64,000 nucleotides of DNA from positions 1 through 64,000 of the IMG/VR virus record IMGVR_UViG_3300012153_000089; one strand, given 5' to 3'. This document shows positions 1 through 64,000 of this stretch, piece after piece. Position numbers and translations under genes: made by a program. This stretch comes from a virus (Duplodnaviria; Heunggongvirae; Uroviricota; Caudoviricetes). Position 1 is the first letter of the stretch. The number at the start of each line of letters is the position of its first letter. A model generated the notes under the pieces. The model made no database searches and was not told where the DNA came from. It saw nothing but the letters and a program-made list of their open reading frames with translations.

Positions 1-1635
1 TTATATATACTTTCTTATATCAAACTCAATCTTTTCTCCCGTGTTTTCTAAGCTATAAGAGCTATCTCCGTCAAATCTTACATCAACAATAGGCTGATTT
101 TTTTCTCCGGTTCTTACTATAAGTTTATCGATCATGTTTAATACTTCTTCTTTTTCATATAACTTCTTAATTTCTTGTTCATTGATTTTTACAATTTTCT
201 CTTCTATTTGTTCTACCTGCTCCATTATGTTTTCATTAGATTGCGAATAGTTTTTGATCTCTTTTTTAGTGTTAACTATTTCTTTCTCTATCTTTTCACT
301 TTCAATGTCTAGTGTTTCTTTTTCAAATACTCCATCTAAATACAACTCTAAAAGTTTTTTCTTCTTGATTTCCAGTGATGATAAAGTACTATTTAAATCT
401 TTACTTTTATCAATATCTTGTTTATCAATTGACTCTACTAATAGATCTCTCTGTTTCTTTAGTGAACTGACCCTTGTCTCTTTATCTTTAACAAACATCT
501 CATAGTAACCGCCGCACTGGAGTGCCTGAAGATAATAATCTATCTCACTATAATTGACATTGGGATTGTCACAAAAATCTCTCCCCTTTGTCTTCTTGGT
601 TTTACAATTATAATACCTTCTTCCCTTATCAATATTGCTTGTATATACAGATCCGCATTTCTCACAGTAAATTAGTCCAGCATACTCAGTTATGCCTTTA
701 TATATCCCCTTTTGAATGATATGATTCACTTTGCTTATTTTGATATTTTGGACAGTCAAAAATAACTCCTTAGAGACAATTGGGGGTATGCGATCTTCTG
801 TGACAATCCATTCCTCTTTGGGTTTAATTGTTGAATATGTTTTCTTGTTAAAAACCACACCAGAATCATATTTATTTCTTGCCAATGTTCCCATGTATTT
901 CTCATTGGAGATCATTCTTTTAATCATTGAAGGAGAAAACTCTTTGTCTTTACGTGTGTAGTATTTTTTATCGTTCAATACATTTATAATTCTTCTTACT
1001 CCTAATCCTTTAGAATATAAGTTGAATATTTCGAGAACTATTTTAGCTTCTTTTTCATTTACGGTTAGTGAATTTGATTTCGGATGATAATCATATCCAA
1101 ACAAATTGCTGGCTCCAAATATCCTACCCCGCTGAGCAGACTCTCTCAGACCGAATCTTACTTTCTTTGATTTATCTATGGAGTCTTGTTGGTCAAAATT
1201 GAGAAATAAATTTAACATAAACTCTTTATCCGAACTATCAAAAAGCAAATCTATGTCTAGAAATTTTACATATACTTTGTTTTTGAGTAGCTCTCTAAGA
1301 ATATCTATAACCATAACGTTCCTTGCAAATCTACTAGTATTCTTAACAAGTATGACATCAAACTTTGGTTGTACACTTTGATCTATTTCGAAAACACTTC
1401 TGCTTTTTGTAACCTTGGTTTCAATTAGTCCAGCATCAGCCAACATTCTGGTAAAATGTTCCCGCTTGGTGAGACTTGTCCCTGTAATTCCTCTGTCAGC
1501 ATAGATATCGACCAATTCCATTGTTTCGCTTCTTCCCACTTCTCGTTCGAAAAATTGCTTTTGATTCTCGAAACTATTCTCTTGGTCTTTTGATGATGTA
1601 CTTACACGGCAATACGCAACTACTCTTTGTTTCAA
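1..1635 (-). CDS. large serine recombinase (phage integrase type)
   Basis: 544 aa. N-terminal resolvase/invertase catalytic domain (VAYCRVSTSSKDQ with catalytic Ser), recombinase domain, Cys-rich zinc ribbon (CEKCG...CKTKKTKGRDFCDNP) and C-terminal coiled coil. Stop codon at window bases 1-3. Confidence 0.9.
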   Translation of the reverse strand: MKQRVVAYCRVSTSSKDQENSFENQKQFFEREVGRSETMELVDIYADRGITGTSLTKREHFTRMLADAGLIETKVTKSRSVFEIDQSVQPKFDVILVKNTSRFARNVMVIDILRELLKNKVYVKFLDIDLLFDSSDKEFMLNLFLNFDQQDSIDKSKKVRFGLRESAQRGRIFGASNLFGYDYHPKSNSLTVNEKEAKIVLEIFNLYSKGLGVRRIINVLNDKKYYTRKDKEFSPSMIKRMISNEKYMGTLARNKYDSGVVFNKKTYSTIKPKEEWIVTEDRIPPIVSKELFLTVQNIKISKVNHIIQKGIYKGITEYAGLIYCEKCGSVYTSNIDKGRRYYNCKTKKTKGRDFCDNPNVNYSEIDYYLQALQCGGYYEMFVKDKETRVSSLKKQRDLLVESIDKQDIDKSKDLNSTLSSLEIKKKKLLELYLDGVFEKETLDIESEKIEKEIVNTKKEIKNYSQSNENIMEQVEQIEEKIVKINEQEIKKLYEKEEVLNMIDKLIVRTGEKNQPIVDVRFDGDSSYSLENTGEKIEFDIRKYI

Positions 1636-1662
1636 TATTAAGTTCTCCTCTCATATAAAGAA

Positions 1663-1709
1663 TCGCATGACTCAAGTGATATAGTTTATTATACCACAAA
1701 GTCATGCGA
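1663..1709 (-). promoter_or_regulatory. recombinase promoter (extended -10 TGGTATAAT) bracketed by a perfect 10-bp inverted repeat TCGCATGACT / AGTCATGCGA (27-bp spacer)
   Basis: inverted-repeat arms at 1663-1672 and 1700-1709. The -10 (plus attatacca, 1690-1698) lies in the spacer. A variant of the conserved AT element (GAGTGTTATTTTTTTATT) follows. Confidence 0.5.
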
Positions 1710-1793
1710 GTGTTATTTTTTTATTTAACTGATTTAACTAAAAATTCGTATTTTACTCCATTCAAATGAGCGATAAATTTGACGTTTTTCCTT

Positions 1794-2345
1794 TTACTCT
1801 TTTCCATATGTATTTATTGCCTCCATTATAAAGTCTTTTAAGTGATAGTGCCATCTCGTTCTAGGTTTATATCCTTTAATCTCGATTCCTATCTCATCGC
1901 ATATTGCTATTGAAATACTACTTTTATTTACTTTGCTTCTATATGTATGTTCCTTGATTTGATTCTGAGCTATGTTTTGATACTTCAAAAACTCTTCTAT
2001 ATGTATAAAGTACACTTTATTATCTGGCTCACGGAAATTCATTATGAAACCTGATATAACACCATCATATGTATTTGCTTCATTTAGTTTATCGATCTGA
2101 TGTTGCTTAATTACACTTTCTTGGAAGCTGATCGACTTATCCTTTGTTGATTTAAGTTCTAGTGTAAAAAGGTGGCTGTCCGCAAACATCATACAGTCAT
2201 AGTCATTCTTAGTTACCCTCACTCTGTTACGAAGATCTGGTGGAATAAAAGTGTCTTTCAAACGTGTAAAGAAGATCTTTTCTGCTCCTTGTGCTGCCGA
2301 CTTCTGAAAATCTTCTTCAAAAACCTTACCTAGATTTGTAGCCAA
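1794..2345 (-). CDS. recU: RecU-like Holliday-junction resolvase (PD-(D/E)xK nuclease)
   Basis: 183 aa. Segment NDYDCMMFADSHLFTLELKSTKDK...DGVISGFIMNF parallels B. subtilis RecU DYNGIYKGRYIDFEAKET...DGICFVIISAF. TTG start. Confidence 0.55.
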   Translation of the reverse strand: MATNLGKVFEEDFQKSAAQGAEKIFFTRLKDTFIPPDLRNRVRVTKNDYDCMMFADSHLFTLELKSTKDKSISFQESVIKQHQIDKLNEANTYDGVISGFIMNFREPDNKVYFIHIEEFLKYQNIAQNQIKEHTYRSKVNKSSISIAICDEIGIEIKGYKPRTRWHYHLKDFIMEAINTYGKE

Positions 2346-2360
2346 TCAATCATTCCTCTC

Positions 2361-2489
2361 TTATTTACCTTCTTGTTTATCAACTAGTAGCTGATTTAGT
2401 ACTGTATCAATTACTTCTTTATATTCTTCATTGGTCAATCTACGTCCAATAATCTGTTCAATCTTTGACTTACTAAACTTGTTCTCCAT
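2361..2489 (-). CDS. small hypothetical protein (42 aa, below ORF-track cutoff)
   Basis: ATG start preceded by GGAGGA at 7 nt spacing. Lies between polymerase and RecU-like genes. Coordinates approximate. Confidence 0.4.
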   Translation of the reverse strand: MENKFSKSKIEQIIGRRLTNEEYKEVIDTVLNQLLVDKQEGK

Positions 2490-2500
2490 TTACAATCCTC

Positions 2501-5500
2501 CTATACTTTAACTCTCTCTTGGGAGACTTTAATGTTCCCCTTATTATCAATCTTATCGATAAGCATTGTAGTATGCCTCACATTTGAATCCTTATATCTA
2601 TATGGTCTAAACTGTGATCCTCTTCGATATCCATGTAAAACAAGTTTATTCCCACGAGTAAACCAACTTTTCTCAAGAATCTCTTTTGAACCGTCAGACT
2701 TGGGTCTTGATACTTGCTTATTGTAGTTCGCAAATGCCCCATCATAATACTTAACTGTGACTACTCCATCCACCGTTAATAATGTAACTGTATTTTTATT
2801 CTTGTCTTTATCTAATACAGTTCCTGCTATTGTACTAAGCTTAAACTTAGGTCTGCTTCCGTAGCGCGATTCTATTGTTCCAACTACAACTGGGTCTTCA
2901 GGTAATTCTCCGTAATTAGTGATGCCATATCTCTCATTATCAATATCTTTAAGTTCATGTTCAGTATAGTAAAATGATAGTGAGTCCATTTCCCATTTAC
3001 TAATTGATCCATCTGCATATGTATTCCATTCATTCTGATACATCTTTTTATTGAACATTTCTAAGGCTCCTTCAGTAGCCAACCATTCCTTGATCCCTTC
3101 CATTTTCTTATCGTATTCCTTTTTGAAGGTTGACTCTTTAATGACTGGGAAGTTATTACTATACTCAACAATTCCCTCACCAGAAAAGTGTTCATAGTAG
3201 TATGGTGTAGAGACTTTATCAAGGACATAGAATTTTTCTTTGTCTCTCTTGATGAATACTCTTTTCATTACATATTTTCTAAAGTTGAAAGTCTTACTGT
3301 ATTTCTCCATGCCCTCCGGTATTAATTTGTTTTCAATAACAGCGTTGAGGTTTTGAAGATTGAGTTTGGTTTTCGGTGTGTACAGTAATGCAATAAAATC
3401 TTTCATAATCTCTATTCTGGAGCCATATTCCTCAAAGCACCCCGCCTTGATCAATTGAATAACTTGAGATTTCTTTATTGCAGAAGTCTTATACATTCGC
3501 TCAATGAAATCGTTAAAGTTTAAATATGGTCTATTCTTAATGATACTTTGTACCACTTCATCTCCAATACCATTGATACCTTTTAAACCGAATATAATCT
3601 GATCATTGTCTATATCAGGTTCAAATCCGAATCCTGCTTTATTGATGCTAGGCAAACCAATTCTCACACCTCTTGCTTGCATGTTACCGATAGCCGCTGC
3701 AATTTTACCGTAATTTGTTGATTGCGATTTATGGTCTTCTTCTTCACCATCATCATCAATTGAAGCTGAGTTTACTGTTAAGCAAGCCGTTCTCCAATAT
3801 ATTGGATCATAATTAATATTAAGATTGGCTTCTTGTAACGCTATAACTGAGTATGCTAAGGTGTGTAGCACTGAAAATGAATATGATAATTGTCTTGTTA
3901 TTTGTACATTCCAAACATAATCTAAAATTTCTTTTCTGATCCCTAAAGCCTCTCCATCACAAAAGAATTGCTCTTTGATTTCTTGTAGAGACTTCTTCAT
4001 TTGCTTTGGTTTAGCGATACTTTTTCTCAGTTTGTTGGCACTTTTAATATCAAAATTAGCAATACTACTATCCATTGATATCAACATTACGGATTCCTGA
4101 GTATCTGCTACACCATTTAACTTCAATAGATGTTTTTCCATAATTTTAATTTCATCATTATTCAAACCGTAATCGTGCATTTCTTTGTACCATAGATCAA
4201 TGTTATTTTTGTGTTTAACAAAAGTGTCAATCGGAGATTCCCCATGGTCACTTAGTAGTCGCATCAATGAATTAGCCGCTGCCAACTCAATAAGATTGGT
4301 CGGTTTAACTTTTTTTACTGTTTCGATTCCAATTTCAGTTGAAAATTGAAAAAGATCAGTTATACTATCTGAACCAATAAGATCGTAAACTCTCTGATTC
4401 TCAATATCTATAACGTTAGGATGTAAATACTTATTGTATGTATTTCTTATGCTACCTTGCCATTCCATAAGATTATTCTTGATTAATTTATCCATGGTTA
4501 CTCTAATCTTATCCAGAGCTTCAATTGTCAACAGATCAAACTTCATATTAGAAACAGCTTCACAATCTTCCAGTGATAACTGAGTGACGTGTGTCCCATT
4601 AGGTGCTGTCATCATAGCATTCGTTTTGTGGTATTCTTCATTAAACACAATAACTCCACTAGCATGAATGCTGCGTTTGTTGATTAATCCTTCTATTTTC
4701 ATTGAAACCTGAAGCCAATTTTCATGTTTATTGATTTCATCAACAAATTCTTTTACAGGTTTTCGTTCTTCTTCTTCATTCCCATAAAGACAGTCACTTA
4801 ATGTCCAGTTACTCCCACGCTCAAAAGGAATCAATCCAGATACATACATTGCTGTATCACTATCAACGCCCAAGCCCCTAGCTGCTGTTTGAACTGCTGA
4901 TTTGGATGCCTCTGTACCAAAAGTACATACTTGCAACACCCGATTTTCGCCAAAGTATTTCTTCAATTGTCTGAAAATTTGATTACGTTTAGCTGCTTCT
5001 GTATCTATATCCACATCCGGGAATTCGGGGCGTTCTGATGTTAAATGTCTCCAATGGGGCATTTCAATACCGTACTCCAGTGGGTTTATTTGTGTAATAC
5101 CCAACAAAAAACAAATCAAATAGCCAGCAGCAGAGCCACGAGAAGGCCCAACTAAACTGTTACCGCAATCGTCATCCCACATTACATTGACAATTTCTCG
5201 TACTGTAATGTAATAACTCGCAATAGATTGATTTAGATTCTCAGAGATTTTCCACAGTTCACCCAATTCTGTGTCAATCCGATTTGCTACTTCATGTAAC
5301 TTCTCTTTGCTATATGTATTGTAAGGGAGGAGTTCGTAAAATCCGTCTTCAATTAACTTAACAATATATCTGTCTTGGTCATTTGATGCGTGAGCCATCT
5401 TATTGATATATTCATACTTATTGTAAATCGATCTGAATAAACCTCTGAGTTGAAAATCGGGCAATTCAATTTTTGGAATGACTGTTGGTTTAAGAATCGT

Positions 5501-6445
5501 GTATTCTTGAATTTTTTCTCCTATTCTAACTGTATTGTCGAGAGCTCTTTTGACCACATCATGACTAAGATAGCTTAAACGTTCGTTGATCTCTTCATGA
5601 TTCTGTACAAATGTAGCTTCATAGAAGGCATCAACCTCTCTTTCACCTTCTTTTGCATTAAGGAATGCTTTATGAACGATTCTGTCTTCAGGTCTAAGAT
5701 AATGACTATCTGTTGTAACTATGTATTCAAGCCCAAACTTCTCAGCTAATTTAAGTAATTCCTTATTACAATAAATTTGTTCTTCACTATAAGCGGGTTG
5801 CAGTTCAAGATAAAAATCCTCTTTTCCAAATACATCTAAGCACCAATCTGTAAAGTCACACACTTTTTTATAAGCAACTTTTGCTTTATCTGTTTCCCCA
5901 GCGTCTAGATGGTGCTTCATTTCCAGTAATCCAATACAGTGAGGTGAACCAAGACATGCACTTGAAGCAATTAAATGACCGGGATCTTCATTAATAACTG
6001 ATTTAAGGAAGTCTTTAACTGTAGGAGTCCTTAGCATTGGCCCCGTAAAATATGATTGTCCCCAAGCTACCGAACTCATATATCGAAGCTGCTCATGCCC
6101 AATTTCATCCTTGGCTAAGAGAATGAAATGTGGGAATTTAGTTCGCCCACCAGATTTATAGTTGTCCCTAACTTCTTCAAGGCTATCTACTAGATAGATT
6201 TCATTACCGAGAATGAGCTTAAAGTCTTTATCAATCTTTCCTTTTTCCTTTAGTTTCTCTGTTGCTTGGATTGCTTTTACATGTGACGATACAGATTCAT
6301 GCTCTGTAAATGCCACACCCTTATGCCCCATATCGTGTACTGTTTGGATTAATTCTTCAACTCTGTTGGTGGTGTCCCTGAGCTTAAGATTAGAGCCCCT
6401 ATCGCTATGATTGTGAAGTAGTATCGAATTGCATTGATTACACAA
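2501..6445 (-). CDS. dnaE: DNA polymerase III alpha subunit (DnaE-type replicative polymerase)
   Basis: 1314 aa. N-terminal PHP domain (ILLHNHSDRGSNL...AFTEHESV) followed by polymerase core. TTG start with GGGAGGTG SD. Confidence 0.9.
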   Translation of the reverse strand: MCNQCNSILLHNHSDRGSNLKLRDTTNRVEELIQTVHDMGHKGVAFTEHESVSSHVKAIQATEKLKEKGKIDKDFKLILGNEIYLVDSLEEVRDNYKSGGRTKFPHFILLAKDEIGHEQLRYMSSVAWGQSYFTGPMLRTPTVKDFLKSVINEDPGHLIASSACLGSPHCIGLLEMKHHLDAGETDKAKVAYKKVCDFTDWCLDVFGKEDFYLELQPAYSEEQIYCNKELLKLAEKFGLEYIVTTDSHYLRPEDRIVHKAFLNAKEGEREVDAFYEATFVQNHEEINERLSYLSHDVVKRALDNTVRIGEKIQEYTILKPTVIPKIELPDFQLRGLFRSIYNKYEYINKMAHASNDQDRYIVKLIEDGFYELLPYNTYSKEKLHEVANRIDTELGELWKISENLNQSIASYYITVREIVNVMWDDDCGNSLVGPSRGSAAGYLICFLLGITQINPLEYGIEMPHWRHLTSERPEFPDVDIDTEAAKRNQIFRQLKKYFGENRVLQVCTFGTEASKSAVQTAARGLGVDSDTAMYVSGLIPFERGSNWTLSDCLYGNEEEERKPVKEFVDEINKHENWLQVSMKIEGLINKRSIHASGVIVFNEEYHKTNAMMTAPNGTHVTQLSLEDCEAVSNMKFDLLTIEALDKIRVTMDKLIKNNLMEWQGSIRNTYNKYLHPNVIDIENQRVYDLIGSDSITDLFQFSTEIGIETVKKVKPTNLIELAAANSLMRLLSDHGESPIDTFVKHKNNIDLWYKEMHDYGLNNDEIKIMEKHLLKLNGVADTQESVMLISMDSSIANFDIKSANKLRKSIAKPKQMKKSLQEIKEQFFCDGEALGIRKEILDYVWNVQITRQLSYSFSVLHTLAYSVIALQEANLNINYDPIYWRTACLTVNSASIDDDGEEEDHKSQSTNYGKIAAAIGNMQARGVRIGLPSINKAGFGFEPDIDNDQIIFGLKGINGIGDEVVQSIIKNRPYLNFNDFIERMYKTSAIKKSQVIQLIKAGCFEEYGSRIEIMKDFIALLYTPKTKLNLQNLNAVIENKLIPEGMEKYSKTFNFRKYVMKRVFIKRDKEKFYVLDKVSTPYYYEHFSGEGIVEYSNNFPVIKESTFKKEYDKKMEGIKEWLATEGALEMFNKKMYQNEWNTYADGSISKWEMDSLSFYYTEHELKDIDNERYGITNYGELPEDPVVVGTIESRYGSRPKFKLSTIAGTVLDKDKNKNTVTLLTVDGVVTVKYYDGAFANYNKQVSRPKSDGSKEILEKSWFTRGNKLVLHGYRRGSQFRPYRYKDSNVRHTTMLIDKIDNKGNIKVSQERVKV

Positions 6446-6600
6446 TTGTTTGAAGCACCTCCCATTTCATTTCTTGATCAAATATTAATTTCACATTTTA
6501 TTTTATTATAAACAGCTACACTCTTATCACCTTCTTTAGGTAGTATACTGGTGATTCAACAACATACTACTGGTTCGATACTCGTCACAATCTATGTATA

Positions 6601-6616
6601 GTAGGCCGAAGCCTAC
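6601..6616 (-). other. stable hairpin (GTAGGC-UUCG-GCCUAC on the transcript) immediately 3' of the parR-like stop
   Basis: Perfect 6-bp stem with UUCG tetraloop. No U-tract follows, so it is an RNA-stability or processing hairpin rather than a clear intrinsic terminator. Confidence 0.35.
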
Positions 6617-6617
6617 A

Positions 6618-6899
6618 TTAAAATGATTCGAACAATTCTTCCAACTTTTCCTCATATAGCTCTGTATCCTCTGATTGTTCTTGTTCCGGTTCACTCTGAA
6701 TAATGAATTCAACAGTTCCTTCATTAGTTGGACGGTTCAAATAAGTGTTGTGTGAGTAAGGCGTACTACCAAAGAACAGTAACCTAAGCGCTCTCCTTAC
6801 GACATCGCTCTTATCTTCATGTGGAGGTAGGTTTTTCCAAGCTTCGCGTAGATCTTCATCTTTAATCGGTCTTAATCTTGCTCTTGCCGCTATTTCCAT
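6618..6899 (-). CDS. ParR-like adaptor / small DNA-binding partner of the actin-like ATPase
   Basis: 93 aa, basic N-terminus (MEIAARARLRPIK) and acidic C-terminus. Start overlaps the ParM-like stop by 10 nt, indicating translational coupling. The call rests on position. Confidence 0.4.
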   Translation of the reverse strand: MEIAARARLRPIKDEDLREAWKNLPPHEDKSDVVRRALRLLFFGSTPYSHNTYLNRPTNEGTVEFIIQSEPEQEQSEDTELYEEKLEELFESF

Positions 6900-7834
6900 G
6901 ATTTTTTACCTATCTTCCCGTATCCTCTCACTTGAGCCAACTGATCCATCAAGACTTTGTTAGGTAAATCTAAGTAATCAAAGATATAACGAGCAGCTCC
7001 ACCAGCAATTAAATATATGTCAAATTCCGTATTCAGACTTTCAATTTCATTCTTAATCTGTAAAGCTAAAGATTTAAATGCTCTTCTAATCAAAGGAACA
7101 ATGTTGTGCCCTTGGTATTTACCTGAGATCACGTATGGGTCTAATTCGTAAATTGCAGGAGTATGTCCAGTTAATTTTTGTATGTAAGTTTGCAGTAGTG
7201 TGTAGGCTTTCTCAACCCCAACCAATACACTTTTTGACTCTTTCATTATTGTTGACTTATCAAAACCCAATAAGTTTAGAGTGTAAAACCCCAAGTCTGC
7301 CGTAAGTATTTTTTTCTTTGCTTCTTTTAATCTGATGATCTTTCCATCGTCGTCTAGCAAATAATCCATTGTAATACCCAAACCCTGTGGAACCGTCTTG
7401 CACCTTTCAACGATGGGTTGTACTGGGTAACTCTTCCCTTTACCCTTGCGAATTTTATATTCTCCTTGATCGGCTAAGCCAAGTAGTTTTTCCTCGAATG
7501 GAGCTTTTTGTGTGAAGTAAAAGTTAATGGGTAGCCCACTGACCAAATTCACTTTATCTTTTTTTGCTAAGTATCCCAAAGTGGTCTTCATAACAACATC
7601 GCTAGTTTCGGCTTCAGCCTTTTTGTTGTTTAGTGAGAAGTACTTTATGTCACTGAATTCTAGTGCAACATTCCCCACAAATAGTTCATCATTATAGACG
7701 AAATGATCTGATTTAATATTTTGATCAAACATGTCTTTTGCTTCTCCTACTATTGTGGGCTGACGATAAAATTTTCCGTCTCTTTCTGCTTTGGTCCATT
7801 TAAAACCCAGATCTAAGTTCAGTATATTGCTCAA
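6890..7834 (-). CDS. actin-like segregation ATPase (ParM/Alp/StbA family)
   Basis: 314 aa. Actin-fold motifs LDLGFKWTKA (phosphate 1), ILTADLGFYTLNL (phosphate 2) and IYLIAGGAARYI (adenosine). TTG start with GAGGAGG SD. Confidence 0.75.
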   Translation of the reverse strand: MSNILNLDLGFKWTKAERDGKFYRQPTIVGEAKDMFDQNIKSDHFVYNDELFVGNVALEFSDIKYFSLNNKKAEAETSDVVMKTTLGYLAKKDKVNLVSGLPINFYFTQKAPFEEKLLGLADQGEYKIRKGKGKSYPVQPIVERCKTVPQGLGITMDYLLDDDGKIIRLKEAKKKILTADLGFYTLNLLGFDKSTIMKESKSVLVGVEKAYTLLQTYIQKLTGHTPAIYELDPYVISGKYQGHNIVPLIRRAFKSLALQIKNEIESLNTEFDIYLIAGGAARYIFDYLDLPNKVLMDQLAQVRGYGKIGKKSWK

Positions 7835-7858
7835 AGTGATACAACCTCCTCTAAAGTC

Positions 7859-7907
7859 ATGTACACATTGGTTCCTATCTTAGATAGTTTGGTATATCTG
7901 TGTACAT
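7859..7907 (-). promoter_or_regulatory. nested palindromic site in the parM leader (candidate ParR operator / parC-like site)
   Basis: ATGTACACA (7859-7867) pairs with TGTGTACAT (7899-7907) as perfect 9-bp inverted repeats. They enclose a second palindrome CTATCTtAGATAG (7875-7887). Located 25-73 nt upstream of the parM start, downstream of promoter copy 1. Confidence 0.45.
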
Positions 7908-7927
7908 TTGTAGCCTCTATAAGAATG

Positions 7928-7974
7928 ATTGTATCATCTAATTTTTAATTTGTATAGTGTTATTTTATTATTAT
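7928..7974 (-). promoter_or_regulatory. sigma-A-like promoter (TATACA-17-TGaTACAAT) with conserved upstream element, copy 1
   Basis: Plus-strand AGTGTTATTTTATTATTA at 7957-7974. On the gene strand this element abuts the -35. The extended -10 TGnTACAAT lies at 7928-7936. Confidence 0.5.
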
Positions 7975-8096
7975 ATAAATGAATAATGCTATATTTAACA
8001 CCGACAATAACAATGCCAAATACATAACGAAATATATCTCTATGACACTTTTCAAATACTTCTTCTTGTGAATCTTATTAATTATCCGCTTAAGCA
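7961..8096 (-). CDS. 45-aa peptide, basic N-terminus and hydrophobic C-terminus (possible small membrane or toxin-like peptide)
   Basis: MLKRIINKIHKKKYLKSVIEIYFVMYLALLLSVLNIALFIYIIIK. GGAAGGAG SD 10 nt upstream. The stop overlaps the conserved promoter element. Coordinates approximate. Confidence 0.3.
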
Positions 8097-8133
8097 TGTC
8101 TCACTAGCTCCTTCCTGTAAAATTGATGTTTCA

Positions 8134-8625
8134 TCAGGAATTGCTCTTCATAAAAGCCTTATGTTTCAAGGATAATTCAATTAACCATTCTTCATTGTTG
8201 CATTTTTCTGTTCGTGTATCCAAGGCAAGGTCAATCATTGAACGTATTTGATCTCCATCAAGAACAACATCATCAACTTCCACATCGCAATAGAAATTCA
8301 CATTTTCATGAAACTTACCGGGATTATCGATACTATTCAATTTGTTTTCTATGTATAGTTCTAAGTTTATTTTTGCTTCAGGATATTCTTTCTTAATCAT
8401 ACCAACTGCTTCATGATATGTGAGCCTCCTTAAGTGATCTCCATCAAATTGAAAGTAAAGAATGAAACTATTAAAGTGAAGCCGTCTTAGTATGTAGTCG
8501 TATGTTACAGTTTTCTGATCGAAGATGTATTCTATTTTTAATGGTTTATCTTTAAATGTTGGATAGAATACTCTTAAATGTTTATCAAAAAGCTTAAACA
8601 AATCTTTATCGTTTAGTTTGATCAT
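8134..8625 (-). CDS. hypothetical protein (163 aa)
   Basis: co-directional ORF in the packed early-gene array, no domain recognised. Confidence 0.5.
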   Translation of the reverse strand: MIKLNDKDLFKLFDKHLRVFYPTFKDKPLKIEYIFDQKTVTYDYILRRLHFNSFILYFQFDGDHLRRLTYHEAVGMIKKEYPEAKINLELYIENKLNSIDNPGKFHENVNFYCDVEVDDVVLDGDQIRSMIDLALDTRTEKCNNEEWLIELSLKHKAFMKSNS

Positions 8626-8805
8626 ATGTATTTACCTTCCTATTAATATGGATCGTTCTCGGTCTGGTAATATTCTATGCCGTAGTTTAGCTGCCATTCG
8701 GTCAATTTTACTATGTATTTGTCATACTTCTCTTTGGGAATTATGCCATGTTTGTACTTAAAATTGATTCTGTTTATTGATTAAAAAAGCTCATCTCATG
8801 CTCAC

Positions 8806-9051
8806 CTACTTTAACCAGTAATTCTTACGTATGTTCTCAATTACTTTTTCAGAAACTTCTTGAATCCACAATTCATATTTTTCAGTAAATGTTTTTAAAT
8901 CATCAACCGTATTCCACTTCTGTCCTAATAACTCATACTGGAAGAATACTCCTAGCATAAAATGAGTATCACAATGTTCATCATATTTAACTTCGTTATC
9001 GCAATACTTACATTTCACTTTTATGTATACTCCCCTCTCTTTGAAATGCAT
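8806..9051 (-). CDS. hypothetical zinc-ribbon protein (81 aa)
   Basis: CKYCDN...HCDTH Cys/His cluster. Confidence 0.5.
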   Translation of the reverse strand: MHFKERGVYIKVKCKYCDNEVKYDEHCDTHFMLGVFFQYELLGQKWNTVDDLKTFTEKYELWIQEVSEKVIENIRKNYWLK

Positions 9052-9054
9052 CTT

Positions 9055-9543
9055 TTACAAAGAATCATTCAATTCTTTTAGTTGGTTAATTACATCATGC
9101 ATGTACCAATACAAGTCACTTATTTCCTCAGACTTGTGCCCATCAAGAAAAATCCAATAACACTCATTTTCATACGCCACATTGACAGCTCGAACACTAT
9201 AGATTTTATGCCATCCGAGATGCTTTTCCTTTAATCCACCATTTTGTTCTATGTATTGTTTAAACGCTTCATTAAACTGTTCATAACATTCAATAGCTTG
9301 AGTCATATTCTCAAATCCCATGTATCCCTCGACTCCGACATGATACTGATCTTTGTCTGAGCACCAAACCTTGTCTTTCCAAACACTAAAGTCGTCACCT
9401 TGCCAATCAAACACTTCCTCTGCGTGTCCATTGCTTGCTGCTTCATCGAACTTTCCCTGTCTGTAAGCTTCGTTATAATAACTTTGTCTGATTGGTTCCA
9501 TTTCTTCTGAGTAGAAAAGTTCTTTTAGTTCCGAATTATCCAT
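9055..9543 (-). CDS. hypothetical protein (162 aa)
   Basis: packed co-directional ORF, no domain recognised. Confidence 0.5.
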   Translation of the reverse strand: MDNSELKELFYSEEMEPIRQSYYNEAYRQGKFDEAASNGHAEEVFDWQGDDFSVWKDKVWCSDKDQYHVGVEGYMGFENMTQAIECYEQFNEAFKQYIEQNGGLKEKHLGWHKIYSVRAVNVAYENECYWIFLDGHKSEEISDLYWYMHDVINQLKELNDSL

Positions 9544-9820
9544 TCACATCTTCCTCTCCGAAATATTCTTTAATCGCCTTATCAATATAACTTTTTCCAA
9601 TATTTAATGCATAATGCCTATTGAATACTGTTTGGTATACTAGAGGACATATTTTCTTTTTGATTTTTACATTGTGACTATGAAATAATCCGATTCCTTC
9701 AATCCACTCTGAATTATTTTTATATGTGATTTTATATGTAATTTCATCACGCACATAGTACTTAATGATTTTATTTCTGCTCAAGATGTTCCTCTTTTCT
9801 ATGTAAAATATAAGTTTCAT
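9536..9820 (-). CDS. hypothetical protein (94 aa)
   Basis: 8-nt overlap with downstream ORF, no domain recognised. Confidence 0.45.
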   Translation of the reverse strand: MKLIFYIEKRNILSRNKIIKYYVRDEITYKITYKNNSEWIEGIGLFHSHNVKIKKKICPLVYQTVFNRHYALNIGKSYIDKAIKEYFGEEDVNG

Positions 9821-9832
9821 TAAAACTATGTA

Positions 9833-10486
9833 TTATGCAAATGCTGGAGCTAATTTCTTCACACTACTTTTAAAATATTGATGCGCGGCCTGTCTCGTTA
9901 CATTCATTTCTCTGCCAATATCAGAAATACTCATACCATCGAAAAAATACTTACGAGACACAATCTTCTCTTTTGGGGTTAATTTACGTTCAATATGTCC
10001 ACTTAGTACATTGTCAAACATAGAGTCTTCAACAGCAATCAAGTCAAGATGACTATCGTCTGCCAATATTTCCGACAATAATTTTTCGCTGTCTCCAGAG
10101 TTTGTCTTGTAAAGATTGTTATCCATACTAATGCTGCTATATTTGCTACGACACTTCATACCTTTTGCTCTGGCATTTGCTGAGAACTCCCTTACAACCA
10201 CCTTTGCTAAATAAGTGGAGAATTTAATATTCTTAGAGTGGTCATATGTATCATAAGCTTTTATTAGTCCAACCATCCCCATACTAACTAACTCATCTGG
10301 TTCTTCATGTGAGCCGCTAGTTAACGTCTTGTTAGCCAATTTGACTACAAAATGCATGTTGTTTTTGATAATTTTGTCTTTTAATTCTTTGTCTCCTGTC
10401 TCTTTTGCTAGTTTAATCATTTCTTCATTGTTAAAATTTACGATACGCTTCTCCAGTTTGATGCTTATTTTCATTGTCTCCACCAT
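9833..10486 (-). CDS. sigma-70 family RNA polymerase sigma factor (SigF/SigG-like, phage-encoded)
   Basis: 217 aa. Region 2 (DELVSMGMVGLIKAYDTYDHSKNIKFSTYLAKVVVREF) and region 4.2 HTH (MSISDIGREMNVTRQAAHQYFKSSVKKL). Confidence 0.8.
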   Translation of the reverse strand: MVETMKISIKLEKRIVNFNNEEMIKLAKETGDKELKDKIIKNNMHFVVKLANKTLTSGSHEEPDELVSMGMVGLIKAYDTYDHSKNIKFSTYLAKVVVREFSANARAKGMKCRSKYSSISMDNNLYKTNSGDSEKLLSEILADDSHLDLIAVEDSMFDNVLSGHIERKLTPKEKIVSRKYFFDGMSISDIGREMNVTRQAAHQYFKSSVKKLAPAFA

Positions 10487-10644
10487 TGACTACATGTTTA
10501 ATGTAGTATCTTTCTTTTGTATTGTTGATTTAAATGACACTTCAAAGTAAAATTAATCCTGCAAGGGTAAATTAGATGGTGGATCGTATGAAGAGTCGTT
10601 CCTTAATTGGAGCGATTTCTTTTTTTCTTCTTAAAACAAGTGTT

Positions 10645-10661
10645 TTATTTAAACTGCTATG
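10645..10661 (-). promoter_or_regulatory. variant copy of the conserved AT-rich element (AAGTGTTTTATTTAAAC), copy 8
   Basis: overlaps the stop of the GHKL ATPase gene and lies upstream of the sigma-factor gene. Confidence 0.35.
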
Positions 10662-12486
10662 CCAGTGCCAAACCATCAATCAGACAGTCGTACAAGTCAT
10701 TCGGTCTTTCAATGTCATCAAAATTCATAAGACTTACCGCACGTACAATTTCTTTCAGATTCATTAGCAAAAACTTGTAGTCGTGAATATCTAGATTCTC
10801 ATCGCTACTTTCTCTTAGTTTGCTGTCATTAATAATTGATCTGTCCACGTATACTTTATTATTTATGTAATCGTGTGCAGCAACAAATTCATCTTCAATC
10901 TTTTCTATTGTATGATTGAGCACTTCAATATTGGTTTGCTTAATAACCATGACATCACCAATAGCAAATACATTTCGACTAAAACCAACCATACGACTTA
11001 TCATATCAAGCAACATTAAAGCTCTACTTTCTTTTAAACTCAATCTAGTATTTGAGATCGATGCTTTAATTAATGTGTTCTCTGTTAGTTGAGAAATATG
11101 AACAATATTTTGATCTTCACCTATTGCCTCTAGTATACTGCTTTCAAGTTTGTTTCTAGATACGATCACTTTTAGTTTGTAATGTTCAGCAATTTTAAAC
11201 TTTTTCTCATGTTCAACAATTTGATCAAATGACAACCAAAAGACAGGTTCCGATCCGAAGTCAATTTGCTGTCCTTTTCGTTCCTCGATTCTTTCTTCAT
11301 CAATCTCTGGTTTACTATAACCACCCGACGACCCCTCATATCCCGACCATGATCTAATCCCTTTTGCACTGGGAGCTAGATTTTTAACCTCTTGTTCAAA
11401 CTCAATTTCATGATGATTTGACTCAGATTGCCTTGCTGCTTCTGATCTGATAAATACCTCAAATTGATTAACATTTTTAATATCAGGATTTTTGCGTTTT
11501 GCCAATGCGATGCCTTGTAGATATTTAGAATCTGCATCGTCTACTGTATTGAATATAAGAAAGGTCATTTGACTTTTAAGTTTGTGCTTATCTGCGTTCC
11601 AAGAAATTGCATCGATATGTGAATCTATGTATTTTTGTTCTCCATTTAAAAAGCTTTCATTAGAAAGTTGTTTGATATGCTCTCTTACTTCCTTAAGGAA
11701 AAATTCAAACTTGTCATCCCTGACAATATCTTTACGATCTGGAGAGGTTAGATTTAGCGTTTTATCATTGATGTGTAAATCGCCTTTCACATAGTAGAAG
11801 TTTTCAAGTTTAGTTACCAACCTACCTTTATAGAACACTTTTAGGTCTTGACTGAATCCTGAATTCAATGCGATCCAACCTTGAATATTGTTCGATTCAA
11901 TCACACTAGAAAACACACTGCCATCCGTATCTGTCAAATTCTTTTTCGGTTGAAGCTTACCGTCACAGTGGATATCTAACTCATGAATATATTTACCCAG
12001 CAACTCAACTCGTTCGCGGATCAATGATGGCTGAACTTCTGTAAAATCAAAATTGTTAAGTATCAATTTAAAACCTTCATATGTATTGTCTGTATCGGTT
12101 ACTTCTATGTTTGTTTTATTATTCTGAATCATCTCGCCAACATTAAAGACAATATGTTTATTTCCCGTAAACACTTCAATATGATCGCTCACAGTAATGT
12201 TGCTGAAGAATCCCATTCCAAACGGCGACTCTGATTTTTGAATATCTTCATTCCACTCTGACTCAGCGATTGAAAATAGGGCTTGTGGATTGGCTAGTGC
12301 TTGACCATTATTTTCAATCGTAACTTTCTTGTTGTAGTAGTCTATTGTTACATGAACCTCAGTAGCTTTGGCTCGTTGAGCGTTCTGAATATCTTCATCA
12401 AGGAATGACAGCTTGTCCTTGAATGTACTCTGTCGTAGCAGTTTTAATTGGTTAATTACATTAACCTTTACTTGAACATTACTCAA
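10657..12486 (-). CDS. GHKL-superfamily ATPase domain protein (MutL/MORC/Hsp90-type HATPase fold), 609 aa
   Basis: N-terminal Bergerat-fold motifs: DIQNAQRAKA (N box), VTIENNGQAL (G1), SPFGMGFFS (G2), EVFTG. The remaining ~450 aa are unrecognised. No TOPRIM, so not a GyrB/topoisomerase. Confidence 0.6.
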   Translation of the reverse strand: MSNVQVKVNVINQLKLLRQSTFKDKLSFLDEDIQNAQRAKATEVHVTIDYYNKKVTIENNGQALANPQALFSIAESEWNEDIQKSESPFGMGFFSNITVSDHIEVFTGNKHIVFNVGEMIQNNKTNIEVTDTDNTYEGFKLILNNFDFTEVQPSLIRERVELLGKYIHELDIHCDGKLQPKKNLTDTDGSVFSSVIESNNIQGWIALNSGFSQDLKVFYKGRLVTKLENFYYVKGDLHINDKTLNLTSPDRKDIVRDDKFEFFLKEVREHIKQLSNESFLNGEQKYIDSHIDAISWNADKHKLKSQMTFLIFNTVDDADSKYLQGIALAKRKNPDIKNVNQFEVFIRSEAARQSESNHHEIEFEQEVKNLAPSAKGIRSWSGYEGSSGGYSKPEIDEERIEERKGQQIDFGSEPVFWLSFDQIVEHEKKFKIAEHYKLKVIVSRNKLESSILEAIGEDQNIVHISQLTENTLIKASISNTRLSLKESRALMLLDMISRMVGFSRNVFAIGDVMVIKQTNIEVLNHTIEKIEDEFVAAHDYINNKVYVDRSIINDSKLRESSDENLDIHDYKFLLMNLKEIVRAVSLMNFDDIERPNDLYDCLIDGLALA

Positions 12487-13023
12487 TTAATTGTCCTCCT
12501 TTTTGGGAGAAAACATATCAACCGCATCCACAACATCTAATTCATATTTTTCATTTTTGTAAAGTTGAGCTACACCTTCATTCATTAAAATACTCTTTTC
12601 CCACATGAGTAGTTTAGCGTTGTCTTTTTGTAATCCCTTAATCATATTATCGTTGCTATACATCTTACTCCTAATTGACTCGACAACTAAACCAGCACTC
12701 TTTTTAGCGTTTCTATTGACCAGATACTTTTCACCCCGATATCCCCTAGGAATATGAAGTTTGTCTGTTTCATCATAAAGACAAAACTCTTCCTTCGTTA
12801 CTTCTTTGGCATCATCTACCATCATTACAAAACTCATTCGATCCTCAATACCATTTACCAGATACCATTGTTCATTATTATCAAACTCCTTCGTAATGCT
12901 GTTACTCCAATATGTATCGAAAGCCCACATAAGTCCATTCTCACTCATAGCCGTATGCACAATTCCATGCCTACAACCTGTGCTGCTATTATCAACCCTA
13001 TAAATCGCTTTTTCTTGAATCAT
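12487..13023 (-). CDS. hypothetical protein (178 aa), directly upstream of and abutting the GHKL ATPase gene
   Basis: stop abuts the GHKL start, no domain recognised. Confidence 0.5.
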   Translation of the reverse strand: MIQEKAIYRVDNSSTGCRHGIVHTAMSENGLMWAFDTYWSNSITKEFDNNEQWYLVNGIEDRMSFVMMVDDAKEVTKEEFCLYDETDKLHIPRGYRGEKYLVNRNAKKSAGLVVESIRSKMYSNDNMIKGLQKDNAKLLMWEKSILMNEGVAQLYKNEKYELDVVDAVDMFSPKKEDN

Positions 13024-13379
13024 TTCATCTCTCCTAATTTGATTGTAGGATTTAACACTGTCAACAAATCTTCAATCTTAACATGCGAATATCTAGCGGC
13101 TTCATATCTTGCTGCTCTCCAAGTGTCTTCATCTATTTCTTTGTCCCTAAACTCTGCAACTATCTTATTCATGAAACGTTTAGCATTTCGATTTATATCA
13201 GTGTACTCAACTGTACTCAATGGTATCGCACTCTGAATTTTCTCATTGAATCCAGAGCAGATTCGTCTATCATAAATTTCAGTCTGATAATAATATTCAA
13301 GCCACTTAACAAATGCATGTTCATAGTGCACTTGGCTTGGTGAAGCGAATATCTCATAATATTCACGATGAAAGTCCAT
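13020..13379 (-). CDS. hypothetical protein (119 aa)
   Basis: 4-nt overlap with downstream gene. Confidence 0.5.
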   Translation of the reverse strand: MDFHREYYEIFASPSQVHYEHAFVKWLEYYYQTEIYDRRICSGFNEKIQSAIPLSTVEYTDINRNAKRFMNKIVAEFRDKEIDEDTWRAARYEAARYSHVKIEDLLTVLNPTIKLGEMK

Positions 13380-13436
13380 GATTCGATCTCCTTTCTCTGT
13401 AAAACAGGTATTTCATACAGAAAATTCTTGGTTTTC

Positions 13437-13844
13437 TTAATTGACGACTTTACTTTTAGCAAATTCAAGTTCCCTAACTTGGTTAGACCAGTACTCAACT
13501 TTGTATCTGGCATATTCTAGCTCATATTCTTCACGAAGAACTTCTTCTTTTTCTTCGATACTTTCCAGATAATCGATCATTTTTTTAATATCATTTACCC
13601 CACCATGTACCCAGTAGCTATTGTAGATTTCCTCAATCTCACATGCGATTTCAAGTGGAGTCTGATCTTCCACATTAATGCAATCTTTTTCGATATCAAC
13701 TAAGAATGATTTCCATAAATCTTTAGCATCTTCTCGTTCAATTACGAAGTAATATCTTCCACTTTCCTCTGATGAACCCAGTGTATAACGCCCTTGTTGA
13801 TATGATACTGTTACAAAGTTCTTTTTAGGTTTTTGAATAGTCAT
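13437..13844 (-). CDS. hypothetical protein (135 aa)
   Basis: contains DIKKMIDYLESI, a segment shared with the next gene. Confidence 0.5.
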   Translation of the reverse strand: MTIQKPKKNFVTVSYQQGRYTLGSSEESGRYYFVIEREDAKDLWKSFLVDIEKDCINVEDQTPLEIACEIEEIYNSYWVHGGVNDIKKMIDYLESIEEKEEVLREEYELEYARYKVEYWSNQVRELEFAKSKVVN

Positions 13845-13867
13845 TGTTTAACATTCTCCTTTTTATC

Positions 13868-14158
13868 TTATTGTTGTTCAGTAGTATCATCTTTCATCGC
13901 TTCCCATAGAGCATCAACCAATTCCTTTCCTTCGTAGTGCTCATCAGTAATAAGTACAATATTCCACTTCCCATCTATAATACTTTTGCCAATTGTCACT
14001 TCATCTAAATAGTCAATCATCTTACCGATATCCATTTTCTTGTGATGGTAATAAGCCCAATCTTTGCGAGGTACAATTTCATTAAAGAAAGAGTAAAATT
14101 GTTCTTCTGTAACTTCTTTAGCTTGCTTTGGGGTTATGTGATATTTCATCTCAACCAA
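13868..14158 (-). CDS. hypothetical protein (96 aa)
   Basis: contains DIGKMIDYLDEV, shared with the neighbouring gene. Confidence 0.5.
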   Translation of the reverse strand: MVEMKYHITPKQAKEVTEEQFYSFFNEIVPRKDWAYYHHKKMDIGKMIDYLDEVTIGKSIIDGKWNIVLITDEHYEGKELVDALWEAMKDDTTEQQ

Positions 14159-14391
14159 CCTATGTAAGAGATTAGTGCATCGGTGAATGTGCTACCATAA
14201 CTCATTTGGTGCATAATCCAGCCTATATCCTTATCCTTCTTTTGTAGAGTGAATAGCCCTCTGAATTCCTCATCTGTTAATTCTAAATTAAATTTATTGG
14301 CGTACTCTTTAACTTGTTTGAAGTGCCATTCTGTCCTTTCATTCCTCACTAGCTCGTCTGCTAGATGTTCGTATTCAATTACGTAAATCAT
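14146..14391 (-). CDS. hypothetical protein (81 aa)
   Basis: packed ORF. Confidence 0.45.
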   Translation of the reverse strand: MIYVIEYEHLADELVRNERTEWHFKQVKEYANKFNLELTDEEFRGLFTLQKKDKDIGWIMHQMSYGSTFTDALISYIGWLR

Positions 14392-14738
14392 CTATACTCT
14401 TCTCCCCAATCTTCTTCTGTTACTGTTCTCAAAGATTCTATCAATATGTATTCTTGTTCTTTGTCGAGTTTCATTTCAACTTCTTCTGGATACTCATCTT
14501 CCGCATACTCGAACGACTGCTTGTGAAACTCAACGTCTTCAATGTGCCAAAGTTTATCGTTTGGAGTTGCATTTGCTTTACGGCAACTTCGATATACGCT
14601 CAAATACAAATGATCGCTTAATTTAATCTTTAGTCGCCCACATGCACATCCGCCCTCAGCATCAAAATTCAACGTCCTATCTTTAATATTACTTATAATG
14701 TTTTGAAAGTAACCTTCTTTAATTCTTAGCATTGACAT
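14388..14738 (-). CDS. hypothetical protein (116 aa)
   Basis: packed ORF. Confidence 0.5.
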   Translation of the reverse strand: MSMLRIKEGYFQNIISNIKDRTLNFDAEGGCACGRLKIKLSDHLYLSVYRSCRKANATPNDKLWHIEDVEFHKQSFEYAEDEYPEEVEMKLDKEQEYILIESLRTVTEEDWGEEYR

Positions 14739-14747
14739 TCCTCCTAA

Positions 14748-14990
14748 TTAAGCATTGATTACATATACGTAAGTCCATTCACCGTACTCATGTTTGTCTG
14801 TTTTAAAATTGTAACTTCTCTTAATTTCTCTCACTAAATATTTTTTGCGTGTAAAGTTTTCCTTATCTCCAAATTCAAGTATCTCTCCAATACGAGGAAT
14901 GTTGCTGCTTGGAATCTCAGTGAGAAGTAAATCACAATTATCATAATCTGAATATCCGTTCGTTCCACTCTTAACCATTACATAAAACAT
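14748..14990 (-). CDS. hypothetical protein (80 aa)
   Basis: packed ORF with GAGGAG SD upstream. Confidence 0.5.
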   Translation of the reverse strand: MFYVMVKSGTNGYSDYDNCDLLLTEIPSSNIPRIGEILEFGDKENFTRKKYLVREIKRSYNFKTDKHEYGEWTYVYVINA

Positions 14991-15023
14991 TTTATTACAC
15001 TCCTCTATTAATTTTTGATCAAA

Positions 15024-15389
15024 CTAGACTTTCACAGAAATTTTCTCATTAATATGTACTTCAAGTTCTTCGAGTTTTTCAAGACTCATCAGTTTTAATT
15101 TAGTATTTAAACTCTTTAGCAATTCTTCTTTTTGTTTTGCTCTTTCCACTGCCAGCCAATATTGACTTGCGCTCAAATATGCTTTATAAAAGAACGGCAT
15201 TTCTGAAGCAGTCAATGTCTTCTTGTCGAGGCGTAATAGGTAACTCCCTCCTTTTTTCGTTGCATAGACACTTGTCTTATTGATTTTCTCTATAATATAT
15301 TCATCTACTCCGGGCTCTGTTTTATAAAAACTTGAACTGTTAATCCAAAGAGATTGTCCAATTTCCAACTCTGTTCTTATTTGATTCAT
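15024..15389 (-). CDS. hypothetical protein (121 aa)
   Basis: packed ORF. Confidence 0.5.
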   Translation of the reverse strand: MNQIRTELEIGQSLWINSSSFYKTEPGVDEYIIEKINKTSVYATKKGGSYLLRLDKKTLTASEMPFFYKAYLSASQYWLAVERAKQKEELLKSLNTKLKLMSLEKLEELEVHINEKISVKV

Positions 15390-15811
15390 TATTTAACCTC
15401 CAAAAGTTCAGGATTGTCTTTGATGTTTCCAATAACCTCATACTTGATTACAGATGGGTCACTCTCACTTTTGAGCCAGCTAAGTGCATTCATACCGCAA
15501 TCTATCCATGGTTCCAAGTCAAATGCAGGATAACCTCGTTCCGCCCCGTATTCAACTACTCCAATGTAATGCTCTTTGTCTATGTAATTAGTGTCAAAGG
15601 TGATTTTTATAATACTGCCTTCACACATCTTTTTACCATTACTATCGTCAATTCCTATATTGCGATCAGATAAATCAAAAGCTCTATTCACAATCTCATT
15701 TAGAACCATATTTAAAGCTGATTGACCTTCTGAATCCAATTCCACTCGCTCACTATTGATCCATTGAATAAGCTTGTCTGCATCGATCAACTTTTCTTCT
15801 CTATTGTTCAT
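15389..15811 (-). CDS. hypothetical protein (140 aa)
   Basis: packed ORF. Confidence 0.5.
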   Translation of the reverse strand: MNNREEKLIDADKLIQWINSERVELDSEGQSALNMVLNEIVNRAFDLSDRNIGIDDSNGKKMCEGSIIKITFDTNYIDKEHYIGVVEYGAERGYPAFDLEPWIDCGMNALSWLKSESDPSVIKYEVIGNIKDNPELLEVK

Positions 15812-15825
15812 CTATGTTTCCTCCC

Positions 15826-16272
15826 CTACATGACATATGGCACAAGATCATTAAGTGATTCTTTCAGGTTATCGATGCAATCTTTCATGCTATGGCTTAA
15901 GTAGCACGGCTCTTGCCGATAGTCAGCGTATGCGTAAATGACATTGTGCACTGAGTACGTGTATCCTCTTAGTTCAATAAACATACGGACGCGTTCATAT
16001 GGATCTGCTTCTTGCTCAATCTTACGTTCCTTCGCCCGGCGCTCATATTCCGTGATGCAAGCCGATTCAACGGTCTCCATATCCCCGCATTCATCCAAGC
16101 TAATTACAATATAGTGAGGAACCACCTTGTACTGCTTGCCACATTCCGTGCACTTTGGAGCTGTGAACTCGTACATGCCATCAACTACTTCCGGTTTATC
16201 AAAGTCTGCATTTTCAAATACGATGAATCCTTTGCAATCAGTTACGTTGCAGTGATGTGCTTCAATTGACAT
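15826..16272 (-). CDS. hypothetical zinc-ribbon protein (148 aa)
   Basis: CNVTDC...CTECG Cys pairs. Confidence 0.5.
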   Translation of the reverse strand: MSIEAHHCNVTDCKGFIVFENADFDKPEVVDGMYEFTAPKCTECGKQYKVVPHYIVISLDECGDMETVESACITEYERRAKERKIEQEADPYERVRMFIELRGYTYSVHNVIYAYADYRQEPCYLSHSMKDCIDNLKESLNDLVPYVM

Positions 16273-16312
16273 TTGCTATATCCTCCTCGATATTTTTGAT
16301 AAAATTAGATTT

Positions 16313-16507
16313 TCACTTACTCTTCAGACTAATTACTGCTTCCCATTCACCCTTGCGTTCTTCGTCTGTCATTCCACAGCTGTTCATGGAAGCATAGTGT
16401 GACCCAAACCATTTAATTTCGAGCGTATCTGAAGAATATCTCTTCCCTTGATTCGATATCACCGTAAATCCATTTGCACTGTACTGAGCTGCTTGCAATA
16501 AGTTCAT
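16313..16507 (-). CDS. hypothetical protein (64 aa)
   Basis: packed ORF. Confidence 0.4.
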   Translation of the reverse strand: MNLLQAAQYSANGFTVISNQGKRYSSDTLEIKWFGSHYASMNSCGMTDEERKGEWEAVISLKSK

Positions 16508-16559
16508 ATCAGTTATATCTCCTCATTTTTGATAATTATCATTCGCTGTTATATGTATT

Positions 16560-16940
16560 TTAGATAAGAATTTCTTCGACTCTAATCCCCCATCCATCTC
16601 GATAGGACTCATTTTCGTCATCTATTCTTCCAACATTCTTTACAATTTTGCTTATTTTACTTTCCATTTGCGTAGCACTTAAAGATTGATGTAGACGCTG
16701 AATTTTTGCTAATTCATGTTTAATAACTCTTCTTTCCCTTAAAACTTTTTGAAGTTCCTTATATTTCTTAAATCCTACCGAAGCGTTAAAATTATTCGTC
16801 TCAATATCATGATAAATATTTGACACTTTTTTATCATATTCAGACTGTAGCGCTATTAAGGACTCATAATCTTCTTTCATTTTATTGATGGTTTCAATAA
16901 GAACATTTCCGTATTTAACTGCTAAACACATTGTTAACAA
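16560..16940 (-). CDS. hypothetical coiled-coil protein (126 aa)
   Basis: packed ORF. Confidence 0.5.
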   Translation of the reverse strand: MLTMCLAVKYGNVLIETINKMKEDYESLIALQSEYDKKVSNIYHDIETNNFNASVGFKKYKELQKVLRERRVIKHELAKIQRLHQSLSATQMESKISKIVKNVGRIDDENESYRDGWGIRVEEILI

Positions 16941-16982
16941 CTCCTTGTTATATGTATTATATATTTTTATAAAAGACGGCTT

Positions 16983-17171
16983 TCACTTAAATATGTCGTC
17001 TGCTACTGCTGCGGAAAAAAGTATAAACATGATTGACGCTATCAAATACTCGAAACGATAATTCTTTGCGTGTGGGTTCTTAGCGTGAATATATGTATTA
17101 GCACAAAAACTCACTAGAGACGCGATAGCCAACACAACAAAAATAGTGAATGCAGTCCAATTTAGTATCAT
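16983..17171 (-). CDS. small 2-TM membrane protein (62 aa)
   Basis: hydrophobic segments FTIFVVLAIASLVSF and LIASIMFILFSAAV. Confidence 0.4.
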   Translation of the reverse strand: MILNWTAFTIFVVLAIASLVSFCANTYIHAKNPHAKNYRFEYLIASIMFILFSAAVADDIFK

Positions 17172-17455
17172 ATAACAACTTTTCCTTCTAATCGATCATA
17201 TGCAGCCTTAACTCGTTCTGAAACTTCTATGTATGAATTTTTGTTTTGATATAGATCAATAACCTCACCATTTTCAACGATAAAACGATTATAGTAGTAT
17301 TGAATATGCTTCTTATTGTCTTCAATCCTTACTACTTGTCCAAGTTTCACACACTTTATAATCTTATATCTCACTTCCTCAAACGAATCACAACTCAGAT
17401 AGCTCTTCATGCACAGTTGACTGTACTTATCAATTACACTTGATTTAATTTTCAT
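17168..17455 (-). CDS. hypothetical protein (95 aa)
   Basis: packed ORF. Confidence 0.5.
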   Translation of the reverse strand: MKIKSSVIDKYSQLCMKSYLSCDSFEEVRYKIIKCVKLGQVVRIEDNKKHIQYYYNRFIVENGEVIDLYQNKNSYIEVSERVKAAYDRLEGKVVI

Positions 17456-17472
17456 ATGTATTTATGTTCCTC

Positions 17473-17622
17473 CTATTGTTCATAACGTTCATCGATATAG
17501 GTATAACAGAGCTCTCGTTCTTTGGCATCTTTACCTGCTTCGAAGCACATCTTCCTGTGTGCCTCACGAACGCCTTCAAAGGATTTACACCAGAATAGAT
17601 ATTGGATTAGTTTGTTAAGCAT
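17473..17622 (-). CDS. small hypothetical protein (probably ~49 aa from an internal Met; the longest ORF extends to 17733)
   Basis: the long ORF overlaps the CPBP gene by 100 nt out of frame, so it is trimmed to an internal start. Confidence 0.3.
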   Translation of the reverse strand: MLNKLIQYLFWCKSFEGVREAHRKMCFEAGKDAKERELCYTYIDERYEQ

Positions 17623-17630
17623 ATGTATGA

Positions 17631-18152
17631 TCACCCTTTCAGCGACATAATTAGTATTGATATAAAATTGAATGCTGCATGACTTATTATTGGAACTATG
17701 AGACTGTTGCTTTTGTTGTAATACCAGCACCACAAGAATCCAATAAATACATAGCCTAAAAATGCTGCTGGATTGAAATGTGGAATTGCGAATAATATTG
17801 AGCTGATTAATGCTGATACCTTAAATCCTAATTTGTGATTGAGTCGTTTAAATATGAATCCTCTACATATGTACTCTTCTATGATGGGGCTGAATGTTAC
17901 ACTGTAGATATATACCACTGGGACAGAAATTGGTGTATCTAGTATCGTAGCCGTTTCAAAATATTTACTTGTCAAAGAATTGACAATGTTAAATCCAATA
18001 AAAGCAAACATTGTTGAGTAAAATAAATTTTCAAGATTATTTCTTAAATTAAATCTGTTTAATTCTTCAATTATCTTGTTCCGTTGCTTGACTATAAGCC
18101 ACCCCAACATTATCGGTGGTAAAATTACCAATGCCAATTTAAAGATTATCAA
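17631..18152 (-). CDS. CPBP-family intramembrane metalloprotease (CAAX protease / Abi family)
   Basis: 173 aa, multi-TM. Motifs EEYICRGF (EExxxR), FAIPH (FxxxH) and HAAFN (HxxxN). Confidence 0.7.
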   Translation of the reverse strand: MIIFKLALVILPPIMLGWLIVKQRNKIIEELNRFNLRNNLENLFYSTMFAFIGFNIVNSLTSKYFETATILDTPISVPVVYIYSVTFSPIIEEYICRGFIFKRLNHKLGFKVSALISSILFAIPHFNPAAFLGYVFIGFLWCWYYNKSNSLIVPIISHAAFNFISILIMSLKG

Positions 18153-18180
18153 TCACCTTCTCTAACATATAATCCCTCCT

Positions 18181-18216
18181 AAAAGAAAAAGTACAGGTTC
18201 TCTTTAACCTGTACTT
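18181..18216 (-). terminator. rho-independent terminator (AAGUACAGGUU-loop-AACCUGUACUU followed by UUUUUCUUUU)
   Basis: perfect 11-bp stem and 6-nt loop on the gene strand, followed by a T-tract. Lies between dfrA and the CPBP gene. Confidence 0.7.
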
Positions 18217-18260
18217 AGTCTAACATCTATTTTATTGATAATCAAGTGTTATTTTATCAT
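18217..18260 (-). promoter_or_regulatory. conserved element plus sigma-A-like hexamers (TTGATT-17-TAGACT), copy 2
   Basis: plus-strand AAGTGTTATTTTATCAT at 18244-18260, immediately 3' of the dfrA stop. Confidence 0.45.
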
Positions 18261-18261
18261 T

Positions 18262-18759
18262 TTAAATTCTTTTCATTATTCTTCTTTTTATAGTGTATAC
18301 AACACCGTTTTCTCCGATTGCCTCAATTATTTCTTCTTTATCCACACTCCATACTTTTTGATCAAGTTGAGGAAAGTAACTATCACCTTCGAACTTTGCC
18401 TGAATCTCATTTAGATACAATAGATCAACAAGATGAAGAGACTGTTCATATATAGAGCTGCCACCGATTACAAATGTCTCTTTACCAGTATCTATTGCAT
18501 ATCGCAATGCATCTTCAATATAGTTAACAACTATCCCATTGCTAACAATGTAATTCTGGTCTGAAGTGATAATGATATTAGTTCGATTCGGCAAAACTTT
18601 ACCTATAGACTCATAAGTGCGCCTTCCCATGATAACATTTGCATTCATTGTAATCCTCTTAAAGTATTGCAGATCCCAAGGAATATGCCAAGGCAGCTTT
18701 CCACTATTACCGATTAAACGATTCTGATCCATAGCAACAATTAATGAAAGTTTACTCAT
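18262..18759 (-). CDS. dfrA: dihydrofolate reductase
   Basis: 165 aa. [48 protein letters not shown] parallels E. coli FolA. ATGA overlap with thyA. Confidence 0.8.
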
Positions 18760-19550
18760 ACTGCAATTGGAGCCTTAATGCCCGGATGATGCTGATAGTT
18801 CTCAAACTCAAAATCTTCAAACTTATAATTAAAAATAGAATCCGGTTTACGTTTGATTGTCAGCTTAGGTAACGCATAAGGTTCGCGCTCCATTTGAGTT
18901 TTTACCTGCTCAACATGGTTGGAATAGATGTGAACATCCCCACCAGACCAGATGAAATCACCCACCTCAAGGTCACATTGCTGGGCAATCATATGTGTCA
19001 GCAGCGCATAGCTGGCAATGTTAAATGGTAAACCGAGAAACGTATCCACGGAACGCATCGTAAGCATACATGATAATTTACCTTCTGCAACGTAAAACTG
19101 AAACGCGAAATGACAGGGTGGCAATTTCATATTATTGATCTCAGACACATTCCATGCGCTTACCAGATGACGGCGCGAATCCGGGTTGTTTTTAATCGAT
19201 TCAATAACCGCAGCGATTTGATCTACTCTCTCCCCGTTCGGTGCTTCCCATGAACGCCACTGTGAGCCATACACTGGCCCTAAGTCACCATTTTCATCTG
19301 CCCAATCATCCCAAATCTTCACACCATTTTCTTTCAGATAGGATATATTCGTATCTCCGCTCAAGAACCATAATAGTTCATGTATGACTGATTTCAGATG
19401 GATTCGTTTGGTTGTTACCAGCGGGAACCCTTCGGATAAATCATAACGGAGTTGTCTGCCAAATACAGATACTGTGCCAGTTCCAGTACGGTCTCCCTTG
19501 TGTACACCATTGACCATTATGTCTTGTATTAAATCGAGATAGTTTTTCAT
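18756..19550 (-). CDS. thyA: thymidylate synthase, ThyA type
   Basis: 264 aa, near-collinear with E. coli ThyA ([27 protein letters not shown] catalytic Cys, [10 protein letters not shown], ends PIAV). Resembles phage thyP3-type genes. Confidence 0.95.
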
Positions 19551-19570
19551 GTTTATGTCTCCTTTAGTTA

Positions 19571-19600
19571 AATTAAAAAGGCAGTGGAATAACCACCGCC
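19571..19600 (-). terminator. rho-independent terminator (GGCGGUGG-uuauu-CCACUGCC followed by UUUUUAAUUU)
   Basis: 8-bp stem with one G.U pair, then a T-tract. Only ~20 nt before the thyA RBS, so thyA-dfrA is probably expressed by read-through or attenuation. Confidence 0.6.
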
Positions 19601-19607
19601 ATATATA

Positions 19608-20132
19608 TTAATTAAATCTCATTGTTCCCAAATCAATCTGACGCTTAATTTCTTCTTCAATCTTCGGTTCTGGTGCTTCCCATCCATCAGGTTTAATTAC
19701 TTTACCAACCCCATTGTAGCGAGGCAATCCGTCAGAGAAGAGTTTCTGCATGTTGGCATTATGCACAATGTCAAAAATCTCATCAGGAATAACTGATGTC
19801 TCAACTAGTCCACCTTCGGCAAAGTATTTAATGTCTATCAGCGCATCAACCTGTCCAATCAGACGATCTTCAGGAAATGGTTTCGTTAATTGCTTATCGT
19901 ATGTATCGTAAATTGAATTAATAAGATTGTGTACAAATTCATTGAACTTTAATTTGTCGCCATCGGATGATGCATATAGAAGTTCTACAACTTCTTCCAT
20001 GATAAAGTTAGCCCTATTTGTTACTAATTTATCATCCAGTGGTATCGGTACATCTGGTGCTGGACAATTGAATGCCTTTTGAAACTCTCTAACTTTTTCA
20101 AAGTTTGTTTTTTGCTTATTAGTGTCCGTCAT
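19608..20132 (-). CDS. all-alpha NTP pyrophosphohydrolase (MazG/HisE-like)
   Basis: 174 aa. EExxEL-type metal-binding motif (ANFIMEEVVELL) and a later acidic cluster (QVDALID). Confidence 0.5.
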   Translation of the reverse strand: MTDTNKQKTNFEKVREFQKAFNCPAPDVPIPLDDKLVTNRANFIMEEVVELLYASSDGDKLKFNEFVHNLINSIYDTYDKQLTKPFPEDRLIGQVDALIDIKYFAEGGLVETSVIPDEIFDIVHNANMQKLFSDGLPRYNGVGKVIKPDGWEAPEPKIEEEIKRQIDLGTMRFN

Positions 20133-20164
20133 ATGTAAGTTTATTGCTCCCTTAATTAGATATT

Positions 20165-21196
20165 TTACAAATCGTCAAATCCGTTATCATCGCCAACTTT
20201 ACCATAGTTGCGTGATTTAGCCTCAAAGAAATCGGTCTTAGTTGAATTCAAAGCTTCATCTGAAAATGGCTTAATCCAAGGCATACAGTTCACATCTACA
20301 CCTTCATACAACTTCTCCATACCCATCAACTTCAGACGTTTATTTGCAGTGTATTTGATGTAATCACTCAACTCATCCAGATCGATACTCTGAATGTCTT
20401 TTAGAGTATAATAACCCCAATTGGTTTCAAGTTTAACTGCTTGATCAATCGTGTTATACACATACTCCATGTTCTCAGATGTGTTCAGTTCAGGGAAGTC
20501 CACCAGCAACTGTTTGTACACTTCAGCGAAGAAGTAGCAGTGTTGGTTTTCATCTCTTTGGATATAAGAGACCATCTGACTAGTCGCCATCATTTTCTGA
20601 TCACGAGCCAGATTGTAGAAAAATGCAAAGGTACTGTAGAAGAAGATGCCTTCAAGAATCAAATCAGCAACCATTGACTTAAAGAATGTTTGTGGATTAG
20701 GATTGTCTCGAAACTCTTGATAAATATCTGAAATAAATTGATTACGCTCAAGCAATACAGGATCATGCTTCCAGTACTCGAAGATTTCTTTCTGCTCTTG
20801 ATCAGACACAATTGAGGATAGAACATAGGAATAAGACTGATTATGTACAACTTCTTGTTGCCCAATGATTGCAGAGATTGCTTCCAATGATGAATCTGTA
20901 AAATACCTTTTTACATCACCAACAAACATTGTTTGCATTGAGTCCAATACTGCAAGCAGAGAAATGTTAATTTTGAATGTGTCCTGTTCAACTTTACTAA
21001 GTTGAGTAAATTGGGAAGCGTCTTTAGACATGGGAATCTCGTCTGCAATCCAATGATTGAGTAGCAATACTTTGTATAGTTTATACATGTGGGGCATTCG
21101 AATATCATTCCAGTTAAGAATACCCGAACTTTCCCCCTCAATAATACGTGTTGACTTATTTGGTGCTTCTGTGTTAAAAATTTTCTGAATTTTCAA
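20165..21196 (-). CDS. nrdF: ribonucleotide reductase class Ib small subunit NrdF
   Basis: ferritin-like R2 subunit ending in acidic DDL tail. The ORF track calls TTG at 21244, overlapping nrdE. A better start is TTG at 21196 preceded by AAGGAGA at 8 nt. Confidence 0.9.
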   Translation of the reverse strand: MKIQKIFNTEAPNKSTRIIEGESSGILNWNDIRMPHMYKLYKVLLLNHWIADEIPMSKDASQFTQLSKVEQDTFKINISLLAVLDSMQTMFVGDVKRYFTDSSLEAISAIIGQQEVVHNQSYSYVLSSIVSDQEQKEIFEYWKHDPVLLERNQFISDIYQEFRDNPNPQTFFKSMVADLILEGIFFYSTFAFFYNLARDQKMMATSQMVSYIQRDENQHCYFFAEVYKQLLVDFPELNTSENMEYVYNTIDQAVKLETNWGYYTLKDIQSIDLDELSDYIKYTANKRLKLMGMEKLYEGVDVNCMPWIKPFSDEALNSTKTDFFEAKSRNYGKVGDDNGFDDL

Positions 21197-21215
21197 GTAT
21201 GTATTCTCCTTATAT

Positions 21216-23546
21216 TTAACTAGCGCATGACTCGCAACCTTCAATTGTTAAAGCTTGACTTCTAATATAATAAGTAGCTTTCATGCCAGCTTTCCAAGCA
21301 TGAAGGTGTAATTCTAGGAACTCAGTTGCTTTGATATCCGGGCGAACATACAGATTGAAACTTTGACCTTGGTCAATGTGTCGCTGACGAGCTGCTGCCA
21401 TATCAATACTAGAGTGCTGATCAACGTTAAAAGCTGTCTTATAAAACCATATTGTTTTTTCACTTAAATCTGGTGCTGGATTAGCAATCTTATATGTAGT
21501 TTTTTCTTCATATGAAATCAATTCATATAGTGGATCAATAGATGCGGTTGAGCCAGCAATAATTGATGTAGATCCATTAGGAGCAATGGCAAACATCCAC
21601 GCATTACGTACTCCATTTTCTCTGACCTGAGATTGTAGCTGCTTCCACATGTCAGTGGTTACAAATTTACCTTCTCTGTTGCCAGAAACATAATCGCGCT
21701 TAACAAAGTATTCACCTGTGTCCCAGTCGGAACCTTTGAATTTAGGATAATGTCCTTTTTCCTTGGACAGCTCCATACTGGCTTTCACGAGCAAATAGTT
21801 AATTTTTTCATACAAGTTATCGTTATAAGTGACTGCTTCTTCCGATTCCCAACGAATGCCTTCAAGAGCAAGCAGGTGATGGAGTCCGAATGTTCCCAGA
21901 CCAATGGCTCTATATTGTGCATTTGTATATTGAGCTTGCAACACATCGATATTATTGATATCAATTACATTGTCTAGCAAACGAGTTTGAATTGGAACAA
22001 GTCGTTCAAGAACATTGTCTGGCACTGCTCTAGACAGATTAATTGAATTGAGATTACAAACAACAAAGTCGCCGGGAATTTTAGAGACAATAATACGAGT
22101 TTGACCGTCTTTAGTTACCAACTCTTCTTTTTCAATCACAGTAGGGGATTGATTCTGCATAATCTCTGTACAAAGATTCGAAGAAAATATCATTCCATGT
22201 ACACTGTTAGTGTTTGCGCGATTCACTGTATCACGATAGAACATATATGGTGTTCCAGTCTCTAATTGAGATTTCATTACACGCTTCATAATATCAATTG
22301 CCTGAACAGTGATTCTCTGTAGTAAAGGATGATTTACTGCTTCTTCATATTTTTCTCTGAAGGTTCCTCTGCCCAATTCCTCGTCATAGAAGTCTTCCAA
22401 TCCAAGTGATCGTCCATCGCTATCTTTCCAACCCATAATAGACTTTACTTCATGTGGACAGAACAGACTCCATTCTCCTCGACTCTCAACTCTTTCCATG
22501 AACAAATCAGGAAGGCAGACACCATGGAAGATGTCGTGTGCTCTCATTCGTTCATCGCCATTATTGAGTTTCAGATCAAGAAAAGCTAAAATGTCACGAT
22601 GGAACACATCTAAGTAAACCGCTACAGCGCCTTTGCGGGTTCCTAATTGGTCAACACTCACAGCAGTATTATTTAGTTGGCGAATCCAAGGTACTACCCC
22701 TGAACTGGTGTTTTTGTGACCACGAATATCAGATCCTCTAGCTCGAACTTTGCCTAGATAAACTCCAATTCCTCCACCAGTTTTACTAAGTCGTGCTACA
22801 TCTGTATTAGAGTCAAAGATACCCTCCAGTGAATCATCTACTGTATCAATAAAACAACTAGACAATTGACCAGCAACCTTTTTACCAGCATTGGATAGTG
22901 TAGGTGTAGCAGCCGTCATATATAGATTACTCATAGCCCAATAAGCGTCTTTGACTAGATCCATACGTTTGTCTTCAGGTTCTTTGTGCATCAAGTACAT
23001 TGCGATAACCATATATCTCTGTTGTGGAAGTTCCATTAGTTTCCCATCAAAATCATGTGTCAAGTATCGCTCTGTTAGAGTAAGTAATCCAATGTAATCG
23101 AACAGTAAATCATGTTCTGGATTTATGTATTCACCTAGTTCTTCAATTTGTTCCTTTGAATAGCACGAGAGTAGTTCTTCCCTGAAGATCCCCTTTTCGA
23201 CCAATGTTTGAATCAGAGGATAAAACGAACCGTATGGCTCATCAACATAGGACTTATATTTCCGATTGTTTGCGGCCTTTTTGTAGAGCTTTGTCAGTAG
23301 TCCTCTTGCAGCAACAAACTTCCAGTCTGATTCTTCTTTCGTGATCAAATCTAGAGCTGTCATCGAGAATGCTTCACTGATCTCTTCCGCTGTTACCTCG
23401 TCACGTCTTAGTTTACTATTAACACCTTTGACTAACTTTGCCTTATCTAATTCAAATCCACTCATTACTCTATCTGCATATGTATTAATTCTGTTCTCAT
23501 CAAACGCTAGTTGTCTATTATTCGGTTTGTTTACTAATCGGGGCAT
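21216..23546 (-). CDS. nrdE: ribonucleotide reductase class Ib large subunit NrdE
   Basis: NrdE motifs PTLSNAG, LSSCFI, NLCTEI, C-terminal CESCAS. The ORF track calls TTG at 23564. The ATG at 23546 has an AAAGTGAGGA SD. Confidence 0.9.
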   Translation of the reverse strand: MPRLVNKPNNRQLAFDENRINTYADRVMSGFELDKAKLVKGVNSKLRRDEVTAEEISEAFSMTALDLITKEESDWKFVAARGLLTKLYKKAANNRKYKSYVDEPYGSFYPLIQTLVEKGIFREELLSCYSKEQIEELGEYINPEHDLLFDYIGLLTLTERYLTHDFDGKLMELPQQRYMVIAMYLMHKEPEDKRMDLVKDAYWAMSNLYMTAATPTLSNAGKKVAGQLSSCFIDTVDDSLEGIFDSNTDVARLSKTGGGIGVYLGKVRARGSDIRGHKNTSSGVVPWIRQLNNTAVSVDQLGTRKGAVAVYLDVFHRDILAFLDLKLNNGDERMRAHDIFHGVCLPDLFMERVESRGEWSLFCPHEVKSIMGWKDSDGRSLGLEDFYDEELGRGTFREKYEEAVNHPLLQRITVQAIDIMKRVMKSQLETGTPYMFYRDTVNRANTNSVHGMIFSSNLCTEIMQNQSPTVIEKEELVTKDGQTRIIVSKIPGDFVVCNLNSINLSRAVPDNVLERLVPIQTRLLDNVIDINNIDVLQAQYTNAQYRAIGLGTFGLHHLLALEGIRWESEEAVTYNDNLYEKINYLLVKASMELSKEKGHYPKFKGSDWDTGEYFVKRDYVSGNREGKFVTTDMWKQLQSQVRENGVRNAWMFAIAPNGSTSIIAGSTASIDPLYELISYEEKTTYKIANPAPDLSEKTIWFYKTAFNVDQHSSIDMAAARQRHIDQGQSFNLYVRPDIKATEFLELHLHAWKAGMKATYYIRSQALTIEGCESCAS

Positions 23547-23597
23547 TAAAATCCTCACTTTCAAATGTCTCTATCTTTGTAAAAGAACTATTTTGTA

Positions 23598-23837
23598 TTA
23601 ATAGTCAATACTTATTACTGACAACCTATCGCCAACATCCATCACATATCCTTGCTTAAAGAATCGTCCAATAGCATACTCTACAGCTACTTTCTTCATC
23701 TCATTAATTGTGATTTCATTGTCTCCTACCATCTCAACACAATCTTCTTCGTCTACATTGACTGAAAACTCAACCTCTTCTGTATCATTCTTGGCAAACT
23801 TACGTTCTAGTGTTACTTCAAACTGCACCATCATCAC
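23598..23837 (-). CDS. hypothetical acidic protein (79 aa)
   Basis: upstream of nrdE. It is not NrdI or NrdH (no flavodoxin fold, no CxxC). Confidence 0.45.
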   Translation of the reverse strand: MMMVQFEVTLERKFAKNDTEEVEFSVNVDEEDCVEMVGDNEITINEMKKVAVEYAIGRFFKQGYVMDVGDRLSVISIDY

Positions 23838-23864
23838 CTCCTTGAATTAGTCACTATTGATCTA

Positions 23865-24041
23865 ATCAACTCTATAATGGAACTTACCAATTGTGAGATT
23901 GTATTTTCCGAGATATAAACATATGTATGATTCTCTTTCGTTTTCTCCCCACTCATCATTAGTGTTGAAATTCATACCAATAAGAAAGGTTCCTTTATCG
24001 TAACAATGCCATTCAGATCTCCATCCAAACTTTGAGTACAT
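23865..24041 (-). CDS. small hypothetical protein (58 aa, below cutoff)
   Basis: ATG with GGAG SD. Coordinates approximate. Confidence 0.35.
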
Positions 24042-24061
24042 TTTGACAACTCCTATGTATT

Positions 24062-24310
24062 TTACTTACTCGATCTGGTGTGAAACACTACTCGGCTAAA
24101 CTCATTCCAAGCGTTACTCCACACCTCTTCTCCGTACTTGTCATATTCCTTAAACTGCTCTCTTCCTATATACTGCTTCAACTTCTTGCTTACATAACTA
24201 TCTTCGTGTAATTTAACTTCATTATCTGTGTCGACATCTTCTTTAAAACATTCAATCAACACTCTGGATAGGCTCAAAGTTGCTTCGTTTAATTGTGCTA
24301 CCTTTTCCAC
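24062..24310 (-). CDS. hypothetical protein (82 aa)
   Basis: packed ORF. Confidence 0.45.
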   Translation of the reverse strand: MEKVAQLNEATLSLSRVLIECFKEDVDTDNEVKLHEDSYVSKKLKQYIGREQFKEYDKYGEEVWSNAWNEFSRVVFHTRSSK

Positions 24311-24492
24311 CCCTTATCCTTCATTTTTTGCATTGCTAAGAATGTTTTTACTTCAAAATACTCTTTAACTGATTGTTCCATATTGTTTGTTTTGAGATGT
24401 TGTCGATCAATAGCCATATTCAAAGCTTCCAAACTTTTGTTTAACTTATCTAGCGAATCCTGAAGCTTACTATTTCTATTCATCTTCAACAC
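24298..24492 (-). CDS. hypothetical protein (61-64 aa)
   Basis: downstream of promoter copy 3. AGAGGTG SD before the internal ATG. Confidence 0.45.
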   Translation of the reverse strand: MLKMNRNSKLQDSLDKLNKSLEALNMAIDRQHLKTNNMEQSVKEYFEVKTFLAMQKMKDKGWKR

Positions 24493-24519
24493 CTCTTCTT
24501 AGTTGTTGTCTACTTCTTT

Positions 24520-24565
24520 AGTATATTTCACAATAAATTATTAGTCAATGTTATTTTATCATTTA
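24520..24565 (-). promoter_or_regulatory. conserved element plus sigma-A promoter (TTGACT-17-TATACT), copy 3
   Basis: plus-strand CAATGTTATTTTATCATT, immediately 3' of the 24574 gene stop. Confidence 0.55.
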
Positions 24566-24573
24566 TAAATTAT

Positions 24574-24954
24574 TTATTCTCTTGGTGATAGATTAAATTT
24601 AATACTACCAAACAATGTACTATTTGCGCTCCCGGTAAAGTTATCCAATACATGCTCATTCTCTTTGTCTGTGTGTTCAATAATCAATACATTGTACTTC
24701 TCATCATAATGCATACCACCCAATTTAAACTGTACGGGAATATTCTGTGATGAAGCTGCTGTTGTGATTGCTTGAACCAGATCTGACTCATGTTTCTCTC
24801 TAATTGTCTTATATGTCCCAGAAGGTAGGGTAAGTGTATATGCAGTACCATCAACACTGAATGTGAAAATATTGTTACTAGTTGTAATTGTGACCTGCTT
24901 ATTGATGTCAACAGATCCCCACACTTGTTGTCCATATTTAGCTATTATGTCCAT
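24574..24954 (-). CDS. hypothetical protein (126 aa)
   Basis: packed ORF. Confidence 0.5.
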   Translation of the reverse strand: MDIIAKYGQQVWGSVDINKQVTITTSNNIFTFSVDGTAYTLTLPSGTYKTIREKHESDLVQAITTAASSQNIPVQFKLGGMHYDEKYNVLIIEHTDKENEHVLDNFTGSANSTLFGSIKFNLSPRE

Positions 24955-25030
24955 CTCCTCTATTGATTTTATGTATTTAGTTTATTTTAGTTCTATTTGT
25001 CTCTAACCAATTCTAAATAAAAGGTACATT

Positions 25031-25678
25031 TCACTGAATTTTCTCAACTAAAACTCCACGCTGTTCTATACGATAATTCCCAAAATTTGAATTAAGGGCA
25101 ATCTTATATATTTCTCCATCTATGTATGCATCAAATAAAGGGTACATTTTTATACCGCCAAATAACTCCATTACTATAGTGTTGGGATTTAATATGCTAT
25201 ATTCAGTTTTAATCTCGAATTCGGTCGTTATGTATTGATGATTTTCATAACAATAAAAGTCGCCAACATCTACGCTTTCCAACCTGAAGCATTTAAACTC
25301 ACCTAAGCCAGCCTTTTGGAGCTCTTTCGATAACTCATCTATTGTGTACATACTATATTTTTTAGGCTTCTTGGCATATTCCTGTTCCAATCTTCTCGCC
25401 TTTTTTAATGCCTCTTCCCTTACAATATCTTCTCTAGAGTACTCTTTAAGATGGAAGCTTGTAATTGTTGAAGGAACCTTAAAACCATACTCTTCTGCTA
25501 AAAACTGACTCAGTTCTTTAGGGCTATTAACTCTTTGTTTTTCCTCAATAATTTTCTTACACATTAATTCGAATTCTTCAGTAGAATATTTCTGATCTGA
25601 AACCATGTAATAATCATCATAGTCGATATCCCATATACCGCAGCTTACATTATACAAATATAGTTCGCTCAAATTCAT
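25031..25678 (-). CDS. hypothetical protein (215 aa)
   Basis: packed ORF. Confidence 0.5.
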   Translation of the reverse strand: MNLSELYLYNVSCGIWDIDYDDYYMVSDQKYSTEEFELMCKKIIEEKQRVNSPKELSQFLAEEYGFKVPSTITSFHLKEYSREDIVREEALKKARRLEQEYAKKPKKYSMYTIDELSKELQKAGLGEFKCFRLESVDVGDFYCYENHQYITTEFEIKTEYSILNPNTIVMELFGGIKMYPLFDAYIDGEIYKIALNSNFGNYRIEQRGVLVEKIQ

Positions 25679-25703
25679 TTCACCTCTCTATCAAATGTGC
25701 ATT

Positions 25704-25907
25704 TCATTCAGAATCTTCATCCTCTACTTGAATTAAGGATTCAATATATCTGTCAGATACCTCAATCAACTCACTCCAGTGACCATCCTTATTGTCTTTC
25801 AGAAAATCATTTCTGGTTCCAATCAAAACAGCAGTTGCAGACATACCACTTTCTCTTAATGCTTGAATAAGAGCAAATTCCTCTTGATTGTAATCGCATG
25901 TAATCAT
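25704..25907 (-). CDS. hypothetical protein (67 aa)
   Basis: packed ORF. Confidence 0.4.
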   Translation of the reverse strand: MITCDYNQEEFALIQALRESGMSATAVLIGTRNDFLKDNKDGHWSELIEVSDRYIESLIQVEDEDSE

Positions 25908-25918
25908 TTATGTATCTC

Positions 25919-26134
25919 CTATACCTCATATCGTTTGACTGTTTCTTTAACATGAGTAACTTCAAAAGTATCAAATCCTGAACGTTTCACTTCTTTGGCA
26001 ATGATATTGGGAGATGGCAAACTCTCATGGTGTGTCTTGATAACCTTTGCCTGATAACCATTTAAAGCAACATCTTCAGCATTCATCATTTCTAGTACAT
26101 AGTACTCTTCTGTTGCTACATCGTATGGTTTCAC
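25919..26134 (-). CDS. hypothetical protein (71 aa)
   Basis: packed ORF. Confidence 0.4.
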   Translation of the reverse strand: MKPYDVATEEYYVLEMMNAEDVALNGYQAKVIKTHHESLPSPNIIAKEVKRSGFDTFEVTHVKETVKRYEV

Positions 26135-26145
26135 ATAATCCCCCC

Positions 26146-26352
26146 CTATTCGTTACGTGCAATTCCAGCATTAGCCCAGAATACGACTTGTTCAAGATTT
26201 GTCATTGCCAATGATTTCTCACGACTATTTGGGACTGATTCTTCCAAAAGATATGCCAATTCTTTTGCTGCATTTCGGATTTGTTCATACTTTTGAGGCT
26301 GTCCTTCTTTTGGAGAATGGTAAGAAAAGTTGTTTTCAATTTGTGGATTCAT
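26146..26352 (-). CDS. hypothetical protein (68 aa)
   Basis: packed ORF. Confidence 0.4.
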   Translation of the reverse strand: MNPQIENNFSYHSPKEGQPQKYEQIRNAAKELAYLLEESVPNSREKSLAMTNLEQVVFWANAGIARNE

Positions 26353-26384
26353 ATGTATATCTCCCTTATGTTTATTATTATGAA

Positions 26385-26537
26385 ATTAAACTGCTTCACC
26401 TAAGTCTTTGAGTTCTTGTTTAATCGCATCTAAATCATCTTCAGCTTCTTCAATGCGGCGTTCATATGCTCTAATTGCATCCTGTAAATCATAGTATTGA
26501 TCCCATAACTCATCGATTTTGATTTCTTCATTTGTCA
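26385..26537 (-). CDS. small hypothetical coiled-coil protein (about 50 aa, below cutoff)
   Basis: ATG with GGGGGA SD. Coordinates approximate. Confidence 0.35.
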
Positions 26538-26609
26538 TATTTAAATCCCCCATATTCTTGATAAAATTTGACTTTCACGGACATTTTCACTTCCAAAAAC
26601 CCTTATGTA

Positions 26610-26990
26610 TCAACGTTTTTCTGACTTCTCTTTATGACAATATTTACAAATCATATTATCTTCTTCTGTTGAGTACATTTCTTCTCCTGCGTATCTATCT
26701 TCACAAACTTGGCAGTCGTATTTAATATAATGTAGTGGATTATATCCAGACCAAGTTTCCCCTAAATGTTCTGCAACCTGAGTAACAGAGTTTGAGTCAA
26801 TATCAATCTTTGTAATTTCTCCTTCTTCGATGGTTCCATATACTTCACTATGCTTTCCAAGGATCTCACCAAAGTACGCTTCTTTCCCAATCGCATACTC
26901 AACTTCGCTTTCAGTAGCAACAAACAATCCTTCAACTTCACCTTGACGACCACAATCCCAATTAAACTTGTATAGATACTTTTCTTCCAT
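26610..26990 (-). CDS. hypothetical Cys-rich protein (126 aa)
   Basis: CQVCED...CKYCH. Confidence 0.5.
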   Translation of the reverse strand: MEEKYLYKFNWDCGRQGEVEGLFVATESEVEYAIGKEAYFGEILGKHSEVYGTIEEGEITKIDIDSNSVTQVAEHLGETWSGYNPLHYIKYDCQVCEDRYAGEEMYSTEEDNMICKYCHKEKSEKR

Positions 26991-27012
26991 TTACTCCACC
27001 TCTGCTATGTAT

Positions 27013-27408
27013 TTAGATAGTTTCAATATTGATTCCTAAGTTCTTAGCCACTTCAACTACATCTGTACTTACTTTCTCTTTCACTAAATCCCATCCGTAC
27101 AATGTCACACCATAATATGCGTCTGAGACATCTGCTTCTTCATCGTGAATGTTTCCACGTAGCCTAATCATTTTCTCTTTAAATGTCTCCTGCCCAATCA
27201 CGTTGAACTCATTATCATAAACATCAAAGATTTCTTCATCTGCTTCGTGATAGCTATATCCACTGTAGATACTATTGTCATTAATTCTCGGTTCAGATTT
27301 CAACCACTTATATACTTCTTCATCTGAAGCTGCAAATAAATATGTAACAATTCCTTCTTCGCTACCTTTAGGTGCAAAGTGTTCAAACTTAATCTTGTAC
27401 AGGTTCAC
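27013..27408 (-). CDS. hypothetical protein (131 aa)
   Basis: packed ORF. Confidence 0.5.
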   Translation of the reverse strand: MNLYKIKFEHFAPKGSEEGIVTYLFAASDEEVYKWLKSEPRINDNSIYSGYSYHEADEEIFDVYDNEFNVIGQETFKEKMIRLRGNIHDEEADVSDAYYGVTLYGWDLVKEKVSTDVVEVAKNLGINIETI

Positions 27409-27443
27409 TCATTTTTCTCCTTTCTTTTGAAATACGCCTTTCA

Positions 27444-27728
27444 TCAACCTTCAAAATAACCAACAACTTCATATGATGCATTCATGTTGCTAAACGTCAG
27501 TGGCACTATACCATACAATTCTGAGCCATCTTCGTTGCAGTAACTTACTGCTCCTGAATCGCGCACTATGTACCATTCTTCATTGGCAAAACAAGCTTTG
27601 GCTATTTGATGATCTTTGAGAGTACCCAATAACTGTTCGAACCTCATTCTGCTTTCTACTTTTTTGTTAAACAATAAATACTCATTTTTATTGTTTTCTA
27701 TGTATTTCATTGTCTCTTTAATGCCCAC
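27444..27728 (-). CDS. hypothetical protein (94 aa)
   Basis: packed ORF. Confidence 0.5.
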   Translation of the reverse strand: MGIKETMKYIENNKNEYLLFNKKVESRMRFEQLLGTLKDHQIAKACFANEEWYIVRDSGAVSYCNEDGSELYGIVPLTFSNMNASYEVVGYFEG

Positions 27729-27758
27729 TCATTTACCTCCTACCTATTAGAAATCCAT

Positions 27759-28205
27759 CTACCGACAAATGTCCAGATACTTCTTGATAAAGTCAATAAG
27801 TACATCAACGTCTTTCTCTGTTGTTTGTTCATTAATTACGAATTTATCAACGTCAATAAATTTACTGTAATCTCCACCACCATGATATTCATCTGCAACC
27901 AAAATTTTTAATTGAAGATTGTTGGTTATCTTGAGCAGGTGAATATCGCTACCTTCTGAGATTGGGAAGTCAATCTCACGTTTGTCGATTTTATTTTCTT
28001 CTATGTACTCATTAATGGAATAAAGCACATCTTCCGATGTTTCCTCGTTAAAGTAGGAATTATATCCGGGCATTTTATCTCTAAAGTAGGCGCTAAGCTT
28101 ATTATTCAGTTCAGTACGATTTCGTTCTACTGTTCCATCCATTGAAGCAACAAAACCAGCATTTTCAGCTTCCCGTAGATAATACCAATCGGCATATTTT
28201 TTCAT
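27759..28205 (-). CDS. hypothetical protein (148 aa)
   Basis: packed ORF. Confidence 0.5.
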   Translation of the reverse strand: MKKYADWYYLREAENAGFVASMDGTVERNRTELNNKLSAYFRDKMPGYNSYFNEETSEDVLYSINEYIEENKIDKREIDFPISEGSDIHLLKITNNLQLKILVADEYHGGGDYSKFIDVDKFVINEQTTEKDVDVLIDFIKKYLDICR

Positions 28206-28249
28206 TTACATTTTCCTCTCTTTATGAAATCTCACATTTATCAAATTAG

Positions 28250-28582
28250 TTATGTAGTTAAAAGAAAAGTAATTTTTAACGGTATATCTTCCAAATCGTC
28301 AGAGTATCCAAATCCAACTGCTGGACAATATGATTTAAACACATATGACTCATTCTCGTAGGTTATTAGCTCTAAATTTACTGTACTATTTTTTATGTCA
28401 GCAAAAACGTTTCCCACATCGCCACATAGCTGCTCACCGGGAAAATATAGAGAAATTGATCCGTTACTAGTATCACTCATTTCTTTTACTAATACGTCAT
28501 TGTATGAAGCTAGAATCACTTTTTCATTAGGTAATATCTTATTCTCTTTCATGATAAATACTTGTGCTCTCTTAAAATTCAT
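28250..28582 (-). CDS. hypothetical protein (110 aa)
   Basis: packed ORF. Confidence 0.5.
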   Translation of the reverse strand: MNFKRAQVFIMKENKILPNEKVILASYNDVLVKEMSDTSNGSISLYFPGEQLCGDVGNVFADIKNSTVNLELITYENESYVFKSYCPAVGFGYSDDLEDIPLKITFLLTT

Positions 28583-28631
28583 TTTAGTTGCCTCTTTTCT
28601 TGATCAAATATATCTTCACAAGGTTTACTAC

Positions 28632-28823
28632 CTACTCAGATTCTTCAAGTTCATCAATCTGTATGTTCAACTGATCAATCTCACTGTCCAATTCAGCAAC
28701 AGTTGCTGTCATCAATGCTATTGTTTGCTTTAGTTTATCTCTCTTTTCAACCTTAGACCCTAATTCATCGATAAGATTTTCTATAAGTGCATCCTTGTCT
28801 TTCATGTCATTCATGTCATTCAC
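28632..28823 (-). CDS. small coiled-coil protein (63 aa)
   Basis: downstream of the SPFH gene. Confidence 0.4.
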   Translation of the reverse strand: MNDMNDMKDKDALIENLIDELGSKVEKRDKLKQTIALMTATVAELDSEIDQLNIQIDELEESE

Positions 28824-28872
28824 CCTTTCTCAAAATCACTTGAGTCATTTGGGGAGATAACCTCCCCATTAA

Positions 28873-29730
28873 TTATTTAACCTCTTCGGCCTTAGTGGTC
28901 GGCAGTTGAATCATTGGAGTATTAGATCCACTTACATAGGGAAGTGCTCCATCCCATTTCTTAATTGTTTCATATTGAACGAGTTGATTAGAGAGTGACT
29001 GCTGAAGCTCTTTATTTGCTTTAGCTTGACCTTCTGCCTCAATCAATAGTTTGTCTGCATTACCTTGTGCCTCTACTCTTTTACGGTCTGCTTCTTTCTT
29101 GGCAATTTCTAGCTCAGTCGTTTTACGTTCCAGTTCTTGAGAAGCTTCCACACGTTTATCAATTGCTTCTTGAGTCTTAGCATCTGGCTGAGGAACGCCC
29201 ACGGTTACGTTTGATACGATAAAGCCCAACTCTTTAACATCATCGGCAAAACGTTGCTGAACATCTACTCCCGCTTCAGAAGACTTTTCACCATAAACAT
29301 CAATTACTGTAAACTTAGAGATCCCTTTGCGAGCTGCATCACGGAATCGTGTTTTGAGATATGTATCTTCAATTTCTTGAATGCCAATTGGCCCAAATGT
29401 GTTAAAAATGGATGACACCTTGCTTGGCTCTACTTGGTAGTTATAAGCAAAATCAATCGTGATGTTTTTACCGTCAGATGTAGCAATTTGAATATCTTTA
29501 TATTCTACTGTTTGAATTCGAATTGGATATTTAGTTACTTTATCAAACGCGCCAACCAACTTCCATCCTTGGCTTAGTGTACTGTCCTTCACACCTCCAT
29601 TTGGTGAATATACGACACCGACATATCCATTAGGAATTCTTGTTACAAAGAAACTCAGTAGCACTACTCCCAGAACAATAGCCAATCCAACCGCAACTGC
29701 TCCTACCTTAAATGTCTTTAGATTTTTCAT
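28873..29730 (-). CDS. SPFH / band-7 family membrane protein (HflK/C-, prohibitin-, flotillin-like)
   Basis: 285 aa. N-terminal TM helix, SPFH core, and a C-terminal coiled coil (ELEIAKKEADRKRVEAQGNADKLLIEAEGQAKAN) typical of HflK/C. Confidence 0.8.
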   Translation of the reverse strand: MKNLKTFKVGAVAVGLAIVLGVVLLSFFVTRIPNGYVGVVYSPNGGVKDSTLSQGWKLVGAFDKVTKYPIRIQTVEYKDIQIATSDGKNITIDFAYNYQVEPSKVSSIFNTFGPIGIQEIEDTYLKTRFRDAARKGISKFTVIDVYGEKSSEAGVDVQQRFADDVKELGFIVSNVTVGVPQPDAKTQEAIDKRVEASQELERKTTELEIAKKEADRKRVEAQGNADKLLIEAEGQAKANKELQQSLSNQLVQYETIKKWDGALPYVSGSNTPMIQLPTTKAEEVK

Positions 29731-29866
29731 TTACTTTCTCCTCTTGTTTAAATTTATTGTATTTATTAATGACTTTACTTCCTACTTTAGTGAATACAGG
29801 GAACATTAATGTCCACAAACCGAAGCCTAAGATAAAGATTAGTATGAGTCCTCCAATTAACGGCAT
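29708..29866 (-). CDS. 52-aa single-TM peptide overlapping the SPFH gene start (below cutoff)
   Basis: MPLIGGLILIFILGFGLWTLMFPVF... Strong AGAGGAGG SD at 7 nt. 23-nt out-of-frame overlap with the SPFH start. Coordinates approximate. Confidence 0.45.
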   Translation of the reverse strand: MPLIGGLILIFILGFGLWTLMFPVFTKVGSKVINKYNKFKQEEKVNEKSKDI

Positions 29867-29878
29867 GCCTTTCCTCCT

Positions 29879-30064
29879 CTATGGATGAATCCAAGCATGA
29901 ATTTCATCTGCACGAAGCAACTCACAAAGTTGATTTAAATTACATCTACGCTTAACCGCATCCCACATAAAACCCTTATAGCCAAACTCTTTCTCGCAAA
30001 ATTCCACAGCTTCATCTACTTCTGTAAAAGTCTTCTCTTCATTCTCCAAATCGATAATCAACAT
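29879..30064 (-). CDS. hypothetical protein (61 aa)
   Basis: packed ORF. Confidence 0.4.
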   Translation of the reverse strand: MLIIDLENEEKTFTEVDEAVEFCEKEFGYKGFMWDAVKRRCNLNQLCELLRADEIHAWIHP

Positions 30065-30066
30065 AC

Positions 30067-30234
30067 TTAATTCTCCCCTGTGTATAGTTTACTAATTTCA
30101 TATTGGTCGTGAATAATATCTAATGCTTCCTGTAGACCAAGAATTTCACCTTCGTGTGCTGCGGGATCTGATTCTTTATAATAGTTAAGCGTAATTTCAA
30201 TTTCCTCTTTGATCTTCTCAATCAATTCATGCAT
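30067..30234 (-). CDS. small hypothetical protein (55 aa, below cutoff)
   Basis: ATG start. Coordinates approximate. Confidence 0.3.
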   Translation of the reverse strand: MHELIEKIKEEIEITLNYYKESDPAAHEGEILGLQEALDIIHDQYEISKLYTGEN

Positions 30235-30248
30235 CTATGTATCTCCTT

Positions 30249-30443
30249 CTACTTTTTTATAGTACTATCGCATACAAACTTTTCACATGCTTCATCTTGC
30301 ATCTCAACCCAAAAATCGTGTGTTTTTGCCATGCACATTCCTTCGCCTTCTAAGTATCCATGCGTTTGATTATCCTTATAGTTAATACAAAATTCACATT
30401 TTGAGCCATACTCCCTGCACCACTTACACTTGCATTTCTTCAA
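30249..30443 (-). CDS. Cys-rich small protein (64 aa), paralog of 60101..60289
   Basis: shared pattern C.FCI.YKD..T.G...GEG.C. Confidence 0.5.
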   Translation of the reverse strand: MKKCKCKWCREYGSKCEFCINYKDNQTHGYLEGEGMCMAKTHDFWVEMQDEACEKFVCDSTIKK

Positions 30444-30480
30444 TTCTCACAACCTCCTATATCTCTGTGAATCCACTATT

Positions 30481-31002
30481 TTACTTAAACTTGAAAAATC
30501 TTTTGATTGCAAGATACCCCACAAATTGCATTATTGTCTTAACAACCACTTGACCAAGAATCGCATATCCTACTGCCTCCCATGGGATAAATCCAGCCCC
30601 AATTGGTGATAGACCGATGATTACAAACAATCCAGAGTCGATTATGCCTCCCACAGTTCCACTTAACAAAACTCTCTTCTCAAACGAGCATTTAAGTCTA
30701 GTAAATACTTCCGTATCAAACGTTTCTGAGAAAATAAATGTAATTGCACTTGCAAATACAATCCATAGAGTGTCACCCAATAGCCAAGAAGTTAATGCGG
30801 ATAACAATAATGCTATAAAGATGATATAGTATGTATTTTTACGACCATATTTTTGCTGTACTAAATCTCTAAGAATAAATGTAGCCCCAATAAATATTGT
30901 TCCCATTGGTACAATAAACTTCCAAAGTACAATAGGACTGAAACTTGCTGTAACTACGTTTGCAACGATAATGGCTAAAATATAAAGTAAAATTCTAATC
31001 AT
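30481..31002 (-). CDS. YhhQ/COG1738-like membrane protein (putative queuosine-precursor preQ0/preQ1 transporter)
   Basis: 173 aa, 5-6 TM helices. FIGATFILRDLVQ and TVGGIIDSGLFVI parallel E. coli YhhQ FPFIFLATDLTVR and GNVSDTLAFFFI. Confidence 0.55.
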   Translation of the reverse strand: MIRILLYILAIIVANVVTASFSPIVLWKFIVPMGTIFIGATFILRDLVQQKYGRKNTYYIIFIALLLSALTSWLLGDTLWIVFASAITFIFSETFDTEVFTRLKCSFEKRVLLSGTVGGIIDSGLFVIIGLSPIGAGFIPWEAVGYAILGQVVVKTIMQFVGYLAIKRFFKFK

Positions 31003-31012
31003 TTAATGCCTC

Positions 31013-31825
31013 CTAAATCGCTTCAATTATTTTTTTAGCTTTATGCATATTTTCTATGGTTAAGTCTGCTGGATGATAATCTACGAATTTCTGTTGTTTG
31101 TTATAAGTCTTAACCCACCTCTCTTGATCAACATCAATAACACTGCCCATAGTGGACATAATCTCGAAAGAGGAAGTATCGCAACTAATATTCAGTAGAT
31201 CAACGTCTACTCCAATGACTTCTAAAACTTCTTTTATGTATGCTACTTCTTTTAAAACACTGAATGTACCAACTCCGAAAATATGAACGTCTTTAACTTT
31301 AGATTTGCTGATAATGGGCAGTCCAATTTTAATAGCATCCAATAGTTTGAACTTTATCTCATTCACTCTTCCTGACATTGCCACTCCGCCCAGCCCAATA
31401 CAATCTTCTGGTGAAGCTATTTTTAATGTTTCAACCAAACATTCAATGTATTCCTTTGTTGTTGCGCCCTGAATCATGAGTACTAATTGCCTTGGGTTCA
31501 ACTCTTCACGTTTAGAAACTAAGTATTTATTGGCCTCAATTGTATCTTCAACGTTTCCAATGTGGTCATAAGCAACAATTCTCTCACAAATCATGCCAAC
31601 CTTGCTCTCAAGTTTCAGTTGTCGTTCTAGTGCTTCCTCAACTGTTATGCGCTTATCTTTGTCAGTATCCTGAAAAGCGCCGCTATCCATCAAGATTTTC
31701 GTTTCAGGGTTCCTGATAGTAATGCCTTTATACTTTGGATTCAAGCAGACACTTTGCGTGATGAATTCAGTGTTTAGTTCCTTGGTATTTAGTTTGTCAT
31801 TGCATTTTGATAAATATAGTCTCAA
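31013..31825 (-). CDS. dpdA: TGT-family transglycosylase, DpdA-like (putative DNA-guanine transglycosylase for 7-deazaguanine insertion)
   Basis: 270 aa. Catalytic-Asp motif ILMDSGAFQD (cf. tRNA-guanine transglycosylase LTDSGGFQ), GLGGVAMSG and HIFGVG motifs. No C-terminal Zn subdomain. Short, phage-type length. Confidence 0.6.
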   Translation of the reverse strand: MRLYLSKCNDKLNTKELNTEFITQSVCLNPKYKGITIRNPETKILMDSGAFQDTDKDKRITVEEALERQLKLESKVGMICERIVAYDHIGNVEDTIEANKYLVSKREELNPRQLVLMIQGATTKEYIECLVETLKIASPEDCIGLGGVAMSGRVNEIKFKLLDAIKIGLPIISKSKVKDVHIFGVGTFSVLKEVAYIKEVLEVIGVDVDLLNISCDTSSFEIMSTMGSVIDVDQERWVKTYNKQQKFVDYHPADLTIENMHKAKKIIEAI

Positions 31826-31829
31826 CTAA

Positions 31830-32258
31830 TCACTCTCCGATGTTGTTTTTAAACCAAGACAACTGCTGACCAATACCCAATCCTTTTAAGGGGATATTGA
31901 CCTTAATGCCTTGTTGCTCAAGCAATGGAACCAAATATTTTCTATACTTGTCTCCTGCATAAATTGAGATTTCTACCTCACTACTCTCTCCGATATTATC
32001 AATAATCTGTTGGTATACATTTTTTGACCATGAAATAATCTGTTCTTTTGAAAGATCATTTAGGGTGTAATTGTATGGATCGATACTTGTTTCTGGATCA
32101 AGAAGCTCATGTAGTGCACTAAGAATATAATATTGATCATGGTGTTTCTCTGAGTATTTTCTTGCTTTCTTAAATAGGTCTCCAATGTATAGATCTTTTG
32201 CTGCTACATTCTCGGACAATTTGTTCTTTCCACAACTAATTAGTGCTATTGATTTCAT
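31830..32258 (-). CDS. hypothetical protein (142 aa) upstream of and nearly abutting dpdA-like
   Basis: MKSIALISCGKNK... 5-nt gap to dpdA suggests a co-operonic partner. Function unknown. Confidence 0.5.
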   Translation of the reverse strand: MKSIALISCGKNKLSENVAAKDLYIGDLFKKARKYSEKHHDQYYILSALHELLDPETSIDPYNYTLNDLSKEQIISWSKNVYQQIIDNIGESSEVEISIYAGDKYRKYLVPLLEQQGIKVNIPLKGLGIGQQLSWFKNNIGE

Positions 32259-32312
32259 TTTTACACCTCTTTAATTTTTTGATGAAACAGTTCTTTCTTG
32301 GACTTCTATGTA

Positions 32313-32567
32313 TTAAAATGTTGTACATCCCTTACGATATCTCTTGCCTTTATATTTGAATCGCGCGATGAATGTACGAACTAGAATTAATCCTTCATTC
32401 ACACGCTCAATCACAATTACACCCTTTTCAGTCATCCATCTTAATTTTCCTTGTACATTTGGAATGGAGGATATCATCTTAATGAGATATCCCACCCCAA
32501 CATTGCTTTGCTCGCATCTTACCCGTGCATGATCACTGACTTTGATTCTTACTTTTTGCTTGCTCAT
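32313..32567 (-). CDS. hypothetical protein (84 aa)
   Basis: packed ORF. Confidence 0.45.
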   Translation of the reverse strand: MSKQKVRIKVSDHARVRCEQSNVGVGYLIKMISSIPNVQGKLRWMTEKGVIVIERVNEGLILVRTFIARFKYKGKRYRKGCTTF

Positions 32568-32572
32568 ATGTA

Positions 32573-32794
32573 TTACCGTTTGTTGGACTTGCGTTGTGTA
32601 CGTTGTTTCTTAAACTTAGTCAACACAGATCCTTCCTTCCGACCATTTTCTGCTGGTTTAACATATTGGAACGTGAAGCCCTTTTTCGCTGCCTGTTGTT
32701 TCGCTGCAATGACTGCACCTAGATAGTCTGTTGGTAGGTTGTCGATTACCACGCTTTGATTACTGTTGTTAGTTGCAATTCCGTAAAATTTCAT
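32573..32794 (-). CDS. hypothetical basic protein (73 aa)
   Basis: Lys/Arg-rich C-terminus. Confidence 0.4.
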   Translation of the reverse strand: MKFYGIATNNSNQSVVIDNLPTDYLGAVIAAKQQAAKKGFTFQYVKPAENGRKEGSVLTKFKKQRTQRKSNKR

Positions 32795-32831
32795 ATGTAT
32801 ATATCTCCATTCGTTTAAGTATTATATTTGT

Positions 32832-34349
32832 TTAGTTTACTTCTTGATAATCCTCAATGAATAATTGGCATGTCTTAATTACTTTCTTCTTTGGTCGATA
32901 CTGAGTCCACATGTTCATATTAAGTGAACCTACAGCTTCAACTTCTATGAATACTGGTACTTGGTCGTAATACTCTTCATCTGTTTTAAACTTCATCAAT
33001 TGTAATTTTCCACAATCAATCTTTACTGTGTTATTGGTCTTGCCCATCAATTTCTTATCAGAGATGAACAAGTCTTTGATTAAGAATGTTCCGGGCTTGA
33101 AGTTATTGCCTGAATAACGATAAAACTCTGTAAGATAGTTGATTAGATTTTCATTAACACAATCAGCACTAAACTCTAAATCGTAATATATAGTGTCGTC
33201 CGGTACAAAGTCTTGAAGTTTGGAGTTGAGTTCAAGTCGAAGCAATTCAAGATGAGTTATTGATACACCCACACCACCTGCGCCATCGTGTCCTGCGGCA
33301 TAAATCACATTCTCACAAGTCTTTAATAATTCCAGCATCGAAAAGTCATCTAATCCCCTGAAGCTTCCTGAGTATGTATCTTCGTCATCTCCAAAACCCA
33401 ACACAATTGCTGGTCTGTTATACTTCTTCGAAATCTCTTGTGCCACTAGACCATTCAGTCCTCTTCCAACAGTAGGATCAAAAACTATAATCACCTTGTC
33501 GGTTTCACAAAGTCCCGTTTTCATTGCTTCAGTGGCTTCTGACTGGACAAGTTTGCGGTTTTCATTTAGTTTGATTAGTTCTTTAACATATCCCTTAGTT
33601 TCTGGCGTAGTTTTGTCGCACATCAGAAAGTCTATTCCCAATTTTATATTGTCGGCTCTCGTTGCTGCTGTTACTGCTGGACTAGCACCATACAAGAAAT
33701 CTGTCGAGGTGAGATTTTTCAAGTCTGAATTCATCGCTTCGAACAATAGCTTCATACCTTCATGTCGTAATCCTTTGAGTGACACTTTTGCAAAATATCT
33801 ATTCTCCATTTCCTTCATGCACATAACATCTGCCATTAAAGCGAATCCCGGCAAATCGCTCAACTCAAGCGAGTATCGAGTATCCATATAATCATCTATT
33901 ACTTGGCACACTTTATATACCAGCAGCCCACCTGAAGCATTCTTATTTGGGTACTCACATCCTATTTGTTGAGGATTCACTAAAATACAGTATGGATTCT
34001 CTACATCAACTGAATGATGATCTATAACTAGACAATCAATACCTTTATCAACTAGCACTTTTAATGGCTCTACATCATTACTACTGCTATCTACTGCTAT
34101 GTATAAGTCTGTATCATCTTCAATTTGGTCGATGATGAATTTAGAGCCGTGTCCTTGGCTACGTTCAACATATTTGATCTGAACATTATCAGTGAACCTT
34201 AGTAGGATTTTATATAGTATCACCGTCGAAGAAATTCCATCAAAATCCACGTCTGCATAAATCATAATCTTCTCACCGTTCTTAATTGCTCTTACAATGC
34301 GTTCAACCAATTTATCTATATTCTTTAGTAGATATGGACTATGTACCAC
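32832..34349 (-). CDS. recJ: RecJ-like single-strand DNA exonuclease (DHH/DHHA1 phosphoesterase)
   Basis: DHH motif I (IMIYADVDFDGISS), motif III (VIDHH), and a GHDGAGG DHHA1 region. GTG start as called. The in-frame upstream 40 codons also look RecJ-like (see findings). Confidence 0.8.
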   Translation of the reverse strand: MVHSPYLLKNIDKLVERIVRAIKNGEKIMIYADVDFDGISSTVILYKILLRFTDNVQIKYVERSQGHGSKFIIDQIEDDTDLYIAVDSSSNDVEPLKVLVDKGIDCLVIDHHSVDVENPYCILVNPQQIGCEYPNKNASGGLLVYKVCQVIDDYMDTRYSLELSDLPGFALMADVMCMKEMENRYFAKVSLKGLRHEGMKLLFEAMNSDLKNLTSTDFLYGASPAVTAATRADNIKLGIDFLMCDKTTPETKGYVKELIKLNENRKLVQSEATEAMKTGLCETDKVIIVFDPTVGRGLNGLVAQEISKKYNRPAIVLGFGDDEDTYSGSFRGLDDFSMLELLKTCENVIYAAGHDGAGGVGVSITHLELLRLELNSKLQDFVPDDTIYYDLEFSADCVNENLINYLTEFYRYSGNNFKPGTFLIKDLFISDKKLMGKTNNTVKIDCGKLQLMKFKTDEEYYDQVPVFIEVEAVGSLNMNMWTQYRPKKKVIKTCQLFIEDYQEVN

Positions 34350-34732
34350 ATCAGAGAGTGGATTAAGAAACTCATCAATATTTTCAATTCCGTTTATCTT
34401 GGCTAACTTTGAGTATGTATTATCATATGACTCAAACGGAATTTTAGGTAGTTTTTGTTTCCACGCTATGGCAAAATCACACCTTTCAACATTTTATTGA
34501 ATGACTATTTTGAATTTTTCAGGTAATGCAATATTCTCATTATCATTCATCCAACTACTCGTCAACCACTTGTCTACCAATCCTGTCTGTTTGTTGATGA
34601 TTTTGATATTTACTTTTCTCAAATCAATCACTCCTCAGAAATTAGTTAAGCAGCAGTTCCAAAACCCTTGCGTTTACTGGCTTTTTTGATCTGTATTTCT
34701 TGATGAAAGAGCAGTTTCATTTAAACCTTAAA

Positions 34733-34945
34733 TTACCACCAATATCGGTCTGTTTCATCTGAATATTCGCCCATCTTGCAATAACGCTGATAGTGATCCC
34801 AATTATCCAAATCTAGTCCTTGCTTTTTGGCATCCTCATAATCCTCATCTGAATATGGCTTCGTTGGATCGCCACCACACAACGATAATTCTTCAATGCT
34901 GCTTCTTTGAATCAATTGATTGATAATATCTTCCGTTGAATTCAT
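34733..34945 (-). CDS. hypothetical protein (70 aa)
   Basis: packed ORF. Confidence 0.4.
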   Translation of the reverse strand: MNSTEDIINQLIQRSSIEELSLCGGDPTKPYSDEDYEDAKKQGLDLDNWDHYQRYCKMGEYSDETDRYWW

Positions 34946-34972
34946 ATTCAGTTCTCCTTTAAATCGAATTTC

Positions 34973-35299
34973 TTACCACTTAACACTTGGAAGCTTATGT
35001 AGCTTTCTTACATATCTTTTGACTAGCCAGTAGCTGATTGGATCGCGAATCTTCATACCCTTATCTTCAAACTTGATGATGCTTGCATGAAAATAACATT
35101 TAGCTTCTTCATTTTCGAAACTCTTTGGATGAGACTTCAGCCGTTTCCATTCGTATTTATTCCAGTTCTCTTTAAATTTCTTGTAGCTTCCCCATCCAGA
35201 TCTCTGCGTGTCGCCATTGGTCATAGAGATATGACCTAACCAAGGCACACAGGGAATTGAAATTAGTGCGTAAATAATCAAGCAGGCTGCAATTAACAT
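34973..35299 (-). CDS. hypothetical membrane-anchored protein (108 aa)
   Basis: N-terminal TM helix. Confidence 0.45.
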   Translation of the reverse strand: MLIAACLIIYALISIPCVPWLGHISMTNGDTQRSGWGSYKKFKENWNKYEWKRLKSHPKSFENEEAKCYFHASIIKFEDKGMKIRDPISYWLVKRYVRKLHKLPSVKW

Positions 35300-35338
35300 T
35301 TACATTCTCTCCTTTTGTAAGTAAAAGTATATTTTCTT

Positions 35339-35566
35339 TCACATTTCAATTACACCAGCATTTGAAATGTGAAGTACTCTGATATATGTACCCTCACTAT
35401 TTTGGCGGGTATTCCTATAGAGCTTGGCTACTCCAATCACTTCTTCTTTATCTAAATATATTCTACTTTGGAAAACATCGTTGATAAGCTGCCCTTTGTT
35501 ATTCAAGTACCCCTTATCTCGTACTCCAATGACATAAACCTCTTCTTTGGTATTTGTAATATGCAT
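35339..35566 (-). CDS. hypothetical protein (75 aa)
   Basis: AAAGGAGAG SD. Confidence 0.5.
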   Translation of the reverse strand: MHITNTKEEVYVIGVRDKGYLNNKGQLINDVFQSRIYLDKEEVIGVAKLYRNTRQNSEGTYIRVLHISNAGVIEM

Positions 35567-35591
35567 TTAAAACTCTCCTTTAAGTAGTATT

Positions 35592-35777
35592 TTAGTTAAA
35601 AAACTCTTTCAATTCTCTGATGCCATCTTGAAGCTTGCGTAGATTGTCATAAACGTCATCTTCAATTAGTTCCTTGTCAGGAAGATTTTCAAACACTTCA
35701 TTCCAACTGATAATTTGCAACTCATGCAATGCCTTACCCATCTCTGTAATAGTTTCTTTTGCTTCTCGAATGTTCAT
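35592..35777 (-). CDS. hypothetical protein (61 aa; the long ORF to 35924 is trimmed to Met50)
   Basis: internal ATG at 35777 has an AAAGGAG SD at 9 nt and removes the overlap with the next gene. Confidence 0.45.
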   Translation of the reverse strand: MNIREAKETITEMGKALHELQIISWNEVFENLPDKELIEDDVYDNLRKLQDGIRELKEFFN

Positions 35778-35799
35778 ATGTATTTCTCCTTTTAATTTG

Positions 35800-36090
35800 T
35801 TATAGTACTTCTGGAACCAAAGTGTAAAATGTATCAAAATTATCAATCTTGGCATAGTCAACAAATCCATCTGGGAATAAAAGTTTATACCTTGGAACAG
35901 TCTGCGATCTAGTAGATGTATCAATAGTAACTACACCTGAAATTAGTGGACTTCCTCCATGCTTACTGTGGAATGCTTTCAGTGTCCAAAGTGCATTGTT
36001 GACCTCGTAACCGTATTTCTCAGCAATATCTGAACCCATAAGGGGTTCTCTAGGAACTACTCTAACAATTCCTTCATTCATACTCATCAC
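35800..36090 (-). CDS. hypothetical protein (96 aa)
   Basis: packed ORF. Confidence 0.5.
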   Translation of the reverse strand: MMSMNEGIVRVVPREPLMGSDIAEKYGYEVNNALWTLKAFHSKHGGSPLISGVVTIDTSTRSQTVPRYKLLFPDGFVDYAKIDNFDTFYTLVPEVL

Positions 36091-36146
36091 TCTCCTATTC
36101 TATGACAATCATATTTAATCAGATATTCATTCTCTTTTGGATAATT

Positions 36147-36326
36147 TCCAAATCGTCCATAGTGATAATTTCTCTGTAATAATATTCAGGAGTAATTTTC
36201 ACTAACCCTTCAGCTAATTCCCAACTCAATTCCTTCCCTATTACATCTCCGTTGATTGTTTCATCTTGCCATTCAACCACTGCATATTTTGTATCCACAT
36301 ATGAGCCTCCTTTCTCTAAGAAACTC
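36147..36326 (-). CDS. small hypothetical protein (59 aa, GTG start, below cutoff)
   Basis: AAAGGAGG SD 7 nt before the GTG. Coordinates approximate. Confidence 0.35.
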
Positions 36327-36340
36327 TTCTTTTACTTGCT

Positions 36341-36769
36341 TTAGTTACTATTATATAGAACCATTATTTCTTTAAGATTCTTGATTTCAGAACTCCATCT
36401 TTCGTCTTTATTCCTCTCTTGAATGTTTTTTATTTCCAGTGGGATTTGAGCAACACCCTCTTCTACAATCCTATTCCAAGTCTTGTTTATTGGTAATGTC
36501 ACAATCCCATACTCCGTATAGCTCACTGTTTTTTGCATTGCAAGCGCAACCTTCATTGCTGTTTCGGCGTTTCTTGTATATTTTTGCTTGCCGAAATATT
36601 CTACAAGTCTAGCTGAAACCATTTCTTTTCTTTGATTAAAATCTTCAAATGACCACCATAGATTATCAATTGCAAAAGCATGAATAATTCGATATTGATC
36701 TTTTGTTTTCAAAATATAAATCCCATTATCAGCACTCATTAACACTTCTCCTTTTCTTATGAAATTCAA
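36341..36769 (-). CDS. hypothetical protein (142 aa)
   Basis: packed ORF. Confidence 0.5.
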   Translation of the reverse strand: MNFIRKGEVLMSADNGIYILKTKDQYRIIHAFAIDNLWWSFEDFNQRKEMVSARLVEYFGKQKYTRNAETAMKVALAMQKTVSYTEYGIVTLPINKTWNRIVEEGVAQIPLEIKNIQERNKDERWSSEIKNLKEIMVLYNSN

Positions 36770-36782
36770 ATTTTACTTAGAT

Positions 36783-37064
36783 TCAATTCTCGTCTTGATC
36801 GCTATTGCTTTCTACAATCATCCAATCTTCTGCAAAAATGTCCATCTGTGATGGAAACCAAGGTGCAAACTTATTGTTCGCAGTTTTTATTTCTATGTAA
36901 GGTACATGTTCAAAGTCACTGCTATTGCCATCACTTGAGAATGGCGAAGATGGTGGAGTAACCTTATGCAACCACACTCCTTTTTCAACCCATCCTTCGC
37001 GCGCTACCATATTCCAATCATCTTTCTTCATATAATCAATCGCTTGACCAAAATTCATTTGCAA
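36783..37064 (-). CDS. DUF2829-type small phage protein (candidate Tad2-like anti-Thoeris sponge)
   Basis: 93 aa. N-terminus MNFGQAIDYMKKDDWNMVAREGW matches the characteristic MxFGEAlxalKxGkkvaRxGW signature of this family, from memory. Confidence 0.45.
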   Translation of the reverse strand: MQMNFGQAIDYMKKDDWNMVAREGWVEKGVWLHKVTPPSSPFSSDGNSSDFEHVPYIEIKTANNKFAPWFPSQMDIFAEDWMIVESNSDQDEN

Positions 37065-37121
37065 TACTCTCTCTCCTGTTCTTTATGAAATCCAACCTTT
37101 ATAACATATTACGTTATTTTA

Positions 37122-37370
37122 TTATTTATTGAGTTTGAAAAATTCTTTTTTGCAACAAATCCAGAACGAAAAGTTTTCTTTTCCGTTGTCATCTACTATG
37201 TATGTTTCACTATCAATGCTCGCATTCTTTGCATATTTCTTAACTTTCATCTCGTAGAGTTTTCCAATGGTTACTGGCATTTCCCTAAGCTTGGCTAATA
37301 TTTTGACATGTGTTGCCTCCTCACTGGAGTCAATTTTCATCAAATCAGATTCGCTTATTGCAGCATACAT
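37122..37370 (-). CDS. hypothetical protein (82 aa)
   Basis: first gene after promoter copy 4. Confidence 0.5.
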   Translation of the reverse strand: MYAAISESDLMKIDSSEEATHVKILAKLREMPVTIGKLYEMKVKKYAKNASIDSETYIVDDNGKENFSFWICCKKEFFKLNK

Positions 37371-37399
37371 TTAACCATCCCTTTCGATCTGATAATTTT

Positions 37400-37443
37400 A
37401 TTATAAACTTATATTACAGTAAGTCAAGTGTTATTTTATTATT
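37400..37443 (-). promoter_or_regulatory. conserved element plus sigma-A promoter (TTGACT-16-TATAAT), copy 4
   Basis: plus-strand AAGTGTTATTTTATTATT at 37426-37443. Confidence 0.6.
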
Positions 37444-37475
37444 TATTATTCCAATGAAAACTATATTTTATCTGC

Positions 37476-37631
37476 TTATACATCAGTCAAAATATCCATC
37501 ATCTTTTCAATGTCCTCATCATTCAAACCGTTAACCTCTTTCCAATCCTTGACCATAAACTTTAAAGGTGGACACTCTAGATCCCACCAAGATAGAAAGC
37601 TAAGTTGTTCAAGCTGCTTTACAGTAAACAT
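37476..37631 (-). CDS. small hypothetical protein (about 51 aa, below cutoff)
   Basis: MFTVKQLEQLSFLSWWDLECPP... Coordinates approximate. Confidence 0.35.
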   Translation of the reverse strand: MFTVKQLEQLSFLSWWDLECPPLKFMVKDWKEVNGLNDEDIEKMMDILTDV

Positions 37632-37645
37632 TTAACATCTCCTAA

Positions 37646-38581
37646 TTAAACTCTAATTTTGTATTTGTCTTCATGTACCATTTTCGTGAAAAATTCAATG
37701 CCATGGTCTATTGGGGCATCTTTCTCTCCCATTACACCTGTATTTTTACTAGCAAATAAACAGTATATATTGTCTCGCAATACAAACTTCCTAGCTTCGT
37801 CTTTGATCTCATCACTAGTTACGTTATTATCGAATGCCAATACAATCTCTACACCCAAACGTTCCAACTTTAGCACTTGAGTTTCACTTAGTTCATGCCC
37901 ACCAATGCTAACACTATTTTTAATTCCATAACTCCACGCTTTCTGGACACTTTTTTCAGCCTCAAATACATAGACACGTCCAGTAGACTTAATGTGCTCA
38001 TATGTCTTATCAAGTCCGTATAAGATTAGGCTTTTAGGAGTAGGCACAGGATACCAATACTTTGAGATTTTCAGCTTCTCATAGTCTAATGTCGTCCTTC
38101 CCTTTACTCCAACTAGAGAGCCAAGATCATCTCTTACAGGTATGGTTATGCAGTTGTCATTGAGTGAGTATCCCACTTCAAATAACCGTTGTGTTTCACA
38201 TGATATCCCCTCCTCTAAGAACTTCCAATTTGGCATTGATATGTACATGTTTAAAACTGATTCGTCTATTCTACGTAGTGGAACTTCATCTTTGTCCTCT
38301 GTTTTTGGTTCGATTGAGTCCAAGAAGGATAGTATGGGATCTACCTCTTCTTTCGTGTACTTGTAATCTGAGTAATAGCTGTACCCACACACATCGCAGA
38401 TATAGTACATTGCTTTTGAAAACGATATGTCTTTGTAATGCTGCACAAGAGTTATTATATCCGCTGGTTTTGGTAGGGTGTCTGTATAACAATTAACTAA
38501 AAGTGAATCAGTGAACACTTGTAAACTTGAAGGATTGTCCCCTCCCGGTCTTGTAGAGCGTATTTCACTATGGTCTGACAT
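37646..38581 (-). CDS. dnaG: DnaG-like DNA primase (TOPRIM domain)
   Basis: RNA-polymerase domain segment ITIPVRDDLGSLVGVKGRTT. TOPRIM domain VYVFEAEKSVQKAWSYGIKNSVSIGG...VEIVLAFDNN. Directly downstream of the helicase gene. Confidence 0.75.
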   Translation of the reverse strand: MSDHSEIRSTRPGGDNPSSLQVFTDSLLVNCYTDTLPKPADIITLVQHYKDISFSKAMYYICDVCGYSYYSDYKYTKEEVDPILSFLDSIEPKTEDKDEVPLRRIDESVLNMYISMPNWKFLEEGISCETQRLFEVGYSLNDNCITIPVRDDLGSLVGVKGRTTLDYEKLKISKYWYPVPTPKSLILYGLDKTYEHIKSTGRVYVFEAEKSVQKAWSYGIKNSVSIGGHELSETQVLKLERLGVEIVLAFDNNVTSDEIKDEARKFVLRDNIYCLFASKNTGVMGEKDAPIDHGIEFFTKMVHEDKYKIRV

Positions 38582-38689
38582 TCTATCATTGATATGACAC
38601 CCTAGAGAGATTAAAATATCAGCAACTTTATTGTCTCGTATTATGTTGTCCTTTAAAGTTTGAGCATCAATTTTATATCACCTCTCGGA

Positions 38690-40177
38690 TTAATCCTTAT
38701 TCAAAGCCTTACGTAAATTTGCAACCTCTTTTTCAGTCTTAAGCTTTTTGTTCTCTTTCTTGAGTTGCTTAAGTTCTTTCTCTCCTTGCGATGGAACCAA
38801 GTACCCTTTTTCAATCCACAAGTTCTTCCCTTTATCTACTTCAAAACAAAGGATATCCTTGTCTTTACCGCCACGGTTCTTATCAATTACTACCATATAA
38901 TAGTTGATATGCATTTCTAATTGTGTTGTGGACTCTCCGATAAACGGGTCATTCGGGTTATATATCACGAATTTATCATACTGATCTCGTGAAATTGGCT
39001 TTGCCATCATTAATGAGTCTGCGACGTGTTTGATGTGCTTGCCGTTTGCAATAGCTTGGCTGGTGAGCATATCATTGAACAAACTGTCATCTGTCAATTG
39101 AAAAGTCGACCAAACAGGAATATCCTCAGTACTTGCAACCTCTTTTAACATATCGGCAGTTCTCACGAAAGTCATCCAGTCGTGATCCGGTGCTTTCATC
39201 GTGTCATAAATAATCAACTGACAGTTTCTCAGTTTATGGCGTTTGATTTGTCTTTTCAGAGTGTTTTCGTCATACTTGTTCAACTCCAAAAAGTATATCT
39301 TACTGTTTGCTTTTATGTATTGTGCTGCTTCTTTAACAATCTCTTTTTCGTCTTTATTTAGGGTTCCTGTGACTATTTTTGTCTCATCGATTCCATCAAT
39401 CCCTTTTCTCTTCATCTGGATATCAAACCCAAACTCGGGATTATTGAGAACGCAACTGATTTGCATTCCTAACCATTCAGCTTCATCTTGTTCATTTACA
39501 AGAACCAACACAGGGATCTGTAATTTTATGCCCAAATAGCATGCTATTTTACTTGTTGTGCGACTCTTTCCGCATCCACTATGCATTCCAAAAAGATTGA
39601 ACTTCTTACCACGAAGTCCTCGCAAAAGTCCATTGATAATAGAAAATGGAATTGGGACTCCAACATCTGGTGTTAATTCCCACTCTTCAATCTTATCTGG
39701 CATATTGTGTCCCAAGATAATACTATCTTCAACACCACCGATCACTGTACCAATGGTATTAATCTGATATTCCATTCCCTTAATAATGTCTTCTGTGCTT
39801 ATCTTGTCAAAGTCTTTTCTACCCATTAACTTCTGAACTGGGAATCCTTTTCTTTCAAATTCTCGTAACAATGAGTACTTCTTCAGTTTTTCATAATAAG
39901 TAGGGAAGTCATCTAAATCAACCAACTTCATAATCCTATCTATATATTTGTAACCTTTGAGATACTCATACTTTGCTTTTCTGTCTGTATCTGAATTCAT
40001 GTAGATGTTTATTTTCACTTCATTAATTTCTGTTCCAGCATGTTGACTATATAAATCCACAAGGGAATCATACAAAAACTTATTTGATGCTTGGTTGAAA
40101 TCATAATTAGACTTAATGAGCTCACTATAATCTAGAAATAAATCGGGATTTAGGTACATGCTGCCCACAATAAGCAT
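38690..40177 (-). CDS. dnaB: DnaB-family replicative DNA helicase
   Basis: 495 aa. Walker A LFGMHSGCGKSRT and a DnaB-like N-terminal domain. Confidence 0.85.
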   Translation of the reverse strand: MLIVGSMYLNPDLFLDYSELIKSNYDFNQASNKFLYDSLVDLYSQHAGTEINEVKINIYMNSDTDRKAKYEYLKGYKYIDRIMKLVDLDDFPTYYEKLKKYSLLREFERKGFPVQKLMGRKDFDKISTEDIIKGMEYQINTIGTVIGGVEDSIILGHNMPDKIEEWELTPDVGVPIPFSIINGLLRGLRGKKFNLFGMHSGCGKSRTTSKIACYLGIKLQIPVLVLVNEQDEAEWLGMQISCVLNNPEFGFDIQMKRKGIDGIDETKIVTGTLNKDEKEIVKEAAQYIKANSKIYFLELNKYDENTLKRQIKRHKLRNCQLIIYDTMKAPDHDWMTFVRTADMLKEVASTEDIPVWSTFQLTDDSLFNDMLTSQAIANGKHIKHVADSLMMAKPISRDQYDKFVIYNPNDPFIGESTTQLEMHINYYMVVIDKNRGGKDKDILCFEVDKGKNLWIEKGYLVPSQGEKELKQLKKENKKLKTEKEVANLRKALNKD

Positions 40178-40234
40178 CTCAGTTCCTAAATCCTCAATTT
40201 TGGAAACTTCTTCTGAGATAATCCCACCACCTTA

Positions 40235-40855
40235 TTAGTCAAACAATGTTGTTAAATCTAATTTTTCTTCACTTTCTTTAATCCTTTTGTTTTGTGCGTT
40301 ACTGATGATTTTATTTACTTCTTTCATTGAATCCACATGATTCATCAATATTTCTGTTTCGGCTTTATGCTTAGAAGACTTACTCCCATCTCTAAGGCAA
40401 TTCTCAATGTTGTTTCTTACAATAGCAAAACAATATTTTAGTTCACTCATCAAATTCTTAAACTCTTTATTCCCTTTTGCCCATTCAATTTTCTCAGCGC
40501 AGTATTCGTATGTATTCTCAATTGTTTTATAGGTGATTCCCTCTTTATAACGTTTACTCACCCTACCAAACAATACTGAATCATTCCTGAGTTCTTGAAT
40601 GTATGGATAGAAAGTATTAGGGATGGTATTCACGCTATTCAGTTTATGTATTTTTACTATAGCCTCAGCTAAACAGTCCAATTCTTTTCTTTCTTTGGCT
40701 TTGAAATCTTTGTCTTTTAAATACTTATCATGACAATACTCTAAGTGATAATATCGCTTATCTTCTTCATATTTCATATCTTCCTTCTGCCCATACTGAG
40801 TACAGATAGGACACTTAACTGGTCTAGCCAGTTTACTCACCTCCTTAGAATACAA
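40235..40855 (-). CDS. hypothetical zinc-finger protein (206 aa), between the ligase and helicase genes
   Basis: CPICTQYG...YCHDKY. Possible replication accessory or loader, but no ATPase motif. Confidence 0.5.
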   Translation of the reverse strand: MYSKEVSKLARPVKCPICTQYGQKEDMKYEEDKRYYHLEYCHDKYLKDKDFKAKERKELDCLAEAIVKIHKLNSVNTIPNTFYPYIQELRNDSVLFGRVSKRYKEGITYKTIENTYEYCAEKIEWAKGNKEFKNLMSELKYCFAIVRNNIENCLRDGSKSSKHKAETEILMNHVDSMKEVNKIISNAQNKRIKESEEKLDLTTLFD

Positions 40856-41672
40856 AACTTTCGAACTCAGGCAATCTCAACAAATTGTTTTTGGTATATC
40901 CTCTATGCTTAACTACACACTTGATGACAGGATCAATATAGACTGTATCCTCAGTTTCGCTTTTCTTGAGTTGTTGGAATACTTTGTATCCAGCTTTGCG
41001 TTCGTTTGCTCCTACAGCTAAAGTCATAACACCGACTATTTGTTTTCCGTCTGACAGAAGCCAGCCAAATTCATTTGTCTTGTATCCAGCAATGTAGTAT
41101 TCGCCTATTTCATAGGCAATTACCTTTAACCACTTATCAGAACGTTTATCGATCTCATACTTTGAGCGAATATCTTTTAAAACTACCCCTTCAAGCTTTT
41201 GCTCCTTAGCGACGTTAAAGTATTCAATTCCATTTCCTTTTATAAAAATGGATTTTGCATAGTAATCATTGTCTGTGAAGGCATTAGACAGTATTTCTTT
41301 GCGTTCTATGAGAGGTTTGGAGGTCACACTTTTTCCTTCAAAATTAATAATATCGAATGCACAGAAAGTGACTTTGTGCTTACTCTTCTTTGACATGAAC
41401 CGCTCCATGACAGATTCAAAACTTGGTTTACCATCTGAGTCAGTTACGATTAGTTCTCCATCAAGCGTTGTCCCTTTTCTTATTGGTATATTATCAACCA
41501 ACTCAGGAAACTTAGAAGTGACATCGTTATTGTGTCTTGTATAGATTTTTACTTTATCTCTGTAGTCAATGATAAGACGTATACCATCGAGTTTAAGCTC
41601 TGTTATATGCAAATCACTATTAAAAGGCTTATTATTTGGTGCTTTGTATAGCAACATTGGAGAAGTAAACAT
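40845..41672 (-). CDS. lig: ATP-dependent DNA ligase
   Basis: ligase motif I KLDGIR (ELKLDGIRLII). Probable start at Met5 (ATG 41672) with a GGGTGA SD. Confidence 0.75.
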   Translation of the reverse strand: MFTSPMLLYKAPNNKPFNSDLHITELKLDGIRLIIDYRDKVKIYTRHNNDVTSKFPELVDNIPIRKGTTLDGELIVTDSDGKPSFESVMERFMSKKSKHKVTFCAFDIINFEGKSVTSKPLIERKEILSNAFTDNDYYAKSIFIKGNGIEYFNVAKEQKLEGVVLKDIRSKYEIDKRSDKWLKVIAYEIGEYYIAGYKTNEFGWLLSDGKQIVGVMTLAVGANERKAGYKVFQQLKKSETEDTVYIDPVIKCVVKHRGYTKNNLLRLPEFESFVF

Positions 41673-41895
41673 ATTATCACCCATTTAAGTATATCAAACA
41701 GGTGTTTGTATTTTCAGCGGTAATATATGTATCGTTTTAGATATAAATTTACTCACTTTTCTCACAAACTTCTGAATCTTCCTTTTCGCTATCTTTACTT
41801 TTATAGTGCTTCAATATGTCGTCTACTGTTTTAAATTCTAGCTCCACTTACAATCAATCCAATCTTTGCTTAATCTTCTTTTTTAATATCTATTC

Positions 41896-42114
41896 TTAAT
41901 TGTATGGATTTCCAACTACAGTTTTATATTCTCCTTTATCAATATCATAGCTAATCCATGTATCACTTTCCTCATCTGGACTATCGATTTGACCTAAAGT
42001 TGGACAATACCCTTGGTCACCATATACTTTAATGAATACACCAGTTTCTTTTGTAATTTGATTTAATCTATCCAGAAATAATCTCATATTATTATCCATA
42101 TTAACCTCCCTCAT
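41896..42114 (-). CDS. hypothetical protein (72 aa)
   Basis: packed ORF. Confidence 0.4.
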   Translation of the reverse strand: MREVNMDNNMRLFLDRLNQITKETGVFIKVYGDQGYCPTLGQIDSPDEESDTWISYDIDKGEYKTVVGNPYN

Positions 42115-42179
42115 ACTCTCTTATTCTCTCGATATCGACCATATTCTAATCCAATATCTTGATGAAACTGTACTTTTAC

Positions 42180-43016
42180 TTACTCTTCATTGTCAGATGA
42201 TGCTGCCCCTTCTCCATCAAAAACCTGATCAATTACTTCAGATATCCATTCAGTACTAATAACAAAGTCAGGCTTAACTGATTGAATTTTAATTTGCTCA
42301 ATAATATCTCTAAACAAAGTCAAATCTACTCCAGTCAATTGTTCTTCTAGGACATTTGCATCGTCTAGTTTCAGCTCACCACATTGTAAGATCATCTTTA
42401 AGTATTGTCCTGCGTTGATACTCCAACCTCGTTGTATGTATTTTCTCGATCTAATAACAGATGCTAATGGATATTTTGAGCCAACATATTTTAATTCTTT
42501 GGTTACTATTGACTCAAGTGCTTTTTGTGGTAAGACCAATTCGTTCTTATGTGGGATGAAGTAACATGTACAATGAACGTAGTCATAATTCTTATGTATC
42601 TCTTCAGGGTTTCCATAAAATCTATTTACCAATTGAACATCGTCCGAAAGAGTGATTGCATTAGACGATACGAAGACTGGTAGATATCCTTCTTTGTATT
42701 TTGCTCCTGCTACTCCTGCACTTGGCACAATAACTCTAATTCTATTTTCTTTCTCTTCAACCTTAACATCGTAGTGGTTGTTGGTTCTCTTATTGAATTT
42801 TTTAGCGTAATACTCTGTTACCTTCTTACATGATTCTTTATCCATGAAATAGTAATCATAGTCATTTGGTTCTTCGTCAAGCAGTAGCGATACAATAGCT
42901 CCTCCGGTAATAAAAGACTTTTCGTTGACAATCTTTACGATTGACTCATCATCGATAGAACCAATAAAGTCTCTGTGGGCATCTTGCAGCTTACGTTTAA
43001 TTGTTTTTAAATTCAT
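42180..43016 (-). CDS. predicted nucleotidyltransferase-fold protein (278 aa)
   Basis: ITGGAIVSLLLDEEPNDYDYYF fits the pol-beta NTase signature hG[GS]x(9-13)DhD. Weak call. Confidence 0.35.
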   Translation of the reverse strand: MNLKTIKRKLQDAHRDFIGSIDDESIVKIVNEKSFITGGAIVSLLLDEEPNDYDYYFMDKESCKKVTEYYAKKFNKRTNNHYDVKVEEKENRIRVIVPSAGVAGAKYKEGYLPVFVSSNAITLSDDVQLVNRFYGNPEEIHKNYDYVHCTCYFIPHKNELVLPQKALESIVTKELKYVGSKYPLASVIRSRKYIQRGWSINAGQYLKMILQCGELKLDDANVLEEQLTGVDLTLFRDIIEQIKIQSVKPDFVISTEWISEVIDQVFDGEGAASSDNEE

Positions 43017-43050
43017 ATATGTATTTAATTCCTCCTAAATGGATCTTATT

Positions 43051-43359
43051 TTAGATATTTTTACACATCTTATTGCCTCTTAATCTTATAGCATTTTCAC
43101 TCAATTTCGGAGCAATGGGAGTGATCTTTCCTCCACTGTCATATCTCCAACCATCTCTACCTGTACCTTCACAGTCAGGACATTTATTTCTTGGATATCC
43201 CCATGTATATTCTTCATAACTATACTCATATTCGTATCCAGAGCCATCGCAGTGGGGACACTTTGGAAGACTGTCTAATATGTATTCTTCACTTTCAAGA
43301 TACTCTCTTCCCATTTTATCGAAGTAATTCTTTACTGCTTTTTTAGTTTTACGCGACAA
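43051..43359 (-). CDS. DnaJ-type zinc-finger (CxxCxGxG x2) small protein
   Basis: CPHCDGSG and CPDCEGTG. TTG start as called. The upstream in-frame region with a strong SD suggests a longer product (see findings). Confidence 0.5.
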   Translation of the reverse strand: MSRKTKKAVKNYFDKMGREYLESEEYILDSLPKCPHCDGSGYEYEYSYEEYTWGYPRNKCPDCEGTGRDGWRYDSGGKITPIAPKLSENAIRLRGNKMCKNI

Positions 43360-43449
43360 CCATTCAATGTCGAATGTGTTGCGTTCATGATACTTCCAGT
43401 GCTTATCTATGTATCTTGTATAGTTAATGACTTTCCCTCCTTTATATTC

Positions 43450-43494
43450 ATCTTATCATGCAATAAAATTAAATTCAAGTGTTATTTTATTATT
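43450..43494 (-). promoter_or_regulatory. conserved element plus sigma-A-like promoter (TTGAAT-17-TAAGAT), copy 5
   Basis: plus-strand AAGTGTTATTTTATTATT at 43477-43494, overlapping the stop of the HTH gene. Confidence 0.5.
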
Positions 43495-43774
43495 AATAAT
43501 GATTTATTTCAATCTTTATATCTAACGCCAACGCCAACTTAATCAACACTTCAATACTTGGAATATCATCATCCTTGGCTAAATAAATGATAGATTTCTC
43601 GCTAACCTGTGCTTTCAAAGCGAGATCAGCACTACTAATTTCCTCATCTTGTTGCTTTCTAAGAATAGCTACGGTAAGTTTAGCTGACAATGAGATCATC
43701 TTTTTTCTAACTTCTGAAGCATAATCGAGTGACTCTTTAATTTCAGTCCATCTTTTATGGTTTATGTCTATCAT
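43493..43774 (-). CDS. XRE-family HTH transcriptional regulator
   Basis: 93 aa. HTH segment ISSADLALKAQVSEKSIIYLAKDD. Confidence 0.65.
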   Translation of the reverse strand: MIDINHKRWTEIKESLDYASEVRKKMISLSAKLTVAILRKQQDEEISSADLALKAQVSEKSIIYLAKDDDIPSIEVLIKLALALDIKIEINHY

Positions 43775-43799
43775 TTCTCATCCTCATTTCAATATGAAA

Positions 43800-44054
43800 T
43801 CAACCTTTTACGAACACCTTTGGTGAGATACTTGCAGCATCACAATAAGTTTTAACTGTCTCAAAATCCTCAATCTCGAAATGGTTTCCAAATTGAATAT
43901 CTGCCCACTTAAACAGCAATGTTGGTTCGGTAAACCGTTCTTCCCATTCTGAGTCATCTATGACACTTCTGAATACATGATTGCCCTTCTTAGATTTTCT
44001 ATGTAAAAAATACCTTCCTGTTTTCTTCTCGATAACCAAGTTCACTCTTTGCAA
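43800..44054 (-). CDS. hypothetical protein (84 aa)
   Basis: packed ORF upstream of the HTH gene. Confidence 0.45.
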   Translation of the reverse strand: MQRVNLVIEKKTGRYFLHRKSKKGNHVFRSVIDDSEWEERFTEPTLLFKWADIQFGNHFEIEDFETVKTYCDAASISPKVFVKG

Positions 44055-44096
44055 ATATTTTCACCTCCTTACTTGTGCTACTTTTTGGATTGCAAT

Positions 44097-44303
44097 TTAA
44101 GTTCTTCTCATGGACTGTATTTGATGTTGAATTTTTAAAGCAATCTTTTCGATTTCTGCTGCCTGCTCTTCCATGAGTTTCAATCTATTTGATACACGAT
44201 TACCTGATCGATTTCTATGTATGGCATAATGATCCAATTTCTCTTTGTGATCGTGTAAATCATCCATTAGCGCATAAAGTTCTTTGGTTTTTTTATTGGG
44301 CAT
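44097..44303 (-). CDS. hypothetical coiled-coil protein (68 aa)
   Basis: conserved leader element upstream. Confidence 0.45.
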   Translation of the reverse strand: MPNKKTKELYALMDDLHDHKEKLDHYAIHRNRSGNRVSNRLKLMEEQAAEIEKIALKIQHQIQSMRRT

Positions 44304-44535
44304 CGTGATTCATCTCATTCCTGTGAAAGTAAACTTTTATCATACTTCAGGTTCGATTACATTATTGGACGGGAATGCAGTCTTACATTTACTGCAAGTA
44401 ACCATCTCAATTACATCTGCTATATCTCCATTTGGATATTGTAATACTTCATACCCAGCATACTCCACTTCAGTTGACCTACATTCTGGACATTCTAACA
44501 ACAAAATAATGCCTCCTTAAATCATTCAAAAATAT

Positions 44536-44823
44536 TCATCTTTTCTCATAACGAATTAACTTTTCAATTATATCAGAAAGCATCATTTTAAACTCTATAG
44601 AGCTGTTTCTTATCGTTAAGAATTGTTCGTCTAATCTCTTATTATATATAAGTACATTAATTTCCTTGAGTAATAAAGTATCTTTCCTCTTATCTTTGAA
44701 TATTGGATCTGCTTTCAGAAGGCTAGGGACTCTGCTTATCTGTTCTAGTGAAAGTACATCAAATAAATCCATTAATTCAATACTTCCATCTTTTTGTAAT
44801 TTCACAGACAAAGTTGCATTCAA
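44536..44823 (-). CDS. hypothetical protein (95 aa)
   Basis: packed ORF. Confidence 0.45.
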   Translation of the reverse strand: MNATLSVKLQKDGSIELMDLFDVLSLEQISRVPSLLKADPIFKDKRKDTLLLKEINVLIYNKRLDEQFLTIRNSSIEFKMMLSDIIEKLIRYEKR

Positions 44824-44859
44824 GTCTACACCCCATTTCTATGTAAAAGGAAAATTTGA

Positions 44860-45372
44860 TTAAGAATTCATTAGCCACTCGAATTGGGGACTTAAATATT
44901 CTCTATAATTAAACCTATCAAAAAACATCAATTGCTCATGAGGAAGAAGTTCATTGCTAACCATATGCTTTATTAGATATGTCTTATATCGAGCTTTAAA
45001 TTCATCAAATTCTAATCCTGACCAAATTGCGGCAATCTTCAAGAACCTGTTGATACTCTTTTTATCATCATATGGGAAGTTAACATATACCACGCGAGTT
45101 CTGTCTTTTCGAATATAATAACAATCAAGATATGGATCAAACTGCTTAAATAGTTTACTGCTTTGAGTCTGTTTTCTCATAAAATTATATGTACCTAGAT
45201 TGTAAAGGTTGGGCAATTCGAAATCGAACACCTCTGAGCCAATTCTCTGTAATGCTCTTGAGATTGGCATTAGGTTTGTTCCATAGTCATTCGCTTTAAG
45301 TGCCAGTTCTTCTCCAAATGCACAGTTAGATAATAAAAACAGCGCATAGGAACATTCTTGTATATTTTTCAT
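44860..45372 (-). CDS. hypothetical protein (170 aa)
   Basis: packed ORF. Confidence 0.5.
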   Translation of the reverse strand: MKNIQECSYALFLLSNCAFGEELALKANDYGTNLMPISRALQRIGSEVFDFELPNLYNLGTYNFMRKQTQSSKLFKQFDPYLDCYYIRKDRTRVVYVNFPYDDKKSINRFLKIAAIWSGLEFDEFKARYKTYLIKHMVSNELLPHEQLMFFDRFNYREYLSPQFEWLMNS

Positions 45373-45635
45373 TGGTTATCCTCTTTATAATTCTTGGGTT
45401 TAACATTCGCAAAATATAAAATCAAAATTAAATAAAATCCTAAATATGAGTAAGCAAGTCCAGCCCCTTCATTCCATGGACTCCATTCATAGATAACAAA
45501 GAGTGGACATAAAAATAGCGAAAACATTAGTCCAACCACAATAGCTCTAATAATATTGCTATCTTTGTTTAAACGTAGCATTCTATCTAGCGCTATTGCT
45601 GATACTATAAATAACAATATTAAGAACCAAGTCAT
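45369..45635 (-). CDS. membrane protein (88 aa, 3 TM)
   Basis: hydrophobic segments. GTGAGGTGA SD. Confidence 0.5.
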   Translation of the reverse strand: MTWFLILLFIVSAIALDRMLRLNKDSNIIRAIVVGLMFSLFLCPLFVIYEWSPWNEGAGLAYSYLGFYLILILYFANVKPKNYKEDNQ

Positions 45636-45675
45636 ACTTATTCACCTCACTTTTGATAGAATATTTGTTTTATCT

Positions 45676-46032
45676 TTAATCAAAAAGCAAACGAGCAATT
45701 TCAACCAACTTCTTCTTTTTGACTACAGTCATTTCCTTGTCTCTATACAATAGATCACATCTTAAAAATTCTTCGCTGGTTAGTTCAATTACCTTCGGTT
45801 CAGGAATCTTCACACTTTCAGCAGAAATGGCTACACCAGTAATGACCCAATCAATAGTTACATTATAAAGGCTACACAGCTTAGCCAAAGATTGATAGTC
45901 TGGTTCACTAGTCCCAACTTCATATCCACTAAGGGTTTTGTTATTGATTCCGATTTTTTCATAAACCTCAATCTGTGTAAGATTTATATGCTTTCTTGCT
46001 TTCTTTAGTCTCTCACCGATGGCATGATCCAT
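45676..46032 (-). CDS. XRE-family HTH transcriptional regulator (Cro/CI-like)
   Basis: 118 aa. HTH ERLKKARKHINLTQIEVYEKIGINNKTLSGYE. Confidence 0.7.
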   Translation of the reverse strand: MDHAIGERLKKARKHINLTQIEVYEKIGINNKTLSGYEVGTSEPDYQSLAKLCSLYNVTIDWVITGVAISAESVKIPEPKVIELTSEEFLRCDLLYRDKEMTVVKKKKLVEIARLLFD

Positions 46033-46048
46033 AATAGCCCCCAGTTAT

Positions 46049-46768
46049 TTAATTTATTTTAATCATATCAGTGTACAGCAACCTCTGATTATTTGGTAAC
46101 ACAAAGTCATGATGAAAATGTCCAAAGTACCACTGCTTAAATTCAGCCTTCTGCTCTATACCATAAAAATAAGGATGCATTTCATCACGATCCATTCTGA
46201 TGTTACAACGCTGCTCAATATACTCTAGTGATGTAGTGGAGCACGTATGTGTTAATATGTAGTCTACTTTCCAGTCATGTTTCTCTAAATTCTTCAAACC
46301 TTCCACATATTCCTCTTGAGATGGCATCTCACGACTCCACCATGACTTTCCTTCCTTGCGATACTCTTTGTCGTGTGAAGCAGCTCCACCAAACGTAAAG
46401 AACTTTTTACCCTCAATCTCAAACACTTGACCACGCATCAAGTGAATAACGCTGTCGTTAATTCTATGTACCTTGCCGCCATTCCTAATCTCCACCGGAT
46501 ACTCTTCAAGTAAATCAAAGTTCTCATGGTTACCATCAATAAACAACGTTGTGAAGGGCTTAGTCTTGTCTAACCACTTGAGCCAGTACTGATCCTCTTT
46601 GCTTCCATCCCATATCAGCCCGAAGTCGCCAGCAATTATAACATAATCATTCTTAGTTAGTTGCTTTTGTTGTGGAAAGTTCTTTGTGTTGAATCGCTTA
46701 TTTACGCTAATTGTTCCGTGGATGTCTCCAGTGATATAGATACTTATACTTCTCATTCCTTTCTGCAC
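46049..46768 (-). CDS. calcineurin-like metallophosphoesterase
   Basis: motifs GDIHG, IIAGDFG, DGNHE, GHFH. Confidence 0.75.
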   Translation of the reverse strand: MQKGMRSISIYITGDIHGTISVNKRFNTKNFPQQKQLTKNDYVIIAGDFGLIWDGSKEDQYWLKWLDKTKPFTTLFIDGNHENFDLLEEYPVEIRNGGKVHRINDSVIHLMRGQVFEIEGKKFFTFGGAASHDKEYRKEGKSWWSREMPSQEEYVEGLKNLEKHDWKVDYILTHTCSTTSLEYIEQRCNIRMDRDEMHPYFYGIEQKAEFKQWYFGHFHHDFVLPNNQRLLYTDMIKIN

Positions 46769-46771
46769 TAA

Positions 46772-46954
46772 TTAAATATGACTGTAAATCTCCGTTTTAT
46801 TCCTACATTTATTACACACTAGATGTATTCCACCCCAGCCACCGCTCGTATCTGAATATCCAATATCGTTGTCTATAATTACTTCCTTGCTTTCACACTT
46901 ATTGCAAATAATCATAAAGTTTGGGTACATTTGTTCTTCAAGATCTTGCTCCAT
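46772..46954 (-). CDS. zinc-ribbon small protein (60 aa)
   Basis: CNKCES...CNKCRN. Confidence 0.45.
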   Translation of the reverse strand: MEQDLEEQMYPNFMIICNKCESKEVIIDNDIGYSDTSGGWGGIHLVCNKCRNKTEIYSHI

Positions 46955-46986
46955 TTAACATTCTCCTTTCCTGTGAAAGTCATATT

Positions 46987-47202
46987 TTATGGGGTTTTGC
47001 TGTTCTTTAATTTCAAAAAACAATCATCACAAAAATTAACTTTAGCCTGTGTTCCAGCTAAAACTATTACATCGTCATAGGGAAACTGGAGCCTTTTTTG
47101 ATCCTCAATCAGTATCCCCCTTTTGCAAAAATTACAACTTCCCTCTTCTTTTACCGATGATCTAAATAAATCCATACTACACTCCCTTTTAATCAAACTC
47201 AC
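46987..47202 (-). CDS. Cys-rich small protein (71 aa)
   Basis: CNFCKRG...CDDCF. Confidence 0.45.
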   Translation of the reverse strand: MSLIKRECSMDLFRSSVKEEGSCNFCKRGILIEDQKRLQFPYDDVIVLAGTQAKVNFCDDCFLKLKNSKTP

Positions 47203-47213
47203 ATTTCATCTAT

Positions 47214-47378
47214 ACTACCTCTTCATCTCACGTAAAAGTAAATCGCTCATTTTATGTGTTTCTGATACTAACACAGATATTGCCTCCTCTAAATGTAAAT
47301 CATGCTTATTTATCAGTTCTAATAAATAAAAAGATAGTTCTAGTTTAGCTTGATTTAGAATCTGCTCTCTTTCAGTCA
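47214..47378 (-). CDS. small hypothetical protein (54 aa, below cutoff)
   Basis: AAAGGGTGA SD at 8 nt. Coordinates approximate. Confidence 0.35.
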
Positions 47379-47428
47379 TTTTACTGTCACCCTTTCTTCT
47401 TGTTTTAGCTCTCCATAAAAGATTCGTT

Positions 47429-47611
47429 TTACTTGGACTCTAATTTTTCTTCCAGTTCACTAATTCTCTCTTCAAGTTTTTCTATATATTCTGCCATGTC
47501 TTGAATGAATTCACACATCTTTTTAGCATCTCCAACATATAGATGTGTGTCTCTGTGATAATCGTCCAAGTCATACCTCTTGTACCGTTCAACTTCTTCT
47601 GTAATATTCAT
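47429..47611 (-). CDS. hypothetical protein (60 aa)
   Basis: packed ORF. Confidence 0.4.
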   Translation of the reverse strand: MNITEEVERYKRYDLDDYHRDTHLYVGDAKKMCEFIQDMAEYIEKLEERISELEEKLESK

Positions 47612-47647
47612 GCTCTCACTCCTCTTTTCATAATCAAACTACTCTTT

Positions 47648-47806
47648 ATTTTTTATCTGTACCTTGAATCACAGAAGGCTTGATGAATAGCAATTGGTTC
47701 CTCTTTGTTGTAGTCCTTGATTTCTTCAGATTCTTTACCTAGGATTATAGGTCTTGTAATAACAGCGTCTCTCACTACCTTTTTTAATACTTTGATTTCA
47801 TTCATT
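47648..47806 (-). CDS. small hypothetical protein (52 aa, below cutoff)
   Basis: AAGGGG SD. Conserved leader element GTCTTTCACGGAGAAAGG. Coordinates approximate. Confidence 0.35.
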
Positions 47807-47858
47807 TTTAATTTTCCCCTTTCTCCGTGAAAGACTAATTTTACTTTCTCTTATTACC

Positions 47859-47886
47859 ATTATAATCCTTTAATCATCCTGTTCAA
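47859..47886 (-). promoter_or_regulatory. sigma-A promoter TTGAAC-16-TATAAT
   Basis: hexamers read on the gene strand. Lies between element copy 6 (47952-47969) and the small gene at 47806. Confidence 0.5.
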
Positions 47887-48000
47887 CACAATATCGTATG
47901 TATAAAAGAACTGCGTCTCTTGTCGTTAACAACATATAACTTTTTATTTGTTAATGTTATTTTATTATCTTTATTCTTAAAAGTCAAGTAACAAATCACT

Positions 48001-48438
48001 TCATGTCTTAGTTAAATCTATTTTCATGTAGTCAGCCAACATAACTAATACATCTGTTCTAACCCTGCTCATTAGTGGATTCATTTGATGCTGATATTTA
48101 CGGATTGAGTAGGAAATAAACAAATTGTCTTTAGTTCTTCTCTGTTCGATAATTTTAATGTCACGGTCTCTTAGTGTTTTCTTCAGCTCATATATATCAG
48201 CGGTTATTCTATCTTGTAATGCACTCAAATATGATTTTAATTCTTTTTTTAATATGACACTGCTCTCATCTATCCTCTTCTTGTCTTCCTCTATTACATC
48301 TAACAGTAATGGCATCTCAGCGTATTTTTTCACCAACTCCAACTCTTCAGCACTTTGTTTCATTATTCTAATCCTCCTCCCGATAATCTGACAGCAACTA
48401 AACTCTTTATGTCGATCCATTCGTGCCCATTTTCCCAT
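48001..48438 (-). CDS. hypothetical coiled-coil protein (145 aa)
   Basis: packed ORF. Confidence 0.5.
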   Translation of the reverse strand: MGKWARMDRHKEFSCCQIIGRRIRIMKQSAEELELVKKYAEMPLLLDVIEEDKKRIDESSVILKKELKSYLSALQDRITADIYELKKTLRDRDIKIIEQRRTKDNLFISYSIRKYQHQMNPLMSRVRTDVLVMLADYMKIDLTKT

Positions 48439-48713
48439 TCGATTCTAATCTTCTTTCCTAACTCATTAACCTTTGAAACAATCCCACTTACAGCTCGTTT
48501 CGAATTCGATTCAAAAATCTCAAAGTACGCTTCTTCAGTATATCTATATGATATTCCTATGTTTTGATAAATTACTTCCCATTCGTCCTCGTGTAGAAGT
48601 GGTTTAGTTAAATCGTTATCTCTTGAACGATGTTCAATGATTCTTTCTTTATGTTGTGGCAGCATCATACGACTTGATTCCCACAGCCCATTTGCCTCCA
48701 GCTTTTTGCTCAT
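48363..48713 (-). CDS. yolD: YolD-like protein (partner of the Y-family polymerase)
   Basis: 116 aa, immediately downstream of and overlapping the uvrX-like gene, as in the B. subtilis uvrX-yolD and yqjW-yqjX pairs. The call rests on synteny and size. Confidence 0.55.
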   Translation of the reverse strand: MSKKLEANGLWESSRMMLPQHKERIIEHRSRDNDLTKPLLHEDEWEVIYQNIGISYRYTEEAYFEIFESNSKRAVSGIVSKVNELGKKIRIEWENGHEWIDIKSLVAVRLSGGGLE

Positions 48714-49951
48714 TTATAGTGCCCCCCAATTTTATTTGATCTGTCGATGGCCTGACCAGCAGAGGTAATTGAACTTGCTCTAAGTATGGCTATGTCGCCA
48801 TATCGATCCTTGATGTCATCCATTACCTTATCAATTGCTCTCTTCTGTTCTTGGTCATCAAATAAAGACAGTTGATAAGTCTCAGCATTGGAGAGGTTGG
48901 ACAAAGATACCCCAACTCGTCTTACAGGTTGACCGTCCCAATGATGTCGGAATATTTGTTTAGCTATCTTACACACATCAACTGTTATGTTTGTGGGATC
49001 TTGAAGTTTAACCTGTCTGCTGAATCCGGTTGGATGATCAAAATCTGCACCAGATAAACTCATCGTGACCACGCTACCCATCAACCCCTTTTTCCGGGCA
49101 CGTCTGCAAACCTCAGTACAGATGTCTTGAATGACTACTTCAATCTCCCAAGCTTCAGAATAATCCCTAGGCAGCGTCATACCGTTCCCTATATCCTTTT
49201 GTACACTATGAGTATTAATTGTTACTGGAGAGTCATCCAGTCCATTTGCTACTCTCCAAATAACCTCTCCGTTTACGCCCCATTTGCTTCTCAATTTGGA
49301 CAGAGGTGTATCGGCAAGCTGTTTTATTGTTCGAATTCCCATTTTCCATAAATGTTTTTCCATCCTAGAACCAATACCCCACATATCCCGGATTGGCTTA
49401 TCACCTATGCGCTGGTGAAGCTCCTCTTTTTTAAGAAAGAATACTCCACCTTCAATTTTCTTCGCGATCATATCACAGCAAAGCTTACTCATCACCTTGT
49501 TGGTTGATATACCTGCTCTTGCATAGACTCCCGTTTCATTGTAAATCTTGTCTTGAATCTGCTTTGCTAAATCAATGGGATCATTGCCAAAAAGGTGTAG
49601 TGATCCTGACACGTCCGCGAAAAGTTCGTCGATGCTATAGGGTTCCACTAAGTCAGTAAACTCCTCAATAATGGACATAATTTGAGTTGAAACTTCGATG
49701 TATTCCTGCATATGCGGTCTTACGATAATCAGTTCAGGACACTTTTGAAGTGACTGCCATAATGGTTCAGCGGTTGACACGCCTTTTGCTTTAGCTAAAG
49801 GACATGCAGCAAGTATTATTCCCGATCGTCTTGCTGGATCTCCTGCAACTGCCAATGGTTTGTCTTTATATTGTGGCATTTTAGCCTTTTCAACACTGGC
49901 ATAAAACGACTGCATGTCAATTAACATTATAGTCCGCTCTTTTTTAGCCAT
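48710..49951 (-). CDS. uvrX: Y-family (UmuC/DinB/UvrX-like) translesion DNA polymerase
   Basis: IMLIDMQSFYASVE hallmark. Probable start MAKKERTIML (ATG 49951, GGGAGTGA SD). The ORF-track start at 50005 lies inside the LexA box. Confidence 0.85.
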   Translation of the reverse strand: MAKKERTIMLIDMQSFYASVEKAKMPQYKDKPLAVAGDPARRSGIILAACPLAKAKGVSTAEPLWQSLQKCPELIIVRPHMQEYIEVSTQIMSIIEEFTDLVEPYSIDELFADVSGSLHLFGNDPIDLAKQIQDKIYNETGVYARAGISTNKVMSKLCCDMIAKKIEGGVFFLKKEELHQRIGDKPIRDMWGIGSRMEKHLWKMGIRTIKQLADTPLSKLRSKWGVNGEVIWRVANGLDDSPVTINTHSVQKDIGNGMTLPRDYSEAWEIEVVIQDICTEVCRRARKKGLMGSVVTMSLSGADFDHPTGFSRQVKLQDPTNITVDVCKIAKQIFRHHWDGQPVRRVGVSLSNLSNAETYQLSLFDDQEQKRAIDKVMDDIKDRYGDIAILRASSITSAGQAIDRSNKIGGHYK

Positions 49952-49976
49952 TATTCTCACTCCCGTATTCATATAA

Positions 49977-49989
49977 GAACATTTGTTTG
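49977..49989. promoter_or_regulatory. LexA (Cheo) box GAACATTTGTTTG
   Basis: 7 of 8 matches to the GAAC-N4-GTTC core, upstream of uvrX-like. Confidence 0.5.
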
Positions 49990-50005
49990 TATTAGTATTA
50001 TACAC

Positions 50006-50019
50006 CGAACAGACGTTCT
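50006..50019. promoter_or_regulatory. LexA (Cheo) box CGAACAGACGTTCT overlapping the uvrX promoter
   Basis: perfect GAAC-N4-GTTC with flanking C and T. Sits in the spacer of a TTGCAT...TATAAT promoter. Confidence 0.65.
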
Positions 50020-50115
50020 TTATGCAACAGGAAATTTTTATAAGCGACTTTAATCATCTAGAGGTATAATGAACTTTGAGAAATTAACTATATTACACGG
50101 GGAGAGTTTTAAAAT

Positions 50116-50601
50116 ATGAAGGATAAAGTAAGAGGCTTAGTTGTTGGTATTCTGATTGGTTCAACAATTACAGGCGCAACAGCTTTTGCAGCAAGTGGGA
50201 CATCGATTAAGGCAGTAATTCAGAAGGTTAACTTATATGTAGATGGGACAAAGAAAACAACAGCAAACGCGATTACATACAATAACACTACATATGTACC
50301 AGTTAGAAGTATGAGCAGTGCATTGGGGCAAAACGTAGCTTTAAGCGATAATAACCTTTATATCGGGAAGATTCCTAAGTTAAACATTACAGAAAAAGAA
50401 GCAGTCAAACTTGTTAAGAACAAATATGGCTACAACAGTTCATATTTGATTGTTGAAGTTGACAATGAAGTAGATAATCAATATGTTGTTCATGTTTATG
50501 AAATAGTTATTGATGATGAGAAAACTGGAGAAGGTCATACAGCAACATATGGTTGGTATTATGTCGATAAATCAAGCGGGAAAATATCATCAATGTTCTA
50601 A
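50116..50601 (+). CDS. secreted protein with copper-amine-oxidase-N (stalk) and PepSY-like domains; moron on the opposite strand
   Basis: signal peptide MKDKVRGLVVGILIGSTITGATAFA-ASG, stalk-domain segment LYVDGTKK...YVPVRSMSSALG, and its own TATAAT promoter and terminator. Confidence 0.6.
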   Translation: MKDKVRGLVVGILIGSTITGATAFAASGTSIKAVIQKVNLYVDGTKKTTANAITYNNTTYVPVRSMSSALGQNVALSDNNLYIGKIPKLNITEKEAVKLVKNKYGYNSSYLIVEVDNEVDNQYVVHVYEIVIDDEKTGEGHTATYGWYYVDKSSGKISSMF

Positions 50602-50602
50602 A

Positions 50603-50636
50603 CAAAAAAAGGGCTCTTTAATGAGCCCCTTCTTTG
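50603..50636. terminator. bidirectional rho-independent terminator (GGGCTC-tttaat-GAGCCC flanked by A- and T-tracts)
   Basis: sits between the convergent genes at 50116..50601 (+) and 50658..50882 (-). Confidence 0.7.
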
Positions 50637-50657
50637 TAAAACTTGTCTTTCATCAAA

Positions 50658-50882
50658 TCATAGAAACTCAACTGCCTTGACAATTCGATTAACGATATCA
50701 AGTGGAGTAAATCGATGTCCATCATCTGAAACATAGAAAACTCCTTTTCCTGCTTGTGTAGCAATTGCTGTCAAAACAACCTCGCCTTGAGTGAAGGATG
50801 GATATCCATAAACGAATAACCCCACTACTTTAATTTTCGTACCCACAGCGCGCTCGTTTAAAAGATCTTCTAGTTTTTTCAT
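50658..50882 (-). CDS. hypothetical protein (74 aa)
   Basis: AGAGGAG SD. Confidence 0.5.
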   Translation of the reverse strand: MKKLEDLLNERAVGTKIKVVGLFVYGYPSFTQGEVVLTAIATQAGKGVFYVSDDGHRFTPLDIVNRIVKAVEFL

Positions 50883-51388
50883 CAGTATCGCTCCTCTTTT
50901 TTTAATATCTTAATCTTATACTCTTTACAGGTGTTCAACAAAGCAGTCAGAAGTAAGTCTAATTAGAATCATAAAAGGAGAAACATAATAGTACACTTTT
51001 ATCTATATTAATCTTAGAATTTAGCCAATTTTCGCATGAAAGCGTCCATTTTTGCCTTAACCGTTAAATCTATATGTAATATCTAATTCAAAGTCATGCT
51101 GCGGTTTCAAATTGTAAAGCGTCTTGCCTACTTTACGTACATGTCTACAGCAATTACCTGTCTCTCCTCTAAATAATATTGAATCGTTGTAGCACTGCAA
51201 TTAAAACAAATGATATCATCATCACATAAAAATATGCCTTATGCGAAAATTTTGATTTGTTAGTGAAACTTATAAAACGGCTCGGTAGATATATTAACAC
51301 CATCGTTCCCAACATACCTAAGGCTGCATTGAAGAAATTAATCAGAATCTATATCTCCTTTCTCTTCGAAATGTTCATTTTATCAAAA

Positions 51389-51616
51389 TCAACGCATGTC
51401 TTCGCGCTGCTCAATATATCCTTTGAAATACTCCCAATTTCTATCTAATTCATTTATATTGTTGGATATGTATCTCTCTGCAACTCCATCTTCAACAAGT
51501 CCCTGATCAGACATTTGAAACATTATCTCAATTTTGCTCACCATCTCTAAAAAATTTTGAGCATATCCTTTTGCATGATTTAGTCGATATTGATTCAGAC
51601 CATGTTTACCTTTCAT
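51389..51616 (-). CDS. hypothetical protein (75 aa)
   Basis: packed ORF. Confidence 0.45.
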   Translation of the reverse strand: MKGKHGLNQYRLNHAKGYAQNFLEMVSKIEIMFQMSDQGLVEDGVAERYISNNINELDRNWEYFKGYIEQREDMR

Positions 51617-51649
51617 TGGCTGTCTTCTTCCTCTCTTAGCGTTTTTTGT

Positions 51650-51817
51650 TTAAACTAAAGCATTGATAATACTCTTGGCAACTTCTGAAATGCAAACAGG
51701 ACAAATATGGTGTGGTTTTTCTTTATCACTGAGACCCAATATAAACATTGCTTCTTGTCCACATTCGCAATATTCACCTGTTCCTCTGGGTGGATCGACA
51801 ACATATATATTTCTCAT
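51650..51817 (-). CDS. zinc-ribbon small protein (about 55 aa, below cutoff)
   Basis: CECGQEA...CPVC. Coordinates approximate. Confidence 0.35.
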   Translation of the reverse strand: MRNIYVVDPPRGTGEYCECGQEAMFILGLSDKEKPHHICPVCISEVAKSIINALV

Positions 51818-51841
51818 AGATTTCTCCTTAAAATATGTATT

Positions 51842-52195
51842 TCATTCAATTACTGATATCTTAATCTCTTTTCCTTTTAGACGATCTAGAATTACCCCAA
51901 TTGAAGTGCTTCCAATAATGTGATCTGTAACAATGCCTCTTGAAGGTGTAACTTTACCTGTGTACTGAACATTACCTGAGAAATCTTCGTCATCAATGAC
52001 TATGGATTTTCCATTTTGTTTATCCAGCTCATTTGCCACTTGATTAAATTCATTGGCGATACTTCTGAGATCCCCGGCACTCCATGTGTTATTCGTTAAA
52101 CTAATCTTGCTAACAAGTCGATGTGGGAATCCTGTTTGTTTTACTATTTTTCCTTTTATAAATCTACCCTCAACTTTAATCTCATTACTAAACAA
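51842..52195 (-). CDS. hypothetical protein (about 117 aa; start uncertain)
   Basis: the long ORF to 52288 overlaps the upstream gene. GAGGAGG SD precedes ATG 52204 and TTG 52195. Confidence 0.45.
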   Translation of the reverse strand: MFSNEIKVEGRFIKGKIVKQTGFPHRLVSKISLTNNTWSAGDLRSIANEFNQVANELDKQNGKSIVIDDEDFSGNVQYTGKVTPSRGIVTDHIIGSTSIGVILDRLKGKEIKISVIE

Positions 52196-52775
52196 GCGCA
52201 GCATCCTCCTCAGATACCCATTCAAGATAATTGGTATGATTTCGATCCTTCTTATGTTTGAAGCCCAACTTCTCCAAAACATAATCATAGAAAGGCTTAT
52301 AGTTATAGTTGTCAGTTCTGATATCTTTAGTTAAGTATGGTGACGTATCAGAAGGGTGCTTATAATAATGAACCCTTAAATAATATCGTTCCCCATAATT
52401 ATCTCCTCCAAGTACTCTTATACACAATACAGCATATTTATTTTCTGATTGAGGAATCCAAACGTAGTGATGAGAATGAAAACTACCATCTGGATCATTT
52501 CTTAACTTCTCAATCTGATAAAGACATTCATCTCTAACTTCATATGTATATCGTTCATTGTCAGGAGCATAGTTAAAACTCTTCGGGATTTCGTATTGAA
52601 CACCATTAATATCTACTGTTTTAAGTTTACTATTTAATCGTCGTTCTTCCTCTTCAATCTTATGCTTTAACTTGTACATTTCTTCACTAATACCCTTTTT
52701 TGCTGTTTTGCTATTTACATTTCCGTAATCCATTTTTGCTTGTTCGTACTCGTTCTTCATTTCTACTAGCTCCAT
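52188..52775 (-). CDS. hypothetical protein (195 aa)
   Basis: N-terminal coiled coil, His-rich segment SFHSHHY. Confidence 0.5.
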   Translation of the reverse strand: MELVEMKNEYEQAKMDYGNVNSKTAKKGISEEMYKLKHKIEEEERRLNSKLKTVDINGVQYEIPKSFNYAPDNERYTYEVRDECLYQIEKLRNDPDGSFHSHHYVWIPQSENKYAVLCIRVLGGDNYGERYYLRVHYYKHPSDTSPYLTKDIRTDNYNYKPFYDYVLEKLGFKHKKDRNHTNYLEWVSEEDAALV

Positions 52776-52808
52776 TTTCTGCCTCCTTATTGTTCTCTTT
52801 GAATTTGA

Positions 52809-53063
52809 TTAGATCAACTCAACAATGATTTTTCGAATGGCTTTTGGCTCCAAACAATCTCCATAGAAGTCCCATGAAGTATTTTCATCCATTAATTCAT
52901 TAAACATGTGTTCTGCAAACTCTCTCTCCATTTTCTCAGCTTGATAGAAATAATCCTGTTTAAATGATCCTACATGGATATCAGTGTCTGACTCTTGTGT
53001 AAATTGAACAAATTCACCATTTTTCAGTTCAATCAAAAATTTCTCAACTTTCATATATGCCAA
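52809..53063 (-). CDS. hypothetical acidic protein (84 aa)
   Basis: packed ORF. Confidence 0.45.
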   Translation of the reverse strand: MAYMKVEKFLIELKNGEFVQFTQESDTDIHVGSFKQDYFYQAEKMEREFAEHMFNELMDENTSWDFYGDCLEPKAIRKIIVELI

Positions 53064-53154
53064 TCTCCCTTATACTCTTATTTTCTCTCATTTACTGCAT
53101 CATTCATTGACTGATTTCTTTATGAAACACGCATTTCGTATGCTTTCTACTTTT

Positions 53155-53460
53155 CTATTCATTGACATTAAGACTTATAGAATGTGATCCATAGCCATCA
53201 TCTCTGAGCACTGCCTCTTCGAATACTCCTCCGTCATGTATCTCGTTGGTGTCACACCATATCTCAACGATCTTTCTGCCTTTAAACTTATTTAATTTTG
53301 TCCATACTTCTCTCGTATCGGTATCTGTAGTAATTCGGCAACCATCATCACATGATGTTATATTTATAATTTGTAAATTATTCATATGTTCATTTTCTGG
53401 CGGTAACGATATTTGTCTAAATCCAGATTGATAGATAAAGAATAGCGGTTTCTCAGTCAT
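53155..53460 (-). CDS. hypothetical protein (101 aa)
   Basis: packed ORF. Confidence 0.45.
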   Translation of the reverse strand: MTEKPLFFIYQSGFRQISLPPENEHMNNLQIINITSCDDGCRITTDTDTREVWTKLNKFKGRKIVEIWCDTNEIHDGGVFEEAVLRDDGYGSHSISLNVNE

Positions 53461-53509
53461 TGTTATCTCCTCTTTCTAATTGAAATAGACCTTTCATATG
53501 GTATTACAC

Positions 53510-53770
53510 TCAAACTTTATCATGTCGATTTCTCACAAAACAATCTCTTAAACATTTGTTTATTCTGGTCTCAATGTCCAAGTCATTATCTTCCCATTGA
53601 TTTTGATAGATATTTCTCCAACCTATAAACCATTTATACTTTTCAAAAATCTTCAGTTTATAGACGGTTTTATAGTAACTGACTCCACTAATTCTTTGTG
53701 TGTTTACACGTTGTTCTTTAATTTCAAGTCTGTAGTTCTTTCCATTTTCGTTCCAATGTTTTTTGTACAT
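53510..53770 (-). CDS. hypothetical protein (86 aa)
   Basis: packed ORF. Confidence 0.45.
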   Translation of the reverse strand: MYKKHWNENGKNYRLEIKEQRVNTQRISGVSYYKTVYKLKIFEKYKWFIGWRNIYQNQWEDNDLDIETRINKCLRDCFVRNRHDKV

Positions 53771-54143
53771 TTTCTCGTTTCTCCTTTAGTACTGTCATAT
53801 CATATCCAGACTCAATGAATCGAATTGTCTTGTTTCTGTTACAATCATTCCCTAAGTATGTATAAATCTCATCCATATCTTCATAAGTGAAACTTGTCTC
53901 CAAATACTCATTGATGATTGCCCTGAATCTCTTTTGCCAATACAAACTAACTCCCTTGCAGCTTGGTCTTGAAAGCCACGCCAACACTTTTCGCTTAATG
54001 TCAAAATCAGACTCCACATCGCTGAGTAAAAAATAAATATTATTTTTGGGTTCTATGATTAGCTCAAACTTAGAGTTGATGAAACAGTTGGGAGAGTGTC
54101 GTTCTGCAATTCTCATAAACTTTTGAATTTCAAATAGATTCAT
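53724..54143 (-). CDS. hypothetical protein (139 aa)
   Basis: packed ORF. Confidence 0.5.
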   Translation of the reverse strand: MNLFEIQKFMRIAERHSPNCFINSKFELIIEPKNNIYFLLSDVESDFDIKRKVLAWLSRPSCKGVSLYWQKRFRAIINEYLETSFTYEDMDEIYTYLGNDCNRNKTIRFIESGYDMTVLKEKRENVQKTLERKWKELQT

Positions 54144-54149
54144 ATACTC

Positions 54150-54605
54150 TTATGGCTCCCATCTGTACAATGTCACTTCATAATCACTGAACACTTCTTC
54201 AATAATTCCATAAACAACTTTCCAGTTTCCATTAGCTAATCCACAACCAATGTTGTATGGCAATGCAACTGAATAACCAAACTTTTTAGCACGTATTTTC
54301 AATGAATCAAGCGCAGCCCTCAATGCATCATAATCTGTGTATACAATGTTCTTATTTCTTCCGTATGTAGTTTGTCCGAATAAATTTGCTATAACTCTCT
54401 TTTCATTTACCTTAGTCGTCCAACATAGCCCCAGTAATCTATCACCATATTCGTGACATGCTAACTGGTAAAACGGATAAGCATCTGGGTACTTCTGTTT
54501 AATTGCTTTAGCTATTCCTGAGCCCCATACACCCTTTGTATTTGTTTGATGTCCTATAATGTCCTCTGTTGCATTGAGTAAATCTCCATCAATTACTTTT
54601 ATCAT
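54150..54605 (-). CDS. macro-domain protein (ADP-ribose binding or processing)
   Basis: 151 aa. DIIGHQTNTKGVWGSGIAKAI parallels the macro-domain DIIVNAAN...GGGV motif. Confidence 0.7.
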   Translation of the reverse strand: MIKVIDGDLLNATEDIIGHQTNTKGVWGSGIAKAIKQKYPDAYPFYQLACHEYGDRLLGLCWTTKVNEKRVIANLFGQTTYGRNKNIVYTDYDALRAALDSLKIRAKKFGYSVALPYNIGCGLANGNWKVVYGIIEEVFSDYEVTLYRWEP

Positions 54606-54826
54606 TCTAATTCCTCCAATGCTCCTTCTAAGCTTTCGATTTCGCCCCAGCCATATTTATAATAGAAATTCTGACTATTGTCATGACTGTCAATGTATAG
54701 CTCGTAGTAGTCTTCACCTTCTTCGTTGCAGCCATTCGACCACCACAAATCTACAACTTCGTGATTTGTTCTAAAACTTACGATGTGTCTAGTTACTTCT
54801 GGCAGTCCATTCAACTCAATAAACAT
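54602..54826 (-). CDS. hypothetical protein (74 aa)
   Basis: 4-nt overlap with the macro-domain gene. Confidence 0.45.
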   Translation of the reverse strand: MFIELNGLPEVTRHIVSFRTNHEVVDLWWSNGCNEEGEDYYELYIDSHDNSQNFYYKYGWGEIESLEGALEELE

Positions 54827-54855
54827 ATTCTTCTCCTTTCTCCATGAAACGTGCC

Positions 54856-55029
54856 TTTTACTTAGAGTAGTGTATATTTAAAATCTTCAATATTTTCTCT
54901 GCCTCTTCTTCATTATAAAAAGTTGCTACTAGTTGATCCTGTGTGTCATGATCGCGGAAAGTTCCTTCTTTTTCATAAAGTTCGATCTCACCTTTTCTAC
55001 TTATTTCAATAAAATATAAATCATTCATG
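54856..55029 (-). CDS. small hypothetical protein (57 aa, below cutoff)
   Basis: AAGGGTGA SD at 6 nt. Coordinates approximate. Confidence 0.35.
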
Positions 55030-55087
55030 AGCATCACCCTTTTTCATAGTGTTTCTTGCAATGTTATCAAGAGTAGGTGAGATAACT

Positions 55088-55243
55088 AGATGCCTAAAAT
55101 GTCCTCTAAACTAATTTCTCGCTTTCCATTTCCAATAACTATGTAAAACCCGGGGTTGTCTGATTTCTCTTCTACAGTAGCTCCATGTGACTTTGCCAGT
55201 TGAATAATTTCCTCATTAGATAACTCAATCTCATTTTTCACTT
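55088..55243 (-). CDS. small hypothetical protein (51 aa, GTG start, below cutoff)
   Basis: GGAGGT SD at 7 nt. Coordinates approximate. Confidence 0.3.
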
Positions 55244-55284
55244 GGTTACCTCCATTCTAATTTTGATAAAACAGATCTTTTACT

Positions 55285-55755
55285 TCAACTTTCATCTTCA
55301 AGTTCCCAATTTGCTTCGACATAAATATTATATTTTTGGTAGATAGCAACTTGTACCTCTGCTAAAAGTCTTCCTAGCTTTGGATGATCTTCACCAAAGG
55401 TCACAGTAAAGTAAAATAGTCCATTTAACATTTTAAAATTTACTGATTTTGCTCCTTCTATGTTGGCAAACATAGAGGCAACTTTATCAATTTTTGAAGA
55501 GAACTTTTGGCTTTTTATTTTCGCCTTGTTCAACGCTTGAGATGCTCCAACTAATATCTCACACCATTCCTCTAAGATATGTTGAACCCAATATTCTGGA
55601 GGATAGTGTCCAATAAAATCTGGATCTTCTTTTAACATTTCATTAAACGACGACTTATGTACTAAGGGAATAACCAATTCTTTTTCAAGAAGAAGGGTGT
55701 CTTGCATATACTCTATAACGAGATCATCATAAGTTCTTGCTTTTAATTCGCTCAA
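55285..55755 (-). CDS. hypothetical protein (156 aa)
   Basis: TTG start. Confidence 0.5.
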   Translation of the reverse strand: MSELKARTYDDLVIEYMQDTLLLEKELVIPLVHKSSFNEMLKEDPDFIGHYPPEYWVQHILEEWCEILVGASQALNKAKIKSQKFSSKIDKVASMFANIEGAKSVNFKMLNGLFYFTVTFGEDHPKLGRLLAEVQVAIYQKYNIYVEANWELEDES

Positions 55756-55758
55756 ATT

Positions 55759-55914
55759 TTATTCATTCTCCTTTAAGACTCTGAAGATTTCAGGATACAT
55801 ATATATAATCACATCTATTATTTCGATTTGTTTTTTCTTGCTATTTCTACTTATAGCCTCAACACTTTCTCTATTGCCAACTTCTACATTTAATTCTTTA
55901 GCAAGCATCAGCAT
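55759..55914 (-). CDS. small hypothetical protein (about 50 aa, below cutoff)
   Basis: coordinates approximate. Confidence 0.3.
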   Translation of the reverse strand: MLMLAKELNVEVGNRESVEAISRNSKKKQIEIIDVIIYMYPEIFRVLKENE

Positions 55915-55959
55915 CCTTTCAATCCGATCTTGACCCAACTATGTATCGCATCCTCTCTA

Positions 55960-56003
55960 ATAAAAAAGGTGATATAACAACTCGTTAAAGTCATCATATC
56001 ACC
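55960..56003 (-). terminator. terminator-like hairpin (GGUGAUAU...AUAUCACC followed by UUUUUU) overlapping promoter copy 7
   Basis: 8-bp stem, 20-nt loop, T-tract. Confidence 0.45.
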
Positions 56004-56037
56004 ATAATATATAGATGTAAAGTGTTATTTTATCATT
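55993..56037 (-). promoter_or_regulatory. conserved element plus sigma-A promoter (TTTACA-17-TGaTATGAT), copy 7
   Basis: plus-strand AAGTGTTATTTTATCATT at 56019-56037, immediately 3' of the 56039 gene stop. Confidence 0.55.
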
Positions 56038-56038
56038 A

Positions 56039-56551
56039 TTAATTAATTCTAATATGCTTTTTATCCTTTACAAGAAGGACACCTTCAACTGCAATACCAC
56101 TTTTCACATCATTCAATAAAGCTTTACTGTCAATCTTCGGATCTTGAGCTGTCTTGTATTTATCTGGAACCTTTCTGGGGTCAACAATATTGATTGATGG
56201 AGGATTTGTTTGTAGTTTAATTTTAAATGTTCCAGCATGCACTTTCTCAAGATTATTTCTTTGAAGATATTCCTGTAAAAGTTTCTTCAAACGCTCTTGT
56301 TTATTCTCCATATATTTGCGCTTCTTACTAAAACGCTCCTCCTCAAGTTTGTAAGCTGCAATATCTCCTTCGAGATTCCGTACGAACTTTACGATGTTCT
56401 CGCATTTATTCTCAACACCGTCCTCAAGTGCTTCCAATGTGTCTTTGTACATCTCAAAATCATCTTCACCAATTTCTTCGTTCTCCATAGCTGCTTCAAG
56501 ATATTCGGTTAAAAATTTATAGTCCTCAGACAATTTGTAAAGTGATGGCAT
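56039..56551 (-). CDS. hypothetical coiled-coil protein (170 aa)
   Basis: packed ORF. Confidence 0.5.
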   Translation of the reverse strand: MPSLYKLSEDYKFLTEYLEAAMENEEIGEDDFEMYKDTLEALEDGVENKCENIVKFVRNLEGDIAAYKLEEERFSKKRKYMENKQERLKKLLQEYLQRNNLEKVHAGTFKIKLQTNPPSINIVDPRKVPDKYKTAQDPKIDSKALLNDVKSGIAVEGVLLVKDKKHIRIN

Positions 56552-56602
56552 TTAATCTCATCTCCATGCATATTATTTTTAAAAAACGGTGAGGTGGTAT
56601 TT

Positions 56603-56896
56603 GTGAATGCTACTAAAGCACTTCTTTCTGGACTTCCCTTCTTTAAAAGATGTGTCGTTAAAGTACTTACGAAATTGTTCTTCATCAAAATAGTTATCAA
56701 TTTAAATCCTCGTGACCTTGCCAGTCCAAAAGCAGGAAGAATCAAAAATTTTAAAGAATATATCAAAAGTTTGAAACAGGACGGTGTTTCCAAGCATGAT
56801 GCCATAGACTTAATAGAAAATAGGCTCGGGAAAGACAGAATTGAATTCAGCGATATACCTAGACTCGTTTATGATATTTATGACGAAAGTACGTAA
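56603..56896 (+). CDS. hypothetical protein on the plus strand (about 97 aa)
   Basis: GTG start preceded by a strong GGTGAGGTGG SD. Preferred over the low-complexity overlapping minus-strand ORF 56509..56805. Confidence 0.45.
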   Translation: MNATKALLSGLPFFKRCVVKVLTKLFFIKIVINLNPRDLASPKAGRIKNFKEYIKSLKQDGVSKHDAIDLIENRLGKDRIEFSDIPRLVYDIYDEST

Positions 56897-56943
56897 AATC
56901 TATGTTTCATCAATTCTCTGATTCTAGTTTTTCTAATTTTAAA

Positions 56944-57873
56944 TTACTTCACTTCTTCTATGTATCCGTTGTTAATCAAAATTTTAATTACAGATAATGT
57001 TAATAAATGAGACTTATTGTCCACTCTGTACTGTTTCTTGTTTGTGTTAAAACCAACGATGCCTCCACTCCAACTGCTGCTGTTTCTCTTGTTCATTAAG
57101 AATGAATGGATTGAACTTCTACTTTGATAAAAATCAACTTGCTCGTCTCTATTTTTATCAGTGTTATATTCTTTGGTTAGTTTCTTTATGTCAATTACTT
57201 CTGTTCTTGATTCAGGATTGTCAATAAAACCATACTTATTTGTGATTTTGTGGTTTGATCCAAACGGCAAAGATTTGGCACCACATTTGGGACAGCCACT
57301 AGGATAGTAACCATCACCCATTAGAGTCATTTCTTTAGTCATTTCAGATTCTAGCATTTCTTCGTTACATCCATAACAAAGCCTAATGTCATCTTTAAGA
57401 TATTTACCAGGTTTATATTCATTCTTCATAATTTCAATCTTTAAGTTTTTATTTAGGATATAATCAATAATTCTTTCTTTAACTTGATGCTTATTACAAC
57501 AATCCAAGCACATATCTCCGTAACCACTGATTGTAATAAATCCTTCGTTAAACTTCACTCCACTATAAAGAATTGGTTTATTAAAGTTCTTATCTCCCTT
57601 GCTATGATAGCGACTGCTTCTTGGATATGTCTTGTAGTCAGGCTTCTTGTCGCAATAATCACAAGAGCGAATTGATTTATGTGTCCACTTTAATTTCCCA
57701 TTCTTCTCAGACTGTTTGATTATTTCATTCATTACAGGTAAATCAAAACCATATGATGATTCTTTCTTAGCCTCATTAATGACTTTTTGAATCACCTCAG
57801 AAGTATTCCCGTCTAGTTTTAATAGTTCATTTAGTGGTAGTTCGACTTTAAATAACTTTTCGATACTTTTCAA
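56944..57873 (-). CDS. hypothetical Cys-rich protein (309 aa)
   Basis: four CxxC pairs (CDYCD, CLDCC, CYGCN, CPKCG). Confidence 0.55.
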   Translation of the reverse strand: MKSIEKLFKVELPLNELLKLDGNTSEVIQKVINEAKKESSYGFDLPVMNEIIKQSEKNGKLKWTHKSIRSCDYCDKKPDYKTYPRSSRYHSKGDKNFNKPILYSGVKFNEGFITISGYGDMCLDCCNKHQVKERIIDYILNKNLKIEIMKNEYKPGKYLKDDIRLCYGCNEEMLESEMTKEMTLMGDGYYPSGCPKCGAKSLPFGSNHKITNKYGFIDNPESRTEVIDIKKLTKEYNTDKNRDEQVDFYQSRSSIHSFLMNKRNSSSWSGGIVGFNTNKKQYRVDNKSHLLTLSVIKILINNGYIEEVK

Positions 57874-57891
57874 ATCCCTTCTCAGTAAAAT

Positions 57892-58074
57892 TTACATTTC
57901 ATCTCGTCTTGCGGCTATCCAAAACACTATCAATCCTAGGATGGCTATTAGATATCCAAATGGATAAAACGTAATCGTTGTTACTCGTTCTCCAAGGCTA
58001 AGGTTTTTAAGTTTAAATTTAAATAATACGATTTCTTTGCAGTACTCAAACATTTCTTTGGGTTGAAATATCAT
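57892..58074 (-). CDS. small membrane protein (60 aa)
   Basis: C-terminal TM segment GYLIAILGLIVFWIAA. Confidence 0.4.
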   Translation of the reverse strand: MIFQPKEMFEYCKEIVLFKFKLKNLSLGERVTTITFYPFGYLIAILGLIVFWIAARRDEM

Positions 58075-58379
58075 TGTCGCTGGCCTCGAACAAACTTATG
58101 TATGTTAGTCAATTCCTTGAAATTACGACTCAACATCATCTCATCGACTTCATCAATAATCTGGTACATTGCAAATTGATGGTCACTACGCATAGCTGAA
58201 GGGCAATCTAATGTATCTGGAATGGCTGCCCTATGTAATTCTTCACTTTCGGGACAACATTGATCAAAAGCATTCCATAGGCAATATGTATTATTACACT
58301 TCATATATTCACTCCTTAATCCAAAGTTCTTTACGTTTAATTGTAACAACCTTCTTGATCTCCTTATGATGCCATTCAC
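58071..58379 (-). CDS. hypothetical protein (102 aa)
   Basis: packed ORF. Confidence 0.45.
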   Translation of the reverse strand: MNGIIRRSRRLLQLNVKNFGLRSEYMKCNNTYCLWNAFDQCCPESEELHRAAIPDTLDCPSAMRSDHQFAMYQIIDEVDEMMLSRNFKELTNIHKFVRGQRQ

Positions 58380-58824
58380 CGCACCAGTTGCACTTTCTAG
58401 TGTTGTTTACGTATGTATATCTTTCATCTGTTCCTTGTAACCAACCTTTATGTTCTAAGTCAAAGACACATCTGCCAATCTTTTCGTATGTATCAAAGAA
58501 CCAATCTGTAATATCTAGAAAATCTTCTTTTCTCCAAGAACTTAAAGAAAAGAGTTCACAATTACCTTTAAGTAAAACAGTGTTCATGAAGTACCCGCAA
58601 CTTCTATCGCCATAGGGATCGATCATAACCTGTAGCCCGTTTGATAAATTCTTTTTGAAGGGAAGATGTTCTCCATCCCATCTGCTACTATGATGCCAAT
58701 AAATCCTCAATTGGTCTTTTATATGTTTATTATTTTTAATGATCTTGCTGAGAAACTTGTATAAATTCCAACTGTATTTATCCGATTCATTTTTTACTTT
58801 CGGCCTGATATTTTCTAAGTTCAT
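58309..58824 (-). CDS. hypothetical protein (171 aa)
   Basis: conserved leader GACTTTCACGGAGAAAGG directly before the ATG. Confidence 0.5.
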   Translation of the reverse strand: MNLENIRPKVKNESDKYSWNLYKFLSKIIKNNKHIKDQLRIYWHHSSRWDGEHLPFKKNLSNGLQVMIDPYGDRSCGYFMNTVLLKGNCELFSLSSWRKEDFLDITDWFFDTYEKIGRCVFDLEHKGWLQGTDERYTYVNNTRKCNWCGEWHHKEIKKVVTIKRKELWIKE

Positions 58825-58859
58825 TTGCTCATCCTTTCTCCGTGAAAGTCCTCTTTTAT

Positions 58860-59048
58860 TTAATCACGAAATTTAATAAAAAGTACCTCACTAGTGCTGG
58901 TTCCCCAAATACGATCCATAGGCACATACATCTCACAACGATGATCATTGTCTTTTTCAATGGTTACCTCAAATTCTCTGGTACTTTCCTTAACTGTAAT
59001 GTCATAAATATCATTATATTTAACAAATACTTTTACATATGTCTTCAT
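58860..59048 (-). CDS. hypothetical protein (62 aa)
   Basis: packed ORF. Confidence 0.4.
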   Translation of the reverse strand: MKTYVKVFVKYNDIYDITVKESTREFEVTIEKDNDHRCEMYVPMDRIWGTSTSEVLFIKFRD

Positions 59049-59079
59049 TAATATTTCTCCTCATATCATATTAATATTT

Positions 59080-59496
59080 TTATTTTGTTGACTCTAAAGT
59101 CTCATACAGCAACAAAGATTGCTTCAGAACTTCAAAAGCTTCATTGCCAGAAATCTCCCACGGTCTTATTCCTTCGGGTAATGTCTTAACCCCTTCTTTA
59201 AATTGCCACTGCACTCTATATGAACCTTTACTATCATTCACGATTAAAGAATGAAGGAGATCTTCGTTACAAGGATAGTATCTCTTCCCTACCCAAGATG
59301 AACTTCTTCTAATTTGTGATGCTGCTCCACGAGACATAATCAAAATCTCTCCATGTCCAGCACAATTAATGCAGTAACAGTTTTGTCCTCGTTCTTCTAC
59401 TTCCTGAACAGACCATCCATTTGCTCCCCATGAACCATTTTCATTTGTCGCAAAACAAGCAGAACAAAACGTTACCTTCTCATCAAAATCGCTCAT
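59080..59496 (-). CDS. hypothetical Cys-rich protein (138 aa)
   Basis: CSAC...CYCINCAGHG. Confidence 0.5.
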   Translation of the reverse strand: MSDFDEKVTFCSACFATNENGSWGANGWSVQEVEERGQNCYCINCAGHGEILIMSRGAASQIRRSSSWVGKRYYPCNEDLLHSLIVNDSKGSYRVQWQFKEGVKTLPEGIRPWEISGNEAFEVLKQSLLLYETLESTK

Positions 59497-59523
59497 ATCG
59501 CTACTCCTTTCTTTATGAATTTT

Positions 59524-59871
59524 CTATTTCATTTTAAATTTAATTTTTAAATCTTCGACTTCCTTATTGTATTTCATAGTATTTACGACCTCATTGTTTT
59601 CTAAATTCTCCATTTCTTTTAAGTCACGCTCTAAATAAAACAATTTGCTTTTAAGATTAGACATTTCCTTTTTAATTTCAATTTCTTTTTTTGCGTTATC
59701 ACAATCACAGAAGTGGTTAATTTCTTCTTCCCATCTATGGTTATGGGATGATCCAATATCTTTACTTAGTGCCTTATTGCCACAGTAAGCGCAGTAGTTA
59801 ATGTATTGATAACTGCCATAAATGTCTACTTTTTTTCTTTCACCTAAATTAAAGGTTCTTGTTTCGTGCAT
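59524..59871 (-). CDS. hypothetical protein (115 aa)
   Basis: packed ORF. Confidence 0.5.
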   Translation of the reverse strand: MHETRTFNLGERKKVDIYGSYQYINYCAYCGNKALSKDIGSSHNHRWEEEINHFCDCDNAKKEIEIKKEMSNLKSKLFYLERDLKEMENLENNEVVNTMKYNKEVEDLKIKFKMK

Positions 59872-59912
59872 TCTTCATCTTCCTTTCTAAGTAAAATTGC
59901 GACTTCATCAAG

Positions 59913-60086
59913 AATTAATCTTCTTGAACGTATTCAATCTCTTCGTTTAATTCATAATCAAATTCCCATTCAACAACGCCTTCTACATTGAATAGTTCAT
60001 GATCAATCTGTCCAATGATATTGTCTTTATGCTGCAACTCTTCTTCATCAAAAATAATGTATCCTCTGATAATTGCTTTTCTCATA
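59913..60086 (-). CDS. small hypothetical acidic protein (57 aa, below cutoff)
   Basis: AAAGGAGAG SD. Coordinates approximate. Confidence 0.35.
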
Positions 60087-60100
60087 TTCTTTGCTCTCCT

Positions 60101-60289
60101 TTATTGTGACTTTGCTTGGAAACAGTGAAAATCATCATCGCACGAAAAATGCGCTTCGGTTCGAATATTCTTTACTTTACATAAGCCTTCGCCTTGAATC
60201 TTTCCATTTGTATTGTCATCTTTATAATGGATACAGAAATCACAAACCGCTCCAACCATTTCGCATTCTCTATCACAAAATACTGCCAT
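60101..60289 (-). CDS. Cys-rich small protein (62 aa), paralog of 30249..30443
   Basis: CDFCIHYKDDNTNGKIQGEGLC parallels CEFCINYKDNQTHGYLEGEGMC. Confidence 0.5.
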   Translation of the reverse strand: MAVFCDRECEMVGAVCDFCIHYKDDNTNGKIQGEGLCKVKNIRTEAHFSCDDDFHCFQAKSQ

Positions 60290-60595
60290 TTAAGATCGCC
60301 TTCTTTCTGGTTGACAATTCGCTTTCATTTGCTTGATCATATGATCCAATGTGTCTCTTAAAGCTATGGCATCTTCAAGTGAAAAATCCACCCCAGCTCT
60401 ACCAATGTTACCTTTTACAGTTACATAGAATTCGTCATCTTCACCATGCTCTAAGGCATTTTTGGGACTATCATGATTCCAAAACAATTGAAATTCAAAT
60501 CCTTCTTTATTTTCAATCTTCAGTTGTAGCCCCTCTTGATCTAAATATTTTTTACTTGCCATCAAAACTACCTCCTTTCTTTTGAATAAAATCAC
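60290..60595 (-). CDS. hypothetical protein (101 aa)
   Basis: packed ORF. Confidence 0.5.
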   Translation of the reverse strand: MILFKRKEVVLMASKKYLDQEGLQLKIENKEGFEFQLFWNHDSPKNALEHGEDDEFYVTVKGNIGRAGVDFSLEDAIALRDTLDHMIKQMKANCQPERRRS

Positions 60596-61431
60596 GATTG
60601 CATCAATAATTTTTCCTTGTGTTTATTTAATTCAATCTCAATCTCCCTTTTCCCCTTACCCATCAATAGTAATGCAGACACCAGTTTCTCTGCCCTAACT
60701 ATCTTTCTTAAGTCATCTGTACTTAAGTAGTCTCTCGGAGTCTCTTTTTCATCTTCAATCCCGTAAAATTCTCTTAGTCCTTTGGCATCCATATCAAACA
60801 ATACTTTATAAACCAAGTCAGTAAGAACTCCATAGGCAAAACCTTTTTTCATTGTTCCTACATAAAAATTTTTAATCGCATCCGTCAATTGTTTACGTTC
60901 TTGTCTTGCAATTTCGCGCTCCGCTGCCCATTGTATTTGCTCTTTTGTGGAAACTTCTTCGACATTGAGTAGATAATGTCGAATGGACTTTGCAACTCCA
61001 GACTCTGTGAGTAACATACCGATTCTTAATAGTCCACGTCTAGAGATAAGAGTGATTGATGGTGCAGTTTTAAGGTTTCCGTCAAGCTGACGGAGAGCTT
61101 TAAACTCCTTTAACTGCTTGCCTTTTAAAATCCTAATTTCTCCATAGTCATTAAATTCACTGCGGTTTCTACGTATAACAGACTCAATTGCGTCTTTATT
61201 GACCTCGTAGTAATTGGCAGCGAGCTCGATGGTTACTTCTGATGTATCAGGTAAAAACGTAACATATTTAACCTTATCCATAACACTTACTTTAAAAACA
61301 AGATCATCACGCAACGTTCTACTTTCAGTAAGAATCATCTCATTGCGGTCTTTATCTGTAGTATCTACTTCTTTCAATAACCCATCCCCATTTCTAAATG
61401 ATATTCTCATTTCATTAACAATACGATCCAA
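60592..61431 (-). CDS. ORF6N/KilA-N-type domain protein (antirepressor-like)
   Basis: LAANYYEVNKDAIESVIRRNRSEF...LKGKQLKEFK...LISRRGLLRIGMLLTESGVAKSIRHYL resembles ORF6N/Bro-N DNA-binding domains, plus a C-terminal coiled coil. Confidence 0.5.
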   Translation of the reverse strand: MDRIVNEMRISFRNGDGLLKEVDTTDKDRNEMILTESRTLRDDLVFKVSVMDKVKYVTFLPDTSEVTIELAANYYEVNKDAIESVIRRNRSEFNDYGEIRILKGKQLKEFKALRQLDGNLKTAPSITLISRRGLLRIGMLLTESGVAKSIRHYLLNVEEVSTKEQIQWAAEREIARQERKQLTDAIKNFYVGTMKKGFAYGVLTDLVYKVLFDMDAKGLREFYGIEDEKETPRDYLSTDDLRKIVRAEKLVSALLLMGKGKREIEIELNKHKEKLLMQS

Positions 61432-61783
61432 TCTTCCGTCTAACTGTGAATCCCTGTGAATCCAAATACTCGTTCAATTCGCGCGCGCTAATGTTTCCAT
61501 TATATTTACTCTCAATATCTTCAATTAAAATATTTACTGCTTTTTCTGGTTTCTTAAATGGTTCTGTCGGCTCTGAAACTAATATGTATTTTGTAACTCC
61601 ACCATCTAGTTCTTCACTGTGTATTTTATATCCACGAACATATAACTCTTGAATACGTGCATTGTATCGTAAGGCAATCTTGTTTAGTTCTACATTGGTT
61701 ACACCAGAATCTCCAGCTCGTTTTAGGGAAGCAATAATTTTATCTCTTTGTGTCTCTGTTCGTTCTTGAGTCTCTTTATTCAT
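61415..61783 (-). CDS. putative winged-helix/HTH protein (122 aa)
   Basis: VTNVELNKIALRYNARIQELYVRGYKI HTH-like segment. Confidence 0.4.
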   Translation of the reverse strand: MNKETQERTETQRDKIIASLKRAGDSGVTNVELNKIALRYNARIQELYVRGYKIHSEELDGGVTKYILVSEPTEPFKKPEKAVNILIEDIESKYNGNISARELNEYLDSQGFTVRRKIGSYC

Positions 61784-61960
61784 TTATACTCCTTTCTTTT
61801 CTTCCTCTTTCACAACAAATCCTATTTTGTTTTTCTGTTTATAGTATTCCTCAGCAGGTACTTCCTTTTCAGTTGCTCTTCTACATCTCAAACATCTACT
61901 GATTGATCCAGATTCAAATATTTCTCCATCACACTTAATGCATTTCTCGGTCAACATCGC
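61784..61960 (-). CDS. zinc-ribbon small protein (58 aa, below cutoff)
   Basis: CIKCDG...CLRC. Coordinates approximate. Confidence 0.35.
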   Translation of the reverse strand, partial: AMLTEKCIKCDGEIFESGSISRCLRCRRATEKEVPAEEYYKQKNKIGFVVKEEEKKGV

Positions 61961-62232
61961 AACTCTCCTTTCTCCAAGAAAGTTTCATTTTATCAAACCT
62001 GAACAAGAAGCTTGAATTACTTCATCAATTGCTTTTTTGATGTTCATCATATCTTCCATTGTTAGTTTGGAGACACAACTGCTGTCTCCCCAACCATTCA
62101 TTAAAGAAACACCAAATCCATGTTTAGAGTCATAATAAAACTCAATTTCTTCATCCTTGCCTCGGTTAATAAAGCTTACAGTTTTTCATTATTTTTTGCC
62201 CCCTCTTTTTCTCTTCGAAATGCTGATTTCGT

Positions 62233-62586
62233 TTAAATTTCCACTTCAATTTCAAAATCATTTTTATTATAAACTTTAATTGATGACATCAATTTATCTT
62301 CAATCACATTTCCATCTGAAGCAATTTCTTTCTTTTTAAAGTATTCACTTACCATTTCTTTCACTATAAATATCACTTCTTCTTTATTTGAAAGAAACAC
62401 ATTACATCTCTCCAAAAACTCTATTTTTGTTTCCTTTTCTTGCCACCTACGAGCTATGATACAGTCATAGAGTTCTACTTTTTTGAATTTGTTTGGATCT
62501 TTAAATTTAACCTTGAATTTAATTGAGTCAACTTCAAAATTGAAATCTCGTCCCAATCGAATTTTAACCTTTGCTTTAATTTTCAT
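62233..62586 (-). CDS. hypothetical protein (117 aa)
   Basis: packed ORF. Confidence 0.5.
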   Translation of the reverse strand: MKIKAKVKIRLGRDFNFEVDSIKFKVKFKDPNKFKKVELYDCIIARRWQEKETKIEFLERCNVFLSNKEEVIFIVKEMVSEYFKKKEIASDGNVIEDKLMSSIKVYNKNDFEIEVEI

Positions 62587-63127
62587 TTACTTTGCGCTCC
62601 CCCACCAATGAATCAAAATCTAGCTCACTCAAAATCTTCAATAGCCTCTCTACTTTTGGAGCTCTCCACGCTGTCATTGCATATGTATGTGCTTTATTAG
62701 TGTAGTGGTAATGGTTTATCTCTAAATGTCTTTTTGCTTCTGCTTTAGTCAGAAACATCGTGTTTGGAACAATAAACTCTTCTTCCTTTACAAACACTGA
62801 ATCGAAATATCCATCATCATTTAAATTGTGTTCTATGTATTGCCAGAGAAATTCAAAATCATCATTACCTAAATGCCATCTCAATTCATCGTCTATATCT
62901 TCCTCATAGTGTTCCTCAATGAACTCTTTTAAATGGTTAAAGTCTTCAAATACTACATAGTCACCATCGTTGAAAAAATACTGTAACTCACCACTATCAT
63001 AATCTTCATTTCCGGGCGACTTTTTGTAATCCATGATTGTCCAGAAACGTGGTGCTGCTTGACAGTCATTCTCTTGAGTATTTAATTCTGTTTGCAGCTC
63101 TTTTAGAAATTTTAAATCTTCGTTCAT
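62576..63127 (-). CDS. highly acidic hypothetical protein (183 aa)
   Basis: Asp/Glu/aromatic-rich. Confidence 0.5.
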   Translation of the reverse strand: MNEDLKFLKELQTELNTQENDCQAAPRFWTIMDYKKSPGNEDYDSGELQYFFNDGDYVVFEDFNHLKEFIEEHYEEDIDDELRWHLGNDDFEFLWQYIEHNLNDDGYFDSVFVKEEEFIVPNTMFLTKAEAKRHLEINHYHYTNKAHTYAMTAWRAPKVERLLKILSELDFDSLVGERKVNEN

Positions 63128-63354
63128 TCACTGACCTCTCTCTCACTATAGAATTCGATCATTTCATCCCTTATCTCTCTTGTTGCCTCAAGTCGCCCAC
63201 TAATGAATCCTGATAAATGTATTTCTCGCATGAAATCAAGTTCCTCCTTGCAAAAAGTATAATTCATTCCTTTTTCTAAGATAGATATGATCTCTTTGAA
63301 GTTCTCCTCTGCCATACTCATACGCCTCCCTTCTAAGTAAAAGATCGATTTCAT
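63124..63354 (-). CDS. hypothetical protein (76 aa)
   Basis: packed ORF. Confidence 0.45.
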   Translation of the reverse strand: MKSIFYLEGRRMSMAEENFKEIISILEKGMNYTFCKEELDFMREIHLSGFISGRLEATREIRDEMIEFYSEREVSE

Positions 63355-63644
63355 ACACTTACATTCTTTAAATTCATATGATATTTTTTAATTTTAGCTT
63401 TCAGAGATTTGCCTGAGCATTCTCCCGCCCAAGCATAAGGATATGTATTCTGACCCCTTTTAATTAACTCATCTACAGAAAAACTTTTCTTTACCATTAT
63501 GAATTTATCAAAAGCAGGTTCATTGACTCTTTCCCAGAACAATATTTCTTCGCTTGAATCTGATACAGAGTCATAAATCACAAAATCTTCGTGTGGATGA
63601 AGTTCACTTTCCCATTGCTGACCAACCATTAATTTCAAGCGCAA
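63351..63644 (-). CDS. hypothetical protein (97 aa)
   Basis: packed ORF. Confidence 0.5.
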   Translation of the reverse strand: MRLKLMVGQQWESELHPHEDFVIYDSVSDSSEEILFWERVNEPAFDKFIMVKKSFSVDELIKRGQNTYPYAWAGECSGKSLKAKIKKYHMNLKNVSV

Positions 63645-63670
63645 CCTCCTTTCTCAATGAACTCTTTATT

Positions 63671-63994
63671 TTACTGAATCTCTTCTACTTCAGTCTCGGT
63701 AATTTCTCCTTCATCAATTACTGTTACAGTAATTCCATCAACAGGATTTTCCCATTCCTTAGAGTCGAACCCGTAATCCTTAATTCGTACCTTTCCGTAG
63801 CCCTCCAAAAATGTATCAGTTCGTTGTACATTGCGAGCTCTCTGCTCTGCAATCTGTTGTGCATGTTCTTCAAGTGAATTAAATGAATAAAAGGTATCTC
63901 TGAACTCTCGCATCCATTCTTCATTAATTACATTCTCGTCAAGCTCAATTTCATATGTATTAGTTGTAGTAACTTCTACCTTAAACTTTTTCAT
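63671..63994 (-). CDS. hypothetical acidic protein (107 aa)
   Basis: packed ORF. Confidence 0.5.
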   Translation of the reverse strand: MKKFKVEVTTTNTYEIELDENVINEEWMREFRDTFYSFNSLEEHAQQIAEQRARNVQRTDTFLEGYGKVRIKDYGFDSKEWENPVDGITVTVIDEGEITETEVEEIQ

Positions 63995-64000
63995 TTCTTA

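Follow-up and report, generated by a model that had tools for sequence, protein, structure and literature searches.

Bacillus subtilis phage SPbeta carries a repeated element (SPBRE; Lazarevic et al. 1999, cited in PMC4191935) that serves its master repressor MrpR/YopR as operator; MrpR binds SPBRE copies in the regions of about ten early promoters, as ChAP-seq, EMSA and reporter assays showed (Kohm et al. 2023, PMC10516654). The SPBRE sites of SPbeta are co-oriented with transcription, and in the literature searched, MrpR and SPBRE were described experimentally for this Bacillus phage only. Stoperators, the sites of the gp71 repressor in mycobacteriophage L5 and other cluster A phages, are mostly located inside operons, with no promoter of their own, and stop elongation there. 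Strong bacterial and phage promoters can also have A-rich UP elements, for which the consensus of the proximal subsite is AAAAAARNR (PMC4132738), while T4-like phages carry promoter-early stem-loops (PeSL). A repeated element was found in a 64-kb window (the whole stretch of DNA that was analysed), and it is most likely a distant counterpart of SPBRE rather than an element of a new type.

The window belongs to a distant SPbeta-like prophage, and its host is probably Paenibacillus. Its YorL polymerase is 55% identical to that of SPbeta, yet only about a dozen window ORFs have SPbeta homologues by tblastn, and the same search found no YopR inside the window. A 345-aa MrpR homologue (P0001) is encoded ~9 kb beyond the right window end, with the domains PF22822 MrpR_N_CB and PF22823 MrpR_C_cat; its identity to SPbeta MrpR is 26% (E = 2e-20), and a YopQ-like gene precedes its gene.

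The pattern AAGTGTTATTTTATYATT with at most three mismatches was matched eight times in the window versus 0.78 expected by chance, and none of 100 shuffled sequences reached eight matches. All eight of these canonical copies are on the plus strand, and a weight-matrix scan added one weak copy (37109-37126) and none on the opposite strand of the window, which confines the repeat to one strand. As the window genes are almost all on the minus strand, the copies share the orientation of transcription. Read along the gene strand as AATRATAAAATAACAC, the block adjoins a sigma-A-type -35 and has sharp edges; it is 17-18 bases long, with 17 nt almost invariant inside one genome, and its conservation is far above that of the hexamers 3′ of it. 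The short core AAAATAACAYT with one mismatch was not enriched in the window (15 matches versus 11.8 expected), thus the signal requires the full block. An earlier note had counted at least nine copies in one orientation; the orientation held, and the eight canonical copies plus the weak one are kept, but the copy placed at ~10645 scored below threshold and can be aligned only via an insertion or deletion, and some of the coordinates were wrong by a few bases. Three further copies were found outside the window, in L004 and L125, and all copies in the window and in these two are co-oriented with genes except the one after mrpR. Only single chance matches were returned by a 14-nt core scan of IMG/VR, and there was no match to the exact 36-mer (element plus promoter) in GTDB genomes (species representatives). 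Rfam had no hit to the window.

On the minus strand, to which all copies, promoters and terminators below refer, the copy at 1708-1725 (AATAAAAAAATAACACTC) is upstream of a large serine recombinase gene (1-1635), and its own ATAACA forms the -35 of the promoter ATAACA-17-TGgTATAAT (1688-1716). The copy at 7955-7972 (AATAATAAAATAACACTA), upstream of a ParA-like/RHH/DNA polymerase operon, is followed by TATACA-17-TGaTACAAT (7928-7956), with which orthologous promoters were aligned in relatives. The sequence AATGATAAAATAACACTT occurs twice, at 18244-18261 immediately 3′ of the DHFR stop codon and at 56020-56037, 1 nt 3′ of the stop codon of a Gp157-like gene; both copies were aligned with relatives, and they are followed by TTGATT-17-TGtTAGACT (18217-18245) and TTTACA-17-TGaTATGAT (55993-56021), respectively. 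The copy at 24546-24563 (AATGATAAAATAACATTG) is upstream of an RNR/ThyA/DHFR nucleotide-metabolism operon and is followed by TTGACT-17-TATACT (24520-24548). The weak copy at 37109-37126 (AATAATAAAATAACGTAA; 13.7 bits versus 21-26 for the others) is upstream of a Tad2-like gene. Nearby, AATAATAAAATAACACTT at 37426-37443, found by the pattern with at most three mismatches, is followed by the region's best match, TTGACT-16-TATAAT (37400-37427; 11 of 12 positions). The same sequence at 43477-43494 overlaps the stop codon of ORF 43493-43774, which has a weak, sub-threshold HTH_3 match, and is followed by TTGAAT-17-TGaTAAGAT (43450-43478); the TAAAAT of this copy also provides the -10 of a second candidate promoter, TTGAAA-17-TAAAAT (43484-43512). 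The copy at 47952-47969 (GATAATAAAATAACATTA) has no good downstream promoter, and its TAAAAT is the -10 of the candidate TTGACT-17-TAAAAT (47959-47987). A position 0-35 nt after a stop codon, previously ascribed to every copy, applies to six of the eight; the copies at 1708 and 7955 are separated from the preceding long ORF by ~68 and ~160 nt, respectively.

A scan of the AT-rich window with a generic promoter consensus gave no enrichment over shuffles, so significance was tested at a fixed offset instead. For six of the eight copies, a sigma-70-type match of at least 8 of 12 positions, with a spacer of 16-17 nt between -35 and -10, was present at that offset (background rate 1.7%; binomial P = 7e-10), which upholds the proposal that the element runs into a sigma-A-type -35 with a -10 at 16-17 nt. 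The two other copies (1708 and 47952) overlap a promoter via their own ATAACA or TAAAAT, and thus all eight canonical copies overlap or adjoin a sigma-70-type promoter match. Like the stoperators of L5, the copies are many short asymmetric sites in one orientation, spread over short intergenic gaps of the genome, and the L5 sites are likewise phage-specific and define immunity groups; however, every copy here overlaps or adjoins a promoter-like site, which speaks against an L5-type stoperator, and the repressor would be a protein of tyrosine-recombinase fold (MrpR) rather than the HTH protein gp71.

Strong hairpins overlap two of these units, as had been claimed. The intrinsic terminator at 18189-18216 (ΔG ~ -15 kcal/mol, followed by a T-run) begins 2 nt after the -10 and is kept in relatives by alignment; that at 55968-56003 has a 16-bp stem (ΔG ~ -18 kcal/mol) and T6 and holds the -10 hexamer in its 5′ arm, a promoter/terminator overlap that is conserved in two relatives. 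These two copies, as they overlap terminators, mark transcription-unit boundaries. The predicted start of the 18217-18245 promoter falls inside the 5′ arm of the 18189-18216 terminator, which should therefore halt read-through that arrives from upstream while letting pass transcripts begun at this promoter. The copies are situated at operon boundaries, which had suggested a PeSL-like linker that promotes cassette exchange between phages, and T4-like PeSLs do combine early promoters at cassette boundaries with, sometimes, an adjacent hairpin. The related phages are strongly mosaic (identity profiles against two relatives), and the genes just 3′ of copies 37426 and 43477 are variable or absent in relatives. 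Yet the hairpins here are ordinary intrinsic terminators, and stem-loops are present at only two of the nine copies; a lineage-specific block would offer no homology between different phages, among which the core promoter and terminator are conserved rather than the block; and in the same profiles, a limited sample, no evidence was found for recombination junctions at the element and breakpoints did not consistently coincide with its copies. Cassette shuffling thus lacks specific support and is a very improbable role for the block.

In a megablast search of the phage collection, 8 kb of window sequence had no match, and relatives were found via proteins. The canonical element is absent from relatives whose primase or ThyA proteins are 74-95% identical; instead, each relative's genome has its own version of the block at the same promoter position (10-12 sampled sites). 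The promoters themselves are kept in these Paenibacillus prophages, and all of them bear the prophage's own version. The core AAAATAAYAC is common to all related phages. The -35, -10, leader and terminator of three orthologous promoters are conserved between phages, but there the 5′ part of the block matches its paralogues in the same genome and is different in closely related genomes.

Each lineage also has an inverted copy at about +5 to +26 of the promoter directly after mrpR; it retains the phage-specific 5′ part and terminates in the SPBRE core ATAATATGTAT, and in our phage this mrpR-proximal site matches SPBRE at 14 of 15 positions. As this copy is in the transcribed leader, downstream of the promoter, UP function is impossible there. 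This bears on the reading, put forward in the earlier note, of the block as a UP element fused to the -35, which would contact alpha-CTD and yield strong early promoters with no dedicated regulator. In its favour, the block is A/T-rich and is located at -52 to -36, in the -40s to -50s region typical of UP elements; its -46 to -38 stretch, AAAATAACA, agrees with the proximal UP subsite AAAAAARNR at eight of nine positions; phasing to the -35 is fixed in six of eight copies; and the core is shared by all related phages. UP elements, however, are degenerate and need not be uniform within a genome or lineage, whereas here 17 nt are near-invariant in each genome, with conserved C positions, and the 5′ hexamer varies among lineages even at orthologous promoters of close genomes. 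Furthermore, the copy at L004 3388 is shifted by ~5 nt relative to its own -35 and, like the inverted copies, cannot act as a UP element, while copies 1708 and 47952 overlap the -35 or -10 rather than sit upstream. Thus the link to sigma-A-type promoters and the UP-like position and subsite stand, but a UP element and nothing else is quite unlikely; RNA polymerase contacts may still account for part of the conservation of the block, the core being a good UP subsite.

The other suggestion of the earlier note, that a phage regulator binds the element, is better supported: an MrpR-family repressor is encoded, the blocks at orthologous promoters are lineage-specific and an inverted copy is located in the leader. 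With a probability of roughly 0.6, the copies would be operator-promoter units of this MrpR-family repressor, their A-rich core possibly serving also as a UP subsite. We infer both that MrpR is the binder and that its binding represses. Several features resemble those of SPbeta: a large SPbeta-type temperate phage has about ten asymmetric, A/T-rich copies at its early-operon promoter regions, oriented like transcription; a protein of the MrpR family (tyrosine-recombinase fold) is encoded next to a YopQ-like gene; one site adjoins the communication module located after or near mrpR; and the core AAATAAYAY is common to both elements. The two elements differ in sequence (AATRATAAAATAACAC here versus ACAAATACAAATAATATGTATAT in SPbeta) and in position, being upstream of and adjoining the -35 here but, in SPbeta, within the spacer/-10 region or else 3′ of the promoter. 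They also differ in host genus, and the MrpR proteins are only 26% identical, MrpR binding being predicted here. A scan of the window with the SPBRE consensus gave 17 matches versus 12 expected, without enrichment, so the element is not simply SPBRE; the block version of P. barcinonensis, AAATACAAAGATAATAC, resembles SPBRE more closely.

Covariation of MrpR and operator is only partial. Pairs of MrpR proteins with at least 70% identity have the same operator type (ours/L127, L188/L202, L189/L191 and c2879/c2770), but a prophage of Paenibacillus sp. QZ-Y1 matches our operator at 15 of 16 positions although its MrpR is nearer to that of P. barcinonensis (68%) than to ours (52%). A sub-region or residue cluster of MrpR that tracks operator type was looked for and not found, nor was another immunity-region protein that does so. 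Operator type is thus not fully predicted by MrpR identity, and a lineage-specific block that is homogenised within each genome demands some phage-specific factor, which the data do not name. The block could then be the specific site of a different phage-encoded repressor or activator, with MrpR not the binder: a small immunity-region protein, or a factor that works with the sigma-70-family protein of ORF 9833-10486. That ORF is unusually diverged between relatives (49-51%), as are several immunity-region ORFs, and such a diverged protein, for example the sigma-70-family protein itself, could be the binder. A site centred near -44 is moreover in the classical position for an activator. However, near-consensus sigma-A promoters with TG extensions should need no activator; SPbeta has SPBRE and MrpR without a homologue of the ORF 9833-10486 sigma; the HTH_3-type ORF 45676-46032, as well as ORF 43493-43774 with its weak match, has no homologue in the sampled parts of element-carrying relatives; and the site next to mrpR has an SPBRE-like core, which favours MrpR. 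A promoter for a phage sigma was rejected, as the second conserved block that it needs at -10 distance is missing. A regulator other than MrpR is therefore rather unlikely.

If the copies are MrpR operators, each unit would consist of a promoter for host sigma-A (-35, spacer of 17 bp, often TGn, -10) and, at -52 to -36, a conserved asymmetric bipartite site made up of the phage-specific 5′ hexamer AATRAT and the core AAAATAAYAC, which relatives also have. In a lysogen, the MrpR-family master repressor would occupy these sites and block the contacts of sigma region 4 and alpha-CTD, so that every early operon is silent, while the overlapping terminators at some units would halt read-through and leave each operon dependent on its own repressible promoter. 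Upon induction, the A-rich core may act as a proximal UP subsite and give strong early transcription. A tentative extension, doubtful at present, is a bipartite operator code, in which the shared core AAAATAAYAC is the UP subsite and the 5′ hexamer confers immunity specificity on the recombinase-derived MrpR; on this reading the hexamer would have been rewritten in concert at ~10-12 early promoters per genome. Were such a code true, repressor and alpha-CTD would be in direct competition at all early promoters, and coordinated changes of operator and repressor would produce heteroimmune types on an otherwise shared backbone.

From the copies, eight to nine early transcription units can be proposed in a 64-kb region that otherwise lacks annotation, and the compact modules of promoter, terminator and operator are possible repressible parts for Paenibacillus or Bacillus. 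The natural series of operator variants offers a lead on how MrpR reads DNA, and its comparison could yield immunity-group predictions among these Paenibacillus prophages. If the MrpR assignment is true, the MrpR/SPBRE logic would also be at work in a distant clade of Paenibacillus prophages, in which a single master repressor derived from a recombinase would control about ten dispersed early promoters via a repeated asymmetric site.

Scanning of the window with the pattern AAGTGTTATTTTATYATT, allowing up to three mismatches, retrieved eight matches, all on the plus strand (1708, 7955, 18244, 24546, 37426, 43477, 47952 and 56020), where 0.78 were expected by chance and none of 100 shuffles reached eight. 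Among the nine copies listed in the earlier note, eight were therefore real and the one placed at about 10645 had no match, while a weight matrix made from the eight matches added one weak copy at 37109-37126 and found none on the opposite strand of the window. Nearly all window ORFs are carried on the minus strand, on which the element reads AATRATAAAATAACAC(T)T, that is, in the direction of transcription. Per-column information content delimited a sharp-edged block of 17-18 nt, with conservation far above that of the sequence downstream.

In six of the eight copies a sigma-70-type promoter starts at the final one or two bases of the block; the abutting −35 hexamers are TTGACT, TTGATT, TTGAAT, TTTACA and TATACA, and the element-linked promoters have spacers of 16-17 nt, commonly with a TGn extension. 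A generic promoter-consensus scan showed no enrichment over shuffles in this AT-rich DNA, and the promoter match was therefore tested directly at a fixed offset: at least 8 of 12 positions agreed at six of the eight copies, versus 1.7% of background positions (P = 7e-10). The promoter reading first proposed for the repeat is correct as far as it goes. As for the two exceptions, the element's own ATAACA forms the −35 of ATAACA-17-TGgTATAAT at 1708, and its TAAAAT forms the −10 of TTGACT-17-TAAAAT at 47952. Overall, 7 of the roughly 11 best candidates for an intergenic promoter on the minus strand of the window carry the element. Strong intrinsic terminators at 18189-18216 and 55968-56003 include the −10 or the predicted start site in their 5′ arms; we infer that they would halt upstream read-through and spare transcripts begun at their own promoters.

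No near-identical phage was found in the public phage collection. Homologues in SPbeta exist for about a dozen window ORFs, among them YotM, LigB, UvrX, a helicase, a primase and RecJ; the polymerase (1314 aa) shares 55% identity with SPbeta YorL, and RNR, ThyA and DHFR are also encoded. Further products of the window are a sigma-70-family protein (9833-10486, minus strand; Sigma70_r2 above and Sigma70_r4 just below the Pfam cutoff) and an HTH_3 protein (45676-46032), and the ORF at 43493-43774 has an HTH_3 match that is weak and sub-threshold. A large serine recombinase (1-1635, minus strand) at the left end of the window, its stop codon exactly at positions 1-3, has its own element-bearing promoter and shares its gene array with two ORFs at 6618-7834 (minus strand), one for a ParA-like partition ATPase and a small one that resembles RHH proteins on visual inspection and for which no family match was found. 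Two ORFs are anti-defence candidates, one with an Acb2/Tad1 hairpin domain (26146-26352, minus strand; E = 2e-21) and one with a Tad2-like domain (36783-37064, minus strand; E = 1e-17), the latter preceded by the weak element copy at 37109. GC content is 33-38%, and GC and AT skew are strongly negative throughout, a pattern that fits one long minus-strand gene array.

Related prophages were found via the Gp157-like, primase, ThyA and MrpR proteins, and the named hosts were Paenibacillus in every case. The canonical element was present in none of the retrieved relatives; each genome instead carries its own block in the same place, adjoining the −35 of sigma-A-type promoters, such as TAATTACACTAAAATAAYAC in IMG/VR contig 2879469214_000003 and TTAAAAYACAAAGATAATAC in contig 2770939580_000003 (P. 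barcinonensis CECT 7022), with yet other versions in further lineages. The DNA sampled from each of these genomes contained 10-12 co-oriented copies and, after mrpR, a single inverted one. When the window promoters at 56020, 18244 and 7955 were aligned with their orthologues in both of these contigs, the upstream coding end, −35, −10, leader and terminator were kept across the three loci, and the 5′ part of the block went with the genome, not the locus. A core of the element is common to all the Paenibacillus lineages.

About ten early promoter regions of SPbeta contain a repeated element, SPBRE, which experiments have shown to be the binding site of the master repressor MrpR/YopR (PMC10516654; PMC4191935). 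L004, a contig identical to the window that continues past its right end, encodes in that extension a protein of 345 aa in which both Pfam domains of MrpR are present and which shares 26% identity with SPbeta MrpR (E = 2e-20). Relative to the direction of transcription, the gene is placed about 9 kb upstream, and in near-identical relatives a YopQ-like gene precedes it. Directly after the mrpR terminator comes a promoter, TTGACT-17-TGaTATATT, which carries an inverted copy, AATAATAAAATAATATGTATCT, at about +5 to +26. The left part of this copy is the element, and its right part agrees with the SPBRE core AAATAATATGTATAT at 14 of 15 positions. Across the relatives, the inverted mrpR-proximal copy retains the phage-specific 5′ part and always ends in ATAATATGTAT. 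On L004 a further co-oriented copy stands ahead of the next early operon, offset by about 5 nt from its −35.

Immediately downstream of mrpR, and under the promoter with the inverted copy, is a conserved module (L004 967-2268, about 7-8 kb past the right end of the window; 5150-6450 in L125, a near-identical relative) of a 213-215-aa membrane protein, an AgrB-family protein and a 44-47-aa ORF, which looks like an agr-like peptide-signalling cassette; in SPbeta its place is held by the arbitrium genes aimR-aimP, likewise MrpR-controlled. In the lysogeny module of L125, the yopQ-like and mrpR genes are located downstream of a PemK/MazF-family toxin gene (1754-2222) that is itself preceded by an element copy, AATGATAATATAACATTA, an arrangement reminiscent of the MazEF connection in the lysis-lysogeny switch of SPbeta/phi3T.

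The block is difficult to square with a generic UP element, which would not readily account for its homogeneity within each genome, for the differences between genomes at orthologous sites or for a conserved copy where UP action cannot occur. A site for a phage-specific DNA-binding protein, by comparison, would predict within-genome homogeneity, divergence at orthologous sites and a conserved copy outside the UP position. The earlier note's secondary idea, a phage regulator site, is the best-supported one, given the lineage-specific blocks at orthologous promoters and the inverted copy after mrpR, while its suggestion of a PeSL-like boundary element is without support. The −46 to −38 stretch of the block, AAAATAACA, matches 8 of 9 positions of the proximal UP subsite consensus AAAAAARNR (PMC4132738). 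It is plausible that the shared core has two roles, as a putative repressor site in the lysogen and an alpha-CTD contact after induction.

MrpR is the favoured candidate for the binding protein because of the SPbeta precedent, the conserved site beside mrpR and its SPBRE-like core, and because SPbeta, which possesses both SPBRE and MrpR, lacks a homologue of the phage sigma. MrpR identity between these phages is 53-56%, versus up to 93-97% for many backbone proteins, and MrpR pairs at least 70% identical share an operator type. Covariation of MrpR and operator is nevertheless incomplete: the prophage operator of Paenibacillus sp. QZ-Y1, WATGATAAAATAATAY, agrees with that of the window at 15 of 16 positions, yet its MrpR is just 52% identical to that of the window phage and nearer to that of the CECT 7022 contig. 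None of the MrpR segments and residue clusters examined, and none of the other immunity-region proteins examined, follow operator type. The sigma ORF (9833-10486) has also diverged, with 49-51% identity in two relatives against about 77-84% for neighbouring genes; we therefore only infer the identity of the binder. On the QZ-Y1 chromosome (NZ_CP196836.1), two distinct genes of the MrpR family are separated by 1.2 Mb, and their products are 52% and 51% identical to that of the window phage, suggesting that this host carries two SPbeta-like prophages that differ in immunity type.

A second, unrelated repeat occurs at gene junctions, reading (K-stop)AAGTAAAA-N7-9-(C)TTTCAy-GGAGAAAGG-N6-8-ATG on the gene strand (36309-36337, 36750-36778, 47818-47846, 54835-54863, 58833-58861, 61967-61995 and 63648-63676, with looser copies at, for example, 9791, 44831 and 59879), and it is also found in the P. 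barcinonensis relative (L129 524-558 and 1364-1398). In 13 of 124 genes, roughly three times as many as expected by chance, TTTCA immediately precedes the SD sequence, and a small hairpin is possible in which CTTTC of the repeat pairs with GAAAG of the SD sequence. The repeat may act as a translational operator, RNase site or cassette linker.

Judged from sequence comparison, the early-promoter element is probably an MrpR-type operator, a reading to which we assign a probability of roughly 0.6. It is best classed with the SPBRE/MrpR operator system, as a distant counterpart whose sequence has diverged. Its placement directly against the −35 is distinctive, and its sequence varies by lineage.

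Follow-up and report, generated by a model that had tools for sequence, protein, structure and literature searches.

A partition-type gene pair in a prophage replication module

The 64,000-nucleotide stretch of DNA analysed here (the window) carries a two-gene cassette on its minus strand. The first gene (7834..6890, minus strand, TTG start) encodes a 314-aa ParM-family actin-like ATPase, denoted ALP, as assigned from the open reading frame, Pfam and fold. The second (6899..6618, minus strand) overlaps the ALP stop by 10 nt and encodes a 93-aa ParR-like adaptor candidate. Upstream, a 45-aa ORF (7960..8097, minus strand) is co-oriented with the ALP gene and ends 4 nt before the −35 hexamer; together with a 163-aa gene (8134–8625), it is the likely origin of read-through transcripts. 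The features described at this locus in the initial annotation were all recovered in place and on the minus strand, and the serine integrase that it listed is a large serine recombinase at 1..1635.

The 314-aa product belongs to the ParM family of actins. It matches Pfam ALP_N (7.6e-18) as well as MreB-like_C, and falls into PHROG 691, ‘partition protein’ (2e-34). With the AF2 model (pLDDT 92.5), all top Foldseek matches are ParMs, the best of which is Dh-cParM1 (8x1i, TMq 0.87); the other matches include the ParMs of pCBH, pSK41 and R1, Alp7A and AlfA. Identity to solved ParMs is 15–23%, and the phosphate and adenosine motif residues Asp8, Gly10 and Lys15, Asp180, Gly182 and Thr185, and Gly278 and Gly279 are invariant across the ALP family. 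Pfam, PHROG, Foldseek and the invariant nucleotide motifs all agree with the ParM/Alp-type actin ATPase that had been proposed from the sequence.

The product of the downstream gene is a candidate ParR-type adaptor, to which both helix order and conservation pattern fit. Family alignments show that an RHH-like N-terminus (residues 1–45) and a C-terminal helix ending in LEELFESF are conserved, with a linker between them that varies, and the AF2 model places helices at 13–22, 30–43 and 75–92 around a disordered segment (48–74). The RHH fold is only weakly supported: Pfam RHH_1 matches 3 of 10 family members, with a best E value of 0.0066. Searching the PDB with the adaptor, by sequence and by profile, returned nothing relevant, and the Foldseek matches of its low-confidence model were all meaningless. 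The N-terminus is 49% identical to that of vB_BboS-125 gp18. The overlap with the ALP gene is kept in relatives and, together with the ParR-like anatomy of the product, bears out the earlier description of a coupled downstream 93-aa protein.

The cassette is situated in an SPbeta-like replication module, directly upstream of a YorL-type DNA polymerase. Close relatives are found within complete Paenibacillus chromosomes of 6–8.5 Mb, again in replication modules, and an identical adaptor protein is present on a 1.73-Mb contig. Judged by gene content and by these relatives, the host element is an integrated SPbeta-like Paenibacillus prophage. Dozens of Paenibacillus prophages carry the cassette family, and relatives occur in Bacillus phages including SPO1. 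Megablast comparison of the locus with phage records yielded no matches, and a metagenome scan gained just five more loci.

Promoter and nested palindromes

The ALP gene is preceded by a sigma-A-type promoter, as had been claimed, consisting of a −35 hexamer, TATACA (7956–7951, minus strand), and an extended −10 box, TGATACAAT (7936–7928, minus strand; TGnTACAAT), at a spacing of 17 nt. Transcription is predicted to start near position 7921, and an SD, AGGAGG, lies at 7850–7845 (minus strand). The composite TATACA-N14-TGNTANAAT occurs a single time in the window. It is found once per locus in 25 of 53 fetched loci (several of which overlap on the same contigs), always before the ALP gene. Across 26 relatives, positions T5, G6, T8, A9, A11, A12 and T13 of the extended −10 are invariant, and the −35 is the non-consensus TATACA in all clades.

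Between promoter and start codon lies the nested palindrome of the initial annotation, with perfect 9-nt arms, a 31-nt spacer and an inner palindrome all present. The outer repeat, P2, reads ATGTACACA (7859–7867) and TGTGTACAT (7899–7907) on the plus strand; on the coding strand, its 5′ arm is ATGTACACA (7899..7907, minus strand) and its 3′ arm is TGTGTACAT (7859..7867, minus strand). An independent repeat search finds the same pair. The inner palindrome, P3, is CTATCTaAGATAG (given as CTATCTtAGATAG at 7875–7887; 7875..7887, minus strand), is lineage-specific, and has its centre 2 nt away from that of P2. Each of the two is, alone, only modestly unusual. When the dinucleotides of the 77-nt leader are shuffled, a perfect inverted repeat of at least 9 nt never appears in 300 trials; mononucleotide shuffling of the 140-nt intergenic region produces one in 3.4% of cases, and 20 of 913 windows taken from the 64 kb contain one. 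A palindrome such as P3 arises in 0.9% of shuffles and in 2.5% of genomic 31-nt windows.

Neither palindrome is a general feature of the family. The arms and 31-nt spacing of P2 are kept only in close relatives, with several clades lacking P2, and in clade A, 77% of P2 cells pair with no real covariation. P3 is not conserved, given that 52% of its cells pair, which equals the slid controls. We also considered the P2 arm as a dispersed operator and rejected this candidate, as ATGTACACA with at most one mismatch occurs 21 times in comparison to an expected ∼20.

A covarying helix joins the −10 box to the ribosome-binding site

A third inverted repeat, P1, which the initial annotation had missed, encloses both P2 and P3. 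It has a perfect 8-nt core (7929–7936 with 7837–7844) and pairs the extended −10 (7936–7927) with the stretch running from the SD to the start codon (7846–7836). The extended 5′ strand (7915..7939, minus strand) comprises the −10 box, which forms its core, the predicted start and the first transcribed bases, while the extended 3′ strand (7835..7856, minus strand) comprises the SD AGGAGG and the spacer TTGTATCAC, reaching to the base before TTG. Part of the pairing follows of necessity from the consensus sequences of promoter and SD, which contribute an invariant U·G as well as readily pairing arms rich in A/T.

RNAalifold finds P1 unprompted. Among the cells of P1 in 26 non-redundant relatives, 93.2% are paired, as compared with 26–56% when the partners are slid, and the covariation score of 0.328 (vs 0.214) is matched by none of 500 shuffles. 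The one free position of the TGNTAYAAT box, the N of its TGN, covaries with its partner through all four bases in these relatives (AU 9, GC 9, CG 3, UA 1, GU 2). Among the non-Watson–Crick cells of P1, sense-strand G·U (32) far outnumbers A·C (3). This asymmetry identifies the pairing as one between RNA strands and excludes explanations based on DNA symmetry or on an antisense RNA. Of 22 extended −10-like sites scanned in the window, only that of the ALP promoter has its complement adjoining an SD. Locus L037 is without P1, and the ALP genes of vB_BboS-125 and SPO1 are not preceded by a comparable leader or by promoter/TIR complementarity.

The MFE fold of 7940..7831 has a ΔG of −30.6 kcal/mol (z −4.2), and for 31 loci, folds that begin at the −10 box and end with the start codon have a mean z of −4.1, whereas leader-only folds give z values from −1.9 to +1.1. 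A free-standing leader riboswitch or hairpin was accordingly ruled out, as leader-only folds are no stabler than shuffles. At this locus, the TIR has an unpaired probability of 0.10 when the transcript is long and of 0.46 when it is short. Long transcripts have a predicted TIR accessibility of 0.15 and short ones of 0.44, and the difference runs this way at 29 of 29 loci, the freeing of the TIR by loss of the 5′ strand being partly true by construction.

A candidate translational gate

These features suggest a model in which P2 and P3 would form the upper part of a hairpin of ∼105 nt that has P1 as its basal helix. In P1, the −10 box and first transcribed bases pair with the SD and the spacer and, for the majority of relatives, also with the start codon. 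RNAs that read through from upstream would contain both strands of P1, and their ribosome-binding site would be sequestered; those made from the cassette’s own promoter would begin, at the predicted start, inside the 5′ strand and so be translatable. The hairpin thus probably lets only own-promoter transcripts be translated.

The setting of the cassette would suit such a gate. Co-oriented ORFs end near the −35, mostly within ∼120 nt upstream. No terminator-like site is present within 300 nt upstream in 30 of 31 loci, nor between the 45-aa ORF and the ALP gene here, so that read-through transcripts should hide the ribosome-binding site. Both the read-through transcription and the effect of P1 on translation are what we infer from this arrangement.

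Could the long, imperfect hairpin instead be a site for RNase III or another endonuclease, splitting upstream RNA from the ALP mRNA, or else an mRNA stabiliser? A rod of ∼35 bp is a plausible substrate for a double-strand RNase, a second conserved hairpin stands at the 3′ end of the cassette (see below), and Bacillus phage early mRNAs are processed at intergenic hairpins. Processing or stabilisation leaves unexplained, however, that the 5′ strand should coincide exactly with an invariant extended −10 that has its −35 at 17 bp, and that in every clade the 3′ strand should be precisely the segment from SD to start. We consider this alternative improbable and prefer the translational gate.

The closest parallel to the gate comes from the T4 genes e, soc, 49 and I-TevI. 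In their long read-through transcripts the RBS is paired with an upstream segment (PMC3014915). A promoter lies in the DNA of the 5′ strand, and the genes’ own transcripts, which are without that strand, are translated (PMC3014915). The present locus resembles T4 gene e in that the SD and/or start codon are computed to pair with an upstream segment and in that a promoter, recognised by its sequence only, lies in the DNA of the 5′ strand. It differs in that the −10 box itself pairs and belongs to a sigma-A-type extended −10 promoter rather than a T4 late promoter, and in that the loop, of ∼85 nt, contains further helices. The putatively gated genes differ as well: known from sequence alone, they encode an actin of the partition type together with its adaptor, and belong to a temperate phage of Gram-positive bacteria.

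If the model is correct, a promoter-in-hairpin gate like that of T4 also operates in a temperate Gram-positive phage. A single sequence would then serve both as −10 box and as anti-SD strand, a conclusion that rests on unusually clean covariation and that would offer a design rule reusable in synthetic operons. To our knowledge, no partition-type system with such a gate is known.

Possible adaptor binding to the leader

The nested palindrome had been likened to a parC-type centromere and operator. Type II partition systems of the ParMRC kind have an iterated-repeat centromere near the promoter; here, no direct-repeat families, tandem repeats or iterons were found in either flanking intergenic region, which offers only short TGTA/TACA words. 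With P3 not conserved and P2 nested within a covarying RNA helix, the centromere assignment is not supported.

In the model of the initial annotation, the palindrome is a parC-like operator or centromere bound by RHH adaptor dimers of the 93-aa protein; such binding would give autorepression and filament attachment, and could coexist with the RNA gate. ParR-type adaptors usually autoregulate from sites at their own promoter, as in ParMRC; the alpS site of the CGP3 prophage is a further instance (PMC4446434). The leaders are 4.4-fold richer in TGTA/TACA words than the loci (81 observed in 24 leader interiors vs 16.9 ± 4 expected), and the ALP leader holds the densest cluster of such words in the window, but this enrichment follows in part from complementarity to the −10 box, and in some clades (L010, L012 and L015) the words are direct rather than inverted. 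Each P2 arm contains the self-complementary TGTACA, yet the 3′ arm drifts among relatives while the 5′ arm is fixed. A palindromic TGTAnTACA-type box keeps a fixed place after the −10 in distant clades, where its sequence is conserved but not covarying. The N-terminal domain of the adaptor is equally conserved, and the −35 departs from consensus throughout, both of which count in favour of the model; the missing iteron array and direct repeats, and the variable inner palindrome, argue in the other direction. Binding of the adaptor to TGTACA words is plausible on this evidence, and the operator/centromere model as a whole appears rather unlikely. Because P2 does not covary and several clades lack it, its own role could differ from that of the gate, for example as an operator. 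Should the gate be confirmed, inverted repeats that lie between promoter and ribosome site in partition cassettes ought not to be taken for centromeres by default.

A probable role in positioning replicating phage DNA

The initial annotation had favoured an episomal phase, and the cassette could indeed be a plasmid-partition system that keeps the phage as an extrachromosomal plasmid prophage. Its proteins belong to the type II plasmid partition family, and Bacillus plasmid prophages with partition genes have been reported (PMC8026635). ParMRC systems are carried by low-copy plasmids, however, and the close relatives of this cassette reside inside complete 6–8.5 Mb chromosomes. The 1.73-Mb contig with the identical adaptor, the serine integrase and SPbeta-like replication module of the element, and the homologous pairs of strictly lytic SPO1-like phages all speak against plasmid maintenance as well, and we regard it as highly improbable. 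The other option put forward at the outset, that replicating phage DNA is positioned or segregated, is favoured by the chromosomal relatives, by the sites in replication modules and by the homologues in lytic SPO1, which lie among replication genes; it is the better-supported role.

By analogy with AlpC and AlpA of CGP3, a Corynebacterium glutamicum prophage, the most likely task of ALP filaments would be to move replicating phage genomes, or to position them, once the prophage is induced. In induced CGP3, phage DNA is efficiently replicated and positioned only if both proteins are present (PMC4446434), and there, as here, an actin-like protein and an adaptor are encoded in an integrated prophage. 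The systems differ in gene order, as the CGP3 operon is written alpA-alpC (PMC4446434), which suggests that the adaptor gene comes first, whereas here it is second. A further difference is that the CGP3 site alpS is a set of TTAAnnG repeats (PMC4446434). No RNA gate is described for CGP3.

Other relatives share parts of this organisation. With the ParMRC systems of R1, pSK41 and pCBH, the cassette has in common the ParM fold, a small adaptor directly downstream, and an adaptor C-terminal helix like the ParM-binding tail of ParR (PMC9178275), but it has no iteron centromere and belongs to a chromosomal prophage, not a plasmid. Among the cParM/cParR systems (Dh-cParM1 and Cb-cParM), Dh-cParM1 (8x1i) is the best match in both structure and sequence among solved structures; it is chromosomally encoded, and its partner is of the RHH type (PMC12270681). 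That paper makes no mention of phages or prophages, whereas the present setting is clearly a prophage replication module. The same pair, with the same overlap, is found in the uncharacterised SPO1 gp27.9/gp27.8 and vB_BboS-125 gp17/gp18, where gp18 aligns with the adaptor N-terminus and gp27.8 shares a C-terminal LDxxL motif; their ALP identity is just 28–43%, and promoter/TIR complementarity is seen in neither.

We therefore favour, with some reserve, a composite reading in which a type-II-partition-like cassette within a prophage replication module would produce filaments that move or position replicating genomes, under the control of the P1 gate. This would add a widespread family, placed in the replication module, to the few cases of phage-borne actin cytoskeleton.

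Boundaries of the cassette

A further, tentative proposal, to which we give slightly less than even weight, is that the cassette is a portable module that brings a translational insulator of its own. As the −10 box would double as the anti-ribosome-binding-site strand, only its own promoter, probably autoregulated by the adaptor, would yield protein behind any operon, which would provide a way to shield a dosage-sensitive filament system from read-through transcription. The 3′ edge of this module would be a hairpin followed by ATACATA.

This hairpin, GTAGGC-TTCG-GCCTAC (boundary element at 6593..6616, minus strand), directly follows the adaptor stop codon. An Rfam search of 6400–8700 gave no match. 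ATACATA was tried as a −35 with a fixed −10 partner and discarded, as there is no preferred offset. The hairpin is without a T-run and so is not a canonical terminator; it is kept in all 30 of the non-redundant relatives, with covarying stems.

Cassette organization and encoded proteins

The gene for the ParM-family actin-like protein (ALP; 314 aa, TTG start) occupies positions 7834..6890 on the minus strand, and its stop codon is overlapped by 10 nt by the gene for the 93-aa candidate adaptor (6899..6618, minus). Upstream on this strand, a –35 element TATACA (7956-7951) is separated by a 17-nt spacer from an extended –10 element, TGATACAAT (7936-7928). The leader between promoter and ALP start contains an outer palindrome with a 5′ arm ATGTACACA (7907-7899) and a 3′ arm TGTGTACAT (7867-7859); the 31-nt stretch separating these arms holds an inner palindrome, CTATCTaAGATAG (7887-7875). 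A Shine-Dalgarno (SD) sequence AGGAGG (7850-7845) follows, 10 nt ahead of the TTG codon. The initial annotation had described the ORFs, promoter, nested palindromes, and ribosome site correctly; all of them lie on the minus strand. An ORF for a hydrophobic 45-aa product (7960-8097, minus), preceded by a good SD, stops 4 nt short of the ALP –35, and one relative (L043) has an annotated 42-aa gene at the equivalent place.

The proposed ParM/Alp-type actin assignment is borne out by matches to Pfam ALP_N (7.6e-18) and PHROG 691 'partition protein' (2e-34), and by an AlphaFold model (pLDDT 92.5) for which the PDB matches that rank first are ParMs (Dh-cParM1, TMq 0.87; then pCBH, pSK41, CorM, R1, Alp7A, Alp12, and AlfA), MreB ranking behind them. 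In 23 homologues, the residues of the phosphate-1, phosphate-2, and adenosine motifs do not vary. The assignment is not new, as public annotation already reads 'ParM/StbA family protein'.

The adaptor itself has no match in Pfam, PHROG, or the PDB, and Pfam RHH_1 gives weak matches to 3 of 10 family members. The N-terminal 45 residues are nearly invariant in the family, the linker is variable, and a conserved acidic C-terminal helix ends in LDELFxSF. AlphaFold predicts an extended N-terminus, helices at residues 13-22, 30-43, and 75-92, and disorder across 48-74. In ParR-type adaptors, a C-terminal peptide binds ParM (PMC9178275). The 93-aa protein has the predicted anatomy of a ParR-type adaptor, its fold being putative. 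SPO1 gp27.8 (141 aa; 5013-5438 of the fetched SPO1 locus, L002) is without overall similarity to this adaptor but has a similar acidic C-terminal end (LDKALDN) and likewise overlaps its ALP gene, which suggests that it is an analogous adaptor.

A covarying RNA helix encloses the palindromes

RNAalifold analysis of eight relatives did not select the palindrome; its consensus structure instead joined the extended –10 box to the bases between SD and start codon, with compensatory changes present. A repeat search of the window returned the same helix (P1) as an 8-nt perfect pair (7929-7936/7837-7844). Across 26 non-redundant relatives, the 12-pair P1 has standard pairs in 93.2% of cells, compared with 26-56% for slid partners, and its covariation score is 0.328 (versus 0.214), a value reached in 0 of 500 shuffles. 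The free position of TGNTAYAAT is occupied by A-U (9), G-C (9), C-G (3), U-A (1), and G·U (2), and the Y position, which shows no mismatch, by U-A (15), C-G (6), and U·G (5). Among non-Watson-Crick cells, sense-strand G·U occurs 32 times and A·C only three times, and thus the constraint is on pairing in the mRNA-sense RNA. Neither a cruciform nor a symmetric protein site would distinguish G·U from A·C, and both were rejected as the cause of the pairing.

Folding from –10 box to start codon yields rod-like hairpins whose z averages –4.1 over 31 loci (–30.6 kcal/mol and z –4.2 in the window), and the leader folded without the –10 box is unremarkable. The P1 3′ strand in the window (7856-7835) spans the entire SD and spacer, and the outer and then the inner palindrome form the next two tiers above it. 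Rfam yielded no match.

A proposed promoter-in-hairpin translational gate

In TGnTAnAAT, seven positions never vary among the 26 sequences, beyond what pairing alone demands. The composite of TATACA 17 bp upstream of the extended –10 is found a single time in the 64-kb window and, one per locus, in 25 of 53 fetched loci (several covering shared contigs), in every case at the ALP gene. None of the window's other extended –10 sites has a complement beside an SD. Transcripts from this promoter should start near 7921, within the P1 5′ strand. Co-oriented upstream ORFs end near the –35, mostly within ∼120 nt upstream, and 30 of 31 loci show no terminator-like site within 300 nt upstream. For the ribosome-binding region, accessibility is predicted to be 0.15 in long transcripts versus 0.44 in short ones, and 29 of 29 loci agree in direction. 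On comparative sequence evidence, the best explanation of the palindrome is that it forms the upper tiers of a conserved, covarying promoter-in-hairpin gate, in which read-through transcripts would hide the ribosome site and own-promoter transcripts would lack the 5′ strand. An arrangement of this kind has been described for T4 genes e, soc, 49, and I-TevI (PMC3014915), and the cassette, here known from sequence, matches it: a known principle in a new setting. Plausibly, the gate would shield a dosage-sensitive, probably autoregulated filament system from read-through.

Each judged alone, both palindromes are modestly unusual at most: dinucleotide shuffling of the leader never recreated the outer one (0 of 300), but 3.4% of mononucleotide-shuffled intergenic regions and about 2% of genomic windows have it, and the inner has a chance frequency of 1-2.5%. 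Nearest relatives retain the core GTACACA-N31-TGTGTAC with its spacing and carry unrelated sequence in place of the inner palindrome, even in one locus with a 99%-identical ALP; in other clades, the place is taken by inverted repeats of a different kind, by direct repeats, or by none. With the inner palindrome not kept, and with neither iterons nor tandem repeats beside the cassette, the parC-type centromere proposed initially is not supported.

It is possible, albeit doubtful, that the adaptor binds leader DNA and autoregulates, a role compatible with the RNA gate. This reading draws on the richness of 24 leader interiors in TGTA/TACA words (81 versus 17 expected), with no cluster of such words in the window denser than that in the ALP leader, on a TGTAnTACA-type palindrome that distant clades conserve by sequence at a fixed place following the –10 box, and on a –35 that is the non-consensus TATACA everywhere; the word enrichment, however, arises in part because the words are complementary to the –10 box. 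The ALP promoter belongs to a family sharing an upstream element, (A/G)ATAAAATAACA(C/T)T, directly before the –35 (mostly TTGACx), at minus-strand positions 1722, 7969, 18258, 24560, 37440, 43491, 47966, and 56034, and may therefore be co-regulated with the other members.

Genomic setting

Homologues are almost all from Paenibacillus, and many lie within complete 6-8.5 Mb chromosomes, where the small overlapping gene is always present and a Pol III alpha gene usually lies just downstream. Genes upstream vary between relatives. An identical 93-aa protein is found on a 1.73-Mb contig. At a greater distance, ALP genes that are likewise overlapped by a small gene turn up in 127 Bacillus-type phage records, including strictly lytic SPO1, whose gp27.9/27.8 pair lies among replication genes. 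These findings thus do not indicate the episomal (plasmid-prophage) phase first suggested. They fit better with a role during lytic replication, of the kind shown for AlpC/AlpA in prophage CGP3 (PMC4446434). The gene downstream of the cassette is 55% identical to the SPbeta YorL polymerase, and other genes of the window code for ribonucleotide reductase, thymidylate synthase, ligase, RecJ-like and DnaB-like proteins, a Y-family polymerase, RecU, and a sigma factor. A large serine recombinase (Resolvase, Recombinase, Zn_ribbon_recom; 1..1635, minus), downstream of RecU and polymerase at the extreme window edge, may mark a prophage end.

Many relatives (L005-L009, L011, L015, and L042), though not the window, carry an AAA+ ATPase gene (∼320 aa; AAA, AAA_lid_6) between adaptor and Pol III alpha. 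In L004 (Paenibacillus sp. NPDC057886), the ALP is 99% and the adaptor only 85% identical to those of the window, the promoter/leader is much more diverged, and one P1 pair is broken, suggesting recombination within the cassette.

Immediately after the adaptor stop codon lies a GC-rich hairpin, GTAGGC-TTCG-GCCTAC (6593-6616, minus), present with covarying stems in 30 of 30 non-redundant loci irrespective of the next gene; lacking a T-run, it is not a canonical terminator. ATACATA follows 0-5 nt beyond. This heptamer is the commonest on the coding strand of the window (78 copies versus 5 on the other strand, ∼13 expected; for example, 6599, 8631, 9833, 17461, and 27012, minus), and falls in each of the three reading frames as well as outside coding sequence, at a median spacing of 577 nt, with no flanking signal at the window copies. 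It is an oriented signal, with strand skews of 99 versus 6 in 88 kb of relatives and 17 versus 2 in 17.9 kb of SPbeta.

What the first reader, a model, noticed from the sequence alone, without database searches (positions are those of the whole stretch)
9833..13023. Large GHKL (MutL/MORC/Hsp90-type) ATPase and tightly linked 178-aa gene directly upstream of a phage sigma factor
10657..12486 has a clear N-terminal Bergerat ATPase fold: N box DIQNAQRAKA, G1 IENNGQAL, G2 FGMGFFS. It is followed by ~450 aa of unrecognisable sequence. It is not a topoisomerase (no TOPRIM) and not a classical histidine kinase. The 178-aa gene's stop abuts its start (12487), so the two are probably co-translated. A SigF/G-like sigma factor gene (9833..10486) lies immediately downstream. 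GHKL-fold proteins include the anti-sigma serine kinases SpoIIAB and RsbW, which control SigF/SigB-type sigma factors. MORC-type GHKL ATPases occur in defence and anti-defence contexts. A 609-aa GHKL protein next to a phage sigma factor is not a described module. It could be a regulatory kinase or ATPase controlling the sigma switch, or an anti-defence factor.
Basis: partly seen in the sequence, partly recalled or inferred. Interest (0 to 1): 0.65.

Follow-up and report, generated by a model that had tools for sequence, protein, structure and literature searches.

The report
Degenerate Hsp90-like protein of large prophages
The 609-aa gene encodes a divergent Hsp90-type ATPase-fold protein joined to a catalytically dead metalloprotease-like domain; it belongs to a large, unstudied family carried by big prophages and megaplasmids, and its position beside a sigma factor is a local accident of gene order, not a conserved regulatory module.

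Summary
The 609-aa protein has an Hsp90-type GHKL N-domain (hhalign to HtpG 96.9%; every top Foldseek PDB hit is an Hsp90). The "unrecognisable" remainder is an Hsp90-middle-like region, a disordered linker, and a zincin (metallopeptidase)-like C-terminal domain.

It belongs to an uncharacterised family of 1,727 50%-identity clusters. Members occur in 100-220 kb Firmicute prophages and in proteobacterial megaplasmids and ICE-like elements. Most members keep a canonical DxGxG box and a C-terminal HExxH motif. The window's clade has Asn in place of the adenine-binding Asp, which is the classic Hsp90 D79N ATP-binding-dead change, and it has no HExxH.

Most likely this is a stand-alone, protein-directed clamp or holdase derived from a chaperone-protease-like ancestor. 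Its biological role is unknown; one possibility is that it helps the element establish itself or counter host defence. Interest is moderate: the family is new, the proposed module is not.

The parts
10657..12486 (-). 609-aa gene: Hsp90-type GHKL domain, middle-like region and degenerate zincin-like domain (TTG start, TAG stop)
12037..12486 (-). Residues 1-150: Hsp90-like nucleotide-binding (Bergerat) domain. E31/N35 N box; N59-N-G61-Q-A63 non-canonical G1 box; P88-FGMGFFS G2 box; predicted disordered lid at residues 72-91.
   Evidence: hhalign against E. coli HtpG: 96.9%, E 1.9e-10, 163 columns. A3 profile against PDB: HtpG NTD 2.8e-11. Residue counts.
11716..12036 (-). Residues 151-257: beta-rich second domain (transducer/middle-like) ending in the near-invariant loop L-N-L-T-S-P249-D250-R251-K252
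11431..11715 (-). Residues 258-352: helical region (pLDDT 74-94)
11287..11430 (-). Residues 353-400: predicted disordered acidic, Gly/Ser-rich linker
   Evidence: pLDDT below 50 in both models. pI 4.8.
10660..11286 (-). Residues 401-609: alpha/beta domain with a zincin-like fold. The position of the family's HExxH reads K578-E-I-V-R582, so the metal ligands are lost.
12487..13023 (-). 178-aa gene of unknown function. Its stop abuts the 609-aa start. It is a lineage-restricted accessory gene or possible partner.
   Evidence: Only 3 homologue clusters among 5.8 billion proteins, all Paenibacillus. It lies directly upstream of the GHKL gene in all 7 loci that have it; the stop|start abutment was read in four distinct relatives and holds down to 43% identity. 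No Pfam, PHROG or PDB hit.
12495..12499 (-). GGAGG ribosome-binding site for the 609-aa gene, inside the end of the 178-aa gene
   Evidence: Sequence. The same arrangement is seen in L031, L032 and L035.
9833..10486 (-). Sigma-70-family factor (217 aa; probably starts at 10474, giving 213 aa). It is a neighbour by synteny, not a conserved partner.
   Evidence: It is adjacent in only 10 of 70 loci. In L007, L008 and L036 a 248-aa gene lies between it and the GHKL gene.
10487..10656 (-). 170-nt intergenic spacer between the GHKL and sigma genes. No minus-strand promoter or terminator consensus was found.
   Evidence: the only terminator-like hairpin (10593-10618) is on the plus strand. Sequence.

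Best explanation
The 609-aa ORF is a stand-alone, conserved early/replication-region gene of a group of large (about 100-220 kb) temperate phages of Paenibacillus and Clostridia.

Architecture. It has an Hsp90-type GHKL N-domain, then a second domain carrying a near-invariant P-D-R-K loop. By analogy with the Hsp90 Arg380 or MutL/GyrB switch-lysine loops, that loop would contact the nucleotide gamma-phosphate. A helical region, a disordered linker and a C-terminal zincin-fold domain follow.

Family. It descends from a widespread, uncharacterised family of mobile-element proteins. In those, a canonical ATP-binding GHKL clamp is fused to an HExxH metallopeptidase, so the ancestor is predicted to be an ATP-driven chaperone-protease-like enzyme acting on proteins.

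This clade. The adenine-contacting Asp is invariantly Asn and the second G1 glycine is lost. The HExxH zinc site is also gone. The catalytic Glu, the Mg-binding Asn, the G2 box and the PDRK loop all stay invariant.

Proposed mechanism. I infer that it no longer proteolyses and does not bind ATP in the canonical way. It would act as a clamp or holdase that binds a protein client, of host or phage origin, possibly with altered nucleotide dependence. Dimerisation is assumed from the GHKL precedent and was not tested. The 178-aa gene would be a lineage-specific, translationally coupled accessory. The sigma factor is simply the next gene.

Shown: the fold and family assignment, the motif losses, the distribution and the lack of co-conservation. 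Inferred: dimeric clamp action, protein rather than DNA substrate, loss of ATPase and protease activity, and the biological role.
For: Fold and family:
- Foldseek against PDB: the top 50 hits are all Hsp90 family members (TRAP1 9e-17), with alignments of 396-769 columns, about 700 for the full-length chains.
- hhalign of the family profile against HtpG: 96.9%, E 1.9e-10 over the whole NTD. MutL matches only 53 columns.
- A3 profile against PDB: HtpG NTD 2.8e-11, against 5e-6 for MutL.

Family-wide motifs: 82 of 128 representatives have a C-terminal HExxH, and 98 of 128 have the G1 Asp. The cross-tabulation is (D, HExxH) 81; (N, none) 29; (D, none) 17; (N, HExxH) 1. Pfam Peptidase_M78, SprT-like or WLM hits occur in relatives.

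ATP site: N59 aligns with HtpG D80, which corresponds to yeast D79. The D79N mutant does not bind ATP (PMC2132952).

Conservation: invariant E31, Q34, N35, R38, G61, G90, G92, and near-invariant P249, D250, R251.

Charge: acidic throughout, pI 5.25, with no basic domain.

Distribution: 1,727 clusters, 36 IMG/VR contigs mostly 100-217 kb, 71 large plasmids. The surrounding genes are replication, nucleotide-metabolism and establishment genes.

Variable immediate neighbours.
Against: - There is no experimental information on any family member.
- The middle-domain and Arg-loop equivalence to Hsp90 is not supported by sequence: hhalign against the HtpG middle domain gives 0.15%.
- N59 is invariant rather than drifting, and the rest of the pocket is conserved. 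This could mean nucleotide binding is retained or re-specified rather than lost.
- In a crude NJ tree the Asn-type sequences are not cleanly monophyletic.
- The conserved abutment of the 178-aa gene and the recurrence of the sigma gene in one subclade leave room for a local functional link.
Confidence: 0.55

Rival explanations
1. MORC/MutL-like DNA clamp. The protein dimerises on nucleotide binding and traps or compacts DNA. It would help replication, segregation or repair of a very large phage or plasmid genome.
Against: All domains are acidic or neutral, with no basic patch-rich domain. No DNA-binding, nuclease, Toprim or winged-helix domain was detected. Sequence profiles match Hsp90 across the whole NTD but MutL only over 53 columns. 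The ancestral partner domain is a peptidase, which points to protein substrates.
Confidence: 0.15
2. Sigma-factor regulator. The GHKL protein acts like SpoIIAB/RsbW, binding or phosphorylating a partner to control the adjacent phage sigma factor, with the 178-aa protein as a cofactor.
For: The three genes are adjacent and co-oriented, with no terminator between them. The order 178-aa|609-aa|sigma is kept in 7 loci, down to 43% (178-aa) and 42% (sigma) identity.
Confidence: 0.05
3. Anti-defence or establishment effector. Like T4 rIIA (GHKL plus a variable C-terminus) or ArdC (a DNA-binding domain plus a zincin peptidase), the family neutralises host immunity proteins early after entry. The phage clade would work by sequestration rather than cleavage. 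This concerns the biological role and is compatible with the best explanation's mechanism.
For: The family is confined to mobile elements. On plasmids and ICE-like elements it lies among typical early/establishment genes: ArdA, DUF932, DUF1845, LPD29, STY4534 ICE replication protein, toxin-antitoxin pairs. Zincin peptidases are the commonest domain of early-phase 'polyvalent' effectors (PMC5512222). rIIA-type GHKL proteins are described as poorly understood counter-defence factors (PMC7824862).
Against: No homology to rIIA beyond the GHKL core (hhalign 20%). No solid PADLOC hit and no known anti-defence family hit. The context evidence is anecdotal. No defence system is identified as a target.
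Confidence: 0.25

Closest known systems
Hsp90 family (bacterial HtpG, TRAP1, Grp94)
   Same: The whole N-terminal nucleotide-binding domain aligns (hhalign 96.9%). The catalytic Glu, Mg-binding Asn and the GxxGxG 'FGxGFxS' box are shared. Predicted N-plus-middle architecture, acidic protein and similar length (609 vs 624 aa). Every top Foldseek PDB hit is an Hsp90.
Sacsin repeat (SRR) / bacterial sacsin-like GHKL domains
   Different: All hits are below the curated cut-offs. There is no repeat architecture and no DnaJ or HEPN domain.
MORC / MutL GHL ATPases
   Different: Sequence match is limited to the N-box/G1 region. No MutL C-terminal endonuclease or dimerisation domain, no CW, coiled-coil or DNA-binding modules. 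The protein is acidic.
T4 rIIA
   Same: A phage-encoded protein of about 700 aa with an N-terminal GHKL domain (a similar sub-threshold HATPase_c_3 hit) and an unassigned C-terminal region. Its function is poorly understood.
   Different: hhalign gives only 20% over 83 GHKL-core columns. There is no rIIB partner and the C-terminus is different. Not orthologous.
Zincin metallopeptidases of mobile elements (ImmA/IrrE M78, SprT/Wss1, ArdC C-domain, 'MPTase' of polyvalent proteins)
   Same: Relatives carry HExxH...DNTxEH at the C-terminus and hit Peptidase_M78, SprT-like or WLM. The window's C-terminal model resembles minimal zincins (projannalysin, Wss1, Spartan).
   Different: In the window's protein the HExxH ligands are replaced (KEIVR), so it cannot be an active zincin. 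Fusion to a GHKL domain was not found described in the literature searched.
Anti-sigma serine kinases SpoIIAB / RsbW
   Same: GHKL fold, and in this window a sigma factor gene next door.

Membership tests
GHKL (Bergerat-fold) superfamily | N box with a catalytic Glu and a Mg-binding Asn (ExxxN) | tested here: met
   E31 and N35 are invariant in 128 representatives. They align with HtpG E34 and N38.
GHKL (Bergerat-fold) superfamily | G1 box DxGxG with the adenine-contacting Asp | tested here: not met
   The window has N59-N-G61-Q-A63. The family majority has D[DN]GxG (D in 98 of 128, second G in 97 of 128). N59 aligns with HtpG D80.
GHKL (Bergerat-fold) superfamily | G2 box (GxxGxG) and overall fold | tested here: met
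Hsp90 family | Hsp90-specific N-terminal domain, beyond the generic GHKL core | tested here: met
   hhalign covers HtpG residues 8-210. The A3 profile hits Hsp90 NTDs at 1e-10 to 1e-11 over the whole NTD.
Hsp90 family | Middle domain with the catalytic-loop Arg (yeast R380) | tested here: inconclusive
Hsp90 family | C-terminal dimerisation domain, and a match to the Pfam HSP90 model | tested here: not met
Zincin metallopeptidases (M78/SprT-like) | HExxH zinc-binding/catalytic motif plus a third ligand | tested here: not met
   The window has K578-E-I-V-R582 at the aligned position. HExxH is present in 82 of 128 relatives.
Zincin metallopeptidases (M78/SprT-like) | Zincin core fold (beta-sheet plus active-site helix plus a following helix) | tested here: inconclusive
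Anti-sigma serine kinases (SpoIIAB/RsbW) | Small single-domain HATPase_c_2 kinase, genetically coupled to its sigma factor and a STAS antagonist | tested here: not met
MutL / MORC | GHKL plus an S5-fold transducer with a switch Lys, and family-specific C-terminal modules | tested here: inconclusive
Type II/IIB topoisomerases (GyrB, Topo VI-B, Topo VIII) | Toprim and 5Y-CAP/winged-helix cleavage domains, or a partner A subunit | tested here: not met
T4 rIIA family | Homology beyond the GHKL core, and an rIIB partner | tested here: not met
   hhalign 19.8% over 83 columns. No PHROG rIIA hit.

The most novel reading that the evidence does not exclude
The wider family would be a previously unrecognised class of ATP-driven chaperone-protease, an Hsp90-type clamp fused to a zincin peptidase. 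Large phages, megaplasmids and ICEs would use it during establishment to remodel or destroy specific host proteins such as immunity or repressor proteins. The window's clade would be a catalytically silenced derivative with a natural D79N-type pocket and no zinc site. It would work as a decoy or holdase, with the abutting 178-aa protein as its lineage-specific adaptor.
Probability: 0.2. Interest if true: 0.75.

Novelty: new variant of a known kind. Interest (0 to 1): 0.45.

Why it matters
Hsp90-type machines are known as host chaperones, and phage GHKL proteins are known only as topoisomerase subunits or the enigmatic rIIA.

This work points to a large family (about 1,700 50%-identity clusters) restricted to mobile elements. 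It joins an Hsp90-like ATPase to a metallopeptidase. A phage-borne branch has lost both catalytic signatures yet stays under strong constraint.

If the ancestral form is an ATP-dependent protease-like effector, it would add a new architecture to the ATP-dependent protein-remodelling machines, and a new candidate for host takeover or anti-defence. The degenerate branch would be a natural experiment in Hsp90-fold pseudoenzymes.

For annotation, it replaces 'hypothetical/ATP-binding protein' with a testable domain model. It also removes a tempting but unsupported link to sigma-factor control.

Tried and rejected
- Topo VIII / type IIB topoisomerase (my first lead, because Paenibacillus plasmids carry Topo VIII): rejected. 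No Toprim or winged-helix domain, and no topoisomerase hits for the C-terminal half.
- Anti-sigma kinase: rejected on fold rank, size and lack of co-conservation.
- rIIA orthology: rejected.
- Known phage relatives: megablast and tblastn of the window protein, a clostridial homologue and an HExxH-type homologue against 50,697 phage records gave nothing useful.
- Defence-system membership: PADLOC gave only weak GHKL-level hits (TmtA, REase_II, capP).
- A curated family name: none in NCBIfam beyond sub-threshold sacsin, MutL or HtpG hits.
- Sequence-level proof that the PDRK loop equals the Hsp90 'NLSRE' catalytic loop: failed (hhalign 0.15%), so it is kept only as an inference.
- A conserved neighbour gene across the family: none found by clustering ORFs of 24 loci. 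Immediate neighbours elsewhere are HNH homing endonucleases or unknowns.
- The 178-aa protein as a split-off domain of longer relatives: no similarity. It also has no PDB, Pfam or PHROG match.
- Clean monophyly of the Asn-type/HExxH-less clade: not obtained with a crude NJ tree.
- Literature: searches for a described GHKL-metallopeptidase fusion found none. Those searches cover only the held open-access library.
Full report
**1. Observation**

The three ORFs exist on the minus strand at the stated coordinates.
- The 609-aa ORF starts with TTG at 12486. This start lies directly after the TAA stop of the 178-aa ORF. A GGAGG ribosome-binding site sits 8 nt upstream of the TTG.
- Homologues begin at the same residue and cover 100% of the length, so the start is right.
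- The downstream ORF is a sigma-70-family factor (Pfam r2 2.7e-10, r4 2.5e-5; phrog_351 4.6e-32). It lies 170 nt away. No minus-strand promoter or terminator consensus falls in the gap.
- The window is the early/replication arm of a large SPbeta-like integrated element. It carries a large serine recombinase, RecU, PolIII alpha, an actin-like ALP, RNR, ThyA/DHFR, a RecJ-like protein, a DnaB-like protein and a Y-family polymerase.
- The window's own contig is 1.7 Mb, so the element is a prophage.

**2. The N-terminal domain**

Pfam HATPase_c_3 is marginal for the window protein (24.1 vs 25 bits). Relatives pass threshold, and 68 of 80 distant relatives hit the model.

Several results place the domain with Hsp90 rather than with the GHKL core in general.
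- A profile of 128 family representatives aligns with the whole N-domain of E. coli HtpG (96.9%, E 1.9e-10, 163 columns).
- MutL matches only 53 columns, and T4 rIIA only the core at 20%.
- A profile of 80 relatives hits Hsp90 N-domains in the PDB at 1e-10 to 1e-11, against 5e-6 for MutL.
- The AlphaFold model (pLDDT 78) returns only Hsp90-family chains among the top 50 Foldseek hits, with alignments of about 700 columns for the full-length chains.

**3. The 'unrecognisable' 450 residues**

The model has four further parts:
- a beta-rich second domain (residues 151-257);
- a helical region (258-352);
- a disordered acidic Gly/Ser linker (353-400);
- an alpha/beta C-terminal domain (401-609).

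The second domain ends in L-N-L-T-S-P-D-R-K. P249, D250 and R251 are present in 127 of 128 representatives. By position this resembles the gamma-phosphate-sensing loop of GHL ATPases and Hsp90. The equivalence has no sequence-profile support, so it remains an inference.

**4. The family and what this clade has lost**

An exhaustive profile search finds 1,727 50%-identity clusters at E ≤ 1e-3, mostly 550-700 aa.

In an alignment of 128 representatives, 98 have the canonical G1 Asp, 97 have the second Gly, and 82 have a C-terminal HExxH...DNTxEH motif. Of the HExxH-type members, 37 of 80 hit Peptidase_M78, 9 hit SprT-like and 6 hit WLM.

The window's clade differs at both sites.
- It has N59 and A/V/I63 in the G1 box.
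- It has no HExxH. The aligned residues are KEIVR in the window and are variable in relatives.
- The cross-tabulation is (D, HExxH) 81; (N, none) 29; (D, none) 17; (N, HExxH) 1.

N59 aligns with HtpG D80, which is yeast D79. The engineered D79N mutant does not bind ATP and is lethal (PMC2132952).

Even so, E31, Q34, N35, R38, G61, G90 and G92 are invariant. N59 itself is invariant within the clade. This argues for constraint, not decay. A crude NJ tree places all Asn-type sequences in one half of the family but not as a clean clade.

**5. Distribution and context**

- Close homologues (49-87% identity) occur in Paenibacillus chromosomes and in Clostridium/Lachnospiraceae contigs. They also occur in 36 IMG/VR viral contigs, mostly 100-217 kb.
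- Isolated phages give no hits.
- Distant homologues lie on 71 plasmids of 100-600 kb, annotated as 'ATP-binding protein' or 'hypothetical protein'.
- On those plasmids the neighbours include RNR, toprim, DUF932, DUF1845, LPD29, STY4534 ICE replication protein, DnaE, DnaB and ArdA genes.
- In Paenibacillus prophages the gene always sits between the RNR/ThyA block and the ALP/PolIII block. Its immediate neighbours change.

**6. The trio**

- The 178-aa protein has only three homologue clusters in 5.8 billion proteins, all from Paenibacillus.
- It is found in 7 loci: L005, L031-L035 and L037. In every one it lies directly upstream of the GHKL gene and is followed by the sigma gene. The stop|start abutment was read in four distinct relatives. 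The arrangement holds down to 43% (178-aa), 71% (GHKL) and 42% (sigma) identity.
- Sigma without the 178-aa gene occurs in L007 and in L008/L036. There a 248-aa gene intervenes.
- An HMM built from the sigma homologues finds a sigma-like ORF in only 10 of the 70 loci held. One of the 70 is the T4 control.
- Neighbours in the other loci are HNH endonucleases or unknowns.

The 178-aa/609-aa coupling remains a plausible lineage-specific partnership.

**7. Mechanism**

The ancestral architecture joins a canonical GHKL clamp to a zincin peptidase. Together with an acidic protein that has no DNA-binding or nuclease domain, this points to proteins, not DNA, as substrates.

I therefore favour a stand-alone clamp or holdase derived from a chaperone-protease-like ancestor. 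In this clade it would be non-proteolytic and without canonical adenine recognition.

The biological role is unknown. One possibility is establishment or counter-defence, given that the family is restricted to mobile elements and given the plasmid contexts. Zincin peptidases are the commonest domain of early-phase effectors (PMC5512222). rIIA-type GHKL proteins are regarded as poorly understood counter-defence factors (PMC7824862).

Two rivals remain. A MORC/MutL-like DNA clamp is not excluded. Sigma control is unlikely.

**8. Novelty and score**

No curated family (Pfam, NCBIfam, PHROGs, PADLOC) and no paper in the searchable library describes a GHKL-zincin fusion or this phage branch.

It is a new variant of a known kind: an Hsp90-type GHKL protein with a new partner domain and a degenerate phage lineage. 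The headline claim of a sigma-linked module does not hold, and function remains inferred. Interest is therefore moderate, at 0.45.

Noticed in passing
window 6890-7834 (-), plus the small ORF just downstream (93 aa in the source assembly, L005 15588-15869): An actin-like ALP/ParM-type segregation ATPase (Pfam ALP_N 7.6e-18, phrog_691 'partition protein') with a small downstream gene, inside an integrated prophage. The pair is conserved next to PolIII alpha in related Paenibacillus elements. This suggests these large phages can also be maintained as plasmids, or that they segregate their DNA actively.
   Followed up: partly
window 2501-6445 (-); compare L004 13644-17836, L026 1334-5865: The element encodes its own full-length PolIII alpha (1314 aa). 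In relatives (P. donghaensis prophage, C. perfringens pJFP838A) the dnaE gene is split into two ORFs, with another gene or a gap between them. That pattern suggests an intein or a homing-endonuclease insertion.
   Followed up: no
window 1-1635 (-) and 1794-2345 (-): A large serine recombinase (Resolvase, Recombinase and Zn_ribbon_recom domains), cut by the window edge, sits next to a RecU-like resolvase. It is probably the integrase end of the prophage, as in SPbeta.
   Followed up: no
L006 7302-7964, L009 11893-12663, L001 4069-5136 and 9847-10833: HNH/AP2 homing-endonuclease genes are repeatedly inserted directly beside the GHKL gene in relatives. In C. botulinum a DUF4942 gene and a tyrosine recombinase also lie just upstream. 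The gene looks like a conserved anchor flanked by hot spots for mobile insertions.
   Followed up: partly
window 28873-29730 (-): A phage-encoded SPFH/Band-7 (flotillin-like) membrane-scaffold protein (Pfam Band_7 8.6e-32).
   Followed up: no
window 48710-50005 (-): A Y-family (ImpB/MucB/DinB-like) translesion DNA polymerase is encoded by the element. Next to it lies the only sizeable plus-strand ORF seen in this stretch (50116-50601).
   Followed up: no
window 10593-10618 (+): The only terminator-like hairpin in 9000-14500 lies in the GHKL-sigma spacer but on the plus strand, antisense to all the genes. On the coding strand it has no T-run, so the GHKL and sigma genes may be co-transcribed.
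   Followed up: partly
L001 13019-16626, L013 9012-13533, L016 12856-15187: Clostridial and some Paenibacillus relatives carry an NAD-salvage block a few kb downstream of the GHKL gene (isochorismatase/nicotinamidase, NAPRTase/NAMPT-like, NAD synthase). Such blocks are known from large phages as a counter to host NAD depletion.
   Followed up: no
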